From IMG/VR virus record IMGVR_UViG_3300020599_000008, positions 1 through 59,499 of that record: a stretch of DNA of 59,499 bases. The stretch is one strand, 5' to 3'. Position numbers and translations under genes: made by a program. This DNA is from a virus. Its lineage: Duplodnaviria > Caudoviricetes. The notes under the pieces were generated by a model. It saw only the letters and a program-made list of their open reading frames with translations, was not told the origin of the DNA and did no database searches. This document shows positions 1 through 59,499 of this stretch, one piece after another. Position 1 is the stretch's first letter; the number at the start of each line of letters is the position of its first letter.

Positions 1-15
1 CCCGGAACCCACCCG

Positions 16-32
16 CCCCCCCCCCCCCCCCC
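16..32. repeat. poly-C tract (C17) at window start
   Basis: Homopolymer run; a matching C run ends the window. Confidence 0.9.
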
Positions 33-39
33 TACTGCC

Positions 40-64
40 CCGGGCGAGTAAGCGGCTCGCCCGG
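40..64 (+). promoter_or_regulatory. leader hairpin with TAAGCGG loop
   Basis: CCGGGCGAG-TAAGCGG-CTCGCCCGG followed by GAGAGAGGA SD. Confidence 0.75.
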
Positions 65-144
65 CTGCACCCCCGAGAGAGGAACACCCTTGAAACGCCT
101 ATCCCAGGCCCCGACGTCCAGACATATTGCGCTTCCCAATATTG

Positions 145-197
145 TTGACATGCTGTACGGGATACTGTATAATCGTGGTGTTGGGGTAAGCGGCCCC
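145..197 (+). promoter_or_regulatory. consensus sigma70 promoter plus TAAGCGG hairpin (copy 1)
   Basis: TTGACA(145-150)-17 bp-TATAAT(168-173); GGGG-TAAGCGG-CCCC at 183-197. Confidence 0.9.
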
Positions 198-227
198 GGC
201 GCAGGGCACACGAGAGAGGACAGCTCC

Positions 228-470
228 ATGTACCAGCACGATGAAACCGGTTATCAGGCGTTCCGCGAGATGATCGAGCTCGATCGCCACGCGAGCGGCA
301 CGTATGACGAGTACGGCGATCCGGACGGTCGCGAGCCGGGTGAGCCGATCTTCTGCGCCCACTGTGGCGGCGCGACCGGCGAGGTATATGACCCCGAGGC
401 CGACGGCCAGATTGACGTCTGCCCCACGTGCTACGACCGGATCATGTACCCGCAGTACGACTGGCGGTAG
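228..470 (+). CDS. small acidic Zn-ribbon protein
   Basis: GAGAGAGGA SD; CAHC...CPTC motifs. Confidence 0.75.
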   Translation: MYQHDETGYQAFREMIELDRHASGTYDEYGDPDGREPGEPIFCAHCGGATGEVYDPEADGQIDVCPTCYDRIMYPQYDWR

Positions 471-479
471 CGACAGGCG

Positions 480-505
480 ACCGGGCGGGAAGCGGCCCGC
501 CCGGT
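480..505 (+). promoter_or_regulatory. leader hairpin with AAGCGG loop
   Basis: ACCGGGCGGG-AAGCGG-CCCGCCCGGT then GAGAGAGGA SD. Confidence 0.75.
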
Positions 506-531
506 CCGACTTCCCGAGAGAGGACAGCACC

Positions 532-930
532 GTGGACACCATCACGTCGGAGATCCAGATCCATGCAGAACAACGTGACGGCATCGTCGGGATCGCGCGC
601 TCAGAACGGATACACGCGGAGATCATGGCTTCGGCATCGGCCAGCGCGATGCTCCGGACCCTCGGGAGCGCGATAGCCGACATGGAAGAGGCGCTGGCGT
701 CGCTCCGGCGATTCGTCGAGGACACCGAGAAGTCCCCGCAGGACATCGTGACCAACGAGGCGCTGCGCTGGGTCGTGTGGGATCTGCGCAATCGCGCGAT
801 CTCGCTCGACCACAAGCTCACGTCGACCGGCACGGAACTCGCGGTCCGCGACGCGATCGTGTCGCGTATGAGCGGGATTCTGGAGCGCGCGGGCATCGAT
901 CCCACGACCGGAAAGGCTCGGCAATCATGA
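532..930 (+). CDS. hypothetical helical protein
   Basis: GTG start after strong SD; stop overlaps next ATG. Confidence 0.7.
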   Translation: MDTITSEIQIHAEQRDGIVGIARSERIHAEIMASASASAMLRTLGSAIADMEEALASLRRFVEDTEKSPQDIVTNEALRWVVWDLRNRAISLDHKLTSTGTELAVRDAIVSRMSGILERAGIDPTTGKARQS

Positions 931-1259
931 GCCGCATTCCCGAGTACCAGCACGTTGAGACGGCAGACGGCCAGCGATACGCCGACTACCTCGCGAGCCC
1001 AGGGGGCAAGGCCGAGGTGCGGCTAATCAAGCTCATGCGGGCCCTGGAGGAGGCGCAGCAAACCATCGCGCGGCTGGAAACGGAACAGCCCCGCGCATAC
1101 GGGCAGGCGATATCCGCGTGGGGCAAGACGTTCGAGGAGGCCCCTGCCGACGTGATCCCCCGGATCGACAAGCGCATTGCCGAGGTACTGGACGAGATGG
1201 TGCGCGCCACGATGCGCCTACAGGAACGCCACGACCTGATCGTTACGGAATCGCTCTAG
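927..1259 (+). CDS. hypothetical protein
   Basis: ATGA overlap with previous gene; coiled-coil-like. Confidence 0.7.
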   Translation: MSRIPEYQHVETADGQRYADYLASPGGKAEVRLIKLMRALEEAQQTIARLETEQPRAYGQAISAWGKTFEEAPADVIPRIDKRIAEVLDEMVRATMRLQERHDLIVTESL

Positions 1260-1301
1260 GGTTCGCACAACGCCCGTCACGGGCCAGAAAGGGACACCAC
1301 C

Positions 1302-1793
1302 ATGTCAACCCGCGCAATCATCGCTCGCAAGACCCCAGACGGTTGGGAGGGCCGATATCATCACTTCGATGGGTATCCCTCGGGCCTCGGGGCCGCGTTG
1401 CACGAGATTGGCAACGAGGTGTTCGGCGGCGACATCGGGGCCATGATGACCACGCTGATCGACGATCATCCGGCGGGCTGGTCCAACATCCAGAATGTTG
1501 ACTGGACCCGTGAGCCAGGGTTCGGAGACCCGAAGGGCCCCGAGTGCTACTGCCACGGCCAGCGCCACGAAGGCCCGGACCTCCGGACCAGCGCCGGCGC
1601 GCCCGACTGTTTCGAGGAATACCTGTACGTCGTGGACGTGGACGCCCGGACCATCGCGGTCTACGCCACGCCATACCCGCACGAACGGGACGCGTTGCAT
1701 GTCGCGACCGTGCCGTTCGGGTGCTCCGCGGACTGGCGACAGATTGAGCACTGGGGTGATCACGTGGACGGAAGCCCGGTGGATCCCGACTGA
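1302..1793 (+). CDS. conserved phage hypothetical protein
   Basis: MSTR..I...YHHFDGYP..LG...EEYLY pattern common in phage early genes; SD present. Confidence 0.75.
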   Translation: MSTRAIIARKTPDGWEGRYHHFDGYPSGLGAALHEIGNEVFGGDIGAMMTTLIDDHPAGWSNIQNVDWTREPGFGDPKGPECYCHGQRHEGPDLRTSAGAPDCFEEYLYVVDVDARTIAVYATPYPHERDALHVATVPFGCSADWRQIEHWGDHVDGSPVDPD

Positions 1794-1800
1794 CAACCCT

Positions 1801-1826
1801 GGGATGGCGCATTCGTGCGCCATCTC
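1801..1826 (+). terminator. hairpin, possible terminator
   Basis: GATGGCGCA-TTCG-TGCGCCATC after the 1793 stop; weak U tail. Confidence 0.45.
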
Positions 1827-1847
1827 CTATCCCCCATCCTGATATTG

Positions 1848-1901
1848 TTGTCATGCTGTACGGGATATGGTACACTTATGTTGTCCCGGGGTAGCGGCCC
1901 C
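1848..1901 (+). promoter_or_regulatory. sigma70 promoter plus TAGCGG hairpin (copy 2)
   Basis: TTGTCA-17 bp-TACACT with the same spacer TGCTGTACGGGATA; GGGG-TAGCGG-CCCC. Confidence 0.8.
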
Positions 1902-1932
1902 GCGGCAGCGAACGACAGAGAGGACTCCCCCC

Positions 1933-2670
1933 ATGGCCAAGCGATTGATCCTGAAATACGCGGGCGAATGCGTAGCGTGTGGCGCTGAGCTTGACGCCGG
2001 GGCCGAGGCGATCTGGTGGTCACGTGGCCGGGTCTCGTGCCTCACGTGCGATGGGCGCATGAGTGAAGACGAGTACCAGGAGCGCCGGGATGCCAAGGTC
2101 GAGCGGTTCCAGGGGTACGCGGACAACGCTCGGGCCCGCAGTAACACGGCATTGGAAACCGCGAGTCAGATTGCCGACATGATCCCGGCGGGCCAGCCGA
2201 TCCTCGTGGGCCATCACTCCGAGGGGCACCACCGGCGCGACCTCGCGCGGATTGACCGCAACATGCGCCGGGGTATCGATGAGCACGACCGTGCGGAGCA
2301 CTGGGATCGCCGGGCCCGCGGGGCCGAGCACGACACCACGATCCACGCGGATGACCCGCTGGCCGTCGACAAGCTCCGGGACAAGATCGCGGAACTGGAA
2401 GCCCAGCGAGAGCGCATCAAGACGGTGAACCGGTTGGTCCGCAAGGCCGCGGGCAAGGACCCGAGCCGGGAGCACGCCGCTGAGATCATCGCCGCGCACC
2501 CCGACCTGACGGCACGCGAGCGCGCAACGCTCCTGAGCGACCTCACGATGTACCACGGGATCGTGCAGGTCGGGTATCCGGGGTATGTGCTGAGCAACCT
2601 CGGGGCGAACATCCGGCGCTATCAGCAGCGGCTCAAGGGACTGGAACGCCTGATCGCGACATTCGAGTAG
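1933..2670 (+). CDS. DUF3560 domain protein with N-terminal Zn finger
   Basis: IPAGQPILVGHHSEGHHRR signature; CxxC...CxxC N-terminus. Confidence 0.85.
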   Translation: MAKRLILKYAGECVACGAELDAGAEAIWWSRGRVSCLTCDGRMSEDEYQERRDAKVERFQGYADNARARSNTALETASQIADMIPAGQPILVGHHSEGHHRRDLARIDRNMRRGIDEHDRAEHWDRRARGAEHDTTIHADDPLAVDKLRDKIAELEAQRERIKTVNRLVRKAAGKDPSREHAAEIIAAHPDLTARERATLLSDLTMYHGIVQVGYPGYVLSNLGANIRRYQQRLKGLERLIATFE

Positions 2671-2722
2671 CCGCACGACCGCCGGGCCCCGAGGCATCCT
2701 CGGGGCCACTGGACAGGAGCAG

Positions 2723-2983
2723 ATGATGAGCATCCCGACGACCCAGGGCCCCACGTACATGGGGTGGCATGACCCGCGCAAGGGCGCGACTCCCACGAGC
2801 CTGACGGACGGCGCGGTTCGGCGCTTCGAGCGCAAGCACGGGCGTGGGCCCGCCGAGTTGGTGGCCCATCCCGACACGACGCTCGATCCCGAGGTCGCGT
2901 CCGGTGTCATGATCCGCACCAGCACCGACGTTCCACTCGGGGTCGTGTGGGTCGGGCCAATCGACAACGTAGCGCGGCATTAG
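2723..2983 (+). CDS. hypothetical protein
   Basis: AGGAG SD preceded by a hairpin. Confidence 0.65.
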   Translation: MMSIPTTQGPTYMGWHDPRKGATPTSLTDGAVRRFERKHGRGPAELVAHPDTTLDPEVASGVMIRTSTDVPLGVVWVGPIDNVARH

Positions 2984-3078
2984 CGCGCCTGAGACATAAA
3001 CGACGAAACGATGCACAATGACCGGCGTGGGTGCCGGGACTGACCGGCAAGGAGGCGGACACCGAAAGAGGCCGACAC

Positions 3079-3255
3079 ATGGGAGTCATGGATCGTGTAC
3101 GTGAGCAGGCCAAGCAGGACATGCTCCCGCGCGAGGGGCGAGACAAGTGGGACCCGCGGGGAGCCCAGCGGGTCATGTGCATCTGGTTTCCCATCATGGC
3201 CCTGGCGATGTGTGTCGTGATCGGTGTTATCAGCGCGATTGCGGGCATCGTGTAA
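3079..3255 (+). CDS. small membrane protein
   Basis: GAGG SD; C-terminal hydrophobic helix. Confidence 0.6.
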   Translation: MGVMDRVREQAKQDMLPREGRDKWDPRGAQRVMCIWFPIMALAMCVVIGVISAIAGIV

Positions 3256-3271
3256 CCCCAAGGAGAATCCC

Positions 3272-3640
3272 ATGACGATTGGCGAAGCGATTGATCGGGC
3301 GATAGCCTCAATCCGGCAGCGCGGCACAAGCGATGAGGTGCTGCTCGACGAGTTGGCGCGCGTCGCCCGGATAGCGTTCCAGCTCGGCAGCACCGCTGCG
3401 CTCGATACCCTGCTGAGTGCCCGCGACGTAGCCGAAGCCCTCGGGGTCTCGCACGACAGCGGCTACGTGGCCCGAATGGCCCGGAAGCACAACATCGGCG
3501 CGGTGATCGCGGGAACGCGGCTCTTCCGCCCCGAGGACCTGGACGAGCTCCGGGCCATCAAGGACGCGGCAGTGCCGGGACGGCGCAAGAGCCACTACCG
3601 CATAATCGACGGGCCCGCGCGACCGCGCGATGACCAGTAA
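3272..3640 (+). CDS. MerR/excisionase-like HTH DNA-binding protein
   Basis: LLSARDVAEALGVS...RLFRPEDL; AAGGAG SD. Confidence 0.75.
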   Translation: MTIGEAIDRAIASIRQRGTSDEVLLDELARVARIAFQLGSTAALDTLLSARDVAEALGVSHDSGYVARMARKHNIGAVIAGTRLFRPEDLDELRAIKDAAVPGRRKSHYRIIDGPARPRDDQ

Positions 3641-3660
3641 TGATCCCACGGGACAAGCAG

Positions 3661-3690
3661 ACGGCCAGCGGTTGTTACGCCGCTGGCCGT
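3661..3690. terminator. hairpin between convergent transcription units
   Basis: ACGGCCAGCGG-8 nt-CCGCTGGCCGT perfect 11-bp stem. Confidence 0.5.
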
Positions 3691-3779
3691 CGCTATGGGG
3701 ATGGGAGGCACACGCCGGGCGTTGACGCTGTACGCTGGTCGCCACTACGGTCAAGGACGACCATCGCCCACTGCAACCC

Positions 3780-4058
3780 CTATCCCCAGAGAATCAGATT
3801 GAACCCGTCGATCTCAGCCTGCGTGAGCCGGCGCGGATCTGCCGACAGCGCCCCGCTCAGTCGTATTTCCATCTGGCTCGCCCCCCGAGACTCCAACTCG
3901 GCCAGCACCTCACGGATGAGCCATTGATTGAGGCGCACGACCGTGTTGCTCGCCTTGCGGTTGCTCCCGAGGTCGATCCGGGGAACTGGTGCCGTCGCGC
4001 GGCCCGTCGCCGTGGTCATGATGTCGCCGGCTCCGACGAACGGAGCGTTGGTTCGCAC
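3780..4058 (-). CDS. hypothetical protein at end of late operon
   Basis: ORF coupled to the holin stop. Confidence 0.5.
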   Translation of the reverse strand: MRTNAPFVGAGDIMTTATGRATAPVPRIDLGSNRKASNTVVRLNQWLIREVLAELESRGASQMEIRLSGALSADPRRLTQAEIDGFNLILWG

Positions 4059-4441
4059 TAGTCGCCTCTCACAACCTTGCCGACTCCCACGGGCGAGTCG
4101 TCGGTCACGTCATCGACCACGAACTCGACCTGCTGGATCTCGTACACCGCCTTCTCGATCAGGGTCCGCCACTGCTCCTCCGTGAGGTTGATCCCGTGGG
4201 CTTCGGCGAGGTCGTAGGCCCTGCTCATCGCGTCGTTGAACTTCTGGCGCGCCTGCGCCCCGGTCCCCGGGGCCAACTGCTCGACCGCCTGGACCGCGAA
4301 TTCCGCGATCTGCCGGGCTTTCGTGAGCTGCGCGTCACTTACCTGTGTGCGCAGGTACGGGATCAGTGCCTTGGACACCACGGCCCCGAGGAGCCCCATC
4401 AGCGCAACCACGAGGGTCACGACCGCTTCCATGATGGTCAT
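4058..4441 (-). CDS. holin (LL-H-like)
   Basis: N-terminal TM helix, IAEFAVQAVEQL motif, adjacent to endolysin. Confidence 0.8.
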   Translation of the reverse strand: MTIMEAVVTLVVALMGLLGAVVSKALIPYLRTQVSDAQLTKARQIAEFAVQAVEQLAPGTGAQARQKFNDAMSRAYDLAEAHGINLTEEQWRTLIEKAVYEIQQVEFVVDDVTDDSPVGVGKVVRGD

Positions 4442-4457
4442 GTCGATCTCCTATGCT

Positions 4458-4485
4458 GCAAACCGATATCGGTTTGCCTAATAAC
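4458..4485. promoter_or_regulatory. 20-bp palindrome, member of a dispersed repeat
   Basis: GCAAACCGATATCGGTTTGC; near copies at 18378 and 51312. Confidence 0.6.
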
Positions 4486-4486
4486 C

Positions 4487-5971
4487 TCAGGCGCGAAGTT
4501 GCGCCAACTCGGCCTTGAGGGCCGCGAGTTCATCGCGTAGCGCCCGGTTCTCCAACCCGAGCAACCCGCGGGTAATCGAGCCGTCGGGCCAGTACTCGAT
4601 GCGCGCGCGCTCGAAGTCCTGGGCGATCAGCGCGGTGCCATCGGTCGAGGTTGACCCGTAGGCCCCGGAGGTCACGTAGCCCGTGTCCTCCCACGGACGC
4701 GCGTTGACGTGATTGACGAACACCCGCGGCACCCAGAACTTCCCGTGTGGCGATCCCCACGGATCCGGCACCGCATCCTCGGTGATGTCGCGTGGCACCG
4801 GCGCGGGCGCGGGCCCGAGTTGGCCGGCACGATACGGACGCACGAACGCGCTCATCAGGGTCCCGGGGCACGACGTTGCGCTGAGTTCCTGATGTCCCCA
4901 CACCTGCGAGCGCGCGCTACCGGACCACTGGATCCACGCGTCCACGACCTCCTGCAGGGCCTTGAGTTGCGCCGCGGTGGCCGACTGGCCGTCCCCGAGG
5001 GGCAACTGCACCGCGATGGCCGTGCGGTTCTGCGAGGCCCCGCAGTGCCACAGCACGCGCTCAAGGTCTCGCATCAGCCACTTGGTCCCGTCGCCGTCGA
5101 TCCCGATGTGGTACATGATGCCGCTGCCGTAGATCGGGGCTTCGCCGCCGGTCGCCCAGTTCTTGCCCACGTGGTACACGGCATCGGCCTGGAGCGAGCT
5201 GAGCCCCGCCCCGGGGTTCGTCACGACCCCGCGGTAATGCACCACGAGCCCACGCTTGTCCTTGAGCGCCACGGTCTCGTACGGCCCTCGTGGCACTCCG
5301 TCGTCCCCTGGCTGCTTGGTCGCGAGCATCGCGCGGGCGTCGCGCAGGCCGGGAATGATGTGATCGTATGGTGTCGCCATGGGCTCCTGCCCTTCCATGA
5401 TGTCGGCCAGTGCGTTGATCTGACCCGCGATGAATTCCGCGTACTGGCGCGGCTTGTTGCCGTCCCGGCTCGGGGCCCAGACGGCGACGACCTCGTAGAT
5501 CGAGACGGCCCCCGCGTTCTGGTAGTCAAACCCCGGTTCCTCGATCCGGTAGATCCCGTCCTGCACGGAATCCAGCACGTCGCGGTACTCGACGTACAGG
5601 GAATCTCGCACCGGATCCCTCACGCGCTTGGCCCTGTCCATGATCTCGGGGTCTCGAATCGACCGTGCGTTCGTGAGGCTCCGGGTATCCATGCGCCATA
5701 GCACGGAATCGCGGTTCATGCCCCACGTGTGCTCGCGCCCCGCGATCCCGAACCAGCGGGCCGGATCATGACCGCGCGCCACGATCAGGCGATAGAGCGC
5801 TCGCGCGGCTTCCTCGGGCGTGCTGAATCGGTCTTCCAGCCCGTTCCACAGCGGATGGGTCGCGGGGTTGAACCGATCGGGCAACGCGCCCTGCGCACGC
5901 CACGCCTCGATCCAGCGGTCTTCCGTGATGGTCGCGGTCGCTTTGAACGGGCTATCGATGGTTACGGCCAT
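4487..5971 (-). CDS. endolysin: lysozyme/glucosaminidase-like domain + Amidase_2 + C-terminal cell-wall motif
   Basis: LVVHY...YHIGI...WHCG...WGHQE..ATSCPG amidase motifs; QDFERARIEYWP..LLGLE C-terminus. Confidence 0.88.
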   Translation of the reverse strand: MAVTIDSPFKATATITEDRWIEAWRAQGALPDRFNPATHPLWNGLEDRFSTPEEAARALYRLIVARGHDPARWFGIAGREHTWGMNRDSVLWRMDTRSLTNARSIRDPEIMDRAKRVRDPVRDSLYVEYRDVLDSVQDGIYRIEEPGFDYQNAGAVSIYEVVAVWAPSRDGNKPRQYAEFIAGQINALADIMEGQEPMATPYDHIIPGLRDARAMLATKQPGDDGVPRGPYETVALKDKRGLVVHYRGVVTNPGAGLSSLQADAVYHVGKNWATGGEAPIYGSGIMYHIGIDGDGTKWLMRDLERVLWHCGASQNRTAIAVQLPLGDGQSATAAQLKALQEVVDAWIQWSGSARSQVWGHQELSATSCPGTLMSAFVRPYRAGQLGPAPAPVPRDITEDAVPDPWGSPHGKFWVPRVFVNHVNARPWEDTGYVTSGAYGSTSTDGTALIAQDFERARIEYWPDGSITRGLLGLENRALRDELAALKAELAQLRA

Positions 5972-6341
5972 GAGTCACGTCCCCTCGGATAATGCGATAT
6001 CGCCGACGGCCCCGAACCTCGGAGCGCCACCGGGCCCACATGACCACGCCGAACAGCATCGCCACGGTGATGAACCCCCGACCATTCAGCGGGGCGCTGG
6101 GTTGCGTGAACGCCACGATCCCGATGAGCGCGAGCACGAGCTTGACCAGCATCCAGTCGAACTCGTTGTCCGAGTCGTTGCGAAATAGCGCCAACGCGCC
6201 GGGCGACGACGGCAGGGCCCCGGCCTGCAACAGGTCAATGTCCCGGTCGATCTGGTGCCACAGTGCGGCATGGTGCCGTGCGCCCCACAGGCAGATCAGT
6301 ACCCATGCGATTTCGTGGATCCCGACCGTACTCGGTAGCAT
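5952..6341 (-). CDS. membrane protein (lysis region)
   Basis: Three hydrophobic segments. Confidence 0.65.
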   Translation of the reverse strand: MLPSTVGIHEIAWVLICLWGARHHAALWHQIDRDIDLLQAGALPSSPGALALFRNDSDNEFDWMLVKLVLALIGIVAFTQPSAPLNGRGFITVAMLFGVVMWARWRSEVRGRRRYRIIRGDVTHGRNHR

Positions 6342-6348
6342 GTTCCCC

Positions 6349-6582
6349 CTACCCCTCTGCTCGCCGTCGCCGGATCTCTTCCAGCCGAGGGAGGAGGTCT
6401 GCGCGCTCCTCATACGCCGACAACATCATCTCGAGATCATCGAGCCGTTCCTCACTCTGCTCGATGTACACGTCGATCGCGTTCCGATATGTGCGCTGCC
6501 GGTTGGCCCCCATGAGCCACCGCCAACAGCGCCCCAGCGTCGCGGTGATGGTCTGGACGACGCGACGCACGAACCCGATCAT
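6349..6582 (-). CDS. hypothetical protein
   Basis: ATG overlaps previous stop; coiled-coil C-terminus. Confidence 0.6.
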   Translation of the reverse strand: MIGFVRRVVQTITATLGRCWRWLMGANRQRTYRNAIDVYIEQSEERLDDLEMMLSAYEERADLLPRLEEIRRRRAEG

Positions 6583-6809
6583 CGATTCCGCTCCGCCGGG
6601 TGATCCACCGCCTCGATGATGTCGGTCATGCGCTCGCTCAGCGAGATCATGCGCTCGAACACAGCGGACAATTTCTCGTTGCGGTCGATCTCGCGCCGGT
6701 GCGTCCTGCCCGCCACGATGTCCTCGCGGATGAACAGGAACACGACCAGCAGCAGCGTGGCCCCGACCCCGCCCCCACCGACAACCGCCCACGCGTCGGC
6801 CAGCGTCAT
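6579..6809 (-). CDS. small membrane protein (lysis region)
   Basis: N-terminal TM helix followed by coiled coil. Confidence 0.65.
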   Translation of the reverse strand: MTLADAWAVVGGGGVGATLLLVVFLFIREDIVAGRTHRREIDRNEKLSAVFERMISLSERMTDIIEAVDHPAERNR

Positions 6810-6825
6810 GGAACGCGCTCACTCA

Positions 6826-7077
6826 TCACCCGCGATCCTCTACGGGGTCAAGCTCGTCCGCCGTGACGGCCACGACCTCCTGCATATCCAGCAGCACCAG
6901 TGAACGGGTCCGATCCTCCGGGGGCGTGAAATACAGGGTCGGGGGCGTAACCCCGCCGTCCGGGTTCGGGGTCGGGGGATCGGCGGTCGGCATCCCGACG
7001 GATTCGACCTGAACGACCTGCCCGTACCGCAGGTACAGCGACACCTTGAACCGGCGCTCATGATCCACGGGCAACAC
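6826..7077 (-). CDS. hypothetical protein
   Basis: In-operon ORF; start uncertain. Confidence 0.55.
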   Translation of the reverse strand: MLPVDHERRFKVSLYLRYGQVVQVESVGMPTADPPTPNPDGGVTPPTLYFTPPEDRTRSLVLLDMQEVVAVTADELDPVEDRG

Positions 7078-7453
7078 TCCCTTCCTTCTTGCCCTTTGTG
7101 GCCTCGGCGCGACGCTCCGCGGCCGCGCGTTCGGCCCTCAGGTCTGCCGCGGCCCGCGGACGCCCAGACCCGTCGGCCACGCGCGCGCGGCCCAGCAGCG
7201 CCTTGACGGGTGCGGGCGGGGGCGCGGGCGGGGTTGTCAGGCGCTCAACCTCGGGACGCCGGCGCTCAATCGCGTCGTCGATCATGGCCTCGGTGACCTG
7301 GGCGGTCGATATCGCGGGCAGGACCACCTGATCGACCAGGATCGCGGGCTGCTGGGGATTCTCCTCGGGGTCGCGCTCATACCACGTCATGTCGAGGATG
7401 ACGCCCGAATGGTTATCGGTATCGCGCAACTGCGTGGGGATGCAGAACAGCAT
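7058..7453 (-). CDS. hypothetical protein
   Basis: AAAGGGAG SD; follows tail tip gene. Confidence 0.65.
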   Translation of the reverse strand: MLFCIPTQLRDTDNHSGVILDMTWYERDPEENPQQPAILVDQVVLPAISTAQVTEAMIDDAIERRRPEVERLTTPPAPPPAPVKALLGRARVADGSGRPRAAADLRAERAAAERRAEATKGKKEGSVARGS

Positions 7454-7466
7454 GTGACTCCCTTTC

Positions 7467-10400
7467 CTATCCGACCGGCACGACACTCGTGATCGTCACG
7501 AGCGCCTGGACCGTGCACGTCACGTCCATCAGTTGTGCCGACGTGATCTCGATGTTGTTGGTCTGGCGCAGGGGTTGACCCTGGCCGTCCACCAGATACG
7601 GCGTAATGTCGACCATGAAATCGTTGTCCCACGGACCCCCGAGCGCCGCGGTGCGGTCGGTCCCGTTGATCGAGACCCGCATCTGGGGCTCCGTGGGATT
7701 TGGGCCCCGGAACACCCCGTAGACCAGCGCGTGGGTGTGGTCCTGGATCTCGTGGTCGTGGGGGTTGACCGCGTGGGTATGGAGCGGCAACGTATGGCTA
7801 TGCTCGCCCCCGGCCACCGCGGTCTGGCCCGACACCGTGTGGGTGTGGTTCAGGATCCCGTGGGTGTGGAGGTTCTCGCTCTGGGTCGCGACACCCGTGA
7901 TTGCGTGCTCGTGGGCTTGGGTCTGCTGGGTCGTGAGCGCTCCACTGGCCCCCTCGGTGCCGTTGCGCCCCACGTAGAACCCGTAGTTGGGACCCGTCTG
8001 GGGCCCTGTATTCATGACGATCTGCTGCAGATAGCCGGGATCGGCCCACGGGGTGGTCTGCTGGTACTGCCCGATAATGTGGAAATGCAGGCCGCCCGGC
8101 TGCGTGGTCGCGCCCGTCACCGAGTGGGTGTGGGGTGAGCCGCCCTGCGACGTGTGGCCCCCGCCCGCCGGTGTCACGGCGGTCGAGATTGCGTGCGAGT
8201 GCTGGCCCGCGGCATTGGCCGTGACGCCACCGCCGCCCTGCACCACCACGACGGTCGAGCTTGAGGTCTGGCCCCCGCCCGCCGCCGCGCCCTTGACGTT
8301 GCTCTTGACCCGCGACTTCCGTACCTGCATCTCGGCACGGTGCAGGTACGTGATGGTGTCGTTGATCCACACGGGGAACCGGGCGCTTTCGCCCACGTCG
8401 ACGCTTTCGGTATAGGGCCCGAACGGCATGTTGATCGGGAACGGGCGCTTGGCCGTCTGGATGGCCCACAGGTCTTCCAGGGCCTTGGCCACGATGTCGG
8501 CGTCATCCGGGGTTTCGCGGTCCACGGTCGAAACCGTCAGGGACCAGCGATCCACCCCGTCCTCGTCGAACTCTCGCTTATACCCGAGGATCCAGACGTC
8601 GGTGTCGATGTCGCGCCACACCCGCGTGCCATGGGGCAGGGCCACGGCCCCGCGGTACCGGAGCCGCGCGGTGTCGCCGGTCCGGAGCTGCACCTGACCG
8701 CCCACGATATGCCGGAGTCCCACGACATCGACCTTGTAGGACTCCTGCGCGGTCCCGTGCCACCCGAGCCACGCGGCAGCCACGTCGTACAGGGCGTTGG
8801 CGGCGTTGCGGATCTCCGCCGGGCTGTTGGACAGCGGCACCAGATCCTTGGCGATCAGGGCACGCTCGCGCGGCCCGTGGGTCACGATGCTGTCGCCCCA
8901 CTCGATGTACCAGTACGGGTTGCCCGCGCGATCCGTGCCCTGGTGGATCGGGTATGGACTCGTGCGGTCGCTATATTGCAGCGTCAGGGCCGAGATACCC
9001 TCGCCGCCGCCCAGCGGGACCACGCGGTTCCAGAGCTCGTCCTGCTGGGTCGTGATGGTCAGGTGGACAATCGGCTGTACCGCCATGTCACCAGTCGGGT
9101 TGACGTACTGGACGTTACTGAGCACGAGTCCCGAATCCGCGCCCATAGGTCCGATCTCGACCTGTCGCGTGAGATTGCGTTCCCGGATGTGCCAGCCGAA
9201 CATTTCGGCCGCATGGGCCATCGCCTGCCACGCCGACGCCCCGGTGTACTGCGCCGTGACGTTGCGGGGGTCCGGCGCGACGCTGAACGCGCCCCACGCG
9301 GTCCCGACGAGCAGGTCATCCACGACGTCGGGCATAGGGACGTTGGCGTACTCGGTCCCAACCAGCGTGTTGACCCACACGAGCTCCTGAGCCAACGACG
9401 ATCCCGAAACCGTCGCGATCATCTGTCCATCGGGCGTCACAACGGTTTCGACCGGCCCCACGACCCCCCGGAACACCAGGCCCTCGCCCGCGCGATGGAG
9501 ATTGATACGAGTCCCGTCAACCACCTGATCGAGCGCCGGATCGTACGCCGGGACCGCGATCTCGAACGCCCCGATGCCGTCGAGCGCGGCGTCATACCAG
9601 CCCCCGAGGATCGTGAGCAGTGGCCCGCCGTCCAGCGGGTTGCCCGCGGGATCGAACAGATCGGCCCGGAGCCCAGCGCCCCCGACCGTCGCGTACTCCA
9701 TGAGCGTGGCCTCAACGGTCGCGCGGCCCTGTATCCCCACGGTGATGTCAGCGCGGAACGACACCTCGGCCTCGACGGTCGCGGCGCTCGTGATCCCGAC
9801 CACGATTTCGGGCACCACCGCGGCCCGTGCCTCGACGGTCGCGCCGGAGTCGATGTTCACGACGAAACCTGCGGGCACCGTGATGCCGGAGCCGACGGTC
9901 GCGACACCTGCAATATCCACGTCAATCAGGCGCGTTGCACTGACCCTGGCATCCACCGTGGCCCACGTGTTGACCTCGACCTCGATCATGGCCGCGGGGA
10001 GCAGCCGGGCGCTGACCCATCCGGCCCCGTAGATCGTGGCTTCGATGCCCGCCGGAGCCGTTGCCCGTGCCTCGACGGACACGCTACCCGCGATCCCGAC
10101 CGTGATCTCCGTCGTGACCGTGACATCGACCTGCACGGTGGCCGCGCCCGCGATTCCTGTCGTGATGAGCCGTGACGCCGTGACGGATGCCGCGACCGTG
10201 GAGCTACCCGCGATGCTCGGCTCGATCTCCTGCGGGACCTGCAACAACGCCTCGACCGTGGTGCTGGTGTCGTGCCAGTTGCCCGCGCCGTCGCGCGTGC
10301 GGATGTAGCGTGTGTTGTTGCCGTTGACGATTCCACTGTCGGTCAGCAGGGACGTCGATATGGGCGTGCCACTCGTGCAACTGATCGGCCCGATCAGTTT

Positions 10401-11396
10401 CGTGCCGGTTCCACCCGCCCCGGTCCAGATTTCGTACCGCATCTGGCTCGCGCCGGTTGATGTGGCGTCGTTGGGCGTGAACGTCAGGCTGTACTGTTTC
10501 TCGGTCGAGACAGGGTTCGGCGTGTGGCTGATGCTCGTTGAATTCGCCGGCGCGGTTGCGTCACGGTAGACCGTGAACGCACTGGACGTCGCAGAACCGC
10601 CCTCGCCGTCATCCACCTCAAGCACGAGACTGTTGGCCCCGTCGGTCAGGTTCGCGTCGTTGTAGGCGATGGTGATCGAGCGCGCACCCGTCTGGACGCT
10701 GCCCGACTTGACCGTTGCCGCGCCCTTTTTGACCGTGTAGTTGAGCGTTGATTGCTCGGCGTCGGCGACGGTGAACGAGACTGTCGCGTTGGCGTTGTTC
10801 GGGCCGATATGCGTGTAGCCTGAGTTATGGTTGACGCTGGGCTGGGCGGTGAATGTCGGGTTTGTGTTGGGCGTGTAGTCAATCGTGAGCTTCGCCGGCG
10901 CATAGGTGCTGTGGCCGTATGGCGCGATCTCACGCTGAGCCTGCCCGGAGCTCGCGACCTGCACGTAAATGGTTGCAACGCCAGACGCGAGATACCCTGA
11001 ATCCGAGAGCGACTGAAATAGCGCCGTCAGATCAGGGGTATCGTACGTCGCGCCCTCGGACCACGTGCCGGACTGGTTCCATGTCACCGTCTCGGCTATA
11101 CGAGCGGCAACGACAACGCTGTTGTAACTGGTAGGTGCCGCCCCGTTATCAACGGCACGCGCACGGATTGTATAGGTACCGCTCGTGTCCGAGCTGTCGC
11201 CCGATGCGACGAACGTGAGTTTCGCACTGGTGATCGTGACGCCGTGGAGTGCAGACAGGCCAGTGAAACGCCAGAAGCCGCTGTTGCTCGCGCCCCCGAT
11301 GTACACACGGGTTGTGTTGTTGTTATTGAACGTCGACGACGGACGCCAGTATCCATCGTCAGCGCTCGCTCCAATGGAAACGACAATCTGGGCCAC
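7467..11396 (-). CDS. large tail tip / receptor-binding protein (1309 aa)
   Basis: Ser/Thr-rich beta domains, approx. 22-aa IAG.ATV.A repeats, Tal-like centre, C-terminal HxH fibre repeats. Confidence 0.8.
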   Translation of the reverse strand: MAQIVVSIGASADDGYWRPSSTFNNNNTTRVYIGGASNSGFWRFTGLSALHGVTITSAKLTFVASGDSSDTSGTYTIRARAVDNGAAPTSYNSVVVAARIAETVTWNQSGTWSEGATYDTPDLTALFQSLSDSGYLASGVATIYVQVASSGQAQREIAPYGHSTYAPAKLTIDYTPNTNPTFTAQPSVNHNSGYTHIGPNNANATVSFTVADAEQSTLNYTVKKGAATVKSGSVQTGARSITIAYNDANLTDGANSLVLEVDDGEGGSATSSAFTVYRDATAPANSTSISHTPNPVSTEKQYSLTFTPNDATSTGASQMRYEIWTGAGGTGTKLIGPISCTSGTPISTSLLTDSGIVNGNNTRYIRTRDGAGNWHDTSTTVEALLQVPQEIEPSIAGSSTVAASVTASRLITTGIAGAATVQVDVTVTTEITVGIAGSVSVEARATAPAGIEATIYGAGWVSARLLPAAMIEVEVNTWATVDARVSATRLIDVDIAGVATVGSGITVPAGFVVNIDSGATVEARAAVVPEIVVGITSAATVEAEVSFRADITVGIQGRATVEATLMEYATVGGAGLRADLFDPAGNPLDGGPLLTILGGWYDAALDGIGAFEIAVPAYDPALDQVVDGTRINLHRAGEGLVFRGVVGPVETVVTPDGQMIATVSGSSLAQELVWVNTLVGTEYANVPMPDVVDDLLVGTAWGAFSVAPDPRNVTAQYTGASAWQAMAHAAEMFGWHIRERNLTRQVEIGPMGADSGLVLSNVQYVNPTGDMAVQPIVHLTITTQQDELWNRVVPLGGGEGISALTLQYSDRTSPYPIHQGTDRAGNPYWYIEWGDSIVTHGPRERALIAKDLVPLSNSPAEIRNAANALYDVAAAWLGWHGTAQESYKVDVVGLRHIVGGQVQLRTGDTARLRYRGAVALPHGTRVWRDIDTDVWILGYKREFDEDGVDRWSLTVSTVDRETPDDADIVAKALEDLWAIQTAKRPFPINMPFGPYTESVDVGESARFPVWINDTITYLHRAEMQVRKSRVKSNVKGAAAGGGQTSSSTVVVVQGGGGVTANAAGQHSHAISTAVTPAGGGHTSQGGSPHTHSVTGATTQPGGLHFHIIGQYQQTTPWADPGYLQQIVMNTGPQTGPNYGFYVGRNGTEGASGALTTQQTQAHEHAITGVATQSENLHTHGILNHTHTVSGQTAVAGGEHSHTLPLHTHAVNPHDHEIQDHTHALVYGVFRGPNPTEPQMRVSINGTDRTAALGGPWDNDFMVDITPYLVDGQGQPLRQTNNIEITSAQLMDVTCTVQALVTITSVVPVG

Positions 11397-11461
11397 GTTG
11401 TCCTGCCTGCCAGCCTTATCGTGTCAGTAGCGGAGAACCAGCGCCCCGCTCCTGCGTGCTA

Positions 11462-11866
11462 CTAGTCCTCGGTGAGGGTCAGTGCGCCAGCCCGAATAAC
11501 CGGCGGCGTCTGGGTGGTCGATACCCCGATCGATCCAACGTCGCCGTCGTAGTACAGGACGTTGCCCCCAGAGGCCGCGTCGACGAACGCGACCGCGACC
11601 GCGGTGTCAGAGCCGCCCTGCACCTCGGGCCACTCAATGTCTGCTGAGTTCGTCATGACGCCCCCGGACGCGGCGTTGAGGCTCGCGGACGGGACCTGCA
11701 CCCGGGCATAGCCCGTGTACGCGACCTCCGAGATCGTCGACCCGGTGCTCGACTTGCTTGGCGCGACTTTGCACAGAGCCGCGTAGACCGTGCTGGGCAT
11801 CGTGAAGGCCGCGCGCCCCATCACGTGATCCAGCACCTTGGATGCACAGTAGTTCGATTTGGGCAT
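11462..11866 (-). CDS. minor tail protein
   Basis: SNY...VLDHV...TVYAAL...GYARV...GGNVLY pattern of small tail proteins. Confidence 0.75.
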   Translation of the reverse strand: MPKSNYCASKVLDHVMGRAAFTMPSTVYAALCKVAPSKSSTGSTISEVAYTGYARVQVPSASLNAASGGVMTNSADIEWPEVQGGSDTAVAVAFVDAASGGNVLYYDGDVGSIGVSTTQTPPVIRAGALTLTED

Positions 11867-11875
11867 GGTGTTCTC

Positions 11876-12724
11876 CTACTCGTAGGGCGCGTGGAACGCG
11901 ACCGTCAGGGTCATGTCAGGGGTGCCCCCCGACGTCACTTCGATGTAGTTGCTACCCGGGACCAGGCTCATGAGCGCCGTCTGGGTCGCCCCGAGGGTCG
12001 CGGCCCCGTAGGCTGATATCCATGTCGTGCCTCCATCCGTTGACCGCTGGAGCGCGGCGTGTTCGGTATCGATCCGGAGCCGGTCATTCGGGCCCGCGGC
12101 CATCAGCCCGAACGCCACGGACTCGCCGGTTGTCGTGTTGGTGATCTGGGGGTTCTGGTACCCGCTGGCCCCGTGGGCCGCGAGTTCGACCGTGAGGGCG
12201 AGGGCATCGGCGGTCCCGTGATTCACGACCTCCAGCACCGCGGGCGACGCCCCGATCCCGAGGGTCGAGATCGTCAGGTCCTCGGCGTGCCAGTCGGACA
12301 CCCGGACGAACTCCACGACCACCGGGACAAATTCGCGATCGCGCACCCCGTACTGGAACCCCGGGACCGTGACCGCCGAGGCCCACGCCCAGCGCCGCAC
12401 AGACGCGCCGTAGCCCTCGATCACCTGCCAGAGCTTTCCCGTGCCGTAGCGCCGGAGCGCCGCGTTCATGGCGTCGACCTGCTGGTCCACCGATTGCCCG
12501 TCACCGTGGCGCACGAGGAACCGCGCGCGTTCGCGCCCCGTGCGCTTCGGCATGGGGCCAGCGCCCAGCAGGTTCACCCCGTAGCCCGCGCCCACCACCG
12601 TGGCGATCGGGACCACGAGCGCCTGATCGGGAGTCCACTCGTGTTCGAGCCGCGAAAACTCGATCAGGTCCGTGCCATCGGCCCGCGAGAATCCCTGGAG
12701 CCAGCGCCGTCGTGGAACCGTCAT
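11876..12724 (-). CDS. distal tail protein (Dit-like)
   Basis: Immediately after tape measure; VVNHGTA...LVPGSNYIEV C-terminus. Confidence 0.75.
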   Translation of the reverse strand: MTVPRRRWLQGFSRADGTDLIEFSRLEHEWTPDQALVVPIATVVGAGYGVNLLGAGPMPKRTGRERARFLVRHGDGQSVDQQVDAMNAALRRYGTGKLWQVIEGYGASVRRWAWASAVTVPGFQYGVRDREFVPVVVEFVRVSDWHAEDLTISTLGIGASPAVLEVVNHGTADALALTVELAAHGASGYQNPQITNTTTGESVAFGLMAAGPNDRLRIDTEHAALQRSTDGGTTWISAYGAATLGATQTALMSLVPGSNYIEVTSGGTPDMTLTVAFHAPYE

Positions 12725-15700
12725 ACCGGTGCTCCTCTCCGGCGCTTCGCCGCGCGGATGCCCCACCCGATGTCCTGCATCGCGCGTTCTGCGTCCTCTC
12801 GGTCGCGGGCGTTGATCGTCACCGGCGCGTTGAAGATCAGGTCGATGTCGTCGCCTCCGAACCGTGGCATCACCGCGGTTGCCGAGAGACTGGCGGGGCT
12901 CAGGGCCGTCATCGCGGCCCACTCGGGAGACTGGCGCATCCGATCGACCAGCGCGCTGGCCACGACCGACGCGCCCGCGGACTCCAGCGGGATCACGGCC
13001 TCGACCCCGCGTTCCGCCACCGTGGCGTCGAGCTCACGGGTCACCACGCCCCCGAGCGCGAGCTTCGGGAGCTCGATCCCCTTGGCCGCGCGGGTGATCG
13101 TGTTGTCGGTTCCCACAGGATCGGGGTTCCACCCGCCCGTCGTGGTGGTGCCGTCGTCCTTCGGGACCGCCACGCCCACGAGCCCGGTGGTTGTGTCGGC
13201 CTTCGGATCCGTCGCGGTGGTCGTGGTCGTGTTGGTCGTGGTGGCCCCGGTGCTCGGGACCGCCGGGAGGTCCGCGGGCTGCACCGCCGCGATCGTGGCG
13301 TTGGCGGCCTGAATCAGCGCCGCGATTTCCTGCACGGCATTGAGGAACCGCAGGGCCTCCTGAACGCCCTGGGTGCTCGCGAGTTGCGCGACGTCCTGCA
13401 CGAGATCAATGACGATCTGCCACGATGCCAGGAACGCGTCGGCGTGGGCCTGGGTAACGCGTGAGTGATCCACCATCGCCTTGAACGCGTCGGCCGCGCC
13501 CTTGACGAGCCCCAGGAGATCGCTCGCGACATCGGCGAACTGCTGGAGGTAGTCGAGCGCGTCGGTGCTGTAGTTCGCGGCGATCTGGCGCAGCATGTCG
13601 AGGATGTAGTCCGCGACCCCGGTCATCTCCCACGCGAGTTGCCGGAGGTTTTCGCGGGTCTTGGGATCGAGGTCCCCGTACATCAGGATCGCGGCCAGGG
13701 CCTCGCCCGTGGTCTTCATGACCTCAAGCCCCGCGTTGGCCGACTCCGAGAACGCCGACACGGCATCGAGGCCCTTGGTGTCCCACAGGACCGCCACGGC
13801 TTCGAGTTGTCGGGTGATCAACTCCACGAGCGCGACCATCTGGTCCGCCGTCGCCGCGAGGTCGTATCCCGTGGTGTCGATGGTGCTGAACAGCAGCATG
13901 GCGTTGAGGGCATCGCCCGCCCCGCCCATCGTGTCCATCGCGGAATTCGCGGCCTCGGCGTATTCCGTGACCGCCGTGAGCCCCGCGGTATTGAAATTGG
14001 CGCTCGACTCCTGCATCGCCGCGACGATGTACTGCGTGAGCTCGATCATTCGGTCCGCCGCGTCCCGGAGATCCGCGTCCTGGACCTTCATGCCCGCGAA
14101 CGTCAGGATGGCCTCGACGCCGGCCACGACGTCGCCCATGAGCCCGTAGGCCGCGACCGACGCGTCGACGTATTCCTGGAGGTGGGCCAGCCCTTCGGAC
14201 GAGAACAGCACCGCGGAATCCCCGAGGCTCTGGACGATGTGTTCCGTCAGGAACTTGACCTGTGACGCGGCCTCGGTCGCGACCGCGAAATCGGTATCCA
14301 CGAGGCTCTGGAGCGATGCCAGGGCCTCGGACGCCGCGGTCATGAGCTCCATGCCCGACGTCGCGGTCTCGGCGTAGGATCCGGCGCGCTCGATGAATCC
14401 GCCGCCCCGTGTGGCCGTGATGTAGTCCGCCGAGTCCCCGATCGACAGCATGATGTGTTCGGTCAGGAACTTGACCTGCGAGGCACCGTCGCGCGCGGCG
14501 TCGAGGTCGCCCGACAGCCCCATGAGCGTCGCCATCACGGCAGCGCCCTGGTCCATGAGGTCGAGCCCGGTCTTTGCGGATTCCGCATACTGCTCGGCGT
14601 CCGCGACGAACCCCTCGCCTCGCTGAGAGTCGAGGAACCACGCGGAATCCCCGATGCTCGTGACGATGTGCTCGGTCAGGAATTTGATCTGGCTGGCCGC
14701 GTCCTTGGCGCGCTCAAGGTTCGCGTTGAGGTCGCTGAGCGTGACCAGCAGGTCCGCGCCATCGGCAACCAGATCGACCCCGGTCTTGGCCGCGTCCGCG
14801 TACTCGCCCGCCCGCGTGACAAAGCCCTCGGGACGACTGGCGTCGATCAGCGCCACGGAATCGCCCAACGACACCACGATGTGCTCGGTCAGGACCTTGA
14901 GGTCGGTCGCGGCCTGCATGGCGCGCCCGAGATTCGCGTTGCTGGCGTCGAGCTGTGCGATCAGCGCAAGGCCCTGCTCGAACAGGTCGTACCCCTGCTT
15001 CGCGGCGTCCATGTAGGCCGACGCCGCATCGAGCATCCCGTCCTCGAACTCGCTCGCCGTGTCCGCCACCATGTCGATCACGAACTTGGAGAACGCGTTG
15101 AGCTCCCGGAGGAACGACTCGCCCTGGAATTGGCGCGATTCCGTGATCCCCAGGACCACGCCCTCGGACGCGGCCTCGCTGGCATCGGTCGCGGCGTCGA
15201 CGATCTCGGGGGTCGAGTCCGCGATGCCCCCGGCGTACTGTTCCCCGAGGTCGCGCCCGTACTGCCACCAGTTGCGCCGCTGGCCCCGGAACGTGTTGCT
15301 CAGGGCCCCGACGCCATGTTCGACCGCCGGGAGCGTGTCCTGGGTAAACGTCGCGGTGATGTAGGACCAGTCGGGCTGGAATGCCAGGGGGCCCCATTTG
15401 GCCGGGGAGTGCGGGAGCAGGCCCTCGACCCGCGCGAGTCCGGCGGATAGCGCGGTGTAGTCCAGATCGGCATAGATGGTGAACGACCGTGTGACTCCCG
15501 CGAGTCGCGATTCAACCTCGTTGATCCCCGAGATCGCGCCCGAGTTATCGGCATCCAGCGTCGCGGTGTAATCGCCCTCGGCAAATCCCGTGGCTCGGCC
15601 CCGCGCGTACTCGGTCGGGGTGACGGCTGGCTGGTTATCGGCCTTGAGGGTCGCGGTATAGTCCGCGTCGGCGAACGTCCGGGCCGCGTCGCTCGCGTTG

Positions 15701-18351
15701 TGGGCCTTCTCGACCGCGTGGGTGTCGTCACCCTCGAACGCCGCCATGTAGTCGCCCGCGGCGAACTCATCGCCCGCAGTCGTGGCGTCCGCCGCGCCCT
15801 GCTCCGCACCACTGGCATCGACCCCCAGCACGGCCTCGGCCTGGGTCTCGTCGAAGATCCCGAGTTGGACCAGCAGATTCACGATCTTCTCGATCGTGGT
15901 GTCCATGGATTCGGCCAGCGCTCCGAGCGACTGGGCCATTTGGAGCCCCGCGGATGCCGCGGGATCGTACTGCGCGGTCAGGCCCGCGAGAGCAATGCGG
16001 TACTCGTCGCTGCTCTTGTCCTCGTACTGGGCGTTGAGCTCGTCAAGTTTCCGGGTGAATTCGGCGGTCTGGACCGCCGATTCAACGAACGCCCCGGCCT
16101 CATCCAGCGCCCCGCCCTTGGAGCGTTCCTGCAGCCAGACTAATTGCTCCTTGGATGCGTTGTACTGGTCCTGGGTAATGCGTCCGTCCGCGAGCTGCTG
16201 GTCCAGGACCGCGATGGCGTCGCCCGCCATTTTGCCCCGGTTATTCCACTCGTCCATGTGGGCCGCGGCCTCGCCGGCAGCCGACCCGATGTTGCGGTAC
16301 GCCTCGGCCACGGGATCGAGCATGCGGCCAAATGCCCCGGCCTGATCGACGCTCGCGGCGATGATCCCGTTGATCGCGTCCATGTGGGCCTGAATGGCCG
16401 CGATCTCCGCAGGGTCGGGTTCCGGCGCGGCCAGCGCCTCGGCCAGCTTGACCCGCAGGCCCTGGAGCTCGGATTCCGCGGCCTCGCGGAACTCGGAGTA
16501 GCGGATCTTGCCGTTCTGGACGAACGCATCGACCGCGCCCTGCGAGGTCGACATCCCCGACACCACCGCGGTGGTCGCGAGCCCCACGGCGGCAACGGCA
16601 TCGCTCCCCATCCCCATCATGGCGTCGCCGAGGGCTGATGCGCGGCCTACCAGCACGTCGACCTCGGACTGCGTGTAGCCGAGCCCTGACCCGAGGTCGT
16701 CCCACACGCGGTTCCAGTCCGCGGCCATGCGCTCCGCTTCGGCGGGCAGGTAGTGGAGCCCGTCGCCGAGATCCCCCATGCTGGACTGAATCTGGTCCGC
16801 CGCCGCGACCGTGGTTGCGGCCATATCGTCTGCCGCATCCGCGGTGTCGCCGAACAGTTTGCTAATCACCCAGTTCGGCGCGGCCTTGATTTGGTCCCAC
16901 AGCCAGACAAACGCATCGGCAGCGGCCCGTACCGCGGTCGCGAGAAGCCCGAGGGCCTTGGACACGAGCCCGGTGTGCATTTCGAGCGTGATGAGCCCCG
17001 CGCCCACCACCGCGACCGCCGCGGCAACCGCGAGCACCGGGAGCGACAGGGTCCCGAGCGTGACGACCAGCAGTCCCGTGACAACCAGCAGCGGACCAGC
17101 AACGGCCAGCAAGGCCCCGAGCGCGATGGCGAAGGTCTTGACCGGGCCCGGGAGACCGTTGAACGCCGGAATCAGGGTGCCGCTGAGGAATCCCGCAAAC
17201 CTTCCAACCACGTCGACCGCCGACTGGAACATCGGGATCAGCGCGGTGCTGAGCTCTAACGCGGCCTCGGACAGCCGGTTCTTCATGATCTGGATCTGGC
17301 TGGCCGTGGTCTCGTACCGTTGCGCCGCCTCGTTGGTCAGCGCGGTGTTTTCCTGCCACGCGGTGGACCCGAGCTCAATGGCGTTGCGGAACAGGTCGCC
17401 CGCGCCCGCAGCCCGCAGCAATGCGTCGCGGACCCGAATCTCCGACAGCCCAAGCTCGTCCAGGACCCCGAAGACATCGCCCCCGGCAGCCTGGATGCCC
17501 CCAAGCCCCTCGATAAACGAGACAATGGCCCCCGAGGCATCCTCCTGGAACGCACGCTGGAATTCCGCGCTCGTCATCCCCGCGACCGACGCGAACGTTT
17601 CGAGTTTCGCGCCGCCCTGCGCAACCTCCGACGCCATGTCGATCATGACGCGCGAGATTGCGGATCCACCGGCCTGGGCCTCGATCCCGACGCTCGACAG
17701 CGCCGCCGCGAACCCCATGATCTGGGGCTCGGTCATCCCGACGGTATGGCCCGCGCCCGCGATTCGCAGCCCCATCTCGACGATCTCGGACTCGGTCGTG
17801 GCGAAGTTGTTGCCGAGGGCCACGACGGTTGAGCCGAGGCGGTCGAACTCGGTTTGGGGCATCTGCGTGATGTTGGCGAGGCGCGCGAGGCTGGTGGCGG
17901 CCTGTTCGGCCGTCATGTTGGTCGAGACCCCGAGGTCCACCATGGTGCGCGTGAACCCCAGGATGTTGGGCGTCTGGATCCCGAGCTGCCCCGCGGCTTC
18001 CGCGACGCTCGCGATGGACGACGCGCTGGCCGGGACCTCAAGCGCCATTTCGCGGATCCCGGTCGACAGCGCCGAGAACTCGGTTTCGGTCGCGTTGACG
18101 GTTTTGCGGACGCCGGCAAACGCGCTCTCGTAGTCGATCCCGGTCTTCAGGACCGCGGCCCCCATGGCCAGCGCGCCGGCCGACACGATCGTCATGGCCT
18201 GACCGGTCTGCTGCATCGACTGGCCCGCGGACACGAGGGAACCCCGGAATCCCTCTACCCGGTTCTTGGCACCCTCGATCCCGGCCTTGAGCTCAGCGTC
18301 ATCGACTTTGAGCTCAAGGACCGCGGTGCCGAGAACGCTGCTGGCACTCAT
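12721..18351 (-). CDS. tape measure protein (1876 aa)
   Basis: YESAFAGVRKTV...LGNNFATTESEI TP901-type domain; Ala-rich; internal repeats. Confidence 0.95.
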   Translation of the reverse strand: MSASSVLGTAVLELKVDDAELKAGIEGAKNRVEGFRGSLVSAGQSMQQTGQAMTIVSAGALAMGAAVLKTGIDYESAFAGVRKTVNATETEFSALSTGIREMALEVPASASSIASVAEAAGQLGIQTPNILGFTRTMVDLGVSTNMTAEQAATSLARLANITQMPQTEFDRLGSTVVALGNNFATTESEIVEMGLRIAGAGHTVGMTEPQIMGFAAALSSVGIEAQAGGSAISRVMIDMASEVAQGGAKLETFASVAGMTSAEFQRAFQEDASGAIVSFIEGLGGIQAAGGDVFGVLDELGLSEIRVRDALLRAAGAGDLFRNAIELGSTAWQENTALTNEAAQRYETTASQIQIMKNRLSEAALELSTALIPMFQSAVDVVGRFAGFLSGTLIPAFNGLPGPVKTFAIALGALLAVAGPLLVVTGLLVVTLGTLSLPVLAVAAAVAVVGAGLITLEMHTGLVSKALGLLATAVRAAADAFVWLWDQIKAAPNWVISKLFGDTADAADDMAATTVAAADQIQSSMGDLGDGLHYLPAEAERMAADWNRVWDDLGSGLGYTQSEVDVLVGRASALGDAMMGMGSDAVAAVGLATTAVVSGMSTSQGAVDAFVQNGKIRYSEFREAAESELQGLRVKLAEALAAPEPDPAEIAAIQAHMDAINGIIAASVDQAGAFGRMLDPVAEAYRNIGSAAGEAAAHMDEWNNRGKMAGDAIAVLDQQLADGRITQDQYNASKEQLVWLQERSKGGALDEAGAFVESAVQTAEFTRKLDELNAQYEDKSSDEYRIALAGLTAQYDPAASAGLQMAQSLGALAESMDTTIEKIVNLLVQLGIFDETQAEAVLGVDASGAEQGAADATTAGDEFAAGDYMAAFEGDDTHAVEKAHNASDAARTFADADYTATLKADNQPAVTPTEYARGRATGFAEGDYTATLDADNSGAISGINEVESRLAGVTRSFTIYADLDYTALSAGLARVEGLLPHSPAKWGPLAFQPDWSYITATFTQDTLPAVEHGVGALSNTFRGQRRNWWQYGRDLGEQYAGGIADSTPEIVDAATDASEAASEGVVLGITESRQFQGESFLRELNAFSKFVIDMVADTASEFEDGMLDAASAYMDAAKQGYDLFEQGLALIAQLDASNANLGRAMQAATDLKVLTEHIVVSLGDSVALIDASRPEGFVTRAGEYADAAKTGVDLVADGADLLVTLSDLNANLERAKDAASQIKFLTEHIVTSIGDSAWFLDSQRGEGFVADAEQYAESAKTGLDLMDQGAAVMATLMGLSGDLDAARDGASQVKFLTEHIMLSIGDSADYITATRGGGFIERAGSYAETATSGMELMTAASEALASLQSLVDTDFAVATEAASQVKFLTEHIVQSLGDSAVLFSSEGLAHLQEYVDASVAAYGLMGDVVAGVEAILTFAGMKVQDADLRDAADRMIELTQYIVAAMQESSANFNTAGLTAVTEYAEAANSAMDTMGGAGDALNAMLLFSTIDTTGYDLAATADQMVALVELITRQLEAVAVLWDTKGLDAVSAFSESANAGLEVMKTTGEALAAILMYGDLDPKTRENLRQLAWEMTGVADYILDMLRQIAANYSTDALDYLQQFADVASDLLGLVKGAADAFKAMVDHSRVTQAHADAFLASWQIVIDLVQDVAQLASTQGVQEALRFLNAVQEIAALIQAANATIAAVQPADLPAVPSTGATTTNTTTTTATDPKADTTTGLVGVAVPKDDGTTTTGGWNPDPVGTDNTITRAAKGIELPKLALGGVVTRELDATVAERGVEAVIPLESAGASVVASALVDRMRQSPEWAAMTALSPASLSATAVMPRFGGDDIDLIFNAPVTINARDREDAERAMQDIGWGIRAAKRRRGAPV

Positions 18352-18421
18352 GCCGCAGCCTCACTATTCAGATGCAGGATATCGGTTTGGCCGATAGCGC
18401 GGGGCACAGAGAACCGCCCAA

Positions 18422-18778
18422 CTACACCCTGACCCGGCCCTCTCGCCAGAACCAATCACGAATATCATCTGCGCCGTTTAGAACCGTTTTCCCCGCATGG
18501 AGCGCGGTGTCCAACACGACGCCGTCCCGGATGTTCGCCAACTCCTGTCGTAGAGCCTCATAGCCGTCGAGCGCGGCCTGCGCGGCCTTGCTGCTGAACG
18601 ACGCGACCGATGCGCCCGCAGCGCTCGCGACTCGGATTACGTAGGCGTTCATCAGCGCCTCTTCGGCCTGGAGCCGTGGTATCCAGTCAACCAGCGGCTG
18701 GAGCAGCGGCTCGGGCTCGTCTAGCCACTGATCGGGGGTTCCGCCGTAGAATCGGCAGAGTCGAGCGAGACTTTCCCC
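18422..18778 (-). CDS. tail assembly chaperone, -1 frameshift extension (gpGT-like)
   Basis: Open -1 frame entered at GGGGAAAG (18771-18778), lying just before the tape measure gene. Confidence 0.7.
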   Translation of the reverse strand, partial: GESLARLCRFYGGTPDQWLDEPEPLLQPLVDWIPRLQAEEALMNAYVIRVASAAGASVASFSSKAAQAALDGYEALRQELANIRDGVVLDTALHAGKTVLNGADDIRDWFWREGRVRV

Positions 18779-19215
18779 AAGGTCAGACGATCGGCGAGGC
18801 GACGCAGACGCGTCGGACCGGTCGGCAGCGGGGTCGGCGGCTCCTGATTCATCGGGGGCGTCGGAGTCGTCGCCCCCTGGCTGAAAAGCTGCAGCACATA
18901 GGCACACAAGCGCCCGTGCTCTCGCATGCTCAACTGCTCGACCACCGCGAGCGGCACATCGGGCATCGCGATGATCATGACCTCTCGCATTGCGCGCTCA
19001 TAGATCTTGACGTCGTCCTCGGTGACGTCGTCCTCCTCGGCCTGCTCGAACTCCACGATGCCCTTGAGGAGTCCGGACAATCGTTTGCGCTCGCGCGTCG
19101 AGTACTCGGCGGTATCGCGCAGCATGTAGATCCGGCGCTCGCCGGCGACGTTGATCGCCACCGGCAGGCGGTCCGGAACCGCGGTATCGAGTGACAGACG
19201 GGGCCGCTGGTTCAC
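18721..19215 (-). CDS. tail assembly chaperone (gpG-like)
   Basis: Between major tail and tape measure genes; slippery site near 3' end. Confidence 0.75.
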   Translation of the reverse strand: MNQRPRLSLDTAVPDRLPVAINVAGERRIYMLRDTAEYSTRERKRLSGLLKGIVEFEQAEEDDVTEDDVKIYERAMREVMIIAMPDVPLAVVEQLSMREHGRLCAYVLQLFSQGATTPTPPMNQEPPTPLPTGPTRLRRLADRLTLGKVSLDSADSTAEPPISG

Positions 19216-19256
19216 GTGTGTGCCTCTCGTGCTAGAACAATCGAGCCGTCACGCCG

Positions 19257-19877
19257 CTAGGCGGAGGCGGGCTCGTACTTGCGGAGCGTCAGGATCCGCG
19301 CCGGCGTCGCGGTATCGTCGGGCAGCGCGGTGGTCTCGATGGGGATTCGGGCCGCGGTGGCGCGCTGCCCCAGGGTGGACTGCAACCCGCCGGTCGCGAG
19401 GCCCTTCCACACGATGATGCGGAACGGCTCGCCGTTGGTCGGCTGCTCCGCGTCGATGCCCCACGAGCGATAGTCGTCCGACACATTGGCCGTGACTTCA
19501 TACTCGTCGAACCCACGGGCACCAGATGTCGGGGCCGTCGTCGCGACCGTGCCCTGCCCGAGCCCGAGCTTGAGGTTTTCGGGCGTGAACTCGATCAGGT
19601 TGCTGCCCAGCGTGATGGTGCGGCCCGTGATCGGACGGAACAGCGGATCAAGGACCTGATCCGCGGGGATCTCGCCGCGCTCAACCGCCATGTTGAACGT
19701 GATGCCCTCCTGGGTGTAGCCCACGGAGGTCCAGTCGTTGGCCTGCCCCACGGCCTTGGTCCACGGGACCCCGAAATCCCCGGTGGTCGGGGTGTCGATC
19801 GGGAACGCGTTGTCCTCGTCGAACGGCGTCGCGTACAGATGCGCGACACCGAACAGGACGGCAGAAGAATCAGCCAC
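19257..19877 (-). CDS. major tail tube protein
   Basis: WTSVGYTQEGITF motif; synteny. Confidence 0.85.
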   Translation of the reverse strand: MADSSAVLFGVAHLYATPFDEDNAFPIDTPTTGDFGVPWTKAVGQANDWTSVGYTQEGITFNMAVERGEIPADQVLDPLFRPITGRTITLGSNLIEFTPENLKLGLGQGTVATTAPTSGARGFDEYEVTANVSDDYRSWGIDAEQPTNGEPFRIIVWKGLATGGLQSTLGQRATAARIPIETTALPDDTATPARILTLRKYEPASA

Positions 19878-19938
19878 GTGAATGCTCCTCTACGGAATCG
19901 GTCGCCCTGGCCCTCTACGGCCCAGAGTCAACCCAAGA

Positions 19939-20199
19939 TCAGAACGGCAGGTCTTGGTCCGGCGCATCCGCCGGAGCTTCGCTCGCCGGGGGCTCCTCAG
20001 GCTCAGGATCCTCCTTCCCCTTGGTAGACGTGGACTTGAGCTCGAACCGGAACCCCCGGCCCTCGTAATAGGCCAGTTGGTCCTCGGTGAGCGCGATCAC
20101 GCCTCCACGTGCAATGCGCTGGTCGGGATCAGCGCCGATCCGCGAGATCGCGATCGGCCCGTCGATCCATCGGTACTGCCGGGTCTTTGGCTTTGCCAA
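19939..20199 (-). CDS. hypothetical protein
   Basis: TTG start after GAAAGGGGG; acidic tail. Confidence 0.55.
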   Translation of the reverse strand: MAKPKTRQYRWIDGPIAISRIGADPDQRIARGGVIALTEDQLAYYEGRGFRFELKSTSTKGKEDPEPEEPPASEAPADAPDQDLPF

Positions 20200-20205
20200 T
20201 CGGCA

Positions 20206-20673
20206 TCACCCCCTTTCCGCGTAGTTGTGATCGCCGGGTCGTGGCCCGATGTTGGCCGCGGGCCCGACACGCGCGCGAATCCGGTCGTACAGGGCGCGCG
20301 CCTGCTGGATCGTGATCGGCTCGATCATGCCGATCACGTGGGCTTCGAGCGTCATGGTGTGGGCGAATTCGGAGTCCTGGGTCAGGTTCTCGAACGCCGC
20401 GTAGATGCCCCAGACCCCGTGATACGGTTTCTCAATCCCCGCGACCGTGAAATAGCGATCGACGCGACCGTTGCGGCTCTTCCACCCGTGGACGTTGCGG
20501 ATCAGGTACCAGCGGTCCAGCATGGCGTCGCGCCGCGCCCGCAGGGCCCGTGCGGTCAGCAGGCCGTTGTCGTCGTGCTCGGTCGCGATCCGGAGCTGCT
20601 CGTCGGTCATGGCGCGCCACGTGTCCGGCTGGTCCGGCAGCACCGGGTCCATCACGGGGATCATGTCGCTCAT
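20206..20673 (-). CDS. hypothetical protein
   Basis: ATGA coupling to upstream gene. Confidence 0.65.
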   Translation of the reverse strand: MSDMIPVMDPVLPDQPDTWRAMTDEQLRIATEHDDNGLLTARALRARRDAMLDRWYLIRNVHGWKSRNGRVDRYFTVAGIEKPYHGVWGIYAAFENLTQDSEFAHTMTLEAHVIGMIEPITIQQARALYDRIRARVGPAANIGPRPGDHNYAERG

Positions 20674-21098
20674 GCCACTGCCTCCATCAGGACCGTCAGG
20701 CCATACGACGCGAACACGAACGGCCATCCCTGCTGAGTTTCGAGCCGCAGGAGCCCGCTCTCGGGCTCCACTTCGGCGATCACGCAACCCTGCTCGACAA
20801 TCCGGCTCGATCCCCACGGTGGCGTCAGGATGCTCGCGACCACCCGGGCCCCGCGCATCGCCTCGTAACCCGTCGAGCCGTAGACCTGCACGTCAACCCG
20901 TGCGTGCATGTAGGGCGAGCGTCCGAGCTGACCGCGCCCCCCGGCAGCCGCGACCCCGATGTAGTTCTCGGGCATATCGGCGGAATCCGGGATGTGGAGC
21001 ACGACCCTCGCGGCTGGCGCAAATGCCAGGATCTCGGGCTGCCGCCGTAGATACGCGACCACGGCACTGCTGTAGTCAGGCTGCACGGGCCGCGTCAT
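20670..21098 (-). CDS. tail terminator / completion protein
   Basis: RVDVQVYG motif; follows HK97 gp10-like gene. Confidence 0.7.
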   Translation of the reverse strand: MTRPVQPDYSSAVVAYLRRQPEILAFAPAARVVLHIPDSADMPENYIGVAAAGGRGQLGRSPYMHARVDVQVYGSTGYEAMRGARVVASILTPPWGSSRIVEQGCVIAEVEPESGLLRLETQQGWPFVFASYGLTVLMEAVA

Positions 21099-21433
21099 CG
21101 TGGCCCCACGCGCTGCAACAGCGTCGGGAACAGCCGGTCGGCCACGGGCCGCAAATATGGGTGCGCGGGCATCTTGTAGGTCCCGAGCTCCTGGTAGATC
21201 GCGTACCGGACCGTGTAGGCCCCGAATGAGCCCGTGATGCTGCCGCCCGAGCGCTTCGCGCCCTTGAACTGGATGTCGTTCTTGAGGGCCCCGGTGTCGA
21301 CGGCAACGAGCGTTTGGGCCTCGGCCGCGCAGTCCGCGAGCACCGAATCGACCGCCTGGATCATCTGGTCCTGGAACTGGCGCAGCAGTTGGTCGCCGTA
21401 CCATTCGAGCGACATGGTGTAGCCGTTGGCCAT
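21095..21433 (-). CDS. HK97 gp10-family neck protein
   Basis: VDTGALKNDI...YAIYQELGTYKMPAHPYLRP. Confidence 0.88.
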   Translation of the reverse strand: MANGYTMSLEWYGDQLLRQFQDQMIQAVDSVLADCAAEAQTLVAVDTGALKNDIQFKGAKRSGGSITGSFGAYTVRYAIYQELGTYKMPAHPYLRPVADRLFPTLLQRVGPR

Positions 21434-21840
21434 TACGTCACCCCGTACTCTTCGAGCACCAGCAGCGCGTGGGTGCTGCGCAGCACCACGGCGTCGACCC
21501 GCATGGGCCGGACGTTGAGTTGCCGCCCCGTCAGATCGATGACCTGCGAAACGCGATCGCCCTCCAGCACGTTGGCGTCCTGCGCGACCGTCATGCCGTA
21601 GCGCCGCTGCACCGTGTCGATTGCCGCGCCCGGCACCTGCCCTAGCACCGAACCCGCAATCGGGACGGGGAACCGGCACGGGATCGTCCCCACGGTCGTC
21701 CACGTTGGAGCGCCGCCATAGCCTGCCGACGGCTCATCCCCGAGCGTCGCGCGCTGGATCGTCGCGCTGTCCACGTGGAATCCCTCGACGCCCCGGCGAT
21801 GCCGCTGGTACGTGTAGGGCCGGATACCCCCGGTGCTCAT
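21433..21840 (-). CDS. head-closure (stopper) protein
   Basis: Synteny; WTTVGTIPCR...EGDRV pattern. Confidence 0.65.
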   Translation of the reverse strand: MSTGGIRPYTYQRHRRGVEGFHVDSATIQRATLGDEPSAGYGGAPTWTTVGTIPCRFPVPIAGSVLGQVPGAAIDTVQRRYGMTVAQDANVLEGDRVSQVIDLTGRQLNVRPMRVDAVVLRSTHALLVLEEYGVT

Positions 21841-22271
21841 ACGCTGAACTCCGACTCGACCGTGGGGGCTGGACCGACGCGCCGATCAATGACCGACCGG
21901 TAGACGATCGCGGGAACCGACAACCCCGGGACCCCGAGGGCCCGGGCTTCGGAGCGCGCGACCTTGTACATCTGGCGAGCCTGCTCGTGCATCTTCTGAC
22001 GGATCATCCGCACGCCATCGGGCGGCGTCACGTCGTAGAACGCGACCGTGTGCTCCATGACCGCGCGCCACAGAGCCACGCGCCCCGCGGCCCGCAGGAC
22101 GGGCGGTTCCACCGCGCTGGCGTCATCAGCCTCGACCATGTAGAGCGTGTCGGTCACGAGCTCCTGGTACTGGCCCAGAGACTCGTCATCCGGGACGCTC
22201 CACCCGAGTTCACCCGTGACATCGGGCCCCGCGGTCGTGTGCATGAAGGTCGCGAGTTCCAGCGCGTCCAC
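21837..22271 (-). CDS. head-tail adaptor
   Basis: Synteny after capsid; size. Confidence 0.6.
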   Translation of the reverse strand: MDALELATFMHTTAGPDVTGELGWSVPDDESLGQYQELVTDTLYMVEADDASAVEPPVLRAAGRVALWRAVMEHTVAFYDVTPPDGVRMIRQKMHEQARQMYKVARSEARALGVPGLSVPAIVYRSVIDRRVGPAPTVESEFSV

Positions 22272-22272
22272 G

Positions 22273-22614
22273 CTACCCCTCGACTCCGCGCAGCCGCTTG
22301 ATCGCGGCCTTGGTCATGTCTGCGGCCAGCAGCGATTCATCAGACAGCGCCTCCACGGCCTCGCGGGTCTCGATCCCCATGGACACGAGGTTCATCAACA
22401 CCGCGTCCTTGGCGTTGATCTCGTGGCCCATCTGGACCAGTTCCTCGGGCAGCAGCGGGTTGTGCTCGTCCCCCGGGTTGCCCGTGTCACCGGACTCCGC
22501 AGTGGATCCCCCGGTCCCGGCAGAAGTCTCACCCTCTACCGGTTCCGGGGCTTCATCGACGGGCTTGCCGTTGGGATCAACCCGAATGCCGTCGACGATG
22601 TAGGTGATGCTCAT
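22273..22614 (-). CDS. hypothetical protein
   Basis: GAGAGG SD; follows major capsid gene. Confidence 0.65.
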   Translation of the reverse strand: MSITYIVDGIRVDPNGKPVDEAPEPVEGETSAGTGGSTAESGDTGNPGDEHNPLLPEELVQMGHEINAKDAVLMNLVSMGIETREAVEALSDESLLAADMTKAAIKRLRGVEG

Positions 22615-22658
22615 GTGTCGTGGCCTCTCTGGTGATGCGCGGTTACGCGCGCCGCGTG

Positions 22659-23732
22659 CTAGATCGACGGAGCCGTGTAGGTCCCGCCCCCCGTCACGGT
22701 GTCGAGTACCGCGCCGTTGGCCCGATTGTGGATTCCCACGCCGTATCGGTGTTCCCACTCGGTCGCACGCAGCGGATAGTTCTCGTCCTGGGCGACGACC
22801 CGGAAGTTCTGAGCAGCGGCGACCAGCGGCTGGCGCAGCGCGACCGGCGGCTCAACCCCCCGGATCGTCGCGAACGGATAGCCAGCCTCGACCCACGGCT
22901 TGACCACAACCTCGGCACCATTGAGGAGCCCGATCGCCCGGTCATACAGGTTGCGCATGTCGAGCGTGCGGAGCGCCACGAGTTCGGCTCGCTGATCCCT
23001 CAACCGCGCGTCGACGTATTCCTTGAAGTCCGTGAATCCCCGGACCTTGGACTCGTCCGCCCGGTTGATGTACACCACGGCATTGCCCACGTTGAAGTGC
23101 TCGACCACGTGCTCAATGAGCTTTTCGTAGTCGGACTGAGTCGGAGTGTTGGCGGTCGTGATCCCGAGGTAGTGCGTGTGGGACGCGCCGTTGAACGCGG
23201 TGCCCCCTGGGCCCGTCGGGATCGGCAGGCTATCGGCGTTGAGCAACGCCTTGATCGGCAAATCGATCGCGGGCATCTGCTGCTGGTCCTTGAGCGTGTA
23301 GTTGGTCGGGTTGTAGATCGCGCGCTTGATCTGCCGATACAGGTTCTGCTCGTCCGCGTCGGTGATGACGTTGACCTTGCGGATGAACTCCTCGGCCGTC
23401 ATGTTCTCGAACGCAAACCGAGTCCACTGGATTGCCCCGCCGTAGCGGCGTAGCGGCCACCCAATGTTGTAACTCGGGACATCGCTCTTCTGGGCCGACG
23501 GCTGGCCGAACTCGTCCAGTTCCTGGATCTCTCCGTCGGTCGTGCCCCCGAAGATCCCAAGCCGGTCGGTTGTCCGGTGCCCGATCTGCTCGGCGGCCTG
23601 GTTGAACAGCAGTGTATGGGCCGCGAGATAGCCGTCGAGGTTCTGCCACAGCAGATCCTCCCCGACCTCGGCAGCCGTGGTCTTGTGGACCTCCGACACC
23701 GCATCGAGGGTGAAAATCGTTCCGAATGCCAT
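22659..23732 (-). CDS. major capsid protein
   Basis: 357 aa after scaffold and decoration genes; C-terminal YGVGIHNR..GAV. Confidence 0.8.
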   Translation of the reverse strand: MAFGTIFTLDAVSEVHKTTAAEVGEDLLWQNLDGYLAAHTLLFNQAAEQIGHRTTDRLGIFGGTTDGEIQELDEFGQPSAQKSDVPSYNIGWPLRRYGGAIQWTRFAFENMTAEEFIRKVNVITDADEQNLYRQIKRAIYNPTNYTLKDQQQMPAIDLPIKALLNADSLPIPTGPGGTAFNGASHTHYLGITTANTPTQSDYEKLIEHVVEHFNVGNAVVYINRADESKVRGFTDFKEYVDARLRDQRAELVALRTLDMRNLYDRAIGLLNGAEVVVKPWVEAGYPFATIRGVEPPVALRQPLVAAAQNFRVVAQDENYPLRATEWEHRYGVGIHNRANGAVLDTVTGGGTYTAPSI

Positions 23733-23781
23733 GCTTTACCCCTGTTCCTCAGTTGCCAACGAAGCCCGCCGGTGTTCCGGC

Positions 23782-24177
23782 TTAGGCGGAGCCGACGAAA
23801 AAGATGCGCGTGGCGTCGACCACGAACGCAACCGGCACGGTGCCCCCGGTGGTCGCGGCACCGTCGAGTCGCCCCGCGGTTGCCCCGACGTACAGGGGAG
23901 CGCCCGGCGTCAGGCCCGCGCCGTACCGGAACTCCACGTTTCGGAACAGGGTGACGGCCTCGCCCGACGCAGCCTCGCGGGCCGCGATCCCGTGGGCCTT
24001 GGCCTTGGCGTCGGCGGCGGTGCCGTCGGACCGCATGGCCTTGCCGGAGCTCGCGATGTAGCAGACGTCGCCCGCGGCGATCGCCTCCCCGGCCTTGATG
24101 CCCGACGCGATCACGCAGTTCTGGGGCGGAACAACGGAGCTGAGCGACGGCACGCCGCTCTTTGCGATGAGTGCCAT
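23782..24177 (-). CDS. head decoration / capsid cement protein
   Basis: AGEAIAAGDVCYI...GLTPGAPLYV Ala/Gly-rich pattern. Confidence 0.75.
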   Translation of the reverse strand: MALIAKSGVPSLSSVVPPQNCVIASGIKAGEAIAAGDVCYIASSGKAMRSDGTAADAKAKAHGIAAREAASGEAVTLFRNVEFRYGAGLTPGAPLYVGATAGRLDGAATTGGTVPVAFVVDATRIFFVGSA

Positions 24178-24216
24178 GTACTGGCCCTTTCGTGCTGTTC
24201 GCCGTCCGCCCCGGTA

Positions 24217-24804
24217 CTAGACCTGGACGCCGGCGTCCTTGAGGTACTTGTCGCGAATGTCATCCCGTGTCGTCGGCGGCTGCTTCTTGCCCGTGCGTGT
24301 CGGCGGAACCCCCTGGCGCTGCTCTTCCTGCTCGGGCTTTAGCGTGTCGCGGTTTTCCGCGATGTAGGCCAACTGCTCATCAACATCCATGCGGTCCAGC
24401 AACGTGATGATGTGGGTCGGCAACCCTTCACGTTCCGCGTCGAGGTATTTCTGCAACGCCGTCTTGAATCGCTCTGCGGACTCAGCCTTGGGCCGGAGTT
24501 CGTCGATCTCGGACTGGCGCTTGTCTGCGAGCTCCTGAAACTTCTGCTGCTCGGCCAGGGCTGCCTCTTCCGCGCGCTTGCGCTCGGCTTCGGCGTCATC
24601 GACCTGCTTCTTGAGCTTCGTGTACTCGCCCTCGGTTTTGCGGAGGTTCTGGATCGTGGCCCATGCCCGAGCCGGGTCGAACTGGTCGCCCCAGGGTGGC
24701 GTCTCGCCGCCCTTCGGGTCGGTCTGCGGATCATCCGAGGTGGGCTTCTCGCCCTGTGGCTGATCCGGGTCCTTGAGGTCGCCCACGAGGCATCTCGCCT
24801 TCAT
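24217..24804 (-). CDS. capsid scaffold protein
   Basis: Charged coiled coil upstream of capsid genes. Confidence 0.75.
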   Translation of the reverse strand: MKARCLVGDLKDPDQPQGEKPTSDDPQTDPKGGETPPWGDQFDPARAWATIQNLRKTEGEYTKLKKQVDDAEAERKRAEEAALAEQQKFQELADKRQSEIDELRPKAESAERFKTALQKYLDAEREGLPTHIITLLDRMDVDEQLAYIAENRDTLKPEQEEQRQGVPPTRTGKKQPPTTRDDIRDKYLKDAGVQV

Positions 24805-24864
24805 GTTTGCGACGCCGCAGCAGCGCGTCAGGTTGCGCCCGATCAGCGCCGCGTCGTTGTGGCG

Positions 24865-24903
24865 ATTATGACATCGAATATCTCATGTATCAATATCTGT
24901 CAA
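24865..24903 (-). promoter_or_regulatory. promoter for scaffold/capsid genes
   Basis: Minus strand TTGATA-17-CATAAT, overlapping TTGACA-17-TATTCG. Confidence 0.6.
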
Positions 24904-25013
24904 GTTGATTCAGGATGACAGCGGGGTGATGAGCAAGAGCCCCAAGGTCGTGATACGTTGAAGCCACGAGACACAATTCGCGTCTCGCACGGCTCACGAC
25001 ATAGGAGAGGCAT

Positions 25014-26279
25014 ATGTCAGGCATGAAACCACTGTTTGAGAAGCACGATGCTTCCGCCGTCTTCGGCGCTCAACGGCGAGCGATTGAGGATCGCATCCAG
25101 AAGGAATCACGGCACTACGTTCTCAACGTTGACATTCAGGAGTATGTCAACTTCATCGTTAGCGAAAGAGGCATAACCCCCATCGTCCTCTACCCGGATC
25201 GCATGCAGATGGACCACTATGACACCCTGGTGGATCGCAGGTACGTTCGGAACATCGGGCCGTCTCTGCGGGGTGAGAGCGCTAAGGTCCCGGGCAAAGT
25301 CTTTACGTTCTCGGTGCCATTCACAGGTGATTCGGGATTGTTTGACGTACAACCGAGTTCACACTACATGAATCATCCGTATGCCCAGGTAAACCTCGAG
25401 ACAATTGAATTCGAGGCTCGAAGCGGACGCCACTACGATCCAGCAGACATTCGGCGCGCATTCGACCGAGAACTTGACCTCGCCCAGAAGTACATCGCTC
25501 ACCTCACGGAAGATGTTGATCGGTTCAACCAAGAGCTTCCCAAGTTCGTCGAACAAGCCCTTTTGTCCCGCCGGGAAGCCATTCTTGAGGATGAACGCAA
25601 GCTCAACGAGATCGGGATTCCGCGCCGCACCGATCCCATCGCGACCTACAGTGTGCCGCTGGAAACACGCAAGGAAGTCGTGCCTCCCCCGCAGGTCACA
25701 CGTGAGATCCGCAACCCCGACCCGGTGCTCGCATTAGCCCAGTACGACGAGATCGTCAAGACCATCTATGACGCAACGCTCGTGCTGGAACGTAGCCCCC
25801 GGACATTCCACGACTTTGAGGAGGAGCAGGTCCGCGACATCCTGCTTGTGCTGCTCAACAATCAGTACATCGGCACCGTGACGGGCGAGACATTCAATGG
25901 CAAGGGCAAGACCGACATCCTGATCCGCCATGAGGGCAGCACGCTCTTCATCGGGGAGTGCAAGATCTGGACGGGCCCCAAGTCGCTCAAACGCGCGGTC
26001 GATCAACTGCTCGGGTACGTGACGTGGCGCGACACCAAGGCCGCGATCATTGTCTTTGACAAGCGAGGGCAGTTGACCCGGATTCTGGACCGCATCCCCG
26101 GGGTCATGGCCGGGCACCCGAACTTCAAGCAGGACCTTGGGCCCGTGGGCGAGGCTGGTTATCGATCCATTCTCCGGCAGCGGGACGATCCTGCTCGGGA
26201 CCTCATGGTCACGGTCCTGGCGTTTACGGTGCCTAACCCTGACCCGAATGCTGAGCCGGAACCCGAGGAGGAGGAGTAA
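25014..26279 (+). CDS. moron: PD-(D/E)xK restriction-endonuclease-like protein
   Basis: EEQVRD...GETFNGKGKTDILIR...FIGECKIW; opposite strand, more AT-rich, AGGAGAGG SD. Confidence 0.8.
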   Translation: MSGMKPLFEKHDASAVFGAQRRAIEDRIQKESRHYVLNVDIQEYVNFIVSERGITPIVLYPDRMQMDHYDTLVDRRYVRNIGPSLRGESAKVPGKVFTFSVPFTGDSGLFDVQPSSHYMNHPYAQVNLETIEFEARSGRHYDPADIRRAFDRELDLAQKYIAHLTEDVDRFNQELPKFVEQALLSRREAILEDERKLNEIGIPRRTDPIATYSVPLETRKEVVPPPQVTREIRNPDPVLALAQYDEIVKTIYDATLVLERSPRTFHDFEEEQVRDILLVLLNNQYIGTVTGETFNGKGKTDILIRHEGSTLFIGECKIWTGPKSLKRAVDQLLGYVTWRDTKAAIIVFDKRGQLTRILDRIPGVMAGHPNFKQDLGPVGEAGYRSILRQRDDPARDLMVTVLAFTVPNPDPNAEPEPEEEE

Positions 26280-27273
26280 TCCCGAGGTCACGGTTCGAGC
26301 AACGGCGTAGTCCCGGGCCCCATCGGGGATCGTTGACGCGCTGGACGAAATCCTTGAGCGCCACGTCACCGTTCAGATACGCCGCGTGAGCCGTGGGCCC
26401 GAGGAGCCGGCGCTGAACCTCGTCGGGCTGGTCCTCGAACCAGTCTTCGCCCGTTGGCCCGAGGTCCGCCATCGAATCGACCGGCAGGTATGCGGCACTA
26501 CACCGACAGTTCGGGTGCGAGTCCAGCGTTTCGTTCATGGTGTGCCATGTCCCGTGCATCGCGAGGCACACGACACACGGGGCATCGGTGCTGTCGACGG
26601 CCGCGAGCCACGTCCACCCGGCCAGCAGGTCGTGGCGCGCCTGCGCCTGCTCAGCACTGGCGCGCCGATACGCCCCCACGACCTCGGTGCGGCTGATCGT
26701 CAGGGCGCGGCTCATGTTGCCCCCGAGCGCAGTCCTGACCTCACGCGCCACCTCCCGGGGCCCGATGCCGCGCCCTACCCCGGCGATCAGCGCCCGTTCC
26801 ACCTGTTTCGCGGCGTCCGGCCCAAGCTCATCGAGCAGCGCGCGCAGCGGCGAACCGTCCTGCAGGCGTCCCACGAGCCCCACGAGCGCGGTGTTGGGCA
26901 GGGCCACGAGATCCTGATAGCCCGCACGTGCCAGCATCGCCATGGTCGCGCCTCGGCCCAGCACCACGGCTTCGGCCTGTAGGCGCTCCATCGTCGCGCC
27001 ATGCCCCGCGACGATGCGCCCTACCTCCTCCTCGGTCTGGCGCAGCAGGATACGGGCACGCTCGTACTCCCGGATCTTCCACGCGGGCAACTCCTCGCCC
27101 TCCAGGAACCGCGCCTGCAGGTCCTGCGCGATGTCCGTGACATCCTGCTCCAGCCGCGCCCACGTGGCCCCGTAGGCGCGGATCAGCGCCTCCTCGGCCA
27201 CGGCCTCACGGGCGATCAGGCGCAGGCGGTACGCCTGGGCGATCGCGTGGATGTCCTCGACGAGATCAGGCAT
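26233..27273 (-). CDS. minor head protein (MuF / SPP1 gp7-like)
   Basis: RALTISRTE...CVVC...HPNCRC. Confidence 0.9.
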   Translation of the reverse strand: MPDLVEDIHAIAQAYRLRLIAREAVAEEALIRAYGATWARLEQDVTDIAQDLQARFLEGEELPAWKIREYERARILLRQTEEEVGRIVAGHGATMERLQAEAVVLGRGATMAMLARAGYQDLVALPNTALVGLVGRLQDGSPLRALLDELGPDAAKQVERALIAGVGRGIGPREVAREVRTALGGNMSRALTISRTEVVGAYRRASAEQAQARHDLLAGWTWLAAVDSTDAPCVVCLAMHGTWHTMNETLDSHPNCRCSAAYLPVDSMADLGPTGEDWFEDQPDEVQRRLLGPTAHAAYLNGDVALKDFVQRVNDPRWGPGLRRCSNRDLGITPPPRVPAQHSGQG

Positions 27274-28846
27274 TGACCGGCTCACCACGGTTCAGCGCGG
27301 CTTCCAGGAGGTCCTGGGCCTCGCGGTCCAGCGGATCGTTCAGCAGGTCGCCCGCGGCCTCCGGAGCCTCGGTCTCGGCCAGCGCGTCGTCAATCTGCTC
27401 CTTGCTGAGCCCGTCCTGCTCCATGAGCAGGCGCTTGCTGTACCCGTATTCGCGCTTCTTGGCCTGCGCCTCGGCCCGCAGCTTGTCGATCGCGGCCTCT
27501 TCGTCCTCGGACAGCGGCAGGACGGACCGATCCTCGAACCGGTGGTTGAGCTGGCCCGCGCGGTAATCCCCAAGCTCCACGAATCCCGGCAGTTTGTGGA
27601 AGCGCCCCATCGAGCACCCCATCTGCTGGGCCCGGATCAGCGCGGCCTCGTGGTTGCCCCGCACCTCGACGGCACGCGAGATCGCGGCGATCAGCATGAC
27701 GCGCAGCGCCTTACCCGAACGGTCGCCGTCGGACTCCGCGATCTCGCCGAACCCAAGCTCCGGGAGATCCGTTTGCTTGGTGTGCTTGAGGTGATCGTTC
27801 AGGACCGCAAGATGCACCTCGTACGGCAGATCCTGGATCATGGGCGCGAGGCCCCAACCTCCGGGCAACCGCCACAGCGTCATGCCCCCGATCTGGATGC
27901 GCTCGCCGTCGTCCTCAATGATCGGCGGCATCATGGGGTTGCCGTCTTCGTCCGTCAGGCTGGATTGCAGCACGAGGTCCGGGCGTCCGAACTGGAACAG
28001 CAGGTCCTCCATGCGGACGGCGAGGCGGTTGCCGTGCAGTGCCTTGACCAGCGCGGGCGTGATGGCCGCGACACCCCGAGGCTGCTGCCGGACGGCCCGG
28101 TGCTTGATGTGGGAGAACGGAATGAAATCGTCGCCCGTCATCTTGACGATCAGGCGCTCCTCATCGGGCTCCCCGAGATCGGGCAGCGTCGCGCGGGTGC
28201 CCTGCTCGTGCTGCCAGCGGCGCATTGTTCCGCGCTCTTTATCCCATACCTCGGTGATGACCACGTCGGTGCGCTCTCCGGTCTCACGATCCAGCTCCGC
28301 GACCTCGGTGTCGAGCCGCAGGTACGTGAAATACCCGCGTTCGTCGACCTCGAAATCCGTCAAACTCGCGGGATCAATCGACTGGATGAACACGCGGTTG
28401 ACCCGGCCCAGCCGATCCACGCTGGTCGCGACCTTGAGCAACCCGTCGCCCAGCATCGCGGTGTTGCGCACGTGCTCCTGTTTGTTGACCGACCAGTTGC
28501 TCCACTCCCAGATCTGGTGGATCGCGGCAATCAGGGCGTCGGGATTCTCGACATCCTCCCCCGGATCGATCGGCAGCGCCTCGGGGAGCGCACCGGGCCA
28601 GACGGTCGCGACGTAGAACTCGACCGCTGCCTGCGTGGGGTTGCGGTACCCGGGGATCGTCTGCTCGCCGGACAGCTCGACCCGGTCGTTGAAGTAGAGG
28701 TCGCTCAGGACCTCGTACATCCCCACCACGTCCTCGACATCGCGCCCCTGGCTGATCTGGGCCAGCATCGCGTAATCGCGGTAGCGGTCGCCAAAGAGCG
28801 CCCGTAGGGCATCGACCGCCGTCGCGGCCCGCTCAACTATTGTCAT
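27266..28846 (-). CDS. portal protein
   Basis: 526 aa between TerL and MuF; SGKALR motif. Confidence 0.85.
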   Translation of the reverse strand: MTIVERAATAVDALRALFGDRYRDYAMLAQISQGRDVEDVVGMYEVLSDLYFNDRVELSGEQTIPGYRNPTQAAVEFYVATVWPGALPEALPIDPGEDVENPDALIAAIHQIWEWSNWSVNKQEHVRNTAMLGDGLLKVATSVDRLGRVNRVFIQSIDPASLTDFEVDERGYFTYLRLDTEVAELDRETGERTDVVITEVWDKERGTMRRWQHEQGTRATLPDLGEPDEERLIVKMTGDDFIPFSHIKHRAVRQQPRGVAAITPALVKALHGNRLAVRMEDLLFQFGRPDLVLQSSLTDEDGNPMMPPIIEDDGERIQIGGMTLWRLPGGWGLAPMIQDLPYEVHLAVLNDHLKHTKQTDLPELGFGEIAESDGDRSGKALRVMLIAAISRAVEVRGNHEAALIRAQQMGCSMGRFHKLPGFVELGDYRAGQLNHRFEDRSVLPLSEDEEAAIDKLRAEAQAKKREYGYSKRLLMEQDGLSKEQIDDALAETEAPEAAGDLLNDPLDREAQDLLEAALNRGEPVNA

Positions 28847-30324
28847 GCTGCTTCCTGCTCCTTCTTGGCTCGTCGTCGGAATCCGTGTTCAAGCTCGCGC
28901 TTGACCCGGTTGATTGCGCCGCTGGTTGCGTCGACCTGATCGGCAAACGCGCCGGTCGGGAAGTCGAATAGCTCGCGCTCGTAGTCGTTGAGCCACGGGA
29001 CCAGCGGCCCCGGCTCCGGCAGTTCCACCATCCCGACGGCGCACCACGACGCCGCGGCATGAGCCCGCGCGACCTTGGAGAGTCGTGGGATTGAGCGCCG
29101 CATGAGCCGCGCGAGCCACTCATCGGCCTGCATCCGCAGACTCTGGTACGCCTGACGCCCTGACGACGCGTACTCGATGTCCACGACCCGCAGTTTCCCG
29201 TCGTGGTTGTGCCGCGTGGCCGTGGACTCAATCAGTGCCAGCAACGCCGGGAACTCGACGCGTTTACGCACCACCTCGACGATGCGCAGCCGGTACGCAG
29301 TGGTCAGCTCCGCCACCACCCCCACGGTGTACGCCGCGCTCGTGTCATCCTCTTCGGCGGTGTCCCAATAGATAAGGCGCGCAACGGTGTCGTGATAGTC
29401 GACCTCGGGATCGTAGCGATTGCGCCGGTGCCACCAGTCCGCGAGGAATACCGCGCCACCGTCGGCTTGTGGCTGACCCTGGTACAGGGCCCAGAATCCC
29501 CGTTCGCCCTGCGCCACCCGGATGGCCGCGAGCTCCTCCTCGTCGAATCGTGCCGGCCACAACGCCGCGCCGGGTTTGCGTTCTAGCGGATCATCATCGA
29601 GCGCAAGCGCCGGAAGATGCACGACCTCCCAATTGGGCCCGTCGTCCGATGCCAGAATGCGACCCGCGAGATCATCGCGATGCCACCGCGTCATGATCAG
29701 GATCATGGCTGCGCCCGGCTCACGACGCGTCAGCAGATCATCGGTGTACCAGTCCCAGACTTTGTCGCGGAACACCGCGCTATCGGCCTCGGCACGGCTC
29801 TTGACCGGGTCATCAATGACGATCAGGTCGCCACCCATGCCCGTGACACCACCACCCACGCCAACGGCCCGCACGCCGCCGCCCTGCTCGGTTTCCCACT
29901 GGTCCGCGGTGTTGCGCTCGCGCGACAGTTGCACGAGCCCACGATCCCGCGTGATGCGCCGGATCCGGCGCGAGAACGAGGCAGCCAGCGTGTGGTTGTA
30001 CGCCGCGACGATGACGCGCAACCGGGGATTCTGCTCTAGCCGGTACGCCGAATACCGGACCGTCACGGTCTCGGACTTGGAGTGACGGGGTGGCAGGAAC
30101 AGCATGAGTTTCCGAGTGGTGCCTGATGTGACGCGCCCCACGGCATCCTGAATCATCCCGAGGTGCGCGGGCGTCCAGTCGAATTCCGGCGACGCCTCGG
30201 GCAGCCACGCGCGGAAGTTTTCGGCCGAACGCTGCTCATCCTCCGGGGCGATCCGGTGGGTGAACTGATCAAGCAGTGATGCGGCTAATGTCGGCCTGGA
30301 TTGCGGCCAGAGCGTCGCGGTCAC
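28843..30324 (-). CDS. terL: terminase large subunit
   Basis: PPRHSKS Walker A-like, LIVIDDPVK Walker B, MTRWH, YQGQP, DQVDA nuclease motif. Confidence 0.95.
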   Translation of the reverse strand: MTATLWPQSRPTLAASLLDQFTHRIAPEDEQRSAENFRAWLPEASPEFDWTPAHLGMIQDAVGRVTSGTTRKLMLFLPPRHSKSETVTVRYSAYRLEQNPRLRVIVAAYNHTLAASFSRRIRRITRDRGLVQLSRERNTADQWETEQGGGVRAVGVGGGVTGMGGDLIVIDDPVKSRAEADSAVFRDKVWDWYTDDLLTRREPGAAMILIMTRWHRDDLAGRILASDDGPNWEVVHLPALALDDDPLERKPGAALWPARFDEEELAAIRVAQGERGFWALYQGQPQADGGAVFLADWWHRRNRYDPEVDYHDTVARLIYWDTAEEDDTSAAYTVGVVAELTTAYRLRIVEVVRKRVEFPALLALIESTATRHNHDGKLRVVDIEYASSGRQAYQSLRMQADEWLARLMRRSIPRLSKVARAHAAASWCAVGMVELPEPGPLVPWLNDYERELFDFPTGAFADQVDATSGAINRVKRELEHGFRRRAKKEQEAA

Positions 30325-30934
30325 GCACGTTCTTCCTCACCGATTCGGCAATCGTGGCAATCAGGGTCATGGCCTGTTCCGCCGTGATCATCTGCTGCAT
30401 CGCGACCATGCGTTTCTGCTCGGACTCCACGAGCTTGCGCCGCTGCTCGATCAGCGCCATGACCTCACGCCACGCCGCGTAGTCCGCGGCACCACGACCA
30501 ATCAGCGCATCAACCTCACTCAGGGCCTCGGCGATCTTGTCGCGATCGCGTGACGCGTGCGCCTGCTTGAACCCCTGCCACGCGCTGAAGATCCCGCTCC
30601 ACAGGTGCCCCGCTTCCCCTGTGTCGACGCGCCCCAGTACGTCGGAAAGCCGCGCATCCACGAGCGAAATGTCAGCCCGCAGTGCCAGCAACTCAGGGTC
30701 CTGCAACGACGCATCGAATCGCTCTAGCAGGCGCGCGGGCATGGCCTTGGAGTAGCGACCGTGCCGGAACGCCGGGTTAGCGATGCCGGGCAGCGATTTG
30801 CCCCCGTGCATGCGGCACCGACCGTTCGCCATTGGCCGCTGCGTACAGGGCCTGCCACTGCGCGTTTTGGCCCCGCAGATGGCATGGGGCGGCTTTTCTG
30901 GCATGGGGTGCGAACTCGCGGGCACAGCGCTCAC
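30269..30934 (-). CDS. terminase small subunit-like (HGGxSTG domain)
   Basis: CGAKTRSG.PC...NGRCRMHGGKS...HGRYS; directly upstream of terL. Confidence 0.8.
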   Translation of the reverse strand: MSAVPASSHPMPEKPPHAICGAKTRSGRPCTQRPMANGRCRMHGGKSLPGIANPAFRHGRYSKAMPARLLERFDASLQDPELLALRADISLVDARLSDVLGRVDTGEAGHLWSGIFSAWQGFKQAHASRDRDKIAEALSEVDALIGRGAADYAAWREVMALIEQRRKLVESEQKRMVAMQQMITAEQAMTLIATIAESVRKNVRDRDALAAIQADISRITA

Positions 30935-31641
30935 CGGTGGTCATTCCAGCACGACACAATGCAGGCGTCCGGGTAGAAATCCCACGTGGGCGAATTCGCG
31001 GGCATCTTGCGCGTTTCCACGTGATCGAACCATCGGCGCATCCGCTCCATCCGGGCCATCAGGCTCGCGACCACGCGGTCAGCGTTGAAGTGGTACTCAA
31101 ACGCCATCTTCTGGACTCCGTCGAATCGGCACGTGTCCAGGATCGCGAGCTCCGCGCCCTCGATATCGAGCTTGATGCCGTCCGGCTGATAGCGATCCAG
31201 AATGTCGTTGAACGCGACCGTTGGGACCGGGATCGACTGACGTCGCAGCGTCGGGATGATCGTGTGGCGATACAGGTTGCGCCCCGACGACGCGACGAAG
31301 AGCTCGACCAGTGGGCCCTCGGGTTCGGCCAGGACGGCGGCGTGCTCGACGTGGCCGTGCAACCCGTTGATCTTGAGGTTGTGGCTCAGCATCCGAGCGT
31401 TATCGGGATGAGCCTCGTACGCGAACACCTCGGCCCCGAGCGCAGCGGCCATCACGCTGAATGACCCGATGTTTCCCCCAAGGTCCAGCCAGCGTTCTCC
31501 CCGCTCGATCGTGACGCCGCGCTGCAGATAGACCCGCTGATCCACGACCTCGTGGATTGCTTTCGCGTCGGTGGTGTCGGGCCGTACATCGAAGATCAGG
31601 CCACTGGTCGCGATGCGCTCCAAGTCGGTTGTCGCGGTCAT
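30931..31641 (-). CDS. FkbM-family methyltransferase
   Basis: WLDLGGNIGSF...AYEAHP.N...IKLDIEGAE. Confidence 0.9.
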   Translation of the reverse strand: MTATTDLERIATSGLIFDVRPDTTDAKAIHEVVDQRVYLQRGVTIERGERWLDLGGNIGSFSVMAAALGAEVFAYEAHPDNARMLSHNLKINGLHGHVEHAAVLAEPEGPLVELFVASSGRNLYRHTIIPTLRRQSIPVPTVAFNDILDRYQPDGIKLDIEGAELAILDTCRFDGVQKMAFEYHFNADRVVASLMARMERMRRWFDHVETRKMPANSPTWDFYPDACIVSCWNDHR

Positions 31642-32465
31642 GAGGCACCGCCGTTCAAGCGCCGGAGCTCACGATCAAGACGACGCTTCTGGGCCCGGAT
31701 AATCTCGTCGTCCAGCGGCAGGCACGACCACATTTGCTTGAGCGAGTAGTACACGATGCTATAGCGATAGGCGTCCTCACTCAGCAGCGCGATGGGTGTG
31801 ACCCCGTGGACCAGAGATTGACCGTCGAACATCAGGAGCGAATTGTTGGGCAGGTGGAACGCGCAGTCGAATTCCGGAGTCGCGAGATAGCCACCCCCGA
31901 TATCCCGCTTGAATACCAGCATGTTGGACCAGACGTCCGCGAAGTTGCCGGCGTCGAAGTGATAGAGCAACGGATTGTTGAAGTTGATGATCCCCGAGGT
32001 GAACACCGAATCCTCCATGCGCCACTGCTCCCGGACCTTGCGGGTCTGGTGCTCGTGCCGATGGTAGCGATCGGGGTTGTACTGCTCGTAGTAGGTGCTA
32101 ACCCGCGTGGCATACCGCGCGATGATGTCGTGGGCCTCGGGATTCTCGCGGGCCAGCGCCGCCGCAGTGCAGAAGTCGCGTCGCGGCAGTGATCGCGGCT
32201 GAAAGCCGAACACCTTGGATCGACTCTTGACGCCGTTGAATCGCGCGCCCTCGGGATACTGGATCTCCGGGAGCACACGCTCGATCTCGGTCGAGTCATC
32301 ATCGAGCACCAGATACACGATCAGCAGTTCCCCGGTGTCGGCATCGTGGATCAGGGCACTGTCACGAATCAGAGTCGTGTAGTCGCTCTCGGCGGGGGCG
32401 CGGTTTTTGTACTCGTGGAGGTCCAGATCCCGCCGTTTCAGGTGCAGGACATCAGGCTCACGCAT
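31638..32465 (-). CDS. TET/JBP-family 2OG-Fe(II) dioxygenase
   Basis: FTSGIIN...YHFDAGN (HxD), VHGVTPI, RYSIVYY. Confidence 0.85.
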   Translation of the reverse strand: MREPDVLHLKRRDLDLHEYKNRAPAESDYTTLIRDSALIHDADTGELLIVYLVLDDDSTEIERVLPEIQYPEGARFNGVKSRSKVFGFQPRSLPRRDFCTAAALARENPEAHDIIARYATRVSTYYEQYNPDRYHRHEHQTRKVREQWRMEDSVFTSGIINFNNPLLYHFDAGNFADVWSNMLVFKRDIGGGYLATPEFDCAFHLPNNSLLMFDGQSLVHGVTPIALLSEDAYRYSIVYYSLKQMWSCLPLDDEIIRAQKRRLDRELRRLNGGAS

Positions 32466-33163
32466 GGGGTCCAGCCTCCAGGTGGTGCCGCAGCGCCGCC
32501 TCCACCACGTCGACACTCGTCTCGGCTCCGTCGCGATCCATCAGGTCGCGCACCAGCCCCAGAACTCGGGCGTACCGCTCGGTATCCATGATGAGCACAA
32601 TCTGTCGCACCGAAGTGTTGGCGTAGGACGCGGCGCGCGCGTCCTTGGTTGCGCTCTCGTCGTACCCCCCCCTCCAGCACGATGGCCCTGGTGTGATCGA
32701 CACGCATATCATCGCGGGGATCCGGTTCGCCGCCCGGCTGAGCCGCGGCCCCGAGGATGCTGTCGAGTTCCCACGAATGCCAGAGCCCCCCGAGATCAAC
32801 CTGCTGCTCCATATCGCGCAGCACATCGGTATCCCACTCGGCCAACTCCGCCGCGCGATTGTCGTAGAGCGCGAGCCGCGTCTTCTGCTCCTCGCTCAGG
32901 CCGGTGCGCCGTACCGCCACGATGGTGTCGCCGTCGGCATCCACCACAACGACGCGCTCGATCCCGGCCTGTGCCGCGGCCTCGATCGTGGCATTGCCCG
33001 CGAGCACGACGTTGTTCTCGTCCACAACTATGGAGCGCCCGGCCCCAACCTCACGCAGCGCCGCCTCGATCATCCCGACGTTCCGCGCGGTGTGGCGTCG
33101 TGCATTCTGGGGATCAGGGGTCAGGTGTCCGATATGGCTCACCTCTGGTCCAGGGTTCGGCAT
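32458..33163 (-). CDS. ParB/Srx-like protein, split by a frameshift at a G8 tract (32665-32672)
   Basis: LTPDPQNARRH...IVVDENNVVLAGNAT...LALYDNR; C-terminal part in the alternate frame ends at the TET start codon. Confidence 0.75.
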
Positions 33164-33247
33164 GCCGATCCTCTCGTTGTCCAGTCGATCCACCCGGGAG
33201 GGGGCCGGGACCCGCGTGGGGTTCGAATCACGAGCCCCGGCAGCATG

Positions 33248-33276
33248 AGTGTACGGTGAATACATAATCAGGGCAA
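33248..33276 (-). promoter_or_regulatory. promoter for late operon
   Basis: Minus strand TTGCCC-17-TACACT, back-to-back with the plus-strand promoter. Confidence 0.55.
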
Positions 33277-33296
33277 TATCAAGAGAGTCAATAGTA

Positions 33297-33349
33297 TTGA
33301 CATGCTGTACAGGATACCGTATAATCATGGTGTTGGGGTAAGCGGCCCC
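33297..33349 (+). promoter_or_regulatory. consensus sigma70 promoter plus TAAGCGG hairpin (copy 3)
   Basis: TTGACA-17-TATAAT; nearly identical to 145-197. Confidence 0.9.
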
Positions 33350-33379
33350 GACGCGAGAGACCAGAGAGAGGACAACCCC

Positions 33380-33565
33380 ATGGACAACCCCGATTTTGTC
33401 GCGATGTTTGCCGAGGCGCTGGACGACGAGATGTTGATCGCGCAGTACCGGGTGTACCGCGAACGTGCTGCCGCCGACACCGCTGATATCGCGGCAGATG
33501 CGATTGTCCAGTCGCTCACCTCGGTGCTGAAAGATCGCGGCCTGTCGATCCCCCAAGAGGACTAG
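33380..33565 (+). CDS. small acidic protein
   Basis: GAGAGAGGA SD. Confidence 0.7.
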   Translation: MDNPDFVAMFAEALDDEMLIAQYRVYRERAAADTADIAADAIVQSLTSVLKDRGLSIPQED

Positions 33566-33616
33566 CACCAAGCGGCGCGGGGCTTCACGGCCCCGCGCTC
33601 CCGAAAGGATCACGAC

Positions 33617-34264
33617 ATGACACGCACAGGATTCCCGCAGCAGGTCGATGCCAGTGATCGGGTCAACGCAGTCAACGCGATGATCGGGGGCAACCCGTGG
33701 TTCATCGACGTGCTGTTCAAGGTCTGGACCAGCGGGGTCCAGACCGGCGTTGTCACGATCTCGACTGTCACGACGGCAGGTGGACGCGCCGAATACGCCG
33801 AGCGGGCGGTCCGGTACGCCGCGGACCGCTTCCGAGCCGCAGGGATCGCGGCACCGGTCGACAACCACACGGGCGAGTGGCGCGCCATCGTGGACCTGCC
33901 CGACGATGTGGTCCGCACGGTTCTCATCGGAGCCGGACTCGACACCACCATCACGGTCATGATCCCGGGCAAGGCGTGGGACCGACTAACCGACTGGCGC
34001 GACGACCGACCCGTGTACGCGACGCTCATGCAGGCGCTCGACAACGCCACGGAACGCCGCTGGGGCTCTGGTACTCGCGTTACCGTGACAGTCACGCGGG
34101 AAGATGCGCAACTGCTCGCCACCGAATGCCAGGAGCGCGGGGACTACGAGATCGACACCGCCGATGGCTGGCGCGGCTATGACTCCTACACGGCTCGGGA
34201 TTTACGCGCCGTTGGACGCGCGCTCATCAAGACCGGCCAGCAGATTCGACAGCAACTCGCATAG
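33617..34264 (+). CDS. hypothetical protein
   Basis: Hairpin plus GAAAGGA SD. Confidence 0.7.
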   Translation: MTRTGFPQQVDASDRVNAVNAMIGGNPWFIDVLFKVWTSGVQTGVVTISTVTTAGGRAEYAERAVRYAADRFRAAGIAAPVDNHTGEWRAIVDLPDDVVRTVLIGAGLDTTITVMIPGKAWDRLTDWRDDRPVYATLMQALDNATERRWGSGTRVTVTVTREDAQLLATECQERGDYEIDTADGWRGYDSYTARDLRAVGRALIKTGQQIRQQLA

Positions 34265-34322
34265 GAAGAACGACCGGGGCGGGCTAGCAGGCCCGCCCCG
34301 CACACGAAAGGATCACCCCCCG

Positions 34323-34991
34323 ATGCTATGCGACAAGCGCGCACTCCGGGGTTTCATCACTCGCTCGATCAACGGGGTGTCACTCCGGGTCATCCCGGCA
34401 GGCGATAGCCAGCCGTACGACTACTGGCTGACCGACGGGTATGCGGCGTACCGCGTGCCGGCCAACCTGCTCACCACGTTGCTCCCGGACCAGATGGCCA
34501 CGATCCAGCAGCATGACTCCGGGCAGGGCTGGAAGCTCATGAAGGGCGAACCGCTCGAACCGTGCGACTTCACCCACGAGGACATGCTCGGCTTGGTGGA
34601 CTACGACCACGATCACCACGCCGCCCAAATCACCCGCGTGCTGATCGACCTCATCGGGCGCTATCAGGGCGAGGTTCGCTGCCGGGTCGTGATCCCCGTG
34701 CTGCCCGAAGGCCAGGACCCGAGCCCTGATGCCCCATCGTTGTTCATCAACGAGCAATACCTCGCGATCCTGAACGACGCGCTGCACGGCTATCGCTACA
34801 CCATTGCGCCGTGTCGCTGGATTTCCACGACCTACGGCCACGGCCTCGCGGTCTACCGAGGCACCGGCGATCACTATGAACCGGAACGTGACGACCTCGT
34901 GGCCTTCATCATGCCGATGGTCGGGGAGCATCCCGAACGCCTCGATATCCGCGCGATCATCAACGCGGCCAGCGTGCTCACCAACGTATAG
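34323..34991 (+). CDS. hypothetical protein, weakly sliding-clamp-like
   Basis: Hairpin plus GAAAGGA SD; TDGY..YRV, INEQYL, IMPM motifs. Confidence 0.65.
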   Translation: MLCDKRALRGFITRSINGVSLRVIPAGDSQPYDYWLTDGYAAYRVPANLLTTLLPDQMATIQQHDSGQGWKLMKGEPLEPCDFTHEDMLGLVDYDHDHHAAQITRVLIDLIGRYQGEVRCRVVIPVLPEGQDPSPDAPSLFINEQYLAILNDALHGYRYTIAPCRWISTTYGHGLAVYRGTGDHYEPERDDLVAFIMPMVGEHPERLDIRAIINAASVLTNV

Positions 34992-35074
34992 GCCATGACA
35001 TCCGGGCACACCTTGCACTAGTGCTCGCGCCGAGTATCATCCGAACATGGGTTCTACCAGAGAGGATGCACAGC

Positions 35075-35386
35075 ATGGTCAAAGAACCGCAGGTTGTCGT
35101 CAGTATCCCGATCCCCGAGGGCGTCGACGTGGGGGTGATCGAGCGAGCAACAGGCTCAATCCTCACGTTCGCGGGGAATCCGTACGAACTGGTCCGGATC
35201 GGGGTCCTGCTCACCGAATACGTGAGCAACGCGAAGCGCATGAATCGTCATCTGGAGAACACCGGGGACGGCAGCATGGCATTCGGGAACCTCACCGGAA
35301 TGCCTGAACTCGACGGCATGTCGGTCGACAGTCTCCGGGCGTTCGCGAGCGAGCTCCGAGGATGGATCAACGATCAGGCGCAGTAG
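35075..35386 (+). CDS. hypothetical protein
   Basis: GAGAGGA SD; possible TTGCAC-16-TATCAT promoter. Confidence 0.65.
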   Translation: MVKEPQVVVSIPIPEGVDVGVIERATGSILTFAGNPYELVRIGVLLTEYVSNAKRMNRHLENTGDGSMAFGNLTGMPELDGMSVDSLRAFASELRGWINDQAQ

Positions 35387-35404
35387 CGCCACAATCCCGC
35401 GCAG

Positions 35405-35439
35405 CAGAAAGCCCCTCGTTTAGAGCGAGGGGCTTTCTG
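35405..35439. terminator. bidirectional intrinsic terminator
   Basis: CAGAAAGCCCCTCG-7 nt-CGAGGGGCTTTCTG between convergent units. Confidence 0.8.
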
Positions 35440-35485
35440 TACTCCGCCTGCACGTGGCAGGTGAGCTACTGGCATCAATGCCGTG

Positions 35486-35579
35486 TGCACCACCGAGGAA
35501 TCGCACCCCGTCCTCATCACGCCAACAGGGGGTCTCCCCTGGTATCGCGTAATGCGTGCTGCTGTTACACCAGTCGTGC
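35486..35579 (-). ncRNA. tRNA-like RNA with anticodon loop replaced by a 30-nt stem-loop
   Basis: Acceptor GCACGAC/GTGGTGC, D arm GTGT/GCAC, stem CATTA/TGATG, T arm CGGGG-TGCGATT-CCTCG. Confidence 0.55.
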
Positions 35580-35638
35580 AAGTGCGGCTCTAGCCGCAAA
35601 CCTCAACCGCCAGGAACACGCCATGACAGCCGAGATAG

Positions 35639-35710
35639 TGGCGGGGGCAGGATTCGAACCTGCGACCTCGGGGATATGAGCCCCGCGCGCTGCCACTGCG
35701 CTACCCCGGC
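35639..35710 (-). tRNA. tRNA-Met(CAT) (initiator/elongator/Ile2 identity unresolved)
   Basis: Cloverleaf with CGGGG-CTCATAT-CCCCG and GCAGG-TTCGAAT-CCTGC; no encoded CCA. Confidence 0.88.
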
Positions 35711-35737
35711 ATGGCCGGGCGGTTCAGGCCCGGCGCG

Positions 35738-35814
35738 AGGTCGGGGTCACGGGCGCGAACCCGTGAGCTCGACCAGTAGGCCCGGCTACTCCATGGTGTG
35801 CCATGTTTCGACCT
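35738..35814 (-). ncRNA. degenerate cloverleaf RNA between the two tRNAs
   Basis: AGGTCG/CGACCT closing three hairpins, the last TCACGGG-TTCGCG-CCCGTGA. Confidence 0.4.
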
Positions 35815-35820
35815 GGCCGG

Positions 35821-35893
35821 AGCGACGGGAGGGAATCGAACCCTCAACATCCTGCTTGGAAGGCAGGCACTCTGCCGATTGAGTTACCATCGC
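35821..35893 (-). tRNA. tRNA-Gly(TCC)
   Basis: GCGATGG/CCGTCGC acceptor, U73, CCTGC-CTTCCAA-GCAGG, GAGGG-TTCGATT-CCCTC. Confidence 0.92.
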
Positions 35894-36024
35894 GTGCTGG
35901 CCCCTGAAGAGCCAGTCGAGGGCCGTGGCCCTCCCCCTCCGGCGCTTGACCGGATTGTCCCAACGGTACAGCGGACTTGACTCTGTAGCCACATCGCTCG
36001 AACCCCCGAAAATTGCCCCGAGCC

Positions 36025-36450
36025 TCATACGTCCTCAGGATCGACGTAGCGCGTGCCCCGGAGGGTCCAGCCCACGACATTCAGCCGCGCCTCAGCGAGC
36101 TGCCGGCCCCAGTAGACTCCGTACATCCAGTGATGCCCGCCGTTGATCAGCAGGTCCATGTCGACCTTGTCGTAATCCGGTCGCCCCATCTCGTTGTGCA
36201 CGCGGAGGAATTCGTCCTGCGCCTGATCCTGGATGCGCCGCGCTTCAGCCCACGGGATCCCAGCCTCGACCGCCATTTCGAGCGTGTCCATACTGGCACG
36301 CGCCGCCGCGTCTCGCAGTTGCCGCGTCAGTGACGGATCATCGCTGCCGTAGCGCGATTGCGACTCGCGCCACGCCCAGAGGCCCGCGTAATGTCGCAGG
36401 TACTCGACAATCGTCTGCTCAGCTCGTGATCGTTGCTGCGCTGCTGTCAT
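36025..36450 (-). CDS. hypothetical protein
   Basis: Coupled operon ORF. Confidence 0.65.
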   Translation of the reverse strand: MTAAQQRSRAEQTIVEYLRHYAGLWAWRESQSRYGSDDPSLTRQLRDAAARASMDTLEMAVEAGIPWAEARRIQDQAQDEFLRVHNEMGRPDYDKVDMDLLINGGHHWMYGVYWGRQLAEARLNVVGWTLRGTRYVDPEDV

Positions 36451-36629
36451 TGCCCATGCCCTTCACTGTTTATGCACCAGACCCGCGCGATCATGACGCC
36501 GAATACCGTCGCTATGATCACGACCCCCCAACCTCCGGGATCGATCAGCGCCCCCAGAGCCCCGACGCCCGCACACGCGAGCAGGACGCCCACGAACCCG
36601 AGGTGCTGCCTCACGTCGCGCCAGATCAT
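36447..36629 (-). CDS. small membrane protein
   Basis: Two TM helices; ATGA overlaps. Confidence 0.65.
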   Translation of the reverse strand: MIWRDVRQHLGFVGVLLACAGVGALGALIDPGGWGVVIIATVFGVMIARVWCINSEGHGQ

Positions 36630-37003
36630 GCGCGACGCCGTACCCGTCGCTGCTTGCGTGCGCGTTGGCGAGCGTACCGCGCCTCGAATCTCGCGACAGC
36701 AGCGATTCGGTCGACCTCAGCCTGCGCAGTGTCCATAAACCCCAATGGGAACAGCGGCACCCACGATAGACAGTGCTGCATCGCCTTCGACACCTCGGCT
36801 ATGGCGTCGGCCATAGCCCTGCAGTACTCCAGCGCCTGTATCTCCCAGCCGTCCGGCAGCGCCCGGAGCATGCCGGGAATCTCGGACAACGATGGCTGGA
36901 TGCCGCGCTCTTCATACTGCCGGTACCGTGGGCTCGCAACCGTCACTCGTTCGTCCTCCAGTTCCACACGGACTCGCGGCCCGTCACGCTCTCCAGATAG
37001 CAT
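36626..37003 (-). CDS. hypothetical protein
   Basis: GGAGG SD inside the ligase 3' end. Confidence 0.6.
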   Translation of the reverse strand: MLSGERDGPRVRVELEDERVTVASPRYRQYEERGIQPSLSEIPGMLRALPDGWEIQALEYCRAMADAIAEVSKAMQHCLSWVPLFPLGFMDTAQAEVDRIAAVARFEARYARQRARKQRRVRRRA

Positions 37004-37701
37004 CCGTCCTCCTTGTCGTGCCGCACGAATTTGACCAGGAAATCGACCTCGCCCTGACGCTCGACACGCCACACCGCACCCTCGACCGGCTCCAGCGCCC
37101 CGTAACCCCCGTAGGTGCCATTCGTGCGCTGATTCGCGCACCACGCTGCCGCATGATCGACGCTCGTGGGATTCGTGGCAATGAGCGGCGGGGTCGCGAA
37201 CTTGAACGCGAACCCCAGGCGGTCCCTGTTGCGCCGCAAAGCCATGTCCTCCAGGGTCATGCGCTCCGCCCCGACCATAATGTCGAACAGCACGAACGGC
37301 TCCCGGTTTGCCAGATCGTAGCGGGTGCCATGAGCTTGGGCGAGCCATTCCCCGACCGCGCGCTCGCCCTCGTCCAGCAGTGCATCGAACCGCTGGTAGT
37401 TCAGTGGTTCCCGGACCCACTGGTCCCAGAGGATGTGCTGGTAGTACCGCGACTGGATGGCCCGATATCCCGCGCGGATCAGCGGGATGATCTCGCCGCC
37501 CACTTTCGCGACCGCGACGCACGAGCCGTCGAGCTTTTCCTGCACGTAGACCTGATCGTGCTGGTCACGCACGCGCTCAGTCGCGATTCGGGCCTGCCCT
37601 GGATGGCATGAGCGATCCGCTGGCCCGAGCCGACTGCCGGGCAAGTGCGGAATCGACCCGTACGCCTTGATCCCCAGGGGCTTGCGATTCTGTACCGTCA
37701 T
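36943..37701 (-). CDS. ATP-dependent RNA ligase family protein
   Basis: YGSIPHLPGS, QEKLDGS (motif I), GEW, LFDI, EGAVWR, KFVR. Confidence 0.85.
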   Translation of the reverse strand: MTVQNRKPLGIKAYGSIPHLPGSRLGPADRSCHPGQARIATERVRDQHDQVYVQEKLDGSCVAVAKVGGEIIPLIRAGYRAIQSRYYQHILWDQWVREPLNYQRFDALLDEGERAVGEWLAQAHGTRYDLANREPFVLFDIMVGAERMTLEDMALRRNRDRLGFAFKFATPPLIATNPTSVDHAAAWCANQRTNGTYGGYGALEPVEGAVWRVERQGEVDFLVKFVRHDKEDGCYLESVTGRESVWNWRTNE

Positions 37702-38258
37702 GACGTCACCATGCTCTCATGCTCTACCGTTCGGCCCGGTGGTGCCCCCGCGGCTTCGCCGTAGTAGGCCGCGGCCAACTCGACCCGCAGGCCCTCGATA
37801 GTCCGACTCATGCGTCGATGAATCCCCCGGACGTCATCCTCGGGCCCCCGCGCAATCGTCGTCTCGTCGCCTCCGGGCAGCCTGATGACCAGCACGTAAT
37901 CGGGGCCATCGGGAGGCGGTGGCGAAGGCGGCGGCGGAGCCACGTCATCAACCTGCAGACGATCCATCCGGCCCTTACACGACGATGATGTGCGGTTGAG
38001 CGCCAGCGCGACGTTGGTCCACGTCACCCCCGCGGCCCGCAGGCTCAGGAGTTTGGCGTCCTCGTCCTCGGTCCAGTCCCGTCGATAGACCGATACAGCA
38101 CGCCGGCGGTTGCGGTTGGCCCGCTGCTGGACCGACGCGATAGACCGCTCCATCGCGTCGCTGATCTCGGCCCACGAAGCCCCCTGGCCCAACAGGTCCT
38201 GCAGCTCGGCGTCTTCCTCGGGGCTCCACGATCGCGCCCGGTAGCGGTCCTGAATCAC
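37698..38258 (-). CDS. tandem Myb/SANT-like repeat protein
   Basis: WSPEEDAEL...WAEIS..M.RS and WTEDEDAKL...WTNVA..LNRT..SCKGR. Confidence 0.75.
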   Translation of the reverse strand: MIQDRYRARSWSPEEDAELQDLLGQGASWAEISDAMERSIASVQQRANRNRRRAVSVYRRDWTEDEDAKLLSLRAAGVTWTNVALALNRTSSSCKGRMDRLQVDDVAPPPPSPPPPDGPDYVLVIRLPGGDETTIARGPEDDVRGIHRRMSRTIEGLRVELAAAYYGEAAGAPPGRTVEHESMVTS

Positions 38259-38755
38259 TCGTCGCCCTTCCGGTACCGGACGTTGTAGTCCTGATCGATG
38301 TAGATCTCGCCGCGCTCCTGCAACCTCTTGAACGCCACGCGGCAATGCTCGTCCAACCGCGGCTTCTGGCCCTCGCGCTTCCAGCGGCGCGACGCGATCA
38401 GCACCGCGAGGAAACTGCCGCCCGGCCCCTCGGTCACGACCTCGCGGATCGCATTCTCGGCGTCGATAATTGCGGCCGCACGCTCCCGTTCCCGGTGTCC
38501 CATGTCCTCGTCCCAATCGTTGTTCTGGTGCCACTTGGCCGATGCCACGCCGAAGTGCGCGACTGCCAGTCGCTCACGTTCGCCCTTGACCGACGCGTCG
38601 CTCGTGTAGGACCGCAGTGCATCGTTGAACGCGATCCTGGTCGAGCCGTCGGGCCAGCGGTTTTGAATGAACCAGTCGGCCATGTTCCACAGGTACATCT
38701 CGCCCTTGACGAACGCCCCGATCACCCCGCGCTCCTCAGGATCAATCACGCTCAT
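38255..38755 (-). CDS. hypothetical protein
   Basis: Coupled operon ORF. Confidence 0.65.
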   Translation of the reverse strand: MSVIDPEERGVIGAFVKGEMYLWNMADWFIQNRWPDGSTRIAFNDALRSYTSDASVKGERERLAVAHFGVASAKWHQNNDWDEDMGHRERERAAAIIDAENAIREVVTEGPGGSFLAVLIASRRWKREGQKPRLDEHCRVAFKRLQERGEIYIDQDYNVRYRKGDE

Positions 38756-39252
38756 GCGATCTTGACTTCCTCCGGCTGCCCCAGCGCCTTGACGGCCAGC
38801 GCACGCGGGCGCTCACCCCCGTGGTCCGCGATCCACATGAACGCGAGGGTGAGTTGCGCGACCGCGCGTTCCTCGTGGAATATCCACTCGCCCCACGGTC
38901 GCGAATCCTCTTTCCATCCAGCGGGCCGGAGCTCCGCGACCAGCACGTGACAGAGTTCGTGGACGATGATGCGCTCAAGGTGTCGCAGCCGCTGCTCCGG
39001 CGTCGTGCCGTACTCGTCGAGCGTTTCCGCGATTGACGGCAGGTAGTATCGGATTGTGAACATGAGACGGTCGGCCTCGGCGTGGACATCGGCTTCTGTT
39101 CGGGTGTTCTCGTCCTCGTCGCGGCATCGCTCACGTTCGTAGCGCAGCACCCACTCCCAATGACTCAGCCCGAGCCACTCGATCCACCAGTTGGTGTGCT
39201 CAAGGATCTCGTCCTTGAGCACCGCGAACTCTGCGTCATTCACGGGCATCAT
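38752..39252 (-). CDS. HExxH metallopeptidase-like protein
   Basis: IIVHELCHV...EE. Confidence 0.65.
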   Translation of the reverse strand: MMPVNDAEFAVLKDEILEHTNWWIEWLGLSHWEWVLRYERERCRDEDENTRTEADVHAEADRLMFTIRYYLPSIAETLDEYGTTPEQRLRHLERIIVHELCHVLVAELRPAGWKEDSRPWGEWIFHEERAVAQLTLAFMWIADHGGERPRALAVKALGQPEEVKIA

Positions 39253-39607
39253 CCTGAACCGTTGGCGCTTCGCAGCGCTCGAACTGATGTTCGTGGCACC
39301 GCTGGCATGTGCGCGAGTGCCACCATTCGCCACCACCGGCCTCGTAGGGCTCGCGCCAATCGCCCCAGTCGTGCCCTGGCTGCCCGTGGTACTGGCCGAT
39401 CCGGTAGCACAGACTGCTCAGATCAACGTAGTCCGCCCCACTGCGCTTCATCATCTGCTCGACGTCGCTGGCGATCTCATCCAGCAGCACCACATCCCCG
39501 CTCTCGAACGTCAGCGGGACGGACTTGCCGGCCACCAGCCCCGCGATGTTGATGCGCCGCAAGGCTTCATAGACTCGCGCTTTCGGCGTCTTCTCGCTCA
39601 TGTCCAT
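39236..39607 (-). CDS. hypothetical protein
   Basis: C-terminal C/H motif; GAAAGGA SD. Confidence 0.6.
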   Translation of the reverse strand: MDMSEKTPKARVYEALRRINIAGLVAGKSVPLTFESGDVVLLDEIASDVEQMMKRSGADYVDLSSLCYRIGQYHGQPGHDWGDWREPYEAGGGEWWHSRTCQRCHEHQFERCEAPTVQDDARE

Positions 39608-39864
39608 CCTTTCAGCCCGCAGCGGTGAATGATGTCCTCAATCTGTTGCTCGATCTGTAGCTCGCGCGCCCGTGTTAGTCCGCTCTTCTGCCCCACATAG
39701 ACGGCGAAGACTTCGGTATCAGTTGGGACATGGAAGAACGCGGCGTACTTGTCGATCGCGTCTTCGACGTCCTCAGCCTCAACGTTTACCGGGCACCTGA
39801 CCGCGCGCTCGTGCGTGCAGAACACGCGATACACCGCTAGGCTCATCCATGCCTCCCGCCTCAT
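39598..39864 (-). CDS. hypothetical protein
   Basis: In-operon ORF; start uncertain. Confidence 0.55.
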   Translation of the reverse strand: MRREAWMSLAVYRVFCTHERAVRCPVNVEAEDVEDAIDKYAAFFHVPTDTEVFAVYVGQKSGLTRARELQIEQQIEDIIHRCGLKGWT

Positions 39865-39920
39865 CTCAGGGACGAGGGCAGCGTCGCTACGACGCTGCCC
39901 TGCTGTTCATCAGGGGATCG

Positions 39921-40256
39921 CTACCTGCCGCGCTGTCCGCGTGGTGCAGGTTTCCACGGCCCAGCCGGTCCAGTCGGCATGTCCTCAGCCGCGACGTAGT
40001 GGCCGTTGCCCCGCGAGTCCGAGAGCCAGTACGCCACGGTGCGGTACTCGTACGTGATGTCCCCGACGGTCGAGCTCTCGCAGACCGTGGTCTTGGTGAC
40101 CTCGATCTTGTTGCGTGTCACGTCGTCGGTGAATTGCCTCACCTCGACGCCCGCGACACACCACGGCTCCGGCGGATTGTCGGCAGCCATGGCCGGGATC
40201 GCGAACGTCCCGAGCATCAGGACCGCGGCAATCAGGGAAATGAGATATCGTCGCAT
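39921..40256 (-). CDS. secreted / signal-peptide protein
   Basis: MRRYLISLIAAVLMLGTFAIPAMA signal; GGAGG SD. Confidence 0.7.
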   Translation of the reverse strand: MRRYLISLIAAVLMLGTFAIPAMAADNPPEPWCVAGVEVRQFTDDVTRNKIEVTKTTVCESSTVGDITYEYRTVAYWLSDSRGNGHYVAAEDMPTGPAGPWKPAPRGQRGR

Positions 40257-40305
40257 CTCGCAGGTTCCTCCATTGATCAGACGTCCATCAGGGCCGCGCG
40301 TGTCC

Positions 40306-40740
40306 TTACTCCGGCCTCACCCCCTTTCTGGCTTCAAGGCGCTCGCGCTCCCACGGCGCGATCCATTCGCCCTCACACGCGATCAGCGTGTACGGCTCCG
40401 CGCCGTCCTCATCCTCGTAGACCTCGCGGTAGAACTGATCGGCCCCATATCCGTCGTCCGCAGTCGTCACCTGCATCCATGTGTGACGCGGCATCGTCAG
40501 TCCGTCCCATTCACCCTCGGACCATTCGACAACCACCGCGCCCAGCATCATGAGCATCTCGGATACAGACAAGTGCCCCGGTACGACGTAGCAGCCCGGT
40601 TCACCTACGGCGATGATCGCGGCGGATATGTCACGCTCTGGCTCGGGGATGCGACCGCTGCCGTTGCATTCCGGGCACGCCTGCCCCCCGAACAGGCTCC
40701 CCGAGCCATAGCAATCAGGACACGAGAAGACGACGCTCAT
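40306..40740 (-). CDS. DnaJ-type Zn-finger protein
   Basis: CPDCYGSG...CPECNGSG. Confidence 0.7.
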   Translation of the reverse strand: MSVVFSCPDCYGSGSLFGGQACPECNGSGRIPEPERDISAAIIAVGEPGCYVVPGHLSVSEMLMMLGAVVVEWSEGEWDGLTMPRHTWMQVTTADDGYGADQFYREVYEDEDGAEPYTLIACEGEWIAPWERERLEARKGVRPE

Positions 40741-41258
40741 CCGTCACTCCGTTCCAGCCCTACAAGCCGCCGCGCCACCCTGTACGGGCAGTCGCGCGTG
40801 TGCGGGACGTGCTGCCATGTGCCGTGCATCCGGCAGTCGATGCAGATCACGGATTTCGGGTCGTTGGGGTCCAGCGGGCGCAGCGGCTCGTTTATCTCCG
40901 CGGCCTTGCACCCGATCACGTAGGCGATGTCCCGCGACTCCGCGACCGTGATCTCGATCGGGCCCGCGAACCACGGGCCGTGATCCTGCATCCGGGCAAA
41001 CGGGCGCTTCATCTGCTCGCACACCAGGGAGATGCGATACCAGAATTCCGGGTTCATCCCGAACGCCCGGCCCAACGCGTCAGCCTGCTCGCGCGTGATG
41101 CCGTGGCGTTGAATCAGCAGTAGTTGGAACTCTTCGACTGGCAGCCCGGACGCCTCAGCGAGGTCCTCCAGTGCCCAACCGCGCGCGTCTAGTTCTTCCT
41201 GGATATACGACCCGACAGTGAATACCTCGGCGAGGATGCTGCCCGTTCTAGGACTCAT
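40737..41258 (-). CDS. HigA-like XRE HTH protein
   Basis: GSYIQEELDARGW..EDLAE...ITREQADALGRAFG..PEFW. Confidence 0.75.
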   Translation of the reverse strand: MSPRTGSILAEVFTVGSYIQEELDARGWALEDLAEASGLPVEEFQLLLIQRHGITREQADALGRAFGMNPEFWYRISLVCEQMKRPFARMQDHGPWFAGPIEITVAESRDIAYVIGCKAAEINEPLRPLDPNDPKSVICIDCRMHGTWQHVPHTRDCPYRVARRLVGLERSDG

Positions 41259-41547
41259 TCCGCACCGCCCAGACTAGTTCCAGCGCCGCGAGAGCGACAC
41301 GGGCGCGTTCGCCGTAATCTGCCATCCAGGCATACATCGGCAATCCCGGCCCTTGATGCAGCGACACTTTCTCTCCCGCTGCACTCGATTCATCGTCGTA
41401 GTTGCTCTTGTCCGCGTACCAGCGCAGCGTGCCGATCATCAGGCGAATGAGATGCGGTTCAGTCATGAACCCGCGGGCGCGGGATTCCTCCGCGAGCTCA
41501 AGGCGCTTGATCAGGGATAGTTCGGCGTCTCGGTGCCATTGGCTCAT
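41248..41547 (-). CDS. hypothetical protein
   Basis: LRWYADKSNY...DYGERAR.AL phage motif. Confidence 0.65.
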   Translation of the reverse strand: MSQWHRDAELSLIKRLELAEESRARGFMTEPHLIRLMIGTLRWYADKSNYDDESSAAGEKVSLHQGPGLPMYAWMADYGERARVALAALELVWAVRNES

Positions 41548-42302
41548 GACTGCCACCCCCGCGCATCCACGATCAACATGACGGTCCGGACCCCGGTGCC
41601 CGAGGGCTTGAACGCGCCGTCCGGCAGGTCCAGGAACGTGCCGCCCATTTTGTCGATGAAGTCGCGGAACTCCACGGTGTTGCGATTCGAGCGGAATCGC
41701 ACGCTGGCCGACATGATTGAGACCAGTCGCCCGCCGCGCTTCAGGAACCGCAGCGCGTGCTCCACGTGCGCAATGTCCTGCTGCCGTGCAAACGGCGGGT
41801 TCATGACCACGCGGTCGAACAGACTCGGGTACCGGCTCGTGAGGAAGTCGTCGGGGGTTGTCGGGAAACCCTGACCTATCAGCTCCACCGCCCGGCCCGC
41901 GTGGATCTCTTGGCACACGACCACGCCGCCCGCGTCGCGTGCTGGCCGCGCCAGAGCCCCGAGCCCCGCCGACGGTTCCAGTACGGTCATCCCGGGCTCA
42001 ATCTGCGCGGCCTCGATCACCATGTTGGCGATGTTCGCCGGCGTCTCGAACCACCCGAGGTCATCGGGCCGGTCATACGTCCCGGTCAGCACCACGGCGT
42101 CGAGCGCGTCGCTCGGGTCCGCGTCGAACATGTGGCCCCGGGCGCGGCGATTCCACCGACCCCCCAGAGCCGTCAGAACCTTGTTGACCGCCTCGTAGAG
42201 CGGGCGGTCGAGCTGTCGATCCGGCAGATACAGGGTCGTGTCCTCGACCCGACAGTCCGCCAGAACATCGAGGGTTTCGTTGCTGATCGCTACCATGCGC
42301 AT
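41544..42302 (-). CDS. SAM-dependent methyltransferase (NPPF; probable adenine MTase)
   Basis: FETP, VLEPSAGLG, DFL, VVMNPPF, LKRGGRLV. Confidence 0.88.
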   Translation of the reverse strand: MRMVAISNETLDVLADCRVEDTTLYLPDRQLDRPLYEAVNKVLTALGGRWNRRARGHMFDADPSDALDAVVLTGTYDRPDDLGWFETPANIANMVIEAAQIEPGMTVLEPSAGLGALARPARDAGGVVVCQEIHAGRAVELIGQGFPTTPDDFLTSRYPSLFDRVVMNPPFARQQDIAHVEHALRFLKRGGRLVSIMSASVRFRSNRNTVEFRDFIDKMGGTFLDLPDGAFKPSGTGVRTVMLIVDARGWQS

Positions 42303-42307
42303 GTCCT

Positions 42308-42568
42308 CTACTTGAGCTTGCGGTGCAGGTCCGCGAGCGTGCAGTTACGGCAGATGACCGCCCACGCCGTTCTGTAGCGGGGCTCAGGATCAAGGGCTGG
42401 TCGCGTGACCAGCATGGACTCGAAGTACTGGAGCGACGCATCATTCCTGACCCACGAGTCGCCCCACTCATCACCACAGACCGGGCAGTACACCGAGACC
42501 TGAATCCCTCGCCCCACGTGATCGATCATGTGGAAACTGGCAACCGGGCCGTCGTCCTCCGCGCTCAT
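42308..42568 (-). CDS. Zn-finger protein
   Basis: CPVC...CRNC. Confidence 0.6.
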   Translation of the reverse strand: MSAEDDGPVASFHMIDHVGRGIQVSVYCPVCGDEWGDSWVRNDASLQYFESMLVTRPALDPEPRYRTAWAVICRNCTLADLHRKLK

Positions 42569-42735
42569 CGCCATGGCTTCCGTTCCAGCAGCGTCGCGGC
42601 CTTCCACATCCACCCGAGCCAGACGCCCGCGACAAGCCCCAGCACGGCCCCCAGGACCCCGGCCTCGATCATGTAGACCATGAACAACGTGCCGTTGCGC
42701 GGGATGAACGCGGATCGAACAGATCGCCGTGTCAT
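42565..42735 (-). CDS. small membrane protein
   Basis: One TM helix; coupled. Confidence 0.55.
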   Translation of the reverse strand: MTRRSVRSAFIPRNGTLFMVYMIEAGVLGAVLGLVAGVWLGWMWKAATLLERKPWR

Positions 42736-42751
42736 CGGAGTACCGCCCTTC

Positions 42752-43381
42752 TCAGAACATCCCGAGTGACCGTTGCGCCCTGATGCGCTGGTGCCACTCC
42801 TCAACCAGTCGTGTGCATTTCTCGGGGTGGAACGCGATGAACGTCCCGTCGGCGGTGTCGTAGCCACTGACCGCAGCGGCTCGAAAACGAATCCACGAGT
42901 TGACCCGGCCCATGTGCAGGTGTTTGCCCCGTCGTTTTGCCTCGGAGGCCAGCCGGTACGCGGCCTCACTGAGCTTCCATTCAGTGCTGCCGCCCGTGAA
43001 CCACGCATCGAACTCATCCCACGGGACCTCGATGTCTTCCTGGCCGTCCTGCCCGACGAACGCCGCGGGCAGGCCCATGTCCCTGATAGCTCGGAGCCAT
43101 GGCCGTGACCGCTCAATCGTCGCCGCGGCATCGGCTACAACGTCCGGCGCGACCGCGAACAAGCACTTGTGGCGTTGCGGCAGGAACCGATTGAGCCACC
43201 GGAGCCAATGGTCCGAGTCGAACGAATCGCCCGCGGCGAAGCACCCGTTGTCCAGCGCGTAGGCCGAGTATCGTGAAACCCGCTCGACCGAGTAGCCGGA
43301 CCCCGGGTTCAGCATCAGGCCGCAGCCAGCCCGAATCAGCCGTGCCTCATAGCCGTCGTTCGTCGACCCCGTCAGGTACAT
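42752..43381 (-). CDS. DpdA/TGT-like transglycosylase-fold protein
   Basis: ALDNGCF, PDVVAD, VGQDG, GGSTEWK, HMGRVNS, DTADGT. Confidence 0.65.
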   Translation of the reverse strand: MYLTGSTNDGYEARLIRAGCGLMLNPGSGYSVERVSRYSAYALDNGCFAAGDSFDSDHWLRWLNRFLPQRHKCLFAVAPDVVADAAATIERSRPWLRAIRDMGLPAAFVGQDGQEDIEVPWDEFDAWFTGGSTEWKLSEAAYRLASEAKRRGKHLHMGRVNSWIRFRAAAVSGYDTADGTFIAFHPEKCTRLVEEWHQRIRAQRSLGMF

Positions 43382-43977
43382 CACGACACCGGCAACTCGT
43401 TGAATCGCCGCATGATGATGCGGAGCATTGGCCACAAGCAGGCAGGGCAGGCAGGCGGGTGTGTGCCCGGCAGTCCTCCATGGCGCGTCCGACGTGGCAG
43501 GTTGGCATCCTGCCCACAGTGATGGCAGTGGTACGCATCGCCCGCGTCGTAATCGACGTCGGCCTGGAACGGATACGGCTCCCAGACAGCAGGCGTGTCG
43601 AGCATCATCGGGAGCTGCCCCACGAGCTCGCGCTGGCCGCGCTGGATCAGTACCTCGTCGTCGGCATGACCGTTGCGGCCTTCCTCGTACCAGCGATCAC
43701 CCACGCGGAATACTCCGCCCACGCCCCACTCGCGGCGTCCGTCGGTGCCATGCAGTGAGACGGTCGGGTAGTCGCGGATCAACAGCACATCGCTATAGCC
43801 CGCGCGGTAGTCCCACAGGTGGGCTGTGCAGGGCTCGGGCTTGACACGCTCGATCTCACGCCAGACAGGGCGCGACTGGCACAGCCCGTCCACGATGTCC
43901 CACGCGATATGGCACATGAGATCGCCCGGTCGAATCCCGAGGGCTTCGGTGTAGGTCTCTGACATCGTGGCGCTCAT
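43381..43977 (-). CDS. hypothetical protein with C-terminal Zn finger
   Basis: CHHC...CPAC. Confidence 0.6.
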   Translation of the reverse strand: MSATMSETYTEALGIRPGDLMCHIAWDIVDGLCQSRPVWREIERVKPEPCTAHLWDYRAGYSDVLLIRDYPTVSLHGTDGRREWGVGGVFRVGDRWYEEGRNGHADDEVLIQRGQRELVGQLPMMLDTPAVWEPYPFQADVDYDAGDAYHCHHCGQDANLPRRTRHGGLPGTHPPACPACLWPMLRIIMRRFNELPVS

Positions 43978-44135
43978 CGGGCGGTCCAGATCAGGATCGC
44001 GACCGCCACCGAGGCCACGCCGGCGTGCCACGCGGACCAGCGCCGCTCGCCGCGCGATCCACATAGAACCGCCATCACGACGTTCATGAACAGCAGCACG
44101 GTCCAAGCGACGAACGTCAATCCGTCGTACGTCAT
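43974..44135 (-). CDS. small membrane protein (53 aa, not in ORF track)
   Basis: MTYDGLTFVAWTVLLFMNVVMAVL; ATGA overlaps on both sides. Confidence 0.55.
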   Translation of the reverse strand: MTYDGLTFVAWTVLLFMNVVMAVLCGSRGERRWSAWHAGVASVAVAILIWTAR

Positions 44136-44299
44136 CGGTCGTCCTCCATGACGCGCCGGATGGACGACTTGCGCCCGATCACAACCTCATGGACCGACGA
44201 ATACCGGGCACAGCGGCGACACCGCTGCATCACGGCTCCACGCCGCCATCCGGTCGTGTGCCACGAGTGCCAGCCGACGCGGCAGAGCAGGCGCTTCAT
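44132..44299 (-). CDS. DUF1660-like small phage protein
   Basis: MKRLLCRVGWHSW...CRRC. Confidence 0.65.
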   Translation of the reverse strand: MKRLLCRVGWHSWHTTGWRRGAVMQRCRRCARYSSVHEVVIGRKSSIRRVMEDDR

Positions 44300-44733
44300 C
44301 GCTGCACCTCTTCCAACGTGACGGGGTTTTCGAGGAATGCGATGCGCAGGGCCTTGCGCCACGCCGGGTACTTCGCGACCATCAGGTAGCACCATGGGCG
44401 TTCGTCATACGCGAGACCCATGATGTTGATCAGGACCCGCGGGATATCGTCGATCTCGACGTCCTCGACCATCATGATCAGCAGCGCAGTAAACTGCCCG
44501 AGGTGCACGCCCAACCGGGTATTGCGGCGGTTCCACCGGACCCTGATCGAACTCCGGCGACCGGCCTCCACGACCGCGTCGCGGCAGAGTCGCCAGCGCC
44601 TCGCGTCGAGCTCATAGGTGGGGCTGACCGGGAGCTTCTCGGACTTGTCGAGCCACTCCTCCAGCGTGATGCTGCCGTCGTCGTGGTGCCGCACCGTGAA
44701 GTGCCACGCGGCGTTCGCGTCCCTCTTGCTCAT
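44296..44733 (-). CDS. DUF3780-like protein
   Basis: LG....LL...VED....I.....N..GL..DER.W.Y.M....WRKALRIAF.ENP. Confidence 0.65.
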   Translation of the reverse strand: MSKRDANAAWHFTVRHHDDGSITLEEWLDKSEKLPVSPTYELDARRWRLCRDAVVEAGRRSSIRVRWNRRNTRLGVHLGQFTALLIMMVEDVEIDDIPRVLINIMGLAYDERPWCYLMVAKYPAWRKALRIAFLENPVTLEEVQR

Positions 44734-45326
44734 CCCTGCACCTCGGCTTCACCCGCGTTCGTGTGTCGCTCGAACATGGACTCTTCGAGCAATCCCTGCA
44801 TCCATTGCCACGTCTGCTGGCCGATCCGAACGTACTGCCCGTTATCGTCCTCGTGGATCAGGAACGTCTCGGTCCCGAGGTAGTCCACGACCGGACGCAG
44901 GCACTCGGGCTCGATGCGCGACAGGTGCCATCTCCGGTCCTGCTTGACGATCTCGGCGTGGCAGTCCTGCATAATCGCGTCGGTCACCGCGTAGGCGCTG
45001 GGGAACACCATGTAGCCGTCGCGGCGCTTCTCTGCGTACTCGCGGAACACCCGAAGGATCGCCACGGCCATGGTGTCGCGCAGACGTTCCAGCCGCGCCA
45101 TCGTGATCGGATCCGGCAGGTCCGCAACCGCGATCCAGCGCATCCGCCGCCCGGACTCTTCGGTCACGATCCACAGACCTTCGCGCGGCAGCGACTCGCG
45201 CTCTCGGTCCAGCGCCCGCAGCGCGTTGTCCCGCTCGTTGGTCAGTTGCGCGACCATGAGCGAGAGATCCGCGCACCGGTCGATCAACGCCTGCATCTCA
45301 TCGGTGGTATCGGGATAGTCGCTCAT
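44730..45326 (-). CDS. hypothetical protein
   Basis: Coupled operon ORF. Confidence 0.65.
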   Translation of the reverse strand: MSDYPDTTDEMQALIDRCADLSLMVAQLTNERDNALRALDRERESLPREGLWIVTEESGRRMRWIAVADLPDPITMARLERLRDTMAVAILRVFREYAEKRRDGYMVFPSAYAVTDAIMQDCHAEIVKQDRRWHLSRIEPECLRPVVDYLGTETFLIHEDDNGQYVRIGQQTWQWMQGLLEESMFERHTNAGEAEVQG

Positions 45327-45829
45327 GATTGTTCTCCTGGGCTTGGCAGTGCCATGACGCGTGGATCCACGCCCGGCAGCATCGGCGGCATCGCACGGGT
45401 TCGGTAGCTCTCGGCAATCTGTGGCGCGAGGTACTCCCCGACGGTCGCGCCGTCCGGCAGCACCACGTTGGCGAGGAATGCCTGCTCGAACGTCTCGATG
45501 CCGCTCTCGACTGATTCGAGCTTCGACTTGATCACCAGCGCGAGACTGCGCCACAGTCGCCGGCACTCCTGCGCGTAGGCGTTGTCGGCCTGCGTGGCGG
45601 TGCGGGCCTGCCCCCTTGCGTTGTGCGTGAACTCGCGGTCCCGTGGATTCGGCATCGTCAGGCGGAACAGGATGCGCCGCCCCTGGGCCTCGAACTGGAT
45701 CACGGCCAGCCGCTTATCCTCATCAAATCCGCTGGCATAGCGGCGCGCGCCGTAGCGCCGGATCAGCCCCGCGATCTCGGCCTGCGAGGATTCGATCGAC
45801 ACGCTGGTGTTCTCGGCATATCGGGCCAT
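45323..45829 (-). CDS. conserved phage hypothetical protein
   Basis: YAENTSV...WRSLALVIKSKLESVESGIETFEQAFL. Confidence 0.75.
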   Translation of the reverse strand: MARYAENTSVSIESSQAEIAGLIRRYGARRYASGFDEDKRLAVIQFEAQGRRILFRLTMPNPRDREFTHNARGQARTATQADNAYAQECRRLWRSLALVIKSKLESVESGIETFEQAFLANVVLPDGATVGEYLAPQIAESYRTRAMPPMLPGVDPRVMALPSPGEQS

Positions 45830-46206
45830 CAGTCGACCCTCCACATCTGCCGATTGGCGTCATAGTCCTGCTTCCAGTTCTCGACCGCAGCCTCGCGGGT
45901 GTCCCCGATGCCGAACGCCGTGATGGAATACGCGATCCAGAACTCGATCTGGCCGTCAGGAGCCCGCAACGACTTGATCGTTAGGTCGAGCGCGGGAGCT
46001 TGCGAAGAGGGCTCATCCGCCGGGACGTGGTTCTCGCGGTAGTCAATCCACCCGAGGGCCCAGAGCAAGTTGAACAACTGGCCCAAGATGCACAGCCCCG
46101 AGACTGCAAGGGGCAGCAGCGCCCACATGCTCGGGACCAGCGCCATGGCCGCAAGGGCCGCGAGAACCCCGATGAACCCCAGGGGCATGCGCGCCAACGG
46201 ACTCAT
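45829..46206 (-). CDS. membrane protein
   Basis: Two N-terminal TM helices. Confidence 0.6.
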   Translation of the reverse strand: MSPLARMPLGFIGVLAALAAMALVPSMWALLPLAVSGLCILGQLFNLLWALGWIDYRENHVPADEPSSQAPALDLTIKSLRAPDGQIEFWIAYSITAFGIGDTREAAVENWKQDYDANRQMWRVD

Positions 46207-46748
46207 GCCGGGATGCCTTCGAGCGAGCGCACGGGCTTGCCGATGCGCTCCGCGTACTCGATCTCACGACGGGTCGATTCCCCGATGTAGCCCCCGGGGT
46301 TGATCACGAGGATTTCGTCCGCCAAATCGATCTTGCGCAGGTGCAGCTCATCAGATCCGCCCGGTGACAGGACGATGTGGCCCTCACGCATCAACCGAAT
46401 GCTCGCGTTCGTGTACTCGAACACGTCCTCACCACACAGGCAGATAATCCGAGGCATTGCATCGGGGTGACTGCCGCCGGGTCGCGCGTACAGGTCCTCA
46501 GCGTTCTGCATCCCGAGGGCTTCGCGCGCTTGTCGGCGCTGGCAACGGTCCTTGTGGCCCTCGTAGGGGGCAGAGCCGCAGAACCAGCAGTAGTACCCGC
46601 CGGTCTCGCGGTGCTGGTGATCCTGTCCGTCGCGCCCGCGCCAGTAGTAGCGCCACGGGTCGCACGTCGCGAGCGCGGTCAGCAGGCTGTGGACCTGATT
46701 GACCTGTTGCGCCATCTCGATCGCTGCCTCAAGGTACGGGAGTCTCAT
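46203..46748 (-). CDS. nucleoside deoxyribosyltransferase-like protein
   Basis: IICLCG...HLRKIDLADEILVINPGGYIGESTRREIEYA. Confidence 0.7.
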   Translation of the reverse strand: MRLPYLEAAIEMAQQVNQVHSLLTALATCDPWRYYWRGRDGQDHQHRETGGYYCWFCGSAPYEGHKDRCQRRQAREALGMQNAEDLYARPGGSHPDAMPRIICLCGEDVFEYTNASIRLMREGHIVLSPGGSDELHLRKIDLADEILVINPGGYIGESTRREIEYAERIGKPVRSLEGIPA

Positions 46749-46775
46749 GGCGTGGCGTCCTCTCTTACGCACGCT

Positions 46776-46860
46776 GCACGGAAGCCGCTTCTTCCGCTGC
46801 ACCCGGGATACTGAATATCGTGGTATCAGATATCAGTATCTAGGATATTAGTCATTATGC
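46776..46860 (-). promoter_or_regulatory. AT-rich control region plus AAGCGG leader hairpin
   Basis: GATAT-type repeats; GCAGCGGAAG-AAGCGG-CTTCCGTGC then GAGAGGA SD. Confidence 0.65.
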
Positions 46861-46988
46861 CTCATTGACGCGCGCCCGTAAAGGGCCAAGGGGCTTTTGC
46901 TACCGCGCGTTCCAGCGGCGTAGTAGGTGGATCAGGACCAGCAGGGCCCGGTTGATCCCCTTGAGCACCTGCGCGATCATCCGGTCAA

Positions 46989-47135
46989 TCACGTTTCTCT
47001 GCCTCCCATGAAGTAGCGCCGAACATCCATCTGGCCGCACGACCGACAACGCCGTCGCACCCACCAGACCCCATCCCTGCCGTCCCACCATGGAGCTGAC
47101 CACGCGGTCCAGTAGTGCCGATGTTGATCCACCAT
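46989..47135 (-). CDS. small Trp-rich protein
   Basis: GAGGAG SD; CRSC motif. Confidence 0.5.
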   Translation of the reverse strand: MVDQHRHYWTAWSAPWWDGRDGVWWVRRRCRSCGQMDVRRYFMGGRET

Positions 47136-47137
47136 CG

Positions 47138-47464
47138 CTACACTCCTCGGCGAGCTGCAGAACGCGCCGAGCCCACGTACTCCGGCAGGCACCTGCCCAC
47201 CAGCACCCGCGCGGCGTCCTCAGCGGTATCAAACGTCTGCTCGTTGTTGAGTGGCGGCATCGTGGCGCTCGAGGGACCACGGCATACCCACCCTCGGGCA
47301 CCCCAGTCCACGACGTGCCCGAGGACACGGCCCAGCGCCAAAACCTCGACGATCATGTGGGGCCACTGGACGTTGCCGAATGGCCGGATGTTGCTGCCGG
47401 TCGACACATCGGTCAGCGTGGTGTTGACCACGATGTTGTCGAGCTCGACCGCGATGGTCATCAT
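47138..47464 (-). CDS. hypothetical protein
   Basis: Coupled to MTase stop. Confidence 0.6.
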   Translation of the reverse strand: MMTIAVELDNIVVNTTLTDVSTGSNIRPFGNVQWPHMIVEVLALGRVLGHVVDWGARGWVCRGPSSATMPPLNNEQTFDTAEDAARVLVGRCLPEYVGSARSAARRGV

Positions 47465-48381
47465 CCTGCTGCCTCCTCTCGCACTTCCACCTGATTGAGC
47501 AGCGGGGCATCGCCCGCGATCCTGCGCCGCGCCATCGCGGCATAGTCGGGGTTCAGCTCGATCCCGAGGAACCGCCGCCCGTGTCGTAGCGCCACAACCC
47601 CGACGGTGCCGGAACCCGCGAACGGATCCAGCACAACATCACCCTCGCGCGAACCCGCGAGCACGCAGGGCTCGACCAGGGCTTCGGGAAACGTTGCGAA
47701 ATGGACCGTTGGGACGCGTTGCGGCGCAACGGTCCAGACCGATCGCTTGTTGGCCCCGTGGGCCATCTGCTCGGCCCGGGGCATCGCGTCCCAACGGTCC
47801 GCGAACCCATCGTGCCGGCGCGCGTGACCGCGCTGCCGTTCGGCTCGGCCCTGCCGGTGGAATCGGCCATGTGGGCCAGCATCGGTGTCCCAGCCGGTCG
47901 GGACGCGCAGCGGGGCCGTAGACCGCGCGGGCTCACGGATCGCGGCGGCGTCGTACCGGTAGTGGCGCTGCCGGGCCAGCAGGAACAGATACTCGTGGGC
48001 CGTGGTGCAGCGATCCTGCACACTCTGGGGCATCGGGTTGGGCTTCGCCCAGATGATGTCCTGCCGGAGTATCCAGCCATCTGCCTGTAGCGCGAACGCG
48101 ACACGCCACGGAATCCCCAGCAGGTTCTTGTCCGGCGCGTAGGCATCGCCGAGATTCAGCCACACGACACCATCGGGCCGCAGAACCCGCGCAACCTCGC
48201 GAAACACCGCGACCTGCCCCGCGATGTACTGGTCGAGCGTCGGCTCAAGGCCCATCTGGCCGGAAACGCCGTAGTCTCGGAGTTGCCAGTAGGGCGGCGA
48301 CGTGATGCAGCACTGAACCGACGCATCCTCGACGCCCTGTAGCACGTCGCGCACATCTCCGACGCGGATTTCGGCACTCAT
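47461..48381 (-). CDS. DNA methyltransferase, N4/N6 (beta class)
   Basis: TSPPYW, WAKPNPMP, HFATFP, VLDPFAGSGT, GIELN. Confidence 0.93.
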   Translation of the reverse strand: MSAEIRVGDVRDVLQGVEDASVQCCITSPPYWQLRDYGVSGQMGLEPTLDQYIAGQVAVFREVARVLRPDGVVWLNLGDAYAPDKNLLGIPWRVAFALQADGWILRQDIIWAKPNPMPQSVQDRCTTAHEYLFLLARQRHYRYDAAAIREPARSTAPLRVPTGWDTDAGPHGRFHRQGRAERQRGHARRHDGFADRWDAMPRAEQMAHGANKRSVWTVAPQRVPTVHFATFPEALVEPCVLAGSREGDVVLDPFAGSGTVGVVALRHGRRFLGIELNPDYAAMARRRIAGDAPLLNQVEVREEAAG

Positions 48382-48767
48382 GCCTCACCCCCGAGGATCC
48401 GGGCAATCGTGCCGTCGAGTCGATCCAGCGGTCGCCACACGCAGTACAGGACGGGCGAGCCCGGCAGGTCCGCGACGTGGAGTGACAGCGCCGCGCCCCA
48501 CTCAGCCTGGTACTCCGTAAGCGCACCCTTCCTGGGGTCCTGGACTTTCAGTTCCGCGAAGATCAGCGACCGTTGCGGTCGGCGTTCCACTGGTCCGTCC
48601 CACACGATCACGAGATCCGGGAACCCGAACGCTGACCGGCGGCTATCGAACGTGTGGTACACCCTCCATCCAGCAGCGCGGGCCGCCTGGATGACCCACC
48701 GTTGTAACTTCCGCTCGTCCATCGCGGACGCTTCGCCCAGTTGGTATTCCGCCGCCGTGACCCTCAC
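48378..48767 (-). CDS. VRR-NUC nuclease
   Basis: E..LQ...GFPDLVI...FAELK...Q..W. Confidence 0.85.
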   Translation of the reverse strand: MRVTAAEYQLGEASAMDERKLQRWVIQAARAAGWRVYHTFDSRRSAFGFPDLVIVWDGPVERRPQRSLIFAELKVQDPRKGALTEYQAEWGAALSLHVADLPGSPVLYCVWRPLDRLDGTIARILGGEA

Positions 48768-48988
48768 GCCATCACCTCGTATCGGTAGCCGTCGTCGCCG
48801 GATTCGACAATGCGGTACATCTCGCCCGCCGCCGCGCAGAACAGCCGGGGCGGTGGCATCGAATCCCAGACCTCGTGCCAGCCACGTTGCTGACCATCCA
48901 GCGTCCCGCCGGTGAACCGCACGGGCCGGGTCGGGTACGGCGACCGCTTGCTGATGAACTCGTTTTTGCGGTACTCGGGGTTACTCAT
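48764..48988 (-). CDS. hypothetical protein
   Basis: FTGGTLDG motif; coupled. Confidence 0.6.
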   Translation of the reverse strand: MSNPEYRKNEFISKRSPYPTRPVRFTGGTLDGQQRGWHEVWDSMPPPRLFCAAAGEMYRIVESGDDGYRYEVMA

Positions 48989-49289
48989 GCGCGGCTCCTG
49001 CGCGCGCCCGTAGCCGCGCCTTCCATTCAGCGCGCGTCACCCGAGGCGCGGCCTCGGCCTCTGGCTCATGCCAGACGCTCGGGTCGGGCGCGTCCACCGT
49101 GTACTGGTTGCTGCCCGTGCGTGGACGACCCCGCGGACGGTCGCCAGATGCCCCGACGCATTGCTTGCACGTCCCGATCCGACTCCCCTGCCCGATCCCG
49201 GGCCCGAGGATGCCCGCGCGACCCTGGAACTCGTGCGCAGGCTTCTCCTCGCCACAGCGGCGACACTGCATCGTCCGCGTGGTGCTCAT
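48981..49289 (-). CDS. Zn-finger protein
   Basis: CRRCGEEKP..EF...CKQC. Confidence 0.65.
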   Translation of the reverse strand: MSTTRTMQCRRCGEEKPAHEFQGRAGILGPGIGQGSRIGTCKQCVGASGDRPRGRPRTGSNQYTVDAPDPSVWHEPEAEAAPRVTRAEWKARLRARAGAAHE

Positions 49290-49663
49290 GACTGACCACC
49301 TGCCAGCACAACCGCGTGGGCGATGATCCGCCGGAGTCGATCGGCCACGGGCTCCGGGGCGCACTGCAGCACGTCCATGGCGTGGCGCAGCACCGGCTCA
49401 TCGGCAAAAACCTTGGCCTCCATGTCCTCGGGGTCCGGGGCATGGCCCGCGGCCAGCAGGAACGTCGCGCGGTCCGAACCGGTGAGCCGGAGCCCGTTGG
49501 CCAGCGATTCCGCGACGGCACGGCGGGGCACCCGATCTCCCGACTCCATGCGGTTGATGTAGGATCGATCCACCTCTGCCGCGATTCCAAGGTCGACCTG
49601 ACTCATCCGCGCGGCGATACGCCGGGTCGTCAACTCCTGGGCGAACACGATGTTGGTCATCAT
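49286..49663 (-). CDS. XRE HTH regulator
   Basis: MSQVDLG.AAEVDRSYINRMESG.R.P. Confidence 0.85.
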   Translation of the reverse strand: MMTNIVFAQELTTRRIAARMSQVDLGIAAEVDRSYINRMESGDRVPRRAVAESLANGLRLTGSDRATFLLAAGHAPDPEDMEAKVFADEPVLRHAMDVLQCAPEPVADRLRRIIAHAVVLAGGQS

Positions 49664-50040
49664 CAGTTGAGCTCCATTCCCCGCACCTGCGCCACAACCT
49701 CCAGGTACTCGCGCATTGCCATGCGGATCGCAATCAGGCCCGGCACCGTGATGTGGTGGCGCTCGCCGAACGACGGATCTCGACGACACATCTGCACCAG
49801 CGTCACGGTCATCGCGTAGATCGTTTTGGCGTCTTCCCAGCCCAGCGGGATCGTGACCTCGGCATCAATCTCGGTGTCCTCAATGCACTCGCCCACGCGC
49901 CCCGCGAGTCGCTTGACGTTCCACAGCTCATCGACACCCGCGACCACCACGGACGAGAGCCCGTGGTACAGATCGCACGCGATATCGCGCGGCATCGTGG
50001 CCTCCCGGACGTACTGGGGCAGCCGTTGTTCAACACTCAT
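49663..50040 (-). CDS. hypothetical protein
   Basis: Coupled operon ORF. Confidence 0.6.
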   Translation of the reverse strand: MSVEQRLPQYVREATMPRDIACDLYHGLSSVVVAGVDELWNVKRLAGRVGECIEDTEIDAEVTIPLGWEDAKTIYAMTVTLVQMCRRDPSFGERHHITVPGLIAIRMAMREYLEVVAQVRGMELN

Positions 50041-50927
50041 GCGCGTTCCTCCGGCGTTATCCACGGGCGATCCAGGACCGCGAACACCGCGGCTTCATCA
50101 GGGGTTGGGATGATCTCGATCAGCGCGCCCGCGCTGCTCGTGCGCCAGATCGCCCCGTCCTTGACCCGCAGGTCATCGGGCAGCCACCCGCCCGCCGAGA
50201 CATGCGTGACGATCCGCTGGCTAAACGCCGCGGGGCCCGTGCGGATCATCTGGATGACGCCCCACTGCGCGGGCTCCAGCACGCTGAACAGGTCGATCCC
50301 GATGCCGGGGAGGAAACCTGTGTTCAGCACGAGGCGCTTGTAGCGCGCCCCGACGGCCGCACGCCCGTTGACGTCGAGCCGCTGGCCCCACACGCCGTGC
50401 TGGAGCTTGTCCGCCACGTACTCATCCAGCAGGTTCAGCTCGGAGATCACCGTGCCGAACAGATCGGTTTGGCCGGGCATCAGGATTGGGCGCGCCAAGA
50501 TCTCGATGTCCTTGACCATCGGCTTCTTGCGTCGGATCGACCCCGCGATCTCGACGCGGCTGCATACGTGGCGCAACTCCTTGGCGATGGCATCAGCCAG
50601 GGGCTTGGCGCTCCCGAGGGGGAATCGCTGATACGTGCGCTCTTCCACGAGGCGCACCAGCACGTCGGCATGGCACGGATCTCCGATGCGGCACCAGCAC
50701 CCGAGACGCTGGCCCTCAAGCTCCCCGAGGCGCGCCATGAGCGCCGGGTTCGTCAGGATGTACCGCTCGTACTGCTCGACCACCTCCTCGCGGGTGCCGT
50801 CGCGCCCCACGACAAACGGGTTGCCCCAGATCGAGGCGGGCAGGTCGTAGCCCTGGTGGTTGAATGCCCGCCCCACGTAGACGTCGAACTCGGATTCCCG
50901 CAGGTTGACGCGCGTTGTCCCGGTCAT
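50037..50927 (-). CDS. DUF4326 - DNA polymerase X fusion
   Basis: VYVGR..WGNPF..LGCWC..CHADVL then IAGSIRR..VKDIEIL..IDLF..RTGP. Confidence 0.85.
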   Translation of the reverse strand: MTGTTRVNLRESEFDVYVGRAFNHQGYDLPASIWGNPFVVGRDGTREEVVEQYERYILTNPALMARLGELEGQRLGCWCRIGDPCHADVLVRLVEERTYQRFPLGSAKPLADAIAKELRHVCSRVEIAGSIRRKKPMVKDIEILARPILMPGQTDLFGTVISELNLLDEYVADKLQHGVWGQRLDVNGRAAVGARYKRLVLNTGFLPGIGIDLFSVLEPAQWGVIQMIRTGPAAFSQRIVTHVSAGGWLPDDLRVKDGAIWRTSSAGALIEIIPTPDEAAVFAVLDRPWITPEERA

Positions 50928-51343
50928 CGCGCCACCTCATCCCACGGATCCATAGGCGCGGCATTGATGCGCGCGGCAGCACGCCGGCGTGCCTGATACG
51001 CGACCACGGCCTCACGCTGTCGCTCCGGGTACCACAGCCACCGGGGCGCGCCCGACGGGAACCGCTGGACCTTGCCGGTCTGGTGGTCCTCCATACGGTC
51101 GCAGCACAGCGGGCACACGTCATAGTTGACGTTCTGGCCCGGCACGCTCACGAGTCGCCCGTTGCGACATCCGGGGCACACGGGCTTGTTGCCGCAGACC
51201 GTGCACGCGCGAGACTCGTGTTCCAGCCCGAGGCACCGGGGGCAGACGGTGCGATCCACCGGCAGGCCGTCTCGGACCTCGGGGTACTCGACCCCTCGTC
51301 TACCCGACTTCCCGATATCGGTTTGGCTAATAACGTGTTGCAT
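50924..51343 (-). CDS. Cys-rich Zn-finger protein
   Basis: Four CxxC pairs. Confidence 0.65.
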   Translation of the reverse strand: MQHVISQTDIGKSGRRGVEYPEVRDGLPVDRTVCPRCLGLEHESRACTVCGNKPVCPGCRNGRLVSVPGQNVNYDVCPLCCDRMEDHQTGKVQRFPSGAPRWLWYPERQREAVVAYQARRRAAARINAAPMDPWDEVAR

Positions 51344-51881
51344 GCTGATTCCCCGTCCCGATCGCGCGAACGCCATCCCGTTGTGCTGCGCCGAGCGCGT
51401 GGTCATCGGTGTAGCGCGCCTGTAGTGCCGCCACCTCCAGGGCCTCGCGGTACTGCTGATACGCCGCGCTGAACCGCCGCTCGATGCGCTCTAGCTCATA
51501 CTCTCCATCGGCCTGCGCAACCGCCCGGATGCCCCCCGCGGCCCCGAGGGCTTCGCGGACCTGCTGGGGTAGACGATCCTGAATGCTGGCCCCCTCGTGC
51601 CACGTGCGCGCAACCCCGAGGATCGCGGCCCACGCGTCGACCGGGCCGGGCGGCAGCACGCCAGCACGTACCAGCACCCGACTGGCAGCCTGTCGCACCT
51701 GCTGGACGCTTGGCATCCAGTCGTACGAATCGATGCATTCCTGCACGGTCGCGCTGAAGAGCCGCGCATCCATCGGGGCGAACCGCTCGGTGAACACCGC
51801 GATGGTCGTGGCGGAGATCTCACGTTGCGGGTACGCGGCCATCAGGATCCCGAAGAGCCTCTCGAACTCTCGCGCTCTCAT
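51327..51881 (-). CDS. replicative helicase loader/inhibitor (G39P-like)
   Basis: LMAAYP...WMPSV...AW..I...F..AY; follows initiator. Confidence 0.7.
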   Translation of the reverse strand: MRAREFERLFGILMAAYPQREISATTIAVFTERFAPMDARLFSATVQECIDSYDWMPSVQQVRQAASRVLVRAGVLPPGPVDAWAAILGVARTWHEGASIQDRLPQQVREALGAAGGIRAVAQADGEYELERIERRFSAAYQQYREALEVAALQARYTDDHALGAAQRDGVRAIGTGNQHATRY

Positions 51882-52780
51882 CGGTCACCCCCGTCATCCG
51901 GGCCGGAGCCCATCGCCGCCATGACGCGCGCCAGATTCGCGAGGCTCCGATCAACCGTGGTTCCTCGGGGCGGAGCGGGCCGCGTGCCGTGCGCCCGGGG
52001 CTGAGATGAGCGCGAACCCATGCGCGTAAACCAGTTGGTTACGGCGCGGTGCCAGTCCTGCCGACGCCACGCCTGACCACGCGGATGCGATGCCCGGTGC
52101 TGATTCCAGTACTCGCGGAACCGCATGGCCTCGGCGATCAGGTCCCCGTCATCCACCGCGAGGCCCAACGTCGTGAGGACGCCGTCGAGGTGCTGCGCGA
52201 TATCCACCGGGTCGACGCGTTCCAGCCCCCGGACCTCAGCCACGATCCCCGCGGCTTTCTCGACGGCATGCGAACCGGAAAATTCCTCGCGCGCGCGCGC
52301 CGTAGTAGTTCCGGTTCTATAGGCGGTTCTTATAGGTGGTTCTTGGGGGTCAGGTGTTGTACCCCCCCTGGGTATAGGAGTTGACCCACCCCCCGGTAGC
52401 TCCTGACCCACCCCGGTCACGTCCTGCCCGGCGTCCGTCTCGTCGTACGGCGCTGCGCCATCGTCCAGCGCCGCGTTGTTCTGGAGCATCCGCTGATAGT
52501 GGGACGAGTGGGCGTAGTCGATCAGTCGGTACGTGTTGCTCGTGTTGGAGCCGTCGGGCCGGAGCTGAGTTTTGATCTCGATGAGCCCGGCGTCGGCCAT
52601 ACGCGCAAGGTGCGTTTTGACGGAGCCGGGCGACATCTCGGTGACGCGCGCGAGCGTCCGGTGACTCGGGTAGCACGTGCCGGCGTTGTTCGAGAACTCG
52701 GCCAGCGCGAACAGCAGGCATTTCGCCATCGGGGAGCCGGTCTGGGCCTCGCGGGCCCACGCGGTCGCGTAGACGCTCAT
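51878..52780 (-). CDS. replication initiator (wHTH)
   Basis: AKCLLFALAEFSNNAGTCYPS..TLA..T.MS...SNTY; DWHRAVTNW C-terminus. Confidence 0.85.
   Translation of the reverse strand: MSVYATAWAREAQTGSPMAKCLLFALAEFSNNAGTCYPSHRTLARVTEMSPGSVKTHLARMADAGLIEIKTQLRPDGSNTSNTYRLIDYAHSSHYQRMLQNNAALDDGAAPYDETDAGQDVTGVGQELPGGGSTPIPRGGTTPDPQEPPIRTAYRTGTTTARAREEFSGSHAVEKAAGIVAEVRGLERVDPVDIAQHLDGVLTTLGLAVDDGDLIAEAMRFREYWNQHRASHPRGQAWRRQDWHRAVTNWFTRMGSRSSQPRAHGTRPAPPRGTTVDRSLANLARVMAAMGSGPDDGGDR
52310..52430. repeat. iteron-like repeats, probable origin inside initiator gene
   Basis: GGTTCT(T)ATAGG repeats and two TGACCCACCCC(C)GGT copies. Confidence 0.55.
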
Positions 52781-53124
52781 CGGCCACCCCCGGGGGTTCC
52801 GTACTGCTCGGGGTTGCACAGGAGCCAGCCCCGCTCCTCGACCTGCTCGAACGTCTCGGCCTTGCGACCCCGCGTCCACGTCGAGTAGCGCCGGGTATAC
52901 GGCTCGATGTAGCCCATGGACTGCAGGAGCGCGAGCGCGTCGGCCAGTTCTGTGCGCGTCATGTTGGTGCGCGACATGAACCACCGGGAATCATGCTGGA
53001 CCCACAGGGGCCCGTCCTCGCCGTCCAGCGGGGCCGCGTTGTCCCCCATGACGACCAGCAGCAGTTTCATGGCGGGCGAAACCTGACGCTGGGCGTATGC
53101 CCAGATCACGCCGTCGGAACTCAT
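52777..53124 (-). CDS. short initiator-like wHTH protein
   Basis: IWAY.Q...PAMKLLLVVMGDNA...L..MGYI. Confidence 0.65.
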   Translation of the reverse strand: MSSDGVIWAYAQRQVSPAMKLLLVVMGDNAAPLDGEDGPLWVQHDSRWFMSRTNMTRTELADALALLQSMGYIEPYTRRYSTWTRGRKAETFEQVEERGWLLCNPEQYGTPGGGR

Positions 53125-53214
53125 CCGCGACCTCGCTCTCGTGTGGTGGTTTGATCCATGGGGATGTCCGCGATACGATGGTGGTACACGGTAGACCTCT
53201 CTCTACTGTGTCAT

Positions 53215-53305
53215 GGGGCAGGGAGCCGCTTACTCCGCTGCCCCTTCTTCATGCCGTGTGTCTATTGGGAATCATAATATCATGATTTACGATATTACGC
53301 TCCGC
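53215..53305 (-). promoter_or_regulatory. AT-rich promoter region plus TAAGCGG hairpin for replication genes
   Basis: GGGGCAGCGGAG-TAAGCGG-CTCCCTGCCCC then GAGAGAGG SD. Confidence 0.7.
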
Positions 53306-53330
53306 AATGACACACGATTCCAGCGCGCTC

Positions 53331-54188
53331 CTACTCGGGCCGCGGGAACGGTTCCTGCACCGATCCCCCGGGCTTCCAGCTCAACTGCCGGATCTCGCGC
53401 CCGGCACGCCAGTAATTCCACGCCTTGATCGTGATAGCCGCGATGTAGTCATCCGGGAGCTTGCTGACACCCCCGGCGTTCGCGAGCAGGCGTTGGCGGA
53501 GCGTCAGGATCGGGTCGGCCTCCTGGAGCCCTGCGCCCGATTCAAGCTTCCCGTAGAACGCCTCAGCATCCTCATGGTCGATGTTGCGGAACAGGTAGTA
53601 CAGGACCGACCCGACGGTCTTTTTCAGCCCGAGGGATCGCATGGTTGGTCCGCTCGTGCGATTGAGGCATGCGTACAGGATTTCCGACTCCGCGGTGACA
53701 CGGGCCAGTACCTGCTCATTCGAGGGGGCGACGCGCGATTTGCGCTGTTTCGCGAGATTCATGTCGCCATACCACTCGTACGCGATGATCGCGCGGGCCA
53801 GCGCGGACACGCGGTTGGCATTGGTGTAGCCCGCGATCGACACGACATCGGCCTGGGTGCGGCTCTTGCCGGAATTCATCTGGGTAAATGCATCGTCGTG
53901 GACCCCGGTCACGACCATGGACTCGATGGTTGTTCCAGACTGCACGACGGCCGCGAGGCGGTGCTGGCCGTCGTGCAGTCGACCATCGGGCGACAGAATG
54001 ATCGGCTCCCCCGTAATCTTCCATTCGCCCCTGACCATCGCATCGGCGTAGCGGTTGACAATCGTGGTGCTCATGCGTCGGTTTGCTCCCGGGCGCGCGA
54101 GCCAGTCGCCCGCGAGCTCCGGGGTGATGGTCTGGACCTCCGCGTGGATGCCCCGAAGGGCATCCAGTTGGACGACAGGTTTCGCCAT
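53331..54188 (-). CDS. ParB-like (DGQHR) protein
   Basis: ITPELA...NRR...YA.AM..GEW..TGEPI...DGQHRLAAV. Confidence 0.85.
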   Translation of the reverse strand: MAKPVVQLDALRGIHAEVQTITPELAGDWLARPGANRRMSTTIVNRYADAMVRGEWKITGEPIILSPDGRLHDGQHRLAAVVQSGTTIESMVVTGVHDDAFTQMNSGKSRTQADVVSIAGYTNANRVSALARAIIAYEWYGDMNLAKQRKSRVAPSNEQVLARVTAESEILYACLNRTSGPTMRSLGLKKTVGSVLYYLFRNIDHEDAEAFYGKLESGAGLQEADPILTLRQRLLANAGGVSKLPDDYIAAITIKAWNYWRAGREIRQLSWKPGGSVQEPFPRPE

Positions 54189-54226
54189 GGTGTTAGCATC
54201 CTCTCGTGCTATTTCGAGTCGCGGAT

Positions 54227-54826
54227 CTACCGATTCGCGTCCTGCTCCCACGCGGTGATCAGGGCCGAGGCGTCGCGCTTACTCATGGTGTTGAGCGTCG
54301 CGCCGTTGAAATGCTCCGCGATCCACGCGTCGATCTCGTCCTCACCCATGTCGAACACGTGGTCCCCGAGCGCGAGGATCTTGCGCTTCTGCGGGTCCGT
54401 GATCCCGGCGTTCGACTGCTGGCCTGACTGCCGCGCCGCGCCGGACTGCTGACGCTGCTGCTTGTTGGCCGACGCGTCCGCGACCCCGCCCTCATCGATC
54501 TCGCGCCCCGTGAACTGCGTGCCGTACCCCAGGACCGCGAGCGCGCGCCCGATGGCTTTGGTCTCGGCTTTCTCCATGTAGTCGTTGAATTCCTCCGACG
54601 TACACATCCCGTGGCCGACCGCGACACCCCCCGTAGCGCCGTCCGACGGAAGCGTCACCGTCGCCTTGAACACTGCGCCACCGTCCCGCAGCTCAACGAG
54701 TTCCGTCACCACGTGGGCCCCGGGATGCTCGGACCGTAGCCACACGATCCGCCACTTGACCTGCAAATAGTCGTTCCCGCTGACCTTGGTCAGGTGGTTC
54801 GCGGGATTGAATGGTGTCGCGGCCAT
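54227..54826 (-). CDS. Rad52-like ssDNA annealing protein
   Basis: YLQVKWR..W...EKAETKAIGRALAVLGYG. Confidence 0.7.
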   Translation of the reverse strand: MAATPFNPANHLTKVSGNDYLQVKWRIVWLRSEHPGAHVVTELVELRDGGAVFKATVTLPSDGATGGVAVGHGMCTSEEFNDYMEKAETKAIGRALAVLGYGTQFTGREIDEGGVADASANKQQRQQSGAARQSGQQSNAGITDPQKRKILALGDHVFDMGEDEIDAWIAEHFNGATLNTMSKRDASALITAWEQDANR

Positions 54827-54827
54827 G

Positions 54828-55253
54828 CTATGCCTCACTTTCGGGCGCGAGATACGTGTCGCGCATGTCCTGATCGGCCTGCTTGAGTGCCGCGAGCACC
54901 GCGTCCTGATCGTCGCCCCGGACCGTGATGCTCCACCCGTAGCCGCCGCGCTGGCCCCGATCCAGGTTCACACGAACTCGTGGCTCAGTCGTGCCATGAA
55001 TGGTTCCGCTGGTTGTCTCGTTCATCTGTGCCTCATCCTCTAGCGGGCCCGTCCCCATGGGCACGGGCTTCATGGGTCGTGGAGCCGTCGCGAGAAGCCG
55101 GTCCACAACCTCGGGAGTGTAGAGCGCGTGCGGGGTCGGGCCATCGGGCAGCGCGGTCCCGACCGTGTGGAGCAGGTGTGCGTGCTTCCAGCACAGCGCC
55201 TCGCCCATGTCCTCAATCGCGAGCTCGCACCCCGGCACCCGACATGTCCCCAT
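54828..55253 (-). CDS. hypothetical protein
   Basis: N-terminal C..C...C..H; may be two genes. Confidence 0.55.
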   Translation of the reverse strand: MGTCRVPGCELAIEDMGEALCWKHAHLLHTVGTALPDGPTPHALYTPEVVDRLLATAPRPMKPVPMGTGPLEDEAQMNETTSGTIHGTTEPRVRVNLDRGQRGGYGWSITVRGDDQDAVLAALKQADQDMRDTYLAPESEA

Positions 55254-55432
55254 CACAGCATTCCCCCGATCCATAGTCCCAATATCCCCATCCCCAGAAT
55301 CAGCAGTCCGCCCACGATTCCGGCCAGCAGGTCCACGGCAAAGCGCGTGAGCCGTGGACCCACGACCGGAGCGCGCTGCACCTCTGGCCGGCGTGACGGC
55401 GCGATATAGCGGCGCGGACGCTCAGTGATCAC
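55253..55432 (-). CDS. small membrane protein
   Basis: C-terminal TM helix; coupled. Confidence 0.55.
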   Translation of the reverse strand: MITERPRRYIAPSRRPEVQRAPVVGPRLTRFAVDLLAGIVGGLLILGMGILGLWIGGML

Positions 55433-55869
55433 GGCGTCACCTGCGTGCCACATGAGCACGCCTCATCCACCTGCGCGAGGAACTTCCCCAGCGCCGCCAG
55501 ATTCGTGACGCTGGTGGATGAGCAGCACCCGCACGGAAGACACATCGTGACGTTGAATGCGCGGGAATACTGGTCCCGATCGCTCGCGAGAGCGCGCAGG
55601 TTGTCGGTCTGGAATCGAGACTGAAACAGGATGCCCTCGACCATGGTGAAGGCCGAAACGACATCATGCTTAGGCCACTCGTTGTCCACGTCCACGACCG
55701 AGAGCTTGACGCCGAACAGGCGCTCCATCCCTCGGCAAAACAGCACCGACGCGCTCTCTTCCGCGACCAGGAGTGCTTCGCGCCGCTCCGCCGCTTCACG
55801 CCGCTGTTTGTCGGCAAGGGCTTCTGCCGCTCTAGCACGTAGTGACATGGTTGCCGTGGGGTAATCCAT
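55429..55869 (-). CDS. hypothetical protein
   Basis: Hairpin plus GAGAGGA SD. Confidence 0.7.
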   Translation of the reverse strand: MDYPTATMSLRARAAEALADKQRREAAERREALLVAEESASVLFCRGMERLFGVKLSVVDVDNEWPKHDVVSAFTMVEGILFQSRFQTDNLRALASDRDQYSRAFNVTMCLPCGCCSSTSVTNLAALGKFLAQVDEACSCGTQVTP

Positions 55870-55898
55870 CGTTGCGTCCTCTCTTAGCCGTTTTTCGG

Positions 55899-56195
55899 CT
55901 AACGCTCGCCTCGGTGCTCCGCTAAGAACCGGGCGATCTCATCAGGCGTGTACAGAATCGTTTGCCCGTAGTGGAACGGTCGTAGCACCCCTTCCTTGCG
56001 CCACCGCCGCAGGGTCGAGACATCAACCCCGAGCCAGTCAGCAGCCTCATCGGTCGTGAGTGGTCGGTCCGGCAGCCACGCGGGCACCTGCTCGACAATC
56101 CGCGCCGCCACCGCCGCGGCGATGCGCTCAATCACGGCGTCGGGGAGGTCCAGCGATAGCGCAACCTGCCCGACCGCAGGGATCTGCTCAACCAT
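55899..56195 (-). CDS. excisionase-like HTH protein
   Basis: LTTDEAADWLGVDVSTLRRWRKEG. Confidence 0.8.
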   Translation of the reverse strand: MVEQIPAVGQVALSLDLPDAVIERIAAAVAARIVEQVPAWLPDRPLTTDEAADWLGVDVSTLRRWRKEGVLRPFHYGQTILYTPDEIARFLAEHRGER

Positions 56196-56355
56196 CGCCC
56201 CGCTCAATCCGCCGCAGGTACGCATCAAGCGCCTCGCGGACGACACGCGAGCGGTTGGTATCCCGCCGCGCCGCAACAATGCGATCAAGTGCCTCGATGT
56301 GCCGGGGATACAGCGAGAGCGAAACGTTCTCCGCGTACTCCCGCTCCTGCGTCAT
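56188..56355 (-). CDS. ribbon-helix-helix regulator (55 aa, not in ORF track)
   Basis: VSLSLYPRHIEALDRIVAARRDTNRSRVVREALDAYL; GGAGG SD. Confidence 0.8.
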   Translation of the reverse strand: MTQEREYAENVSLSLYPRHIEALDRIVAARRDTNRSRVVREALDAYLRRIERGDG

Positions 56356-56377
56356 CTCGACCTCCCTTCACGGATGT

Positions 56378-56472
56378 GGGTATCCAATATCCTGATATCT
56401 AATATTACTACAATCTAATACCACTTGGCAAGCATCTCGAATACCCTGATATCAGGTATCGCGATATTAGAG
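56378..56472. promoter_or_regulatory. immunity switch region with operator-like repeats
   Basis: AT-rich; palindrome CCTGATATCAGG and several GATAT/AATAT units between divergent regulators. Confidence 0.7.
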
Positions 56473-56521
56473 GTTCGCATCGAGCGGGTCCCGCGGTGCC
56501 GTCGAGAGAGAGGCGCTGGCA

Positions 56522-57220
56522 GTGAGCACCAAAGTGGGCCAGTTGATTCGGAATCGACGCCGTGAGCTGCAGTTGACACAGGAGGGGCTCGAGGAATTGG
56601 CACAGGTGAGCCAGACCTATATCAGCATGTTGGAGACGGGGCAAATCACGCGGCCCGAGATCGAGACATTGCGGCTATTCGCTGACTCACTGAACATCCC
56701 GATGAGGGACTTGATGATTGCGGCTGGTTGGCTCCAGATCGAGCCAGTGGTCGTGACCGAGGATGCGGTTGAGGTCGCAGTTCTGGGTGATGTCCCGGGG
56801 CCCGTGCCCTCGACTAGCGAAACTGAAGGCGGCGATGCAGTGATCCGGGTACTGCCCGAGATGATCGGGAGAGCGAACGAACCGTTTGCCCTGCGCGCAA
56901 CTGATAACGAGTGGATGCAGCGCGGCATTGTGGCGGGCAATTACGTGCTATGCGAGACATTCGACGATCAGGACGGGGCCCACGAGCCCGAGGTCGGGCA
57001 ACTGGTCGCGGTCGAGATAGACCGCGAGATCGTGCGGCTCGTCACATGGTCGCGTGAGGGCGATGCCGCGGTGCTGGACGGTGGTCAGGGGGTTGGCGAG
57101 GTGCTGCGGTCCCGCGCGTGGGCCCGGCGTGTCCGCGTCCTCGGGACCTACATCTATCATCTGGCCCCGCCGCCGGCGTCGCTCCTGGAACTCGCGACCA
57201 CCGCGCCCGAGAGCCGGTGA
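56522..57220 (+). CDS. CI-like repressor (XRE HTH + degenerate S24-like domain)
   Basis: LTQEGL..LAQVSQTYISMLETG; VAVLG.VPG, FALRA; the canonical GDSM serine motif is not evident. Confidence 0.85.
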   Translation: MSTKVGQLIRNRRRELQLTQEGLEELAQVSQTYISMLETGQITRPEIETLRLFADSLNIPMRDLMIAAGWLQIEPVVVTEDAVEVAVLGDVPGPVPSTSETEGGDAVIRVLPEMIGRANEPFALRATDNEWMQRGIVAGNYVLCETFDDQDGAHEPEVGQLVAVEIDREIVRLVTWSREGDAAVLDGGQGVGEVLRSRAWARRVRVLGTYIYHLAPPPASLLELATTAPESR

Positions 57221-57224
57221 CGCG

Positions 57225-58415
57225 GTGGTGAAGCCGAAGAAGAAGCCGGAGAAGCGCACCAGCATCCACGCGGGCGTCTACCCGAGCGGCGCGACCCACT
57301 GGCAGTACAAGCTCCGGTTACCGCGCCAACCCGACGGTACCCGGCCCATGGAAACCCGCGGGGGATTCCCGACCGACCAAGCGGCCCACGAGGCCCGGGT
57401 GCGCCGCCTGGTCCAGATCTACGATGGCATCGCGGTGGAGCCGGGTGACGAGACGGTCGAGCAGTACCTGCGGGCCTGGCTGAAACTGCGGGCTGACCAC
57501 GTGCGCCCGTCGACCGACTATAACTACCGCCGTACCGCGGAGCTGTTCATCTACCCGTACATCGGCGACATCCGCGTCCGGGCCCTGCGGGCCGATCACG
57601 TCGAGGCGTGGTTGCGAAGGTTACGCCACGAACATCTCAACGAGAAGACGGGCAGACGGGGGCTGGCCACATCGAGCATGAGGATGGCCCGGAGCATTCT
57701 GGTCGCAGGGCTCAACCACGCGGTGACGGTCCGGCGCATCCTGCCGTTCAACCCGGCGGCCAGCGTCGAGATCCCCCAGGGGGAGCCCACGGGCCGCGTG
57801 CTGGCGTGGACCGAGGATGAGCTGGCCCGCGTGCTCCCGTTCATCGATAAGGATCGCCACGCACTCATCTGGTACCTCGGGCTCTTCCTGCAGATGCGCC
57901 CCGGCGAGATTCTGGCGCTCACGCGCGACGACGTGGATCTCGCGCGTGGCGAGATCGCGGTCCGGCGCACCATTGCGCGCACCGCCTCGGGGCGCTTCGT
58001 GGTGTCGAACATGACGAAGCGCGAGTCCAGCGCGCGTACAATCCCCATGACGCGACGGATCCAGGAGTTGATGCGCGAGCATCTGGATCAACAGGATATC
58101 ATCGCGGCCAGCCGCGAGCGCGCGCGCGAGTGGAACATCCAACGGCTCGTCTTCCCCTCGTCCCGCACCGGATCGATCCGGGGGCACGCGTGGATGCGTG
58201 GATGCCTCGCGACGCTGTGCACGGCCGCCGAGGTGTCGCGTATCTCGCCCCACGGCCTGCGTCACACCGGCGCGACGTGGCTGATTCGTCGGGGCGTGTC
58301 AGCCGCGGTCGTGAGCCAGCGCCTCGGTCACTCGTCCGTGGCGTTCACGTTATCGCGGTACGTGCATCCCGATATGGGGGACCAGCGGACGGCGGGCGAG
58401 ATACTGGAATCGTAA
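57225..58415 (+). CDS. int: tyrosine integrase
   Basis: MRPGEILAL, HGLRHT.AT, RLGHS...T..RYVH catalytic residues. Confidence 0.95.
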   Translation: MVKPKKKPEKRTSIHAGVYPSGATHWQYKLRLPRQPDGTRPMETRGGFPTDQAAHEARVRRLVQIYDGIAVEPGDETVEQYLRAWLKLRADHVRPSTDYNYRRTAELFIYPYIGDIRVRALRADHVEAWLRRLRHEHLNEKTGRRGLATSSMRMARSILVAGLNHAVTVRRILPFNPAASVEIPQGEPTGRVLAWTEDELARVLPFIDKDRHALIWYLGLFLQMRPGEILALTRDDVDLARGEIAVRRTIARTASGRFVVSNMTKRESSARTIPMTRRIQELMREHLDQQDIIAASRERAREWNIQRLVFPSSRTGSIRGHAWMRGCLATLCTAAEVSRISPHGLRHTGATWLIRRGVSAAVVSQRLGHSSVAFTLSRYVHPDMGDQRTAGEILES

Positions 58416-58420
58416 GGGTT

Positions 58421-58721
58421 GTTCTACGGTTTGTTCCGCCGAATAACTATCAACGGCGCTTTTCCGCATGTGGACGCGGAATCTGCAAATCCGATTACTA
58501 TTTGCAGTATAGCGGGGCTTGTCCTGCAACGCCACCTATCAGCGGGCAACGAGCATGGGGTTTGAGCGCCCACATGCGGAAATCGACCCCGATGACCACG
58601 GTTCCCGTAGACCACGGCCCTGCACCCCAGGGCCGTGGTGTTCTACCGGGTGTTCCGTGGCGCTGCGCCACGTTCCCCGAGCTCACGCGCCCCGCCTGTT
58701 CTACGGGATGTTCTGCCGAAT
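58421..58721. other. attP-like region
   Basis: 24-bp direct repeats (58421, 58698), 17-bp inverted repeats (58461, 58566) and a central palindrome, directly after int. Confidence 0.65.
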
Positions 58722-58734
58722 TGCTGGAATATCA

Positions 58735-58791
58735 TTGACATGCTATACGTGATACTGTACAATCTAGTCATTGAGGTAAGCGGCCTCGATG
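58735..58791 (+). promoter_or_regulatory. sigma70 promoter plus TAAGCGG hairpin (copy 4)
   Basis: TTGACA-17-TACAAT; CATTGAGG-TAAGCGG-CCTCGATG. Confidence 0.85.
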
Positions 58792-58826
58792 CGGAACGTG
58801 GAACAGGACTGAGAGGAGTCCAGGAC

Positions 58827-59171
58827 ATGGCAATGACGATGAGCAAGGCCACGATCGACAACACCGAGCGCGCCACCGCGAACATCATCCAGTTCGCCCG
58901 CACCGAATGGGCGGTGCCGAGCCGCACTGAGCTTGGCGTCGTGTATCGCGTAGATCACACGCCCGATGGCTATCGGTGCAACTGCCCAGCGGGCCAGCGG
59001 GGGCGCGGGTGCTGGCACATCAAGGCGGTCGACGAAATGGTGAATCCCACGCCCCAGAACCTTGAGCCCGAGTGGGTGCGCGAGCGCTTCGAGGCGGATC
59101 GCCGCGCCCTCGGCGTTGCCCTGCTCCGGGGCCAGATCGACGGCTCAGGACGCCCGATCAAGAACCGCTAG
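58827..59171 (+). CDS. SWIM Zn-finger protein
   Basis: VPSRT...YRV...CNCPAG...CWHIKAV. Confidence 0.85.
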   Translation: MAMTMSKATIDNTERATANIIQFARTEWAVPSRTELGVVYRVDHTPDGYRCNCPAGQRGRGCWHIKAVDEMVNPTPQNLEPEWVRERFEADRRALGVALLRGQIDGSGRPIKNR

Positions 59172-59224
59172 TCCCCACGAGCGGGCGCAGAACGCGCCCG
59201 CTCTCTTCACGAGAGGAATGCCCG

Positions 59225-59458
59225 GTGAAGCAGTTCATCATCACGGCGACCACCAATGTCGTAGTTCCCATCACATTCCGGGTCAATGCCCGGAGCCTGG
59301 ACGACGCACACGCGATGCTCGCAGATCAGGACAGCAGGCAGTACGACGGAGACCAGATTGTCGCCGAACTGGATGACTGGGACTTCGACCTCGACGCTGG
59401 CGATATCGACGTCAAGCACATCGACCTCGACGGAGCCGAATCCCGCGAAGCCAACTAG
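59225..59458 (+). CDS. small acidic protein
   Basis: Hairpin plus GAGAGGA SD; GTG start. Confidence 0.7.
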   Translation: MKQFIITATTNVVVPITFRVNARSLDDAHAMLADQDSRQYDGDQIVAELDDWDFDLDAGDIDVKHIDLDGAESREAN

Positions 59459-59461
59459 CCA

Positions 59462-59486
59462 CCCCCCCCCCCCCCCCCCCCCCCCC
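59462..59486. repeat. poly-C tract (C25) at window end
   Basis: Homopolymer run. Confidence 0.9.
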
Positions 59487-59499
59487 GCGCGCGCGCGGG

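Follow-up and report, generated by a model that had tools for sequence, protein, structure and literature searches.

Small cassettes house most phage genes of unknown function, and how such cassettes are controlled is not understood. In the genome of an uncultured temperate phage that carries an integrase and a tape-measure gene (IMGVR_UViG_3300020599_000008; Caudoviricetes), small hairpins with closely similar loops recur ahead of eight or nine genes, raising the question of whether these copies form a single family and, if so, what they might do. A short and easily recognised RNA tag common to eight or nine such messages would provide a handle on cassette control. The analysis covered the whole 59,499-nt stretch, referred to here as the window.

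A family of hairpins in phage leaders

A sequence-only reading of the window had listed eight canonical hairpins together with a variant carrying the loop TAGCAG, and each was found at the position given. When the entire window was scanned for the pattern G-[TAAGCGG/AAGCGG/TAGCGG]-C enclosed by at least 4 contiguous pairs, the eight sites recovered were identical to this set, whereas 500 dinucleotide shuffles contained a mean of 0.41 such hairpins (sd 0.64, largest 4), confirming a real, non-random family. The members are listed below, with covariance-model scores in bits.

Hairpin A, 40-64, plus strand: 9-bp stem CCGGGCGAG, loop TAAGCGG, 32.6 bits, in both the minimum-energy and centroid folds; 3' of gene 59225-59458 across a poly-C junction, and followed by a Shine-Dalgarno (SD) sequence at 76-82 and a TTG at 90.
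Hairpin B, core 183-197 and extended helix 178-202, plus strand: GGGG/CCCC core with a G-U-containing extension, loop TAAGCGG, 36.5 bits; helix begins 5 nt past the -10 box of promoter P1.
Hairpin C, 479-506, plus strand: 11-bp stem, loop AAGCGG, held out of the model, 22.3 bits, rank 6; 9 nt past the stop of gene 228-470, and followed by an SD at 517-523 and a GTG at 532.
Hairpin D, core 1888-1901 and helix 1885-1905, plus strand: loop TAGCGG, one bulged C, held out, 17.9 bits, rank 7; between promoter P2 and the DUF3560 gene 1933-2670.
Hairpin E, 33330-33354, plus strand: duplicate of B apart from a single stem change (T-G to T-A), 37.8 bits; between promoter P3 and gene 33380-33565.
Variant V, 34275-34300, plus strand: 10-11-bp stem similar to the one in C, loop TAGCAG, 12.8 bits, rank 11; past the stop of gene 33617-34264, and followed by the SD GAAAGGA and an ATG at 34323.
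Hairpin G, 46777-46798, minus strand: stem GCGGAAG, loop AAGCGG, held out, 14.0 bits, rank 9; precedes gene 46748-46203.
Hairpin H, 53215-53244, minus strand: inner stem GGAG, outer stem GGGGCAG, bulged C, loop TAAGCGG, 31.2 bits; precedes a 22-codon reading frame (GTG at 53189) whose stop codon overlaps the start codon (ATG) of gene 53124-52777.
Hairpin F, 58769-58791, plus strand: stem CATTGAGG, loop TAAGCGG, 34.5 bits; between promoter P4 and the SWIM-finger gene 58827-59171.

The family thus comprises eight canonical hairpins and V, a probable diverged member. By heuristic gene calls, backed by Pfam and PHROGs annotation, all eight canonical sites are intergenic and lie on the sense strand, as had been claimed, so that their orientation follows the direction of transcription on both strands. 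They fall into three paralogous groups and, since B and E are near-identical duplicates, the eight sites are not independent. Four of them head cassettes of genes whose function is unknown; one set adjoins the probable attachment region and the integrase, while another forms an island among virion genes, and these hairpin-headed cassettes resemble accessory units no less than they do the early genes of the regulon suggested by the sequence-only reading.

Fixed loops on freely varying stems

The sequence-only reading had also proposed that the loop is fixed while the stems are free to change as long as they pair, and this was borne out by a column-wise comparison of pairs. The AGCGG apex and its closing G-C are identical in 7/7 non-duplicate sites, and stem pairs 2-4 are Watson-Crick in all 21 cells compared, yet switch among GC, AT and CG, with G-U pairs included farther out. 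Matched double changes distinguish members of the same group (GAG/CTC in A versus GGG/CCC in C; GGGG/CCCC in B versus GAGG/CCTC in F), and between groups the stems differ at about half of their positions with AGCGG unchanged. In B and E the extended helices, which contain G-T pairs, were detected on the plus strand only; because G-U pairing allows these helices to form on the sense strand alone, this points to RNA.

When the nine leaders were folded, the hairpin was present in both the minimum-energy and the centroid structure of every one, with predicted apexes of AAGCG, AGCG or AAGCGG. The folding energy of whole leaders is unexceptional at some sites in this GC-rich sequence: for D, z was +0.8 and 155/200 shuffles folded at least as well, and for B, E and G z was about -1.3. 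No shuffle out of 200 folded as well as the leaders of A and H (z -4.2 for H).

A covariance model built from five sites, with C, D and G held out, recovered these three and V, with ranks of 6, 7, 9 and 11 in the list of all its hits to the window. In 1.37 Mb of DNA from other phages and prophages, the same model gave 18.1 bits as the best hit not pre-selected by sequence, a maximum that held-out D and G do not exceed and that was drawn from 23 times more DNA.

Promoters, ribosome-binding sites and the repeated cassette

Four of the hairpins follow promoters:

Promoter P1, 145-173, plus strand: TTGACA, 17 nt, TATAAT; 12/12 matches; part of the repeated cassette.
Promoter P2, 1848-1876, plus strand: TTGTCA, 17 nt, TACACT, the -10 box being preceded by TG; 9/12.
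Promoter P3, 33297-33325, plus strand: TTGACA, 17 nt, TATAAT; 12/12.
Promoter P4, 58735-58763, plus strand: TTGACA, 17 nt, TACAAT; 11/12.

The earlier suggestion that most copies follow a promoter therefore stands strictly for B, D, E and F only: A and C come after stop codons, G has a weak promoter-like site (9/12) about 55 nt upstream, and the promoter scan found none upstream of H. Block alignment showed that B, D, E and F share a repeated cassette of about 100 bp comprising promoter, hairpin and SD, with homology that spans roughly -50 to the start codon and ends there. The -10 boxes of these cassettes end at 173, 1876, 33325 and 58763, and the helices begin at 178, 1885, 33330 and 58769, that is, 5-9 nt later. 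Transcription usually starts at about 5-9 nt past the -10 box, and this promoter geometry suggests that the cassette transcripts would start at the foot of the hairpin.

Downstream, the general layout is a helix, about 10 nt, an AGAGAGG SD, 7-10 nt and the start codon. The gap from the 3' end of the helix to the AGAGAGG-type SD is short, as anticipated, being 10-12 nt in 7/8 sites and 19 nt in F, and the distance from loop to SD is 19-23 nt in 7/8. The phage has 24 copies of GAGAGG, most of which, in the contexts listed, lie just 5' of a start codon with or without a hairpin. GAGAGG is thus the general SD of this phage and not a private signal of the hairpin sites.

Database searches and related genomes

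In keeping with the claim that no described RNA motif was recognised, the hairpins matched no Rfam family at its gathering score; across the whole window only two tRNAs reached theirs. Relaxing the search to E values of up to 5 over 1-2000 and 33250-34350 gave a few matches, some overlapping hairpin C, at 12-23 bits against gathering scores of 35-70. Searches of viral, metagenome and genome collections and of cultured phages turned up no relatives closer than about 45-58% TerL identity, and the genomes searched showed no enrichment of the motif. The only other holders, found in public runs, are strains that are nearly identical and carry no substitutions in the four hairpins covered (A-D), and hence all of the covariation comes from paralogues in one genome, in three groups. 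A contig of one such run (X4) joins the end of the window to its start, the junction lying upstream of hairpin A.

Proposed function

Our preferred reading, which is plausible but held tentatively, is that the sense-strand leader hairpin lends structure to the 5' edge of the ribosome-binding region and protects it, and that its loop is read by a putative factor. The structure, its placement and the loop constraint are established by the results above; the transcript starts, action at the level of RNA, a reader and the direction of that reader's effect are what we infer. Each hairpin would mark the 5' edge of a translation-initiation region on a phage message. The four cassette transcripts would begin at the hairpin foot, giving RNAs with a 5'-terminal stem-loop that may shield them from 5'-end-dependent decay, a form of protection that is established for 5'-terminal stem-loops. 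The remaining copies, which follow stop codons or lie in longer leaders, would likewise delimit the ribosome-binding region. Stabilising stem-loops at the 5' ends of bacterial and phage mRNAs, such as that of the ompA leader, need no particular loop. The present family has a fixed one, and three of its members (A, C and V) lie within operons. Since a passive stabiliser could do without a fixed loop, it is loop conservation that leads us to propose a reader, and some factor probably does read the AGCGG tip. PHROGs and Pfam annotation of the phage proteins offered no candidate for it. The invariant apex G-(U)(A)AGCGG-C would most likely dock one trans-acting factor, phage- or host-encoded, and the docked factor would then jointly set the translation or lifetime of eight or nine messages. 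The single predicted reader could be caught using the hairpin as bait, and promoter, leader hairpin and ribosome site together would form a compact portable unit for high-GC hosts.

Possible, though rather doubtful, is a broader version of this proposal, in which the AGCGG hairpin is an mRNA address tag for an undescribed RNA-binding factor and tags with other loops recur in many unrelated phages. If so, it would be common for phages to tag some of their mRNAs so that a protein reading the loop controls their translation or decay together, which would be a class of post-transcriptional regulon new to the literature. Were the design of fixed loop and free stem general among phages, it would add a regulatory layer beside repressors and antiterminators.

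Alternative explanations

The cassettes could instead be portable promoter/stem-loop/SD linkers that insulate genes, attenuate read-through from upstream and supply homology for recombination, with loop likeness due to descent or gene conversion and no reader; we consider this unlikely. The closest known kind are the PeSLs (promoter-early stem-loops) of the T4-type phages RB49/phi1, PST/T4 and nt-1/KVP40 (PMC2839356, PMC4122927), which, in the portions of these accounts drawn on here, join G-run/C-run stem-loops to strong promoters of the sigma-70 type and have an SD at the 3' end; in a reporter, one of the stem-loops terminated transcription (PMC2839356). Judged against the same portions, B, D, E and F have matching parts: each is a repeated intergenic cassette in which a sigma-70-type promoter close to consensus is combined with a G-run/C-run stem-loop and a 3' SD; they too precede genes of unknown function and, as in one PeSL subclass, the stem-loop lies directly downstream of the -10 box. 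The roughly 100 bp of homology ending at the start codon also favours such linkers, as do differences between strains. In run X4, from a near-identical strain, one contig has 115 other letters in place of 1343-1930, with its right junction 2 nt before the start of gene 1933, at the cassette's 3' end, and a contig of run X3 places the block 144-223 (11 differences, 1 gap) ahead of a gene absent from the window. The borders of PeSLs meet insertions and deletions between close strains in the excerpted descriptions, a pattern that the two events seen here may share.

However, what PeSLs conserve, according to the part of PMC4122927 considered, is the composition of the stem (G-run, loop, C-run) and not the loop, whereas here the loop is fixed and the stem free, and neutral descent would not predict a constant AGCGG on stems that differ at about half of their positions between groups. 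Half of the canonical sites (A, C, G and H), as well as V, lack the promoter block, yet those four keep the full apex and V is one base off. No hairpin is followed by a T-run or has any other terminator feature, and the terminator scan reported none of the eight canonical sites, its single match at a family member being V on the opposite strand. Moreover, the hairpins lie within the cassette's own transcript, where efficient termination would cut short the very message that carries them. The present phage also differs in kind, being temperate, with an integrase and a tape-measure gene, and not a T4-type myovirus.

Quite improbable is a role in recruiting a processive antiterminator, like the lambda nut boxB/N system or LoaP, with polymerase then reading through downstream GC-rich intercistronic hairpins. 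The sites do lie just past promoters (B, D, E and F) or between cistrons (A, C and V), comparable to nutL and nutR, and the operons include further strong hairpins between cistrons (1801-1826, 2685-2707, 33574-33599 and 59179-59203), which have unrelated loops and could be stop signals. Lambda boxB is capped by a purine-rich pentaloop with a GNRA-like fold and has boxA a few nucleotides to its 5' side. The boxB/nut reading offered earlier did not survive comparison with these features: the present loop is neither a GNRA-type pentaloop nor a UNCG tetraloop, and searches with two types of boxA motif, allowing mismatches, found 14 and 22 matches, numbers at or close to the chance level, with none beside a hairpin on its strand. 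N is a phage-encoded protein with an arginine-rich motif. PHROGs (81 proteins) and Pfam (53 proteins) annotation revealed no RNA-binding, N-like, Q-like or NusG-like/KOW protein; the phage encodes small basic proteins, for which no link to RNA was found. The NusG paralogue LoaP binds, and requires just, a small leader hairpin (PMC12691694, in the part drawn on here), and the present hairpins resemble it and boxB in being small and in lying in leaders or between early cistrons, the apex being recognised by protein in those systems. Copies are far more numerous here, each tied to an SD, and a density of eight or nine sites in 59 kb, with a fixed spacing of 10-12 nt to the SD, suits translation better than control of elongation. 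Canonical T-run terminators are, in addition, rarer than in shuffles.

Very improbable is action as DNA, through an extruded hairpin or cruciform whose tip is recognised by a recombinase, primase or other DNA enzyme (compare attC and REP), since, although variable stems with conserved unpaired bases also typify DNA sites read by structure and strains show insertion and deletion differences at cassette borders, orientation tracks transcription in 8/8 sites on both strands, SD spacing is fixed, G-T pairs weaken the complementary-strand hairpin in B and E, and PHROGs and Pfam revealed no integron-type integrase or Y1 (HUH) transposase, the sole recombinase detected being an ordinary tyrosine integrase.

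The preferred reading, that of a leader hairpin with a loop read as RNA, may also be set beside the SAS/ESAS elements of Cluster K mycobacteriophages (PMC3203893; the comparison covers part of that account). Like the hairpins, SAS is a repeated signal private to the phage that accompanies the ribosome-binding sites of non-structural genes and occurs in a single orientation; host genomes lack the motif, a role in translation is suspected, and about half of the copies have an inverted repeat (ESAS) just upstream. SAS is a 13-bp private box, unlike the SD here, which is the general one of the phage. The ESAS arms are conserved in sequence and their differences break pairing, which led its authors, in that part of the account, to favour a DNA-binding protein; in the present hairpins, by contrast, the arms vary yet stay paired and it is the spacer, the loop, that is conserved.

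A hairpin family with an invariant loop

The sequence-only reading had described eight canonical hairpins with a shared loop, together with one variant, scattered across the phage genome. All nine were found where it had placed them, and at every site the copy is intergenic and lies on the coding strand of its neighbouring genes, as had been claimed. The feature is real and was correctly observed.

Hairpins of the family, with the promoters that precede four of them
40-64, plus strand: hairpin A
178-202, plus strand: hairpin B (promoter P1, 145-173)
479-506, plus strand: hairpin C
1885-1905, plus strand: hairpin D (promoter P2, 1848-1876)
33330-33354, plus strand: hairpin E (promoter P3, 33297-33325)
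34275-34300, plus strand: variant hairpin V, loop TAGCAG
46777-46798, minus strand: hairpin G
53215-53244, minus strand: hairpin H
58769-58791, plus strand: hairpin F (promoter P4, 58735-58763)

A scan of the two strands for helices of at least four contiguous pairs, with G-C closing, around TAAGCGG, AAGCGG or TAGCGG returned eight sites, exactly those claimed; dinucleotide-preserving shuffles (n = 500) gave 0.41 +/- 0.64 sites, with a largest value of 4. When the G-C condition was dropped, 10 sites were found in the 59.5-kb window, as compared with 35 in 1.21 Mb of unrelated prophage-like loci. The word AAGCGG occurs 19 times in the window, and hairpin loops account for seven of these; an eighth, at 33570, adjoins another intergenic hairpin.

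Pairs were counted over the seven non-duplicate sites, anchored on the apex (the AGCGG loop core and its closing pair), using a script of our own because MAFFT shifted a one-base difference in loop length to the sequence ends. All seven keep AGCGG and its G-C closing pair (7/7), with UA, A or U on the 5' side of the loop. In stem pairs 2-4 each of the 21 cells is Watson-Crick, with GC, AT and CG alternating; the outer pairs include G-U, and D and H each carry one bulge.

The eight sites are not independent events, since they form three groups of paralogues: A and C, probably with V, found just past stop codons and built on long GC-rich stems (CCGGGCG.G); B, D, E and F, which sit inside four copies of one cassette; and the minus-strand pair G and H, whose 5' arms have GCAGCGGA(A)G in common. 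Within groups we observed matched double changes (GAG/CTC versus GGG/CCC, and GGGG/CCCC versus GAGG/CCTC). Between groups the stems are unrelated while the apex is identical throughout, and this is the main argument for selection on the loop itself.

For all nine leaders, ViennaRNA predicts the hairpin in the minimum-energy fold as well as in the centroid. Taken over its full length, the leader stands out in folding energy at A, H and V only (equalled by 0-1 of 200 shuffles) and is unremarkable at D (155 of 200).

Position relative to ribosome-binding sites

A position roughly 10-25 nt ahead of a Shine-Dalgarno sequence (SD) had also been described, and this holds: from the end of the helix to AGAGAGG there are 10-12 nt in seven of the eight sites and 19 nt in F, with a further 5-10 nt from the end of the SD to the start codon. 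In F and H the SD itself is predicted to be exposed by another small hairpin, in its loop. The GAGAGG-type SD is not private to hairpin genes: a context listing read by eye places most of the 24 copies of GAGAGG in the window just ahead of a start codon, whether or not a hairpin is present. The longer GAGAGAGG has six copies in the window, five of which follow hairpins. Downstream of hairpin A come an SD and a TTG, with no convincing gene before promoter P1, and this hairpin may be a remnant module. Directly after hairpin H and its SD we also noted a 22-codon frame (53189-53121, minus strand), its TGA overlapping the following gene's ATG (ATGA), which suggests translational coupling of the two.

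Promoter cassettes in a temperate phage genome

The virus record, covered in full by the window (59,499 bases; CheckV completeness 97%; G+C 65.6%), carries two tRNA genes, and its gene content in PHROGs and Pfam gives the picture of a temperate tailed phage. Genes were called with a heuristic of our own, and the proteins were scanned against both databases.

Principal genes assigned from PHROGs and Pfam
12721-18351, minus strand: tape-measure gene
22659-23732, minus strand: major capsid gene
28843-30324, minus strand: large terminase (TerL) gene
Minus strand: holin and endolysin genes
31638-32465, 41544-42296 and 47461-48345, all minus strand: queuine tRNA-ribosyltransferase / Tet-JBP gene and two DNA methyltransferase genes
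55899-56288: HTH_17 gene, divergent from the HTH_3 gene
56522-57220, plus strand: HTH_3 repressor-like gene, ahead of the integrase gene
57063-58415, plus strand: tyrosine integrase gene

Poly-C tracts are found at both ends of the record (1-35 and 59459-59499). In a contig from X4, one of four public sequencing runs with near-identical strains, the last coding bases (about 59436-59462) lead directly into the poly-C tract of the window start. The two ends are thus contiguous in the phage, the record having been cut at a homopolymer, and the genome is circular or permuted across them.

Hairpins B, D, E and F are preceded by the four best sigma-70-type promoters of the genome (12, 9, 12 and 11 of 12 consensus matches, respectively). 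The four blocks are homologous from about -50 to the SD, with the hairpin and a conserved 17-nt spacer included, and the homology ends at the start codon. The helix starts 5-9 nt past the -10 box in all four, so that a transcript from the usual start distance would begin at the hairpin foot, as we infer for the cassette transcripts from this promoter geometry. The genes headed by cassettes are small and of unknown function, encoding zinc-ribbon-like (80-residue), DUF3560, 61-residue and SWIM-finger proteins. Three cassettes lie in the stretch that runs from the probable attachment region, just past the integrase gene, across the record ends; the fourth heads a plus-strand island amid minus-strand virion genes.

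Several short repeats accompany these units. Between the integrase gene and P4 (58416-58735) there are direct repeats, TGTTCTACGG / TGTTCCGCCGAA, resembling the arm-type sites that an integrase binds in an attachment region. The interval between the divergent HTH genes (56370-56470) contains AT-rich palindromes that resemble operators (CCTGATATCAGG at 56446-56457, for example), words related to these (GATACTGATATC, ATGATATTATGAT) precede hairpins G and H (46800-46850 and 53270-53300, minus strand), and GGGATACTG is found in the spacers of P1-P4 and recurs inverted upstream of G. These shared words suggest that one DNA-binding regulator may serve the HTH-intergenic, G, H and P1-P4 units.

Covariance model and strain comparison

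A covariance model was built from five sites, with C, D, G and V held out. In the window the held-out sites scored 22.3, 17.9, 14.0 and 12.8 bits, respectively (ranks 6, 7, 9 and 11), and in 1.37 Mb of other phage DNA, leaving out one locus fetched by exact word, the model reached at most 18.1 bits. C is clear of this background; D and G are recognisable by context only.

The four sequencing runs (X3, X4, X6 and X10) contain no substitution inside hairpins A-D, and one has a 1-base deletion at position 204, just past helix B. These data show a stable sequence and add no covariation, all of which stems from within one genome. Positions 1365-1860 have low or absent cover in the four runs and were not counted as evidence. 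In an X4 contig, 115 other letters stand in place of 1343-1930, a stretch comprising most of gene 1302-1793, promoter P2 and hairpin D, and the contig rejoins the window 2 nt before the start codon at 1933. A contig from X3 carries a promoter-hairpin-SD block (11 differences, one gap) ahead of a gene that is absent from the window.

Relatives of the phage and of the motif

The phage is otherwise isolated in the collections searched, with nothing closer than 45-58% TerL identity. Positions 1-20000 gave no DNA match among cultured phages, the closest of which by protein are distant actinophages (ParB-like protein at most 34% identity, capsid at most 26%). The identity of TerL relatives does not exceed 45% in viral contigs (12 loci) or, on the best segment, 58% in genomes (80 loci kept of 577); no TerL-relative locus has more than two of the window's 81 proteins in common with it. 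The genes beside D and H had no relative among viral contigs or genomes, and metagenome contigs yielded a single one at 30%.

Neither a search with the promoter word nor a comparison of the cassette with cultured phages gave a match (for the latter, none that was significant). Apex plus SD (GTAAGCGGC then GAGAGAGG) matched 54 stretches in viral contigs, of which none has a stem of at least five pairs. The exact 15-mer of B matched eight stretches. One of them, in an unrelated 33-kb viral record (G001, 14100-14230; 2470-2600 of locus L020), has 22 bases identical to hairpin B and lies among two pieces resembling tRNA 3' halves, ahead of a DNA methylase gene; neither ARAGORN nor Rfam returned anything there, and the match is probably due to chance. 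The 35 hairpins with such loops in the 1.21 Mb of TerL-relative loci are weak, and none is accompanied by the SD.

In genomes, the 9-mer apex showed no enrichment: it has five copies in the 59.5-kb phage versus 20-58 in each of five genomes of 5-8 Mb that carry TerL relatives, and in four of these it is outnumbered by the reversed control word. Across 401 Chloroflexota genomes, apex plus SD was counted 0-3 times in each, like the control pattern; two of the 401 (G350 and G044) are unpublished, and none of our claims depends on that pair alone. The motif did not emerge as a common host signal in the genomes searched, which is no proof for the true host.

Known analogues and possible roles

The evidence speaks well for an RNA structure on the sense strand that is under selection and is linked in position to the ribosome-binding site and, at four sites, to the predicted 5' end of the transcript; we regard it as very probable that the hairpins form a functional RNA family. 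Membership of an existing Rfam family, which had been left open, found no support: only tRNAs reach the gathering score, and around the sites a limit of E up to 5 brought no credible match. The family is a variant of known promoter/stem-loop cassettes and leader hairpins, beyond which a literature search found no phage leader hairpin with a conserved loop.

Since 5'-terminal stem-loops are established as protective, the most economical view of the stem is that it protects and insulates the initiation region; the invariance of the apex suggests that something reads it. In the reading that we prefer, though tentatively and at somewhat less than even chances, the stem would protect and insulate the translation-initiation region, and a loop-binding factor on the apex would control translation or stability.

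An unlikely but serious alternative is that the hairpin is a linker with no factor reading it, after the manner of the PeSL cassettes of T4-type phages. In the reports on these (PMC2839356, PMC4122927), a promoter, stem-loop and SD precede genes of unknown function, an architecture and position shared with the cassettes of the window; the stem-loop is a terminator and the cassettes are linked to gene shuffling. In those accounts, however, it is stem composition that is conserved, whereas here it is the apex. A similar difference separates our hairpins from the SAS/ESAS of Cluster K mycobacteriophages, whose private signal lies at ribosome-binding sites and has an inverted repeat upstream; the arms of that repeat are described as conserved in sequence, without covariation (PMC3203893).

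Recruitment of an antiterminator seems rather improbable. Work on LoaP indicates that a single small leader hairpin can suffice to recruit an elongation factor, with a loop type unlike ours (PMC12691694). The boxB/nut-like antitermination raised by the sequence-only reading fails on loop type and on boxA, for which two consensus motifs were compared, and neither PHROGs nor Pfam identified an N-like or NusG-like protein. A role as a site in the DNA is very improbable, G-T pairs in the extended B and E helices meaning that these form on the sense strand only.

Several further ideas were set aside on inspection. Among them were a pseudoknot between the loop and downstream sequence, and the 3' arm as an anti-SD switch, which fits F only. 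Another was a second, complementary loop in the genome; apart from one copy inside a gene, the reverse word lies antisense to the sites themselves. The leader of the repressor gene (56478-56500) was also set aside as a family member (z 0.01), as was a perfect 10-bp hairpin with an AGCGG loop and C-G closing inside the coding region of gene 33617-34264 (33721-33745), which the covariance model did not pick up. Two small basic proteins (44132-44299 and 55253-55453, both minus strand) were considered as loop-binding factors, and neither was supported.

Additional features of the genome

A second class of strong intergenic hairpins lies past stop codons, with loops (TTCG, CAT, TGTTAC, TTCAC, TAG and AGAAC) unrelated to the apex. 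These may be transcript-end or stop structures; among them, only 35404-35440 has a T-run.

Hairpins of the second class
1801-1826
2685-2707
3660-3691
33574-33599
35404-35440
59179-59203

Finally, one gene was assigned as a queuine tRNA-ribosyltransferase by PHROGs and as a Tet/JBP 2OG-Fe oxygenase by Pfam, and there are two DNA methyltransferase genes besides; together, these suggest that the phage modifies its own DNA.

Follow-up and report, generated by a model that had tools for sequence, protein, structure and literature searches.

Why does a bacteriophage place a gene for an FkbM-family methyltransferase directly behind one for a TET/JBP-type dioxygenase and ahead of its terminase? Could the methyltransferase act on the very base that the dioxygenase makes? 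These questions are raised by the viral stretch IMGVR_UViG_3300020599_000008 (Caudoviricetes; all 59,499 nucleotides of it, hereafter the window, a phage record estimated to be 97% complete), in which genes for a ParB-like protein, a TET/JBP enzyme and an FkbM enzyme lie in tight series on the minus strand. A previous sequence-only reading had proposed direct O-methylation of 5-hydroxymethyluracil (5hmU) or 5-hydroxymethylcytosine (5hmC). Our analysis confirms the gene observation and partly supports its interpretation. The three genes may form a post-replicative thymine-modification cassette, in which TET and ParB convert T to 5hmU and FkbM converts 5hmU to 5-methoxymethyluracil, an account that we offer tentatively and whose prospects fall only slightly short of even.

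The three genes and the one that follows overlap by 8, 4 and 4 bases. The TET stop and the FkbM start share ATGA, the FkbM stop and the start of the small-terminase-like gene share GTGA (4 nt each), and the description of a tightly coupled unit running into the terminase therefore stands. Downstream of FkbM lies a gene for an HGGxSTG-domain protein (30269..30934, minus strand; NF041373, E 1.5e-11), which has no Pfam match and owes its putative small-terminase role to its position. It is followed by the large terminase subunit (28843..30324, minus strand; Terminase_6N, E 1.3e-12; Terminase_6C, E 1.9e-08). Upstream of the ParB start, within the divergent intergenic gap 33164-33301, a consensus scan places a candidate sigma-70-like promoter (TTGACT-16-GATTAT; 33264..33291, minus strand); the scan returned 2 sites, compared to 0.8 expected in shuffled sequence. 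The cassette would be the first part of the packaging/late operon to be transcribed, in a temperate, high-GC, probably actinobacterial soil phage. A search for near-identical DNA in a phage collection gave no match to the cassette region.

Is the first gene a ParB homolog? Its N-terminal part (32671..33163, minus strand; a ParB/Srx-type domain and linker, 164 codons) matches phrog_620 (E 2.7e-24) and nine other PHROG families, of which six are ParB-like or nuclease. It has 636 relatives, with 54-76% identity among the 120 listed, and the nearest named clusters in the ESM-Atlas are ParB/Srx N-terminal. The 'ParB' label rests on these PHROG profiles and ESM-Atlas neighbours: Pfam ParB_N matches neither this protein nor any of 21 family members, even at E<=1, and a profile of the N domain found 0 matches among PDB sequences.

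The ParB open reading frame as originally given (32438-33163) is a frameshifted reading, a feature of the window's record that had been overlooked. Coding-type GC3 leaves its frame after a run of eight G (32665..32672, minus strand) and continues in the +1 frame, at 0.80-0.82 versus 0.35-0.72. The +1 frame encodes a C-terminal part of 70 codons (32458..32670, minus strand) and ends with the TGA at 32460-32458, overlapping the TET start by 8 nt. This part matched nothing at E<=0.001 when compared to longer proteins, which is weak evidence, nor could it be aligned with the C-termini of relatives, which are variable. The run consists of 7 G, one fewer than in the window, in contigs from three other metagenomes (X3, X4 and X6), one of which, from landfill, is otherwise identical to the window and two of which are 98% identical; in these near-identical phages the ParB gene is intact. 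Eight G are present both in the window and in an independent Logan assembly of its probable source run (depth 66). A pattern search for the flanks of the run in viral contigs returned 0 matches. As read from the window's record, the eighth G puts the C-terminal domain of ParB out of frame, so thymine oxidation would probably be impaired or absent in this phage unless the reading frame is recovered by slippage.

The second gene encodes a TET/JBP-type 2OG/Fe(II) dioxygenase of 275 residues (31638..32465, minus strand). It matches Pfam PF12851 (E 3.3e-13; 49.6 bits, cut-off 34.9), and a six-frame search of the record with this profile gave the same gene as its single match (E 2.9e-15). We number the protein from the ATG at 32465-32463, the most likely start, which displaces a GTG at 32516. 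The Fe/2OG residues H169-x-D171, H220 and R234-x-S236 are present, as had been claimed, and are kept in 83-84 of the 84 aligned relatives. An AF2 model (pLDDT 87.4) resembles NgTET1 (E 1.2e-12, TM 0.62), CcTet, TET2 and CMD1, with E values from 1e-12 to 1e-10, whereas AlkB and FTO reach only 1e-7, clearly below the TET enzymes. In this model a long C-terminal helix (residues 251-272) is predicted beyond the last core strand (233-240). Selection is apparent from the comparison with sludge and wastewater relatives, in which 19 of the 20 listed differences within TET fall at third codon positions. The closest phage relatives (33-36% identity) are left-end genes of actinophages, arranged in the order ParB, TET, tailoring genes, terminase.

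What substrate would such an enzyme oxidise? O'Toole et al. (PNAS 2026; PMC13229309) describe ParB-linked phage 5mYOX enzymes that oxidise thymine, and find a C5-cytosine methyltransferase (C5-MT) gene in no more than about 6% of the 5mYOX contigs, so the generalisation that TET/JBP enzymes usually work with a C5-MT and glycosyltransferases is out of date. Targeting by ParB, as first envisaged, is not what that paper shows either: there ParB acts as an activator that the enzyme requires when the DNA is double-stranded; its N domain binds nucleotides and its C-terminal domain dimerises, a DNA-binding domain is not obvious, and deletion of the C-terminal domain lowers activity to 2% (PMC13229309). 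An extended C-terminus is reported there only in ParB-dependent enzymes (PMC13229309). With its adjacent ParB, C-terminal helix and actinophage relatives, and with no C5-MT in the record, the window's enzyme probably belongs to the ParB-dependent thymine dioxygenases. From this class membership we infer that the dioxygenase, helped by the ParB-like activator, would act on double-stranded phage DNA and hydroxylate thymine at its methyl group, yielding 5hmU, the reaction seen in relatives (PMC13229309). Of the two bases first proposed, 5hmU is far more probable than 5hmC in this phage, because ParB-linked enzymes oxidise thymine and so few contigs carry a C5-MT.

The third gene encodes a SAM methyltransferase of 236 residues (30931..31641, minus strand) that matches Pfam PF05050 (E 7.9e-12; 46.1 bits, cut-off 22.7) and TIGR01444 (E 1.6e-19; 70.8 bits, cut-off 37.7), and that belongs to a virus-specific, TET-linked FkbM subfamily. 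The SAM motif DxGxxxG, an acidic residue after strand 2 and a K-x-D-x-E-G-x-E motif are present, and D53, G55, G59, E76, K157, D159, E161, G162 and E164 are 96-100% conserved in 83 viral and 90 cellular ORFs. Every member of the viral subfamily has R20 and R125, which few cellular FkbM ORFs share. A candidate general base, His184, is kept by all 29 closest relatives, but in the comparison of 83 viral ORFs Ser occupies this position in 96%. The FkbM family is known for O-methylation of hydroxyls, and the motif (D/N/S)PP(Y/F/W) marks N6-adenine and N4-cytosine DNA methyltransferases. An alignment of the 29 relatives contains neither this motif nor an invariant or nearly invariant Cys. The absent Cys rules out a C5 pyrimidine methyltransferase and the absent DPPY-type motif an amino (N6-adenine/N4-cytosine) DNA methyltransferase. 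Fold searches (Foldseek, VIA wide) return a generic class I methyltransferase, with Z scores of 12-14.5 tied among many RNA, protein and small-molecule methyltransferases, the FkbM structure 2py6 included (Z 12.6); the structure is accordingly uninformative on substrate. When the FkbM profile was compared to PDB sequences, only 2py6 (E 2.3e-6) spanned most of the domain (positions 34-187), the other matches covering shorter stretches, mostly the SAM-binding region. A predicted complex of TET and FkbM, run without controls, scored 0.00.

If structure gives no clue, does genomic context? An alignment-based scan of viral contigs recovered FkbM loci where a single-protein search confirmed none, and we studied the best 80 of at least 335 loci; marine samples contribute many near-duplicates to this set, and the counts that follow do not represent independent events. 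A TET gene lies within 4 kb of FkbM in 79 of these 80 best viral relatives, compared to 0 of the best 80 cellular relatives (best E only 7e-15), none of which has TET or ParB nearby. Because the first iterated TET profile picked up fusions and gave spurious weak FkbM matches, we set the limit at E<1e-50 and later turned to a clean profile, which places TET in 86 of 87 loci. ParB is near FkbM in 73/80 with an iterated profile, a count that varies with the profile used (56/87 loci by first-pass phmmer, 39/87 with a profile of close relatives). The order ParB-FkbM-TET prevails (70/80), and three of the 80 are TET::FkbM fusions, single ORFs with both Pfam domains, TET first. In 41 of the 52 loci with room for it, the first large ORF downstream is a terminase (32 loci, three Pfam types) or a portal (9 loci). 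The hosts of the cassette comprise actinobacteria, Prochlorococcus, Pelagibacter and eukaryotic giant-virus hosts. The near-obligate linkage, the three fusions and the replacement of other tailoring genes described below strengthen the view that FkbM would tailor the oxidised base.

No gene for a C5-MT, glycosyltransferase, kinase or amino-acid:DNA transferase was found. A six-frame PF00145 search of the whole record for a C5-MT gave 0 candidates, while the same search matched 9 of 14 control genomes. Glycosyltransferase, kinase and ADDT Pfam families are absent from the 79 ORFs scanned, and the apparent lack of a C5-MT and a glycosyltransferase noted previously is upheld. The P-loop kinase (PF18751) and ADDT (PF18724) profiles recovered their targets in control actinophages and matched none of the 79 window ORFs, so that these ORFs lack the gene pair of the hypermodification pathway of 5hmU kinase and amino-acid:DNA transferase.

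Does FkbM methylate the hydroxyl of 5hmU, or something else? Both tested subclasses of 5mYOX oxidise iteratively (PMC13229309), and FkbM might conceivably, though improbably, act on a further-oxidised product, turning 5-carboxyuracil into its methyl ester (5-methoxycarbonyluracil), or on another oxidation state. A non-conserved His184 is compatible with this, since methylation of a carboxyl proceeds without a general base, and R20 and R125, invariant in the viral enzymes, could bind a carboxylate or phosphate. The hydroxyl chemistry for which the family is known speaks against this. So does the yield of a ParB-dependent enzyme, in which 5fU and 5caU each account for less than 3% of oxidised T (PMC13229309). 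To a similar degree we doubt the reverse order of events, with FkbM as an unorthodox DNA (or RNA) methyltransferase whose methyl group TET oxidises. Phage C5-MT/TET pairs work in this manner (PMC8256090), FkbM precedes TET in those 70 viral loci, the highest-ranking fold matches for the TET model include CcTet, a fungal enzyme of 6mA oxidation, in complex with 6mA DNA, and several ParB-linked 5mYOX enzymes gave less than 5% 5hmU in E. coli (PMC13229309). However, TET comes first in the window and in the fusions, FkbM has neither a conserved C5-type Cys nor a DPPY-type motif, no methyltransferase is needed by ParB-linked relatives to oxidise ordinary thymine (PMC13229309), and the same slot in related actinophages holds enzymes that act after oxidation. 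Least probable to our mind is a cytosine substrate, 5-methylcytosine supplied by a Dcm-like host enzyme and processed to 5-methoxymethylcytosine. A tested ParB-dependent enzyme did process T and 5mC comparably on XP12 DNA (PMC13229309), and the host may carry a C5-MT of its own, but the nearly complete record contains none and such genes are scarce in 5mYOX contigs (PMC13229309). The presence of the cassette in very different hosts further makes reliance on a host enzyme unlikely.

Could the methyltransferase instead have a substrate other than nucleic acid, be it a virion protein, glycan or small molecule, and owe its linkage to TET merely to shared late expression? The FkbM fold leaves room for any of these substrates; yet three independent fusions to TET, the contrast between viral and cellular neighbourhoods and the absence of a glycosyltransferase from the window make this very unlikely. 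A weightier concern is decay: in a temperate phage, the ParB frameshift could be a truly inactivating mutation, leaving a remnant cassette that makes no modification. Eight G in two assemblies, one of them at depth 66, and the 2% activity left by deletion of the C-terminal domain (PMC13229309) favour such decay. We nonetheless consider it unlikely, if by no means negligible: TET and FkbM are intact, the tract has 7 G in the otherwise identical landfill contig and in the two 98%-identical contigs, and the same picture would result from an error in the homopolymer or from a tract prone to slippage. Contigs also hide minority variants.

Our preferred account is thymine hydroxylation followed by O-methylation. 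In the second step, which we infer from linkage together with its substrate, FkbM would move the methyl group of SAM to the dioxygenase product, most likely to the new hydroxyl, to give 5-methoxymethyluracil. Possible, though doubtful, is the fuller proposal that viral FkbM O-methylates TET-made 5hmU in this way and that the G7/G8 tract acts as a slippage-prone on/off switch. We found no literature report of 5-methoxymethyluracil in natural DNA. If FkbM does cap 5hmU, natural DNA would be shown to contain a new base that just two enzymes and an activator produce post-replicatively, and a single two-enzyme route would serve actinophages, cyanophages, pelagiphages, virophage-like elements and giant viruses. 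This would bear on phage resistance to restriction and on the sequencing of environmental viral DNA, and would provide a compact toolkit for site-selective DNA alkoxymethylation.

How does the cassette compare to known systems? In tRNA, ho5U is formed by a hydroxylase and converted to mo5U by the SAM O-methyltransferase TrmR. Like our proposal, this pathway hydroxylates position 5 of uracil and then O-methylates it with SAM; unlike it, it acts on RNA, on a ring hydroxyl rather than a hydroxymethyl group, and with unrelated enzyme families, and it serves as an analogy only, although TrmR (5zw3, Z 12.2) is among the generic fold matches of FkbM. Closer is 5mYOX176/ParB176 of clade C1, where, as in the window, the TET/JBP gene lies directly beside a short ParB-like gene (PMC13229309). 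Systems of this clade and the window share a ParB-like gene, whose product in the window has a putative ParB/Srx-type domain at its N-terminus and a distinct C-terminal part, a dioxygenase with a C-terminal extension, no adjacent C5-MT, and tailoring genes and terminase nearby. What sets the window apart is its frameshifted ParB and its tailoring enzyme, FkbM as opposed to GATase, kinase or AADT (PMC13229309). FkbM is absent from the main text of that paper but counted in 6-7% of such contigs in its Dataset S10 (PMC13229309). The neighbourhood is therefore already in print, in line with the earlier reading, and the window adds another member and comparative arguments to a co-occurrence tabulated in 2026. 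We found no published product of a ParB-TET-FkbM cassette, in agreement with the earlier view.

The same three families are adjacent upstream of the terminase in cyanophages MED4-117, MED4-184 and P-HS2 and pelagiphage HTVC112P, low-GC genomes with hosts unrelated to that of the window, and their FkbM proteins are 29-30% identical to ours over 91-95% of its length. The cyanophages have the order ParB-FkbM-TET, whereas HTVC112P has the order of the window; no characterisation of these cassettes was found in the literature. Rhodococcus phage Tonitrus, Gordonia phage CaiB, Mycobacterium phage Rich and Microbacterium phage MementoMori share the window's gene order and pre-terminase position, but the stretch examined contains no FkbM in any of them. 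What they carry in its place is ADDT with Ploopntkinase3, TAGT with PIG-L and a kinase, or a kinase alone. New here are the FkbM-TET linkage counts with three fusions, the ParB frameshift by an eighth G, and the finding of FkbM in the slot of these genes. FkbM would accordingly fill the tailoring position that related actinophages give to a P-loop kinase and amino-acid:DNA transferase or to a TET-associated glycosyltransferase, and this exchange of enzymes behind one ParB-TET pair provides a testable framework.

The window, an entire IMG/VR virus record of 59,499 bases, reads as a temperate tailed phage, 97% complete according to CheckV, without end repeats and with a G+C content of ~65%. It encodes a tyrosine integrase (57054-58415), an HTH repressor-like gene (56522-57220), replication genes and an RNA ligase. 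The structural and lysis genes form a long minus-strand block headed by ParB-like, TET/JBP and FkbM genes. Past a divergent intergenic gap (33164-33301) with promoter-like sites on both strands, the minus-strand order is ParB-like, TET/JBP, FkbM, an HGGxSTG-domain protein in the small-terminase position directly after FkbM, large terminase and portal. Successive cassette genes overlap by 8, 4 and 4 bases, and the TET/JBP and FkbM family matches lie above cut-offs; the three overlapping genes leading into the terminase, as described in the sequence-only reading, are real. On the plus strand, 33297-33325 holds a perfect 12/12 sigma-70 consensus (TTGACA-17-TATAAT), unusual for a genome of 65% G+C, which points away from ParB and leads into four ORFs (33302-35386), none with a family match. 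Minus-strand tRNA-Met(CAT) and tRNA-Gly(TCC) genes (35638-35710 and 35819-35893) separate the early region from the modification/packaging operon.

The TET/JBP dioxygenase is identified by PF12851 (49.6 bits; cut-off 34.9). Its start is most likely the ATG at 32465, a correction to the gene call. The dioxygenase residues are intact, as had been claimed: H169-x-D171, H220 and R234-x-S236 are all present, and are kept in 83-84 of 84 aligned relatives. The structures nearest to its AlphaFold model (pLDDT 87.4) are NgTET1, CcTet, human TET2 and CMD1 (E 1e-12 to 1e-10), with weaker matches to AlkB/FTO (E only 1e-7). A long helix (251-272), predicted past the last core strand, closes the model. Relatives occur in 111 records of the phage collection, every one less than 60% identical and mostly from actinophages; four records inspected share the order ParB-TET-tailoring genes-terminase at the genome left end. 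According to the available sections of O'Toole et al. (PNAS 2026; PMC13229309), phage TET/JBP enzymes (5mYOX) encoded beside a short ParB homologue act as thymine dioxygenases, and on double-stranded DNA they depend on that ParB. Neither domain of ParB is dispensable, deletion of the C-terminal one leaving 2% activity, and a C-terminal extension is a trait of ParB-dependent 5mYOX.

Is the ParB-like gene of the window intact? The ORF at 32438-33163 is open, as first read, yet its last third lies outside the evolved frame. In a GC3 frame plot the coding signal departs the ParB frame at ~32700 and resumes in the +1 frame (0.80-0.82 versus 0.35-0.72), which runs to a TGA at 32460-32458, overlapping the TET ATG. 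The frame changes at eight consecutive G (32665-32672). We compared contigs from four public runs over this region. In the probable source run, a 59,475-base contig of depth 66 shows eight G. Seven are seen in a landfill contig, otherwise identical to the window region, and in a sludge and a wastewater contig (each 98% identical); in these last two the G tract is additionally interrupted by a substitution. The intact ParB would thus have ~234 residues, and the window record one extra G, for which true variation, slippage or a homopolymer error could each account. Just upstream of the G tract, in the ParB linker, three single-base insertions (32729-32738) give the sludge and wastewater relatives a net gain of one codon; the linker evidently tolerates length change. 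Over its N-terminal 164 residues the protein shares 54-76% identity with the 120 relatives listed, out of 636 in the database; C-terminal parts vary highly among relatives, and database searches found none for that of the window. Pfam ParB_N does not match the window family, nor did its profile match any solved structure. The label derives from ten PHROG families, seven annotated ParB-like or nuclease (best E 2.7e-24), from ESM-Atlas neighbours (score 0.96) in clusters with PF02195, and from relatives in other cassettes that pass ParB_N (viral locus L014; HTVC112P).

The FkbM gene is assigned by PF05050 (46.1 against 22.7 bits) and TIGR01444 (E 1.6e-19). Its confident AlphaFold model (pLDDT 95.3) predicts a generic class I methyltransferase fold; the lone solved FkbM, 2py6, matches at Z 12.6 and rmsd 2.8. 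The SAM motif and K157-x-D159-x-E161-G-x-E164 are common to viral and cellular FkbM, and R20, E31, Y38, W51 (99%), R125 and F185 are invariant in the viral TET-linked set and rare in cellular relatives. H184 is invariant in the 29 closest relatives, but 96% of the wider viral set have Ser there.

With the alignment of those 29 as query, IMG/VR yielded at least 335 relatives, and the best 80 were retained; this sample is similarity-ranked with many near-duplicates, so the figures count loci, not independent events. TET lies within 4 kb of FkbM in 79 of the 80, and ParB is near in 73 by iterated profile (fewer with stricter profiles). The order ParB-FkbM-TET occurs in 70 loci, that of the window in one. 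Three loci encode a single ORF with Tet_JBP and Methyltransf_21 Pfam domains: L015:2954-4657, on a 260-kb contig; L029:3086-4714, beside a Sputnik-type virophage capsid gene and GNAT; and L033:728-2335, with a ParB-like ORF upstream. Unfused FkbM with TET close by is found in giant-virus-like contigs carrying Rpb1, TBP or SET-domain genes (L012, L016 and L018; directly adjacent in L012 and L018), and ParB was not detected beside these pairs. The one locus lacking TET, L010 (2015-4684), has a 442-aa radical SAM enzyme (PF04055, E 1.1e-10) between its ParB-like gene and FkbM, in the place TET occupies in the other 79; it may stand in for TET as an oxidising or alkylating partner. Among one genome per prokaryote species, cellular FkbM relatives are partial and distant only (best E 7e-15), and none of the 80 best kept has TET or ParB nearby.

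What would such a cassette do? The best-supported mechanism has two steps: ParB-activated TET would hydroxylate thymine in finished phage DNA, as class membership suggests, and FkbM would then methylate the product with SAM, to which linkage, fusion and slot replacement point. In its simplest form, O-methylation of 5hmU would give 5-methoxymethyluracil. A rival oxidation product is 5caU, which FkbM would methyl-esterify. In methyltransferase-first chemistry, FkbM would act ahead of TET; neither a conserved Cys nor a DPPY-type motif was found in FkbM relatives, which argues against C5 or amino methylation. FkbM might also have a substrate other than DNA, and its fold matches are tied at Z 12-14.5 among rRNA, tRNA, protein and small-molecule enzymes.

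A further rival takes 5mC as the substrate. A six-frame search of the window gave no candidate of the C5-cytosine methyltransferase family, with matches in 9 of 14 control genomes, and the available sections of PMC13229309 place C5-MT in only ~6% of 5mYOX contigs. Pfam scans of 79 ORFs (6 + 73) detected no glycosyltransferase, P-loop nucleotide kinase or amino-acid:DNA transferase, upholding the earlier statement that glycosyltransferase and C5-MTase are missing. The identical library detects tailoring enzymes in the equivalent slot of related phages: ADDT and Ploopntkinase3 in Tonitrus and CaiB, TAGT, PIG-L and a kinase in Rich, and a kinase only in MementoMori. Two minus-strand amino-type DNA methyltransferases are encoded, at 47461-48381 (N6_N4_Mtase, E 5.9e-47) and 41544-42302 (252 aa; weak N6_Mtase, matching parts of large PHROG DNA-methyltransferase families), so the phage may carry several DNA marks. 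Thymine hydroxylation followed by FkbM methylation remains favoured; in the window itself, the ParB frameshift probably impairs this route, barring compensation by slippage.

Packaging genes were counted in the 56 viral loci whose downstream sequence extends 2.5 kb or more. A large same-strand ORF follows within 3 kb in 52: large terminase in 32 (three Pfam types), portal in 9 and another gene in 2, with 9 unassigned. That the cassette leads the packaging operon with three different types of terminase fits packaging-timed modification; position does not demonstrate a physical link to the terminase.

Full-text literature searches found no paper on the product of a TET/JBP-FkbM phage cassette, in line with the earlier view that none is established, none pairing FkbM with JBP in phage or with 5hmU, and no phage paper joining methoxymethyl, hydroxymethyluracil and methyltransferase; 'methoxymethyl' is absent among the matches listed for hypermodified bacteriophage deoxyuridine. 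In the available text of Burke et al. 2021 (PMC8256090), ParB and terminase are named as neighbours of TET genes; FkbM is not mentioned. Similar neighbourhoods had indeed been noted computationally: Dataset S10 of PMC13229309 tabulates 'O-methyltransferase (FkbM), Methyltransf_21' in 1,479, 1,751 and 1,777 contigs (6.2-7.0%), the word FkbM being absent from the main text. Taken as a whole, the earlier interpretation is partly supported. Among isolated phages, the best FkbM relatives belong to cyanophages MED4-117, MED4-184 and P-HS2 and pelagiphage HTVC112P, in which ParB, FkbM and TET are adjacent upstream of the terminase, as in the window. Judged by the available sections of PMC13229309, the ParB-TET part of the window is probably a new member of the class published in 2026. 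The FkbM step would be a variant that awaits characterisation, its co-occurrence being already tabulated in print.
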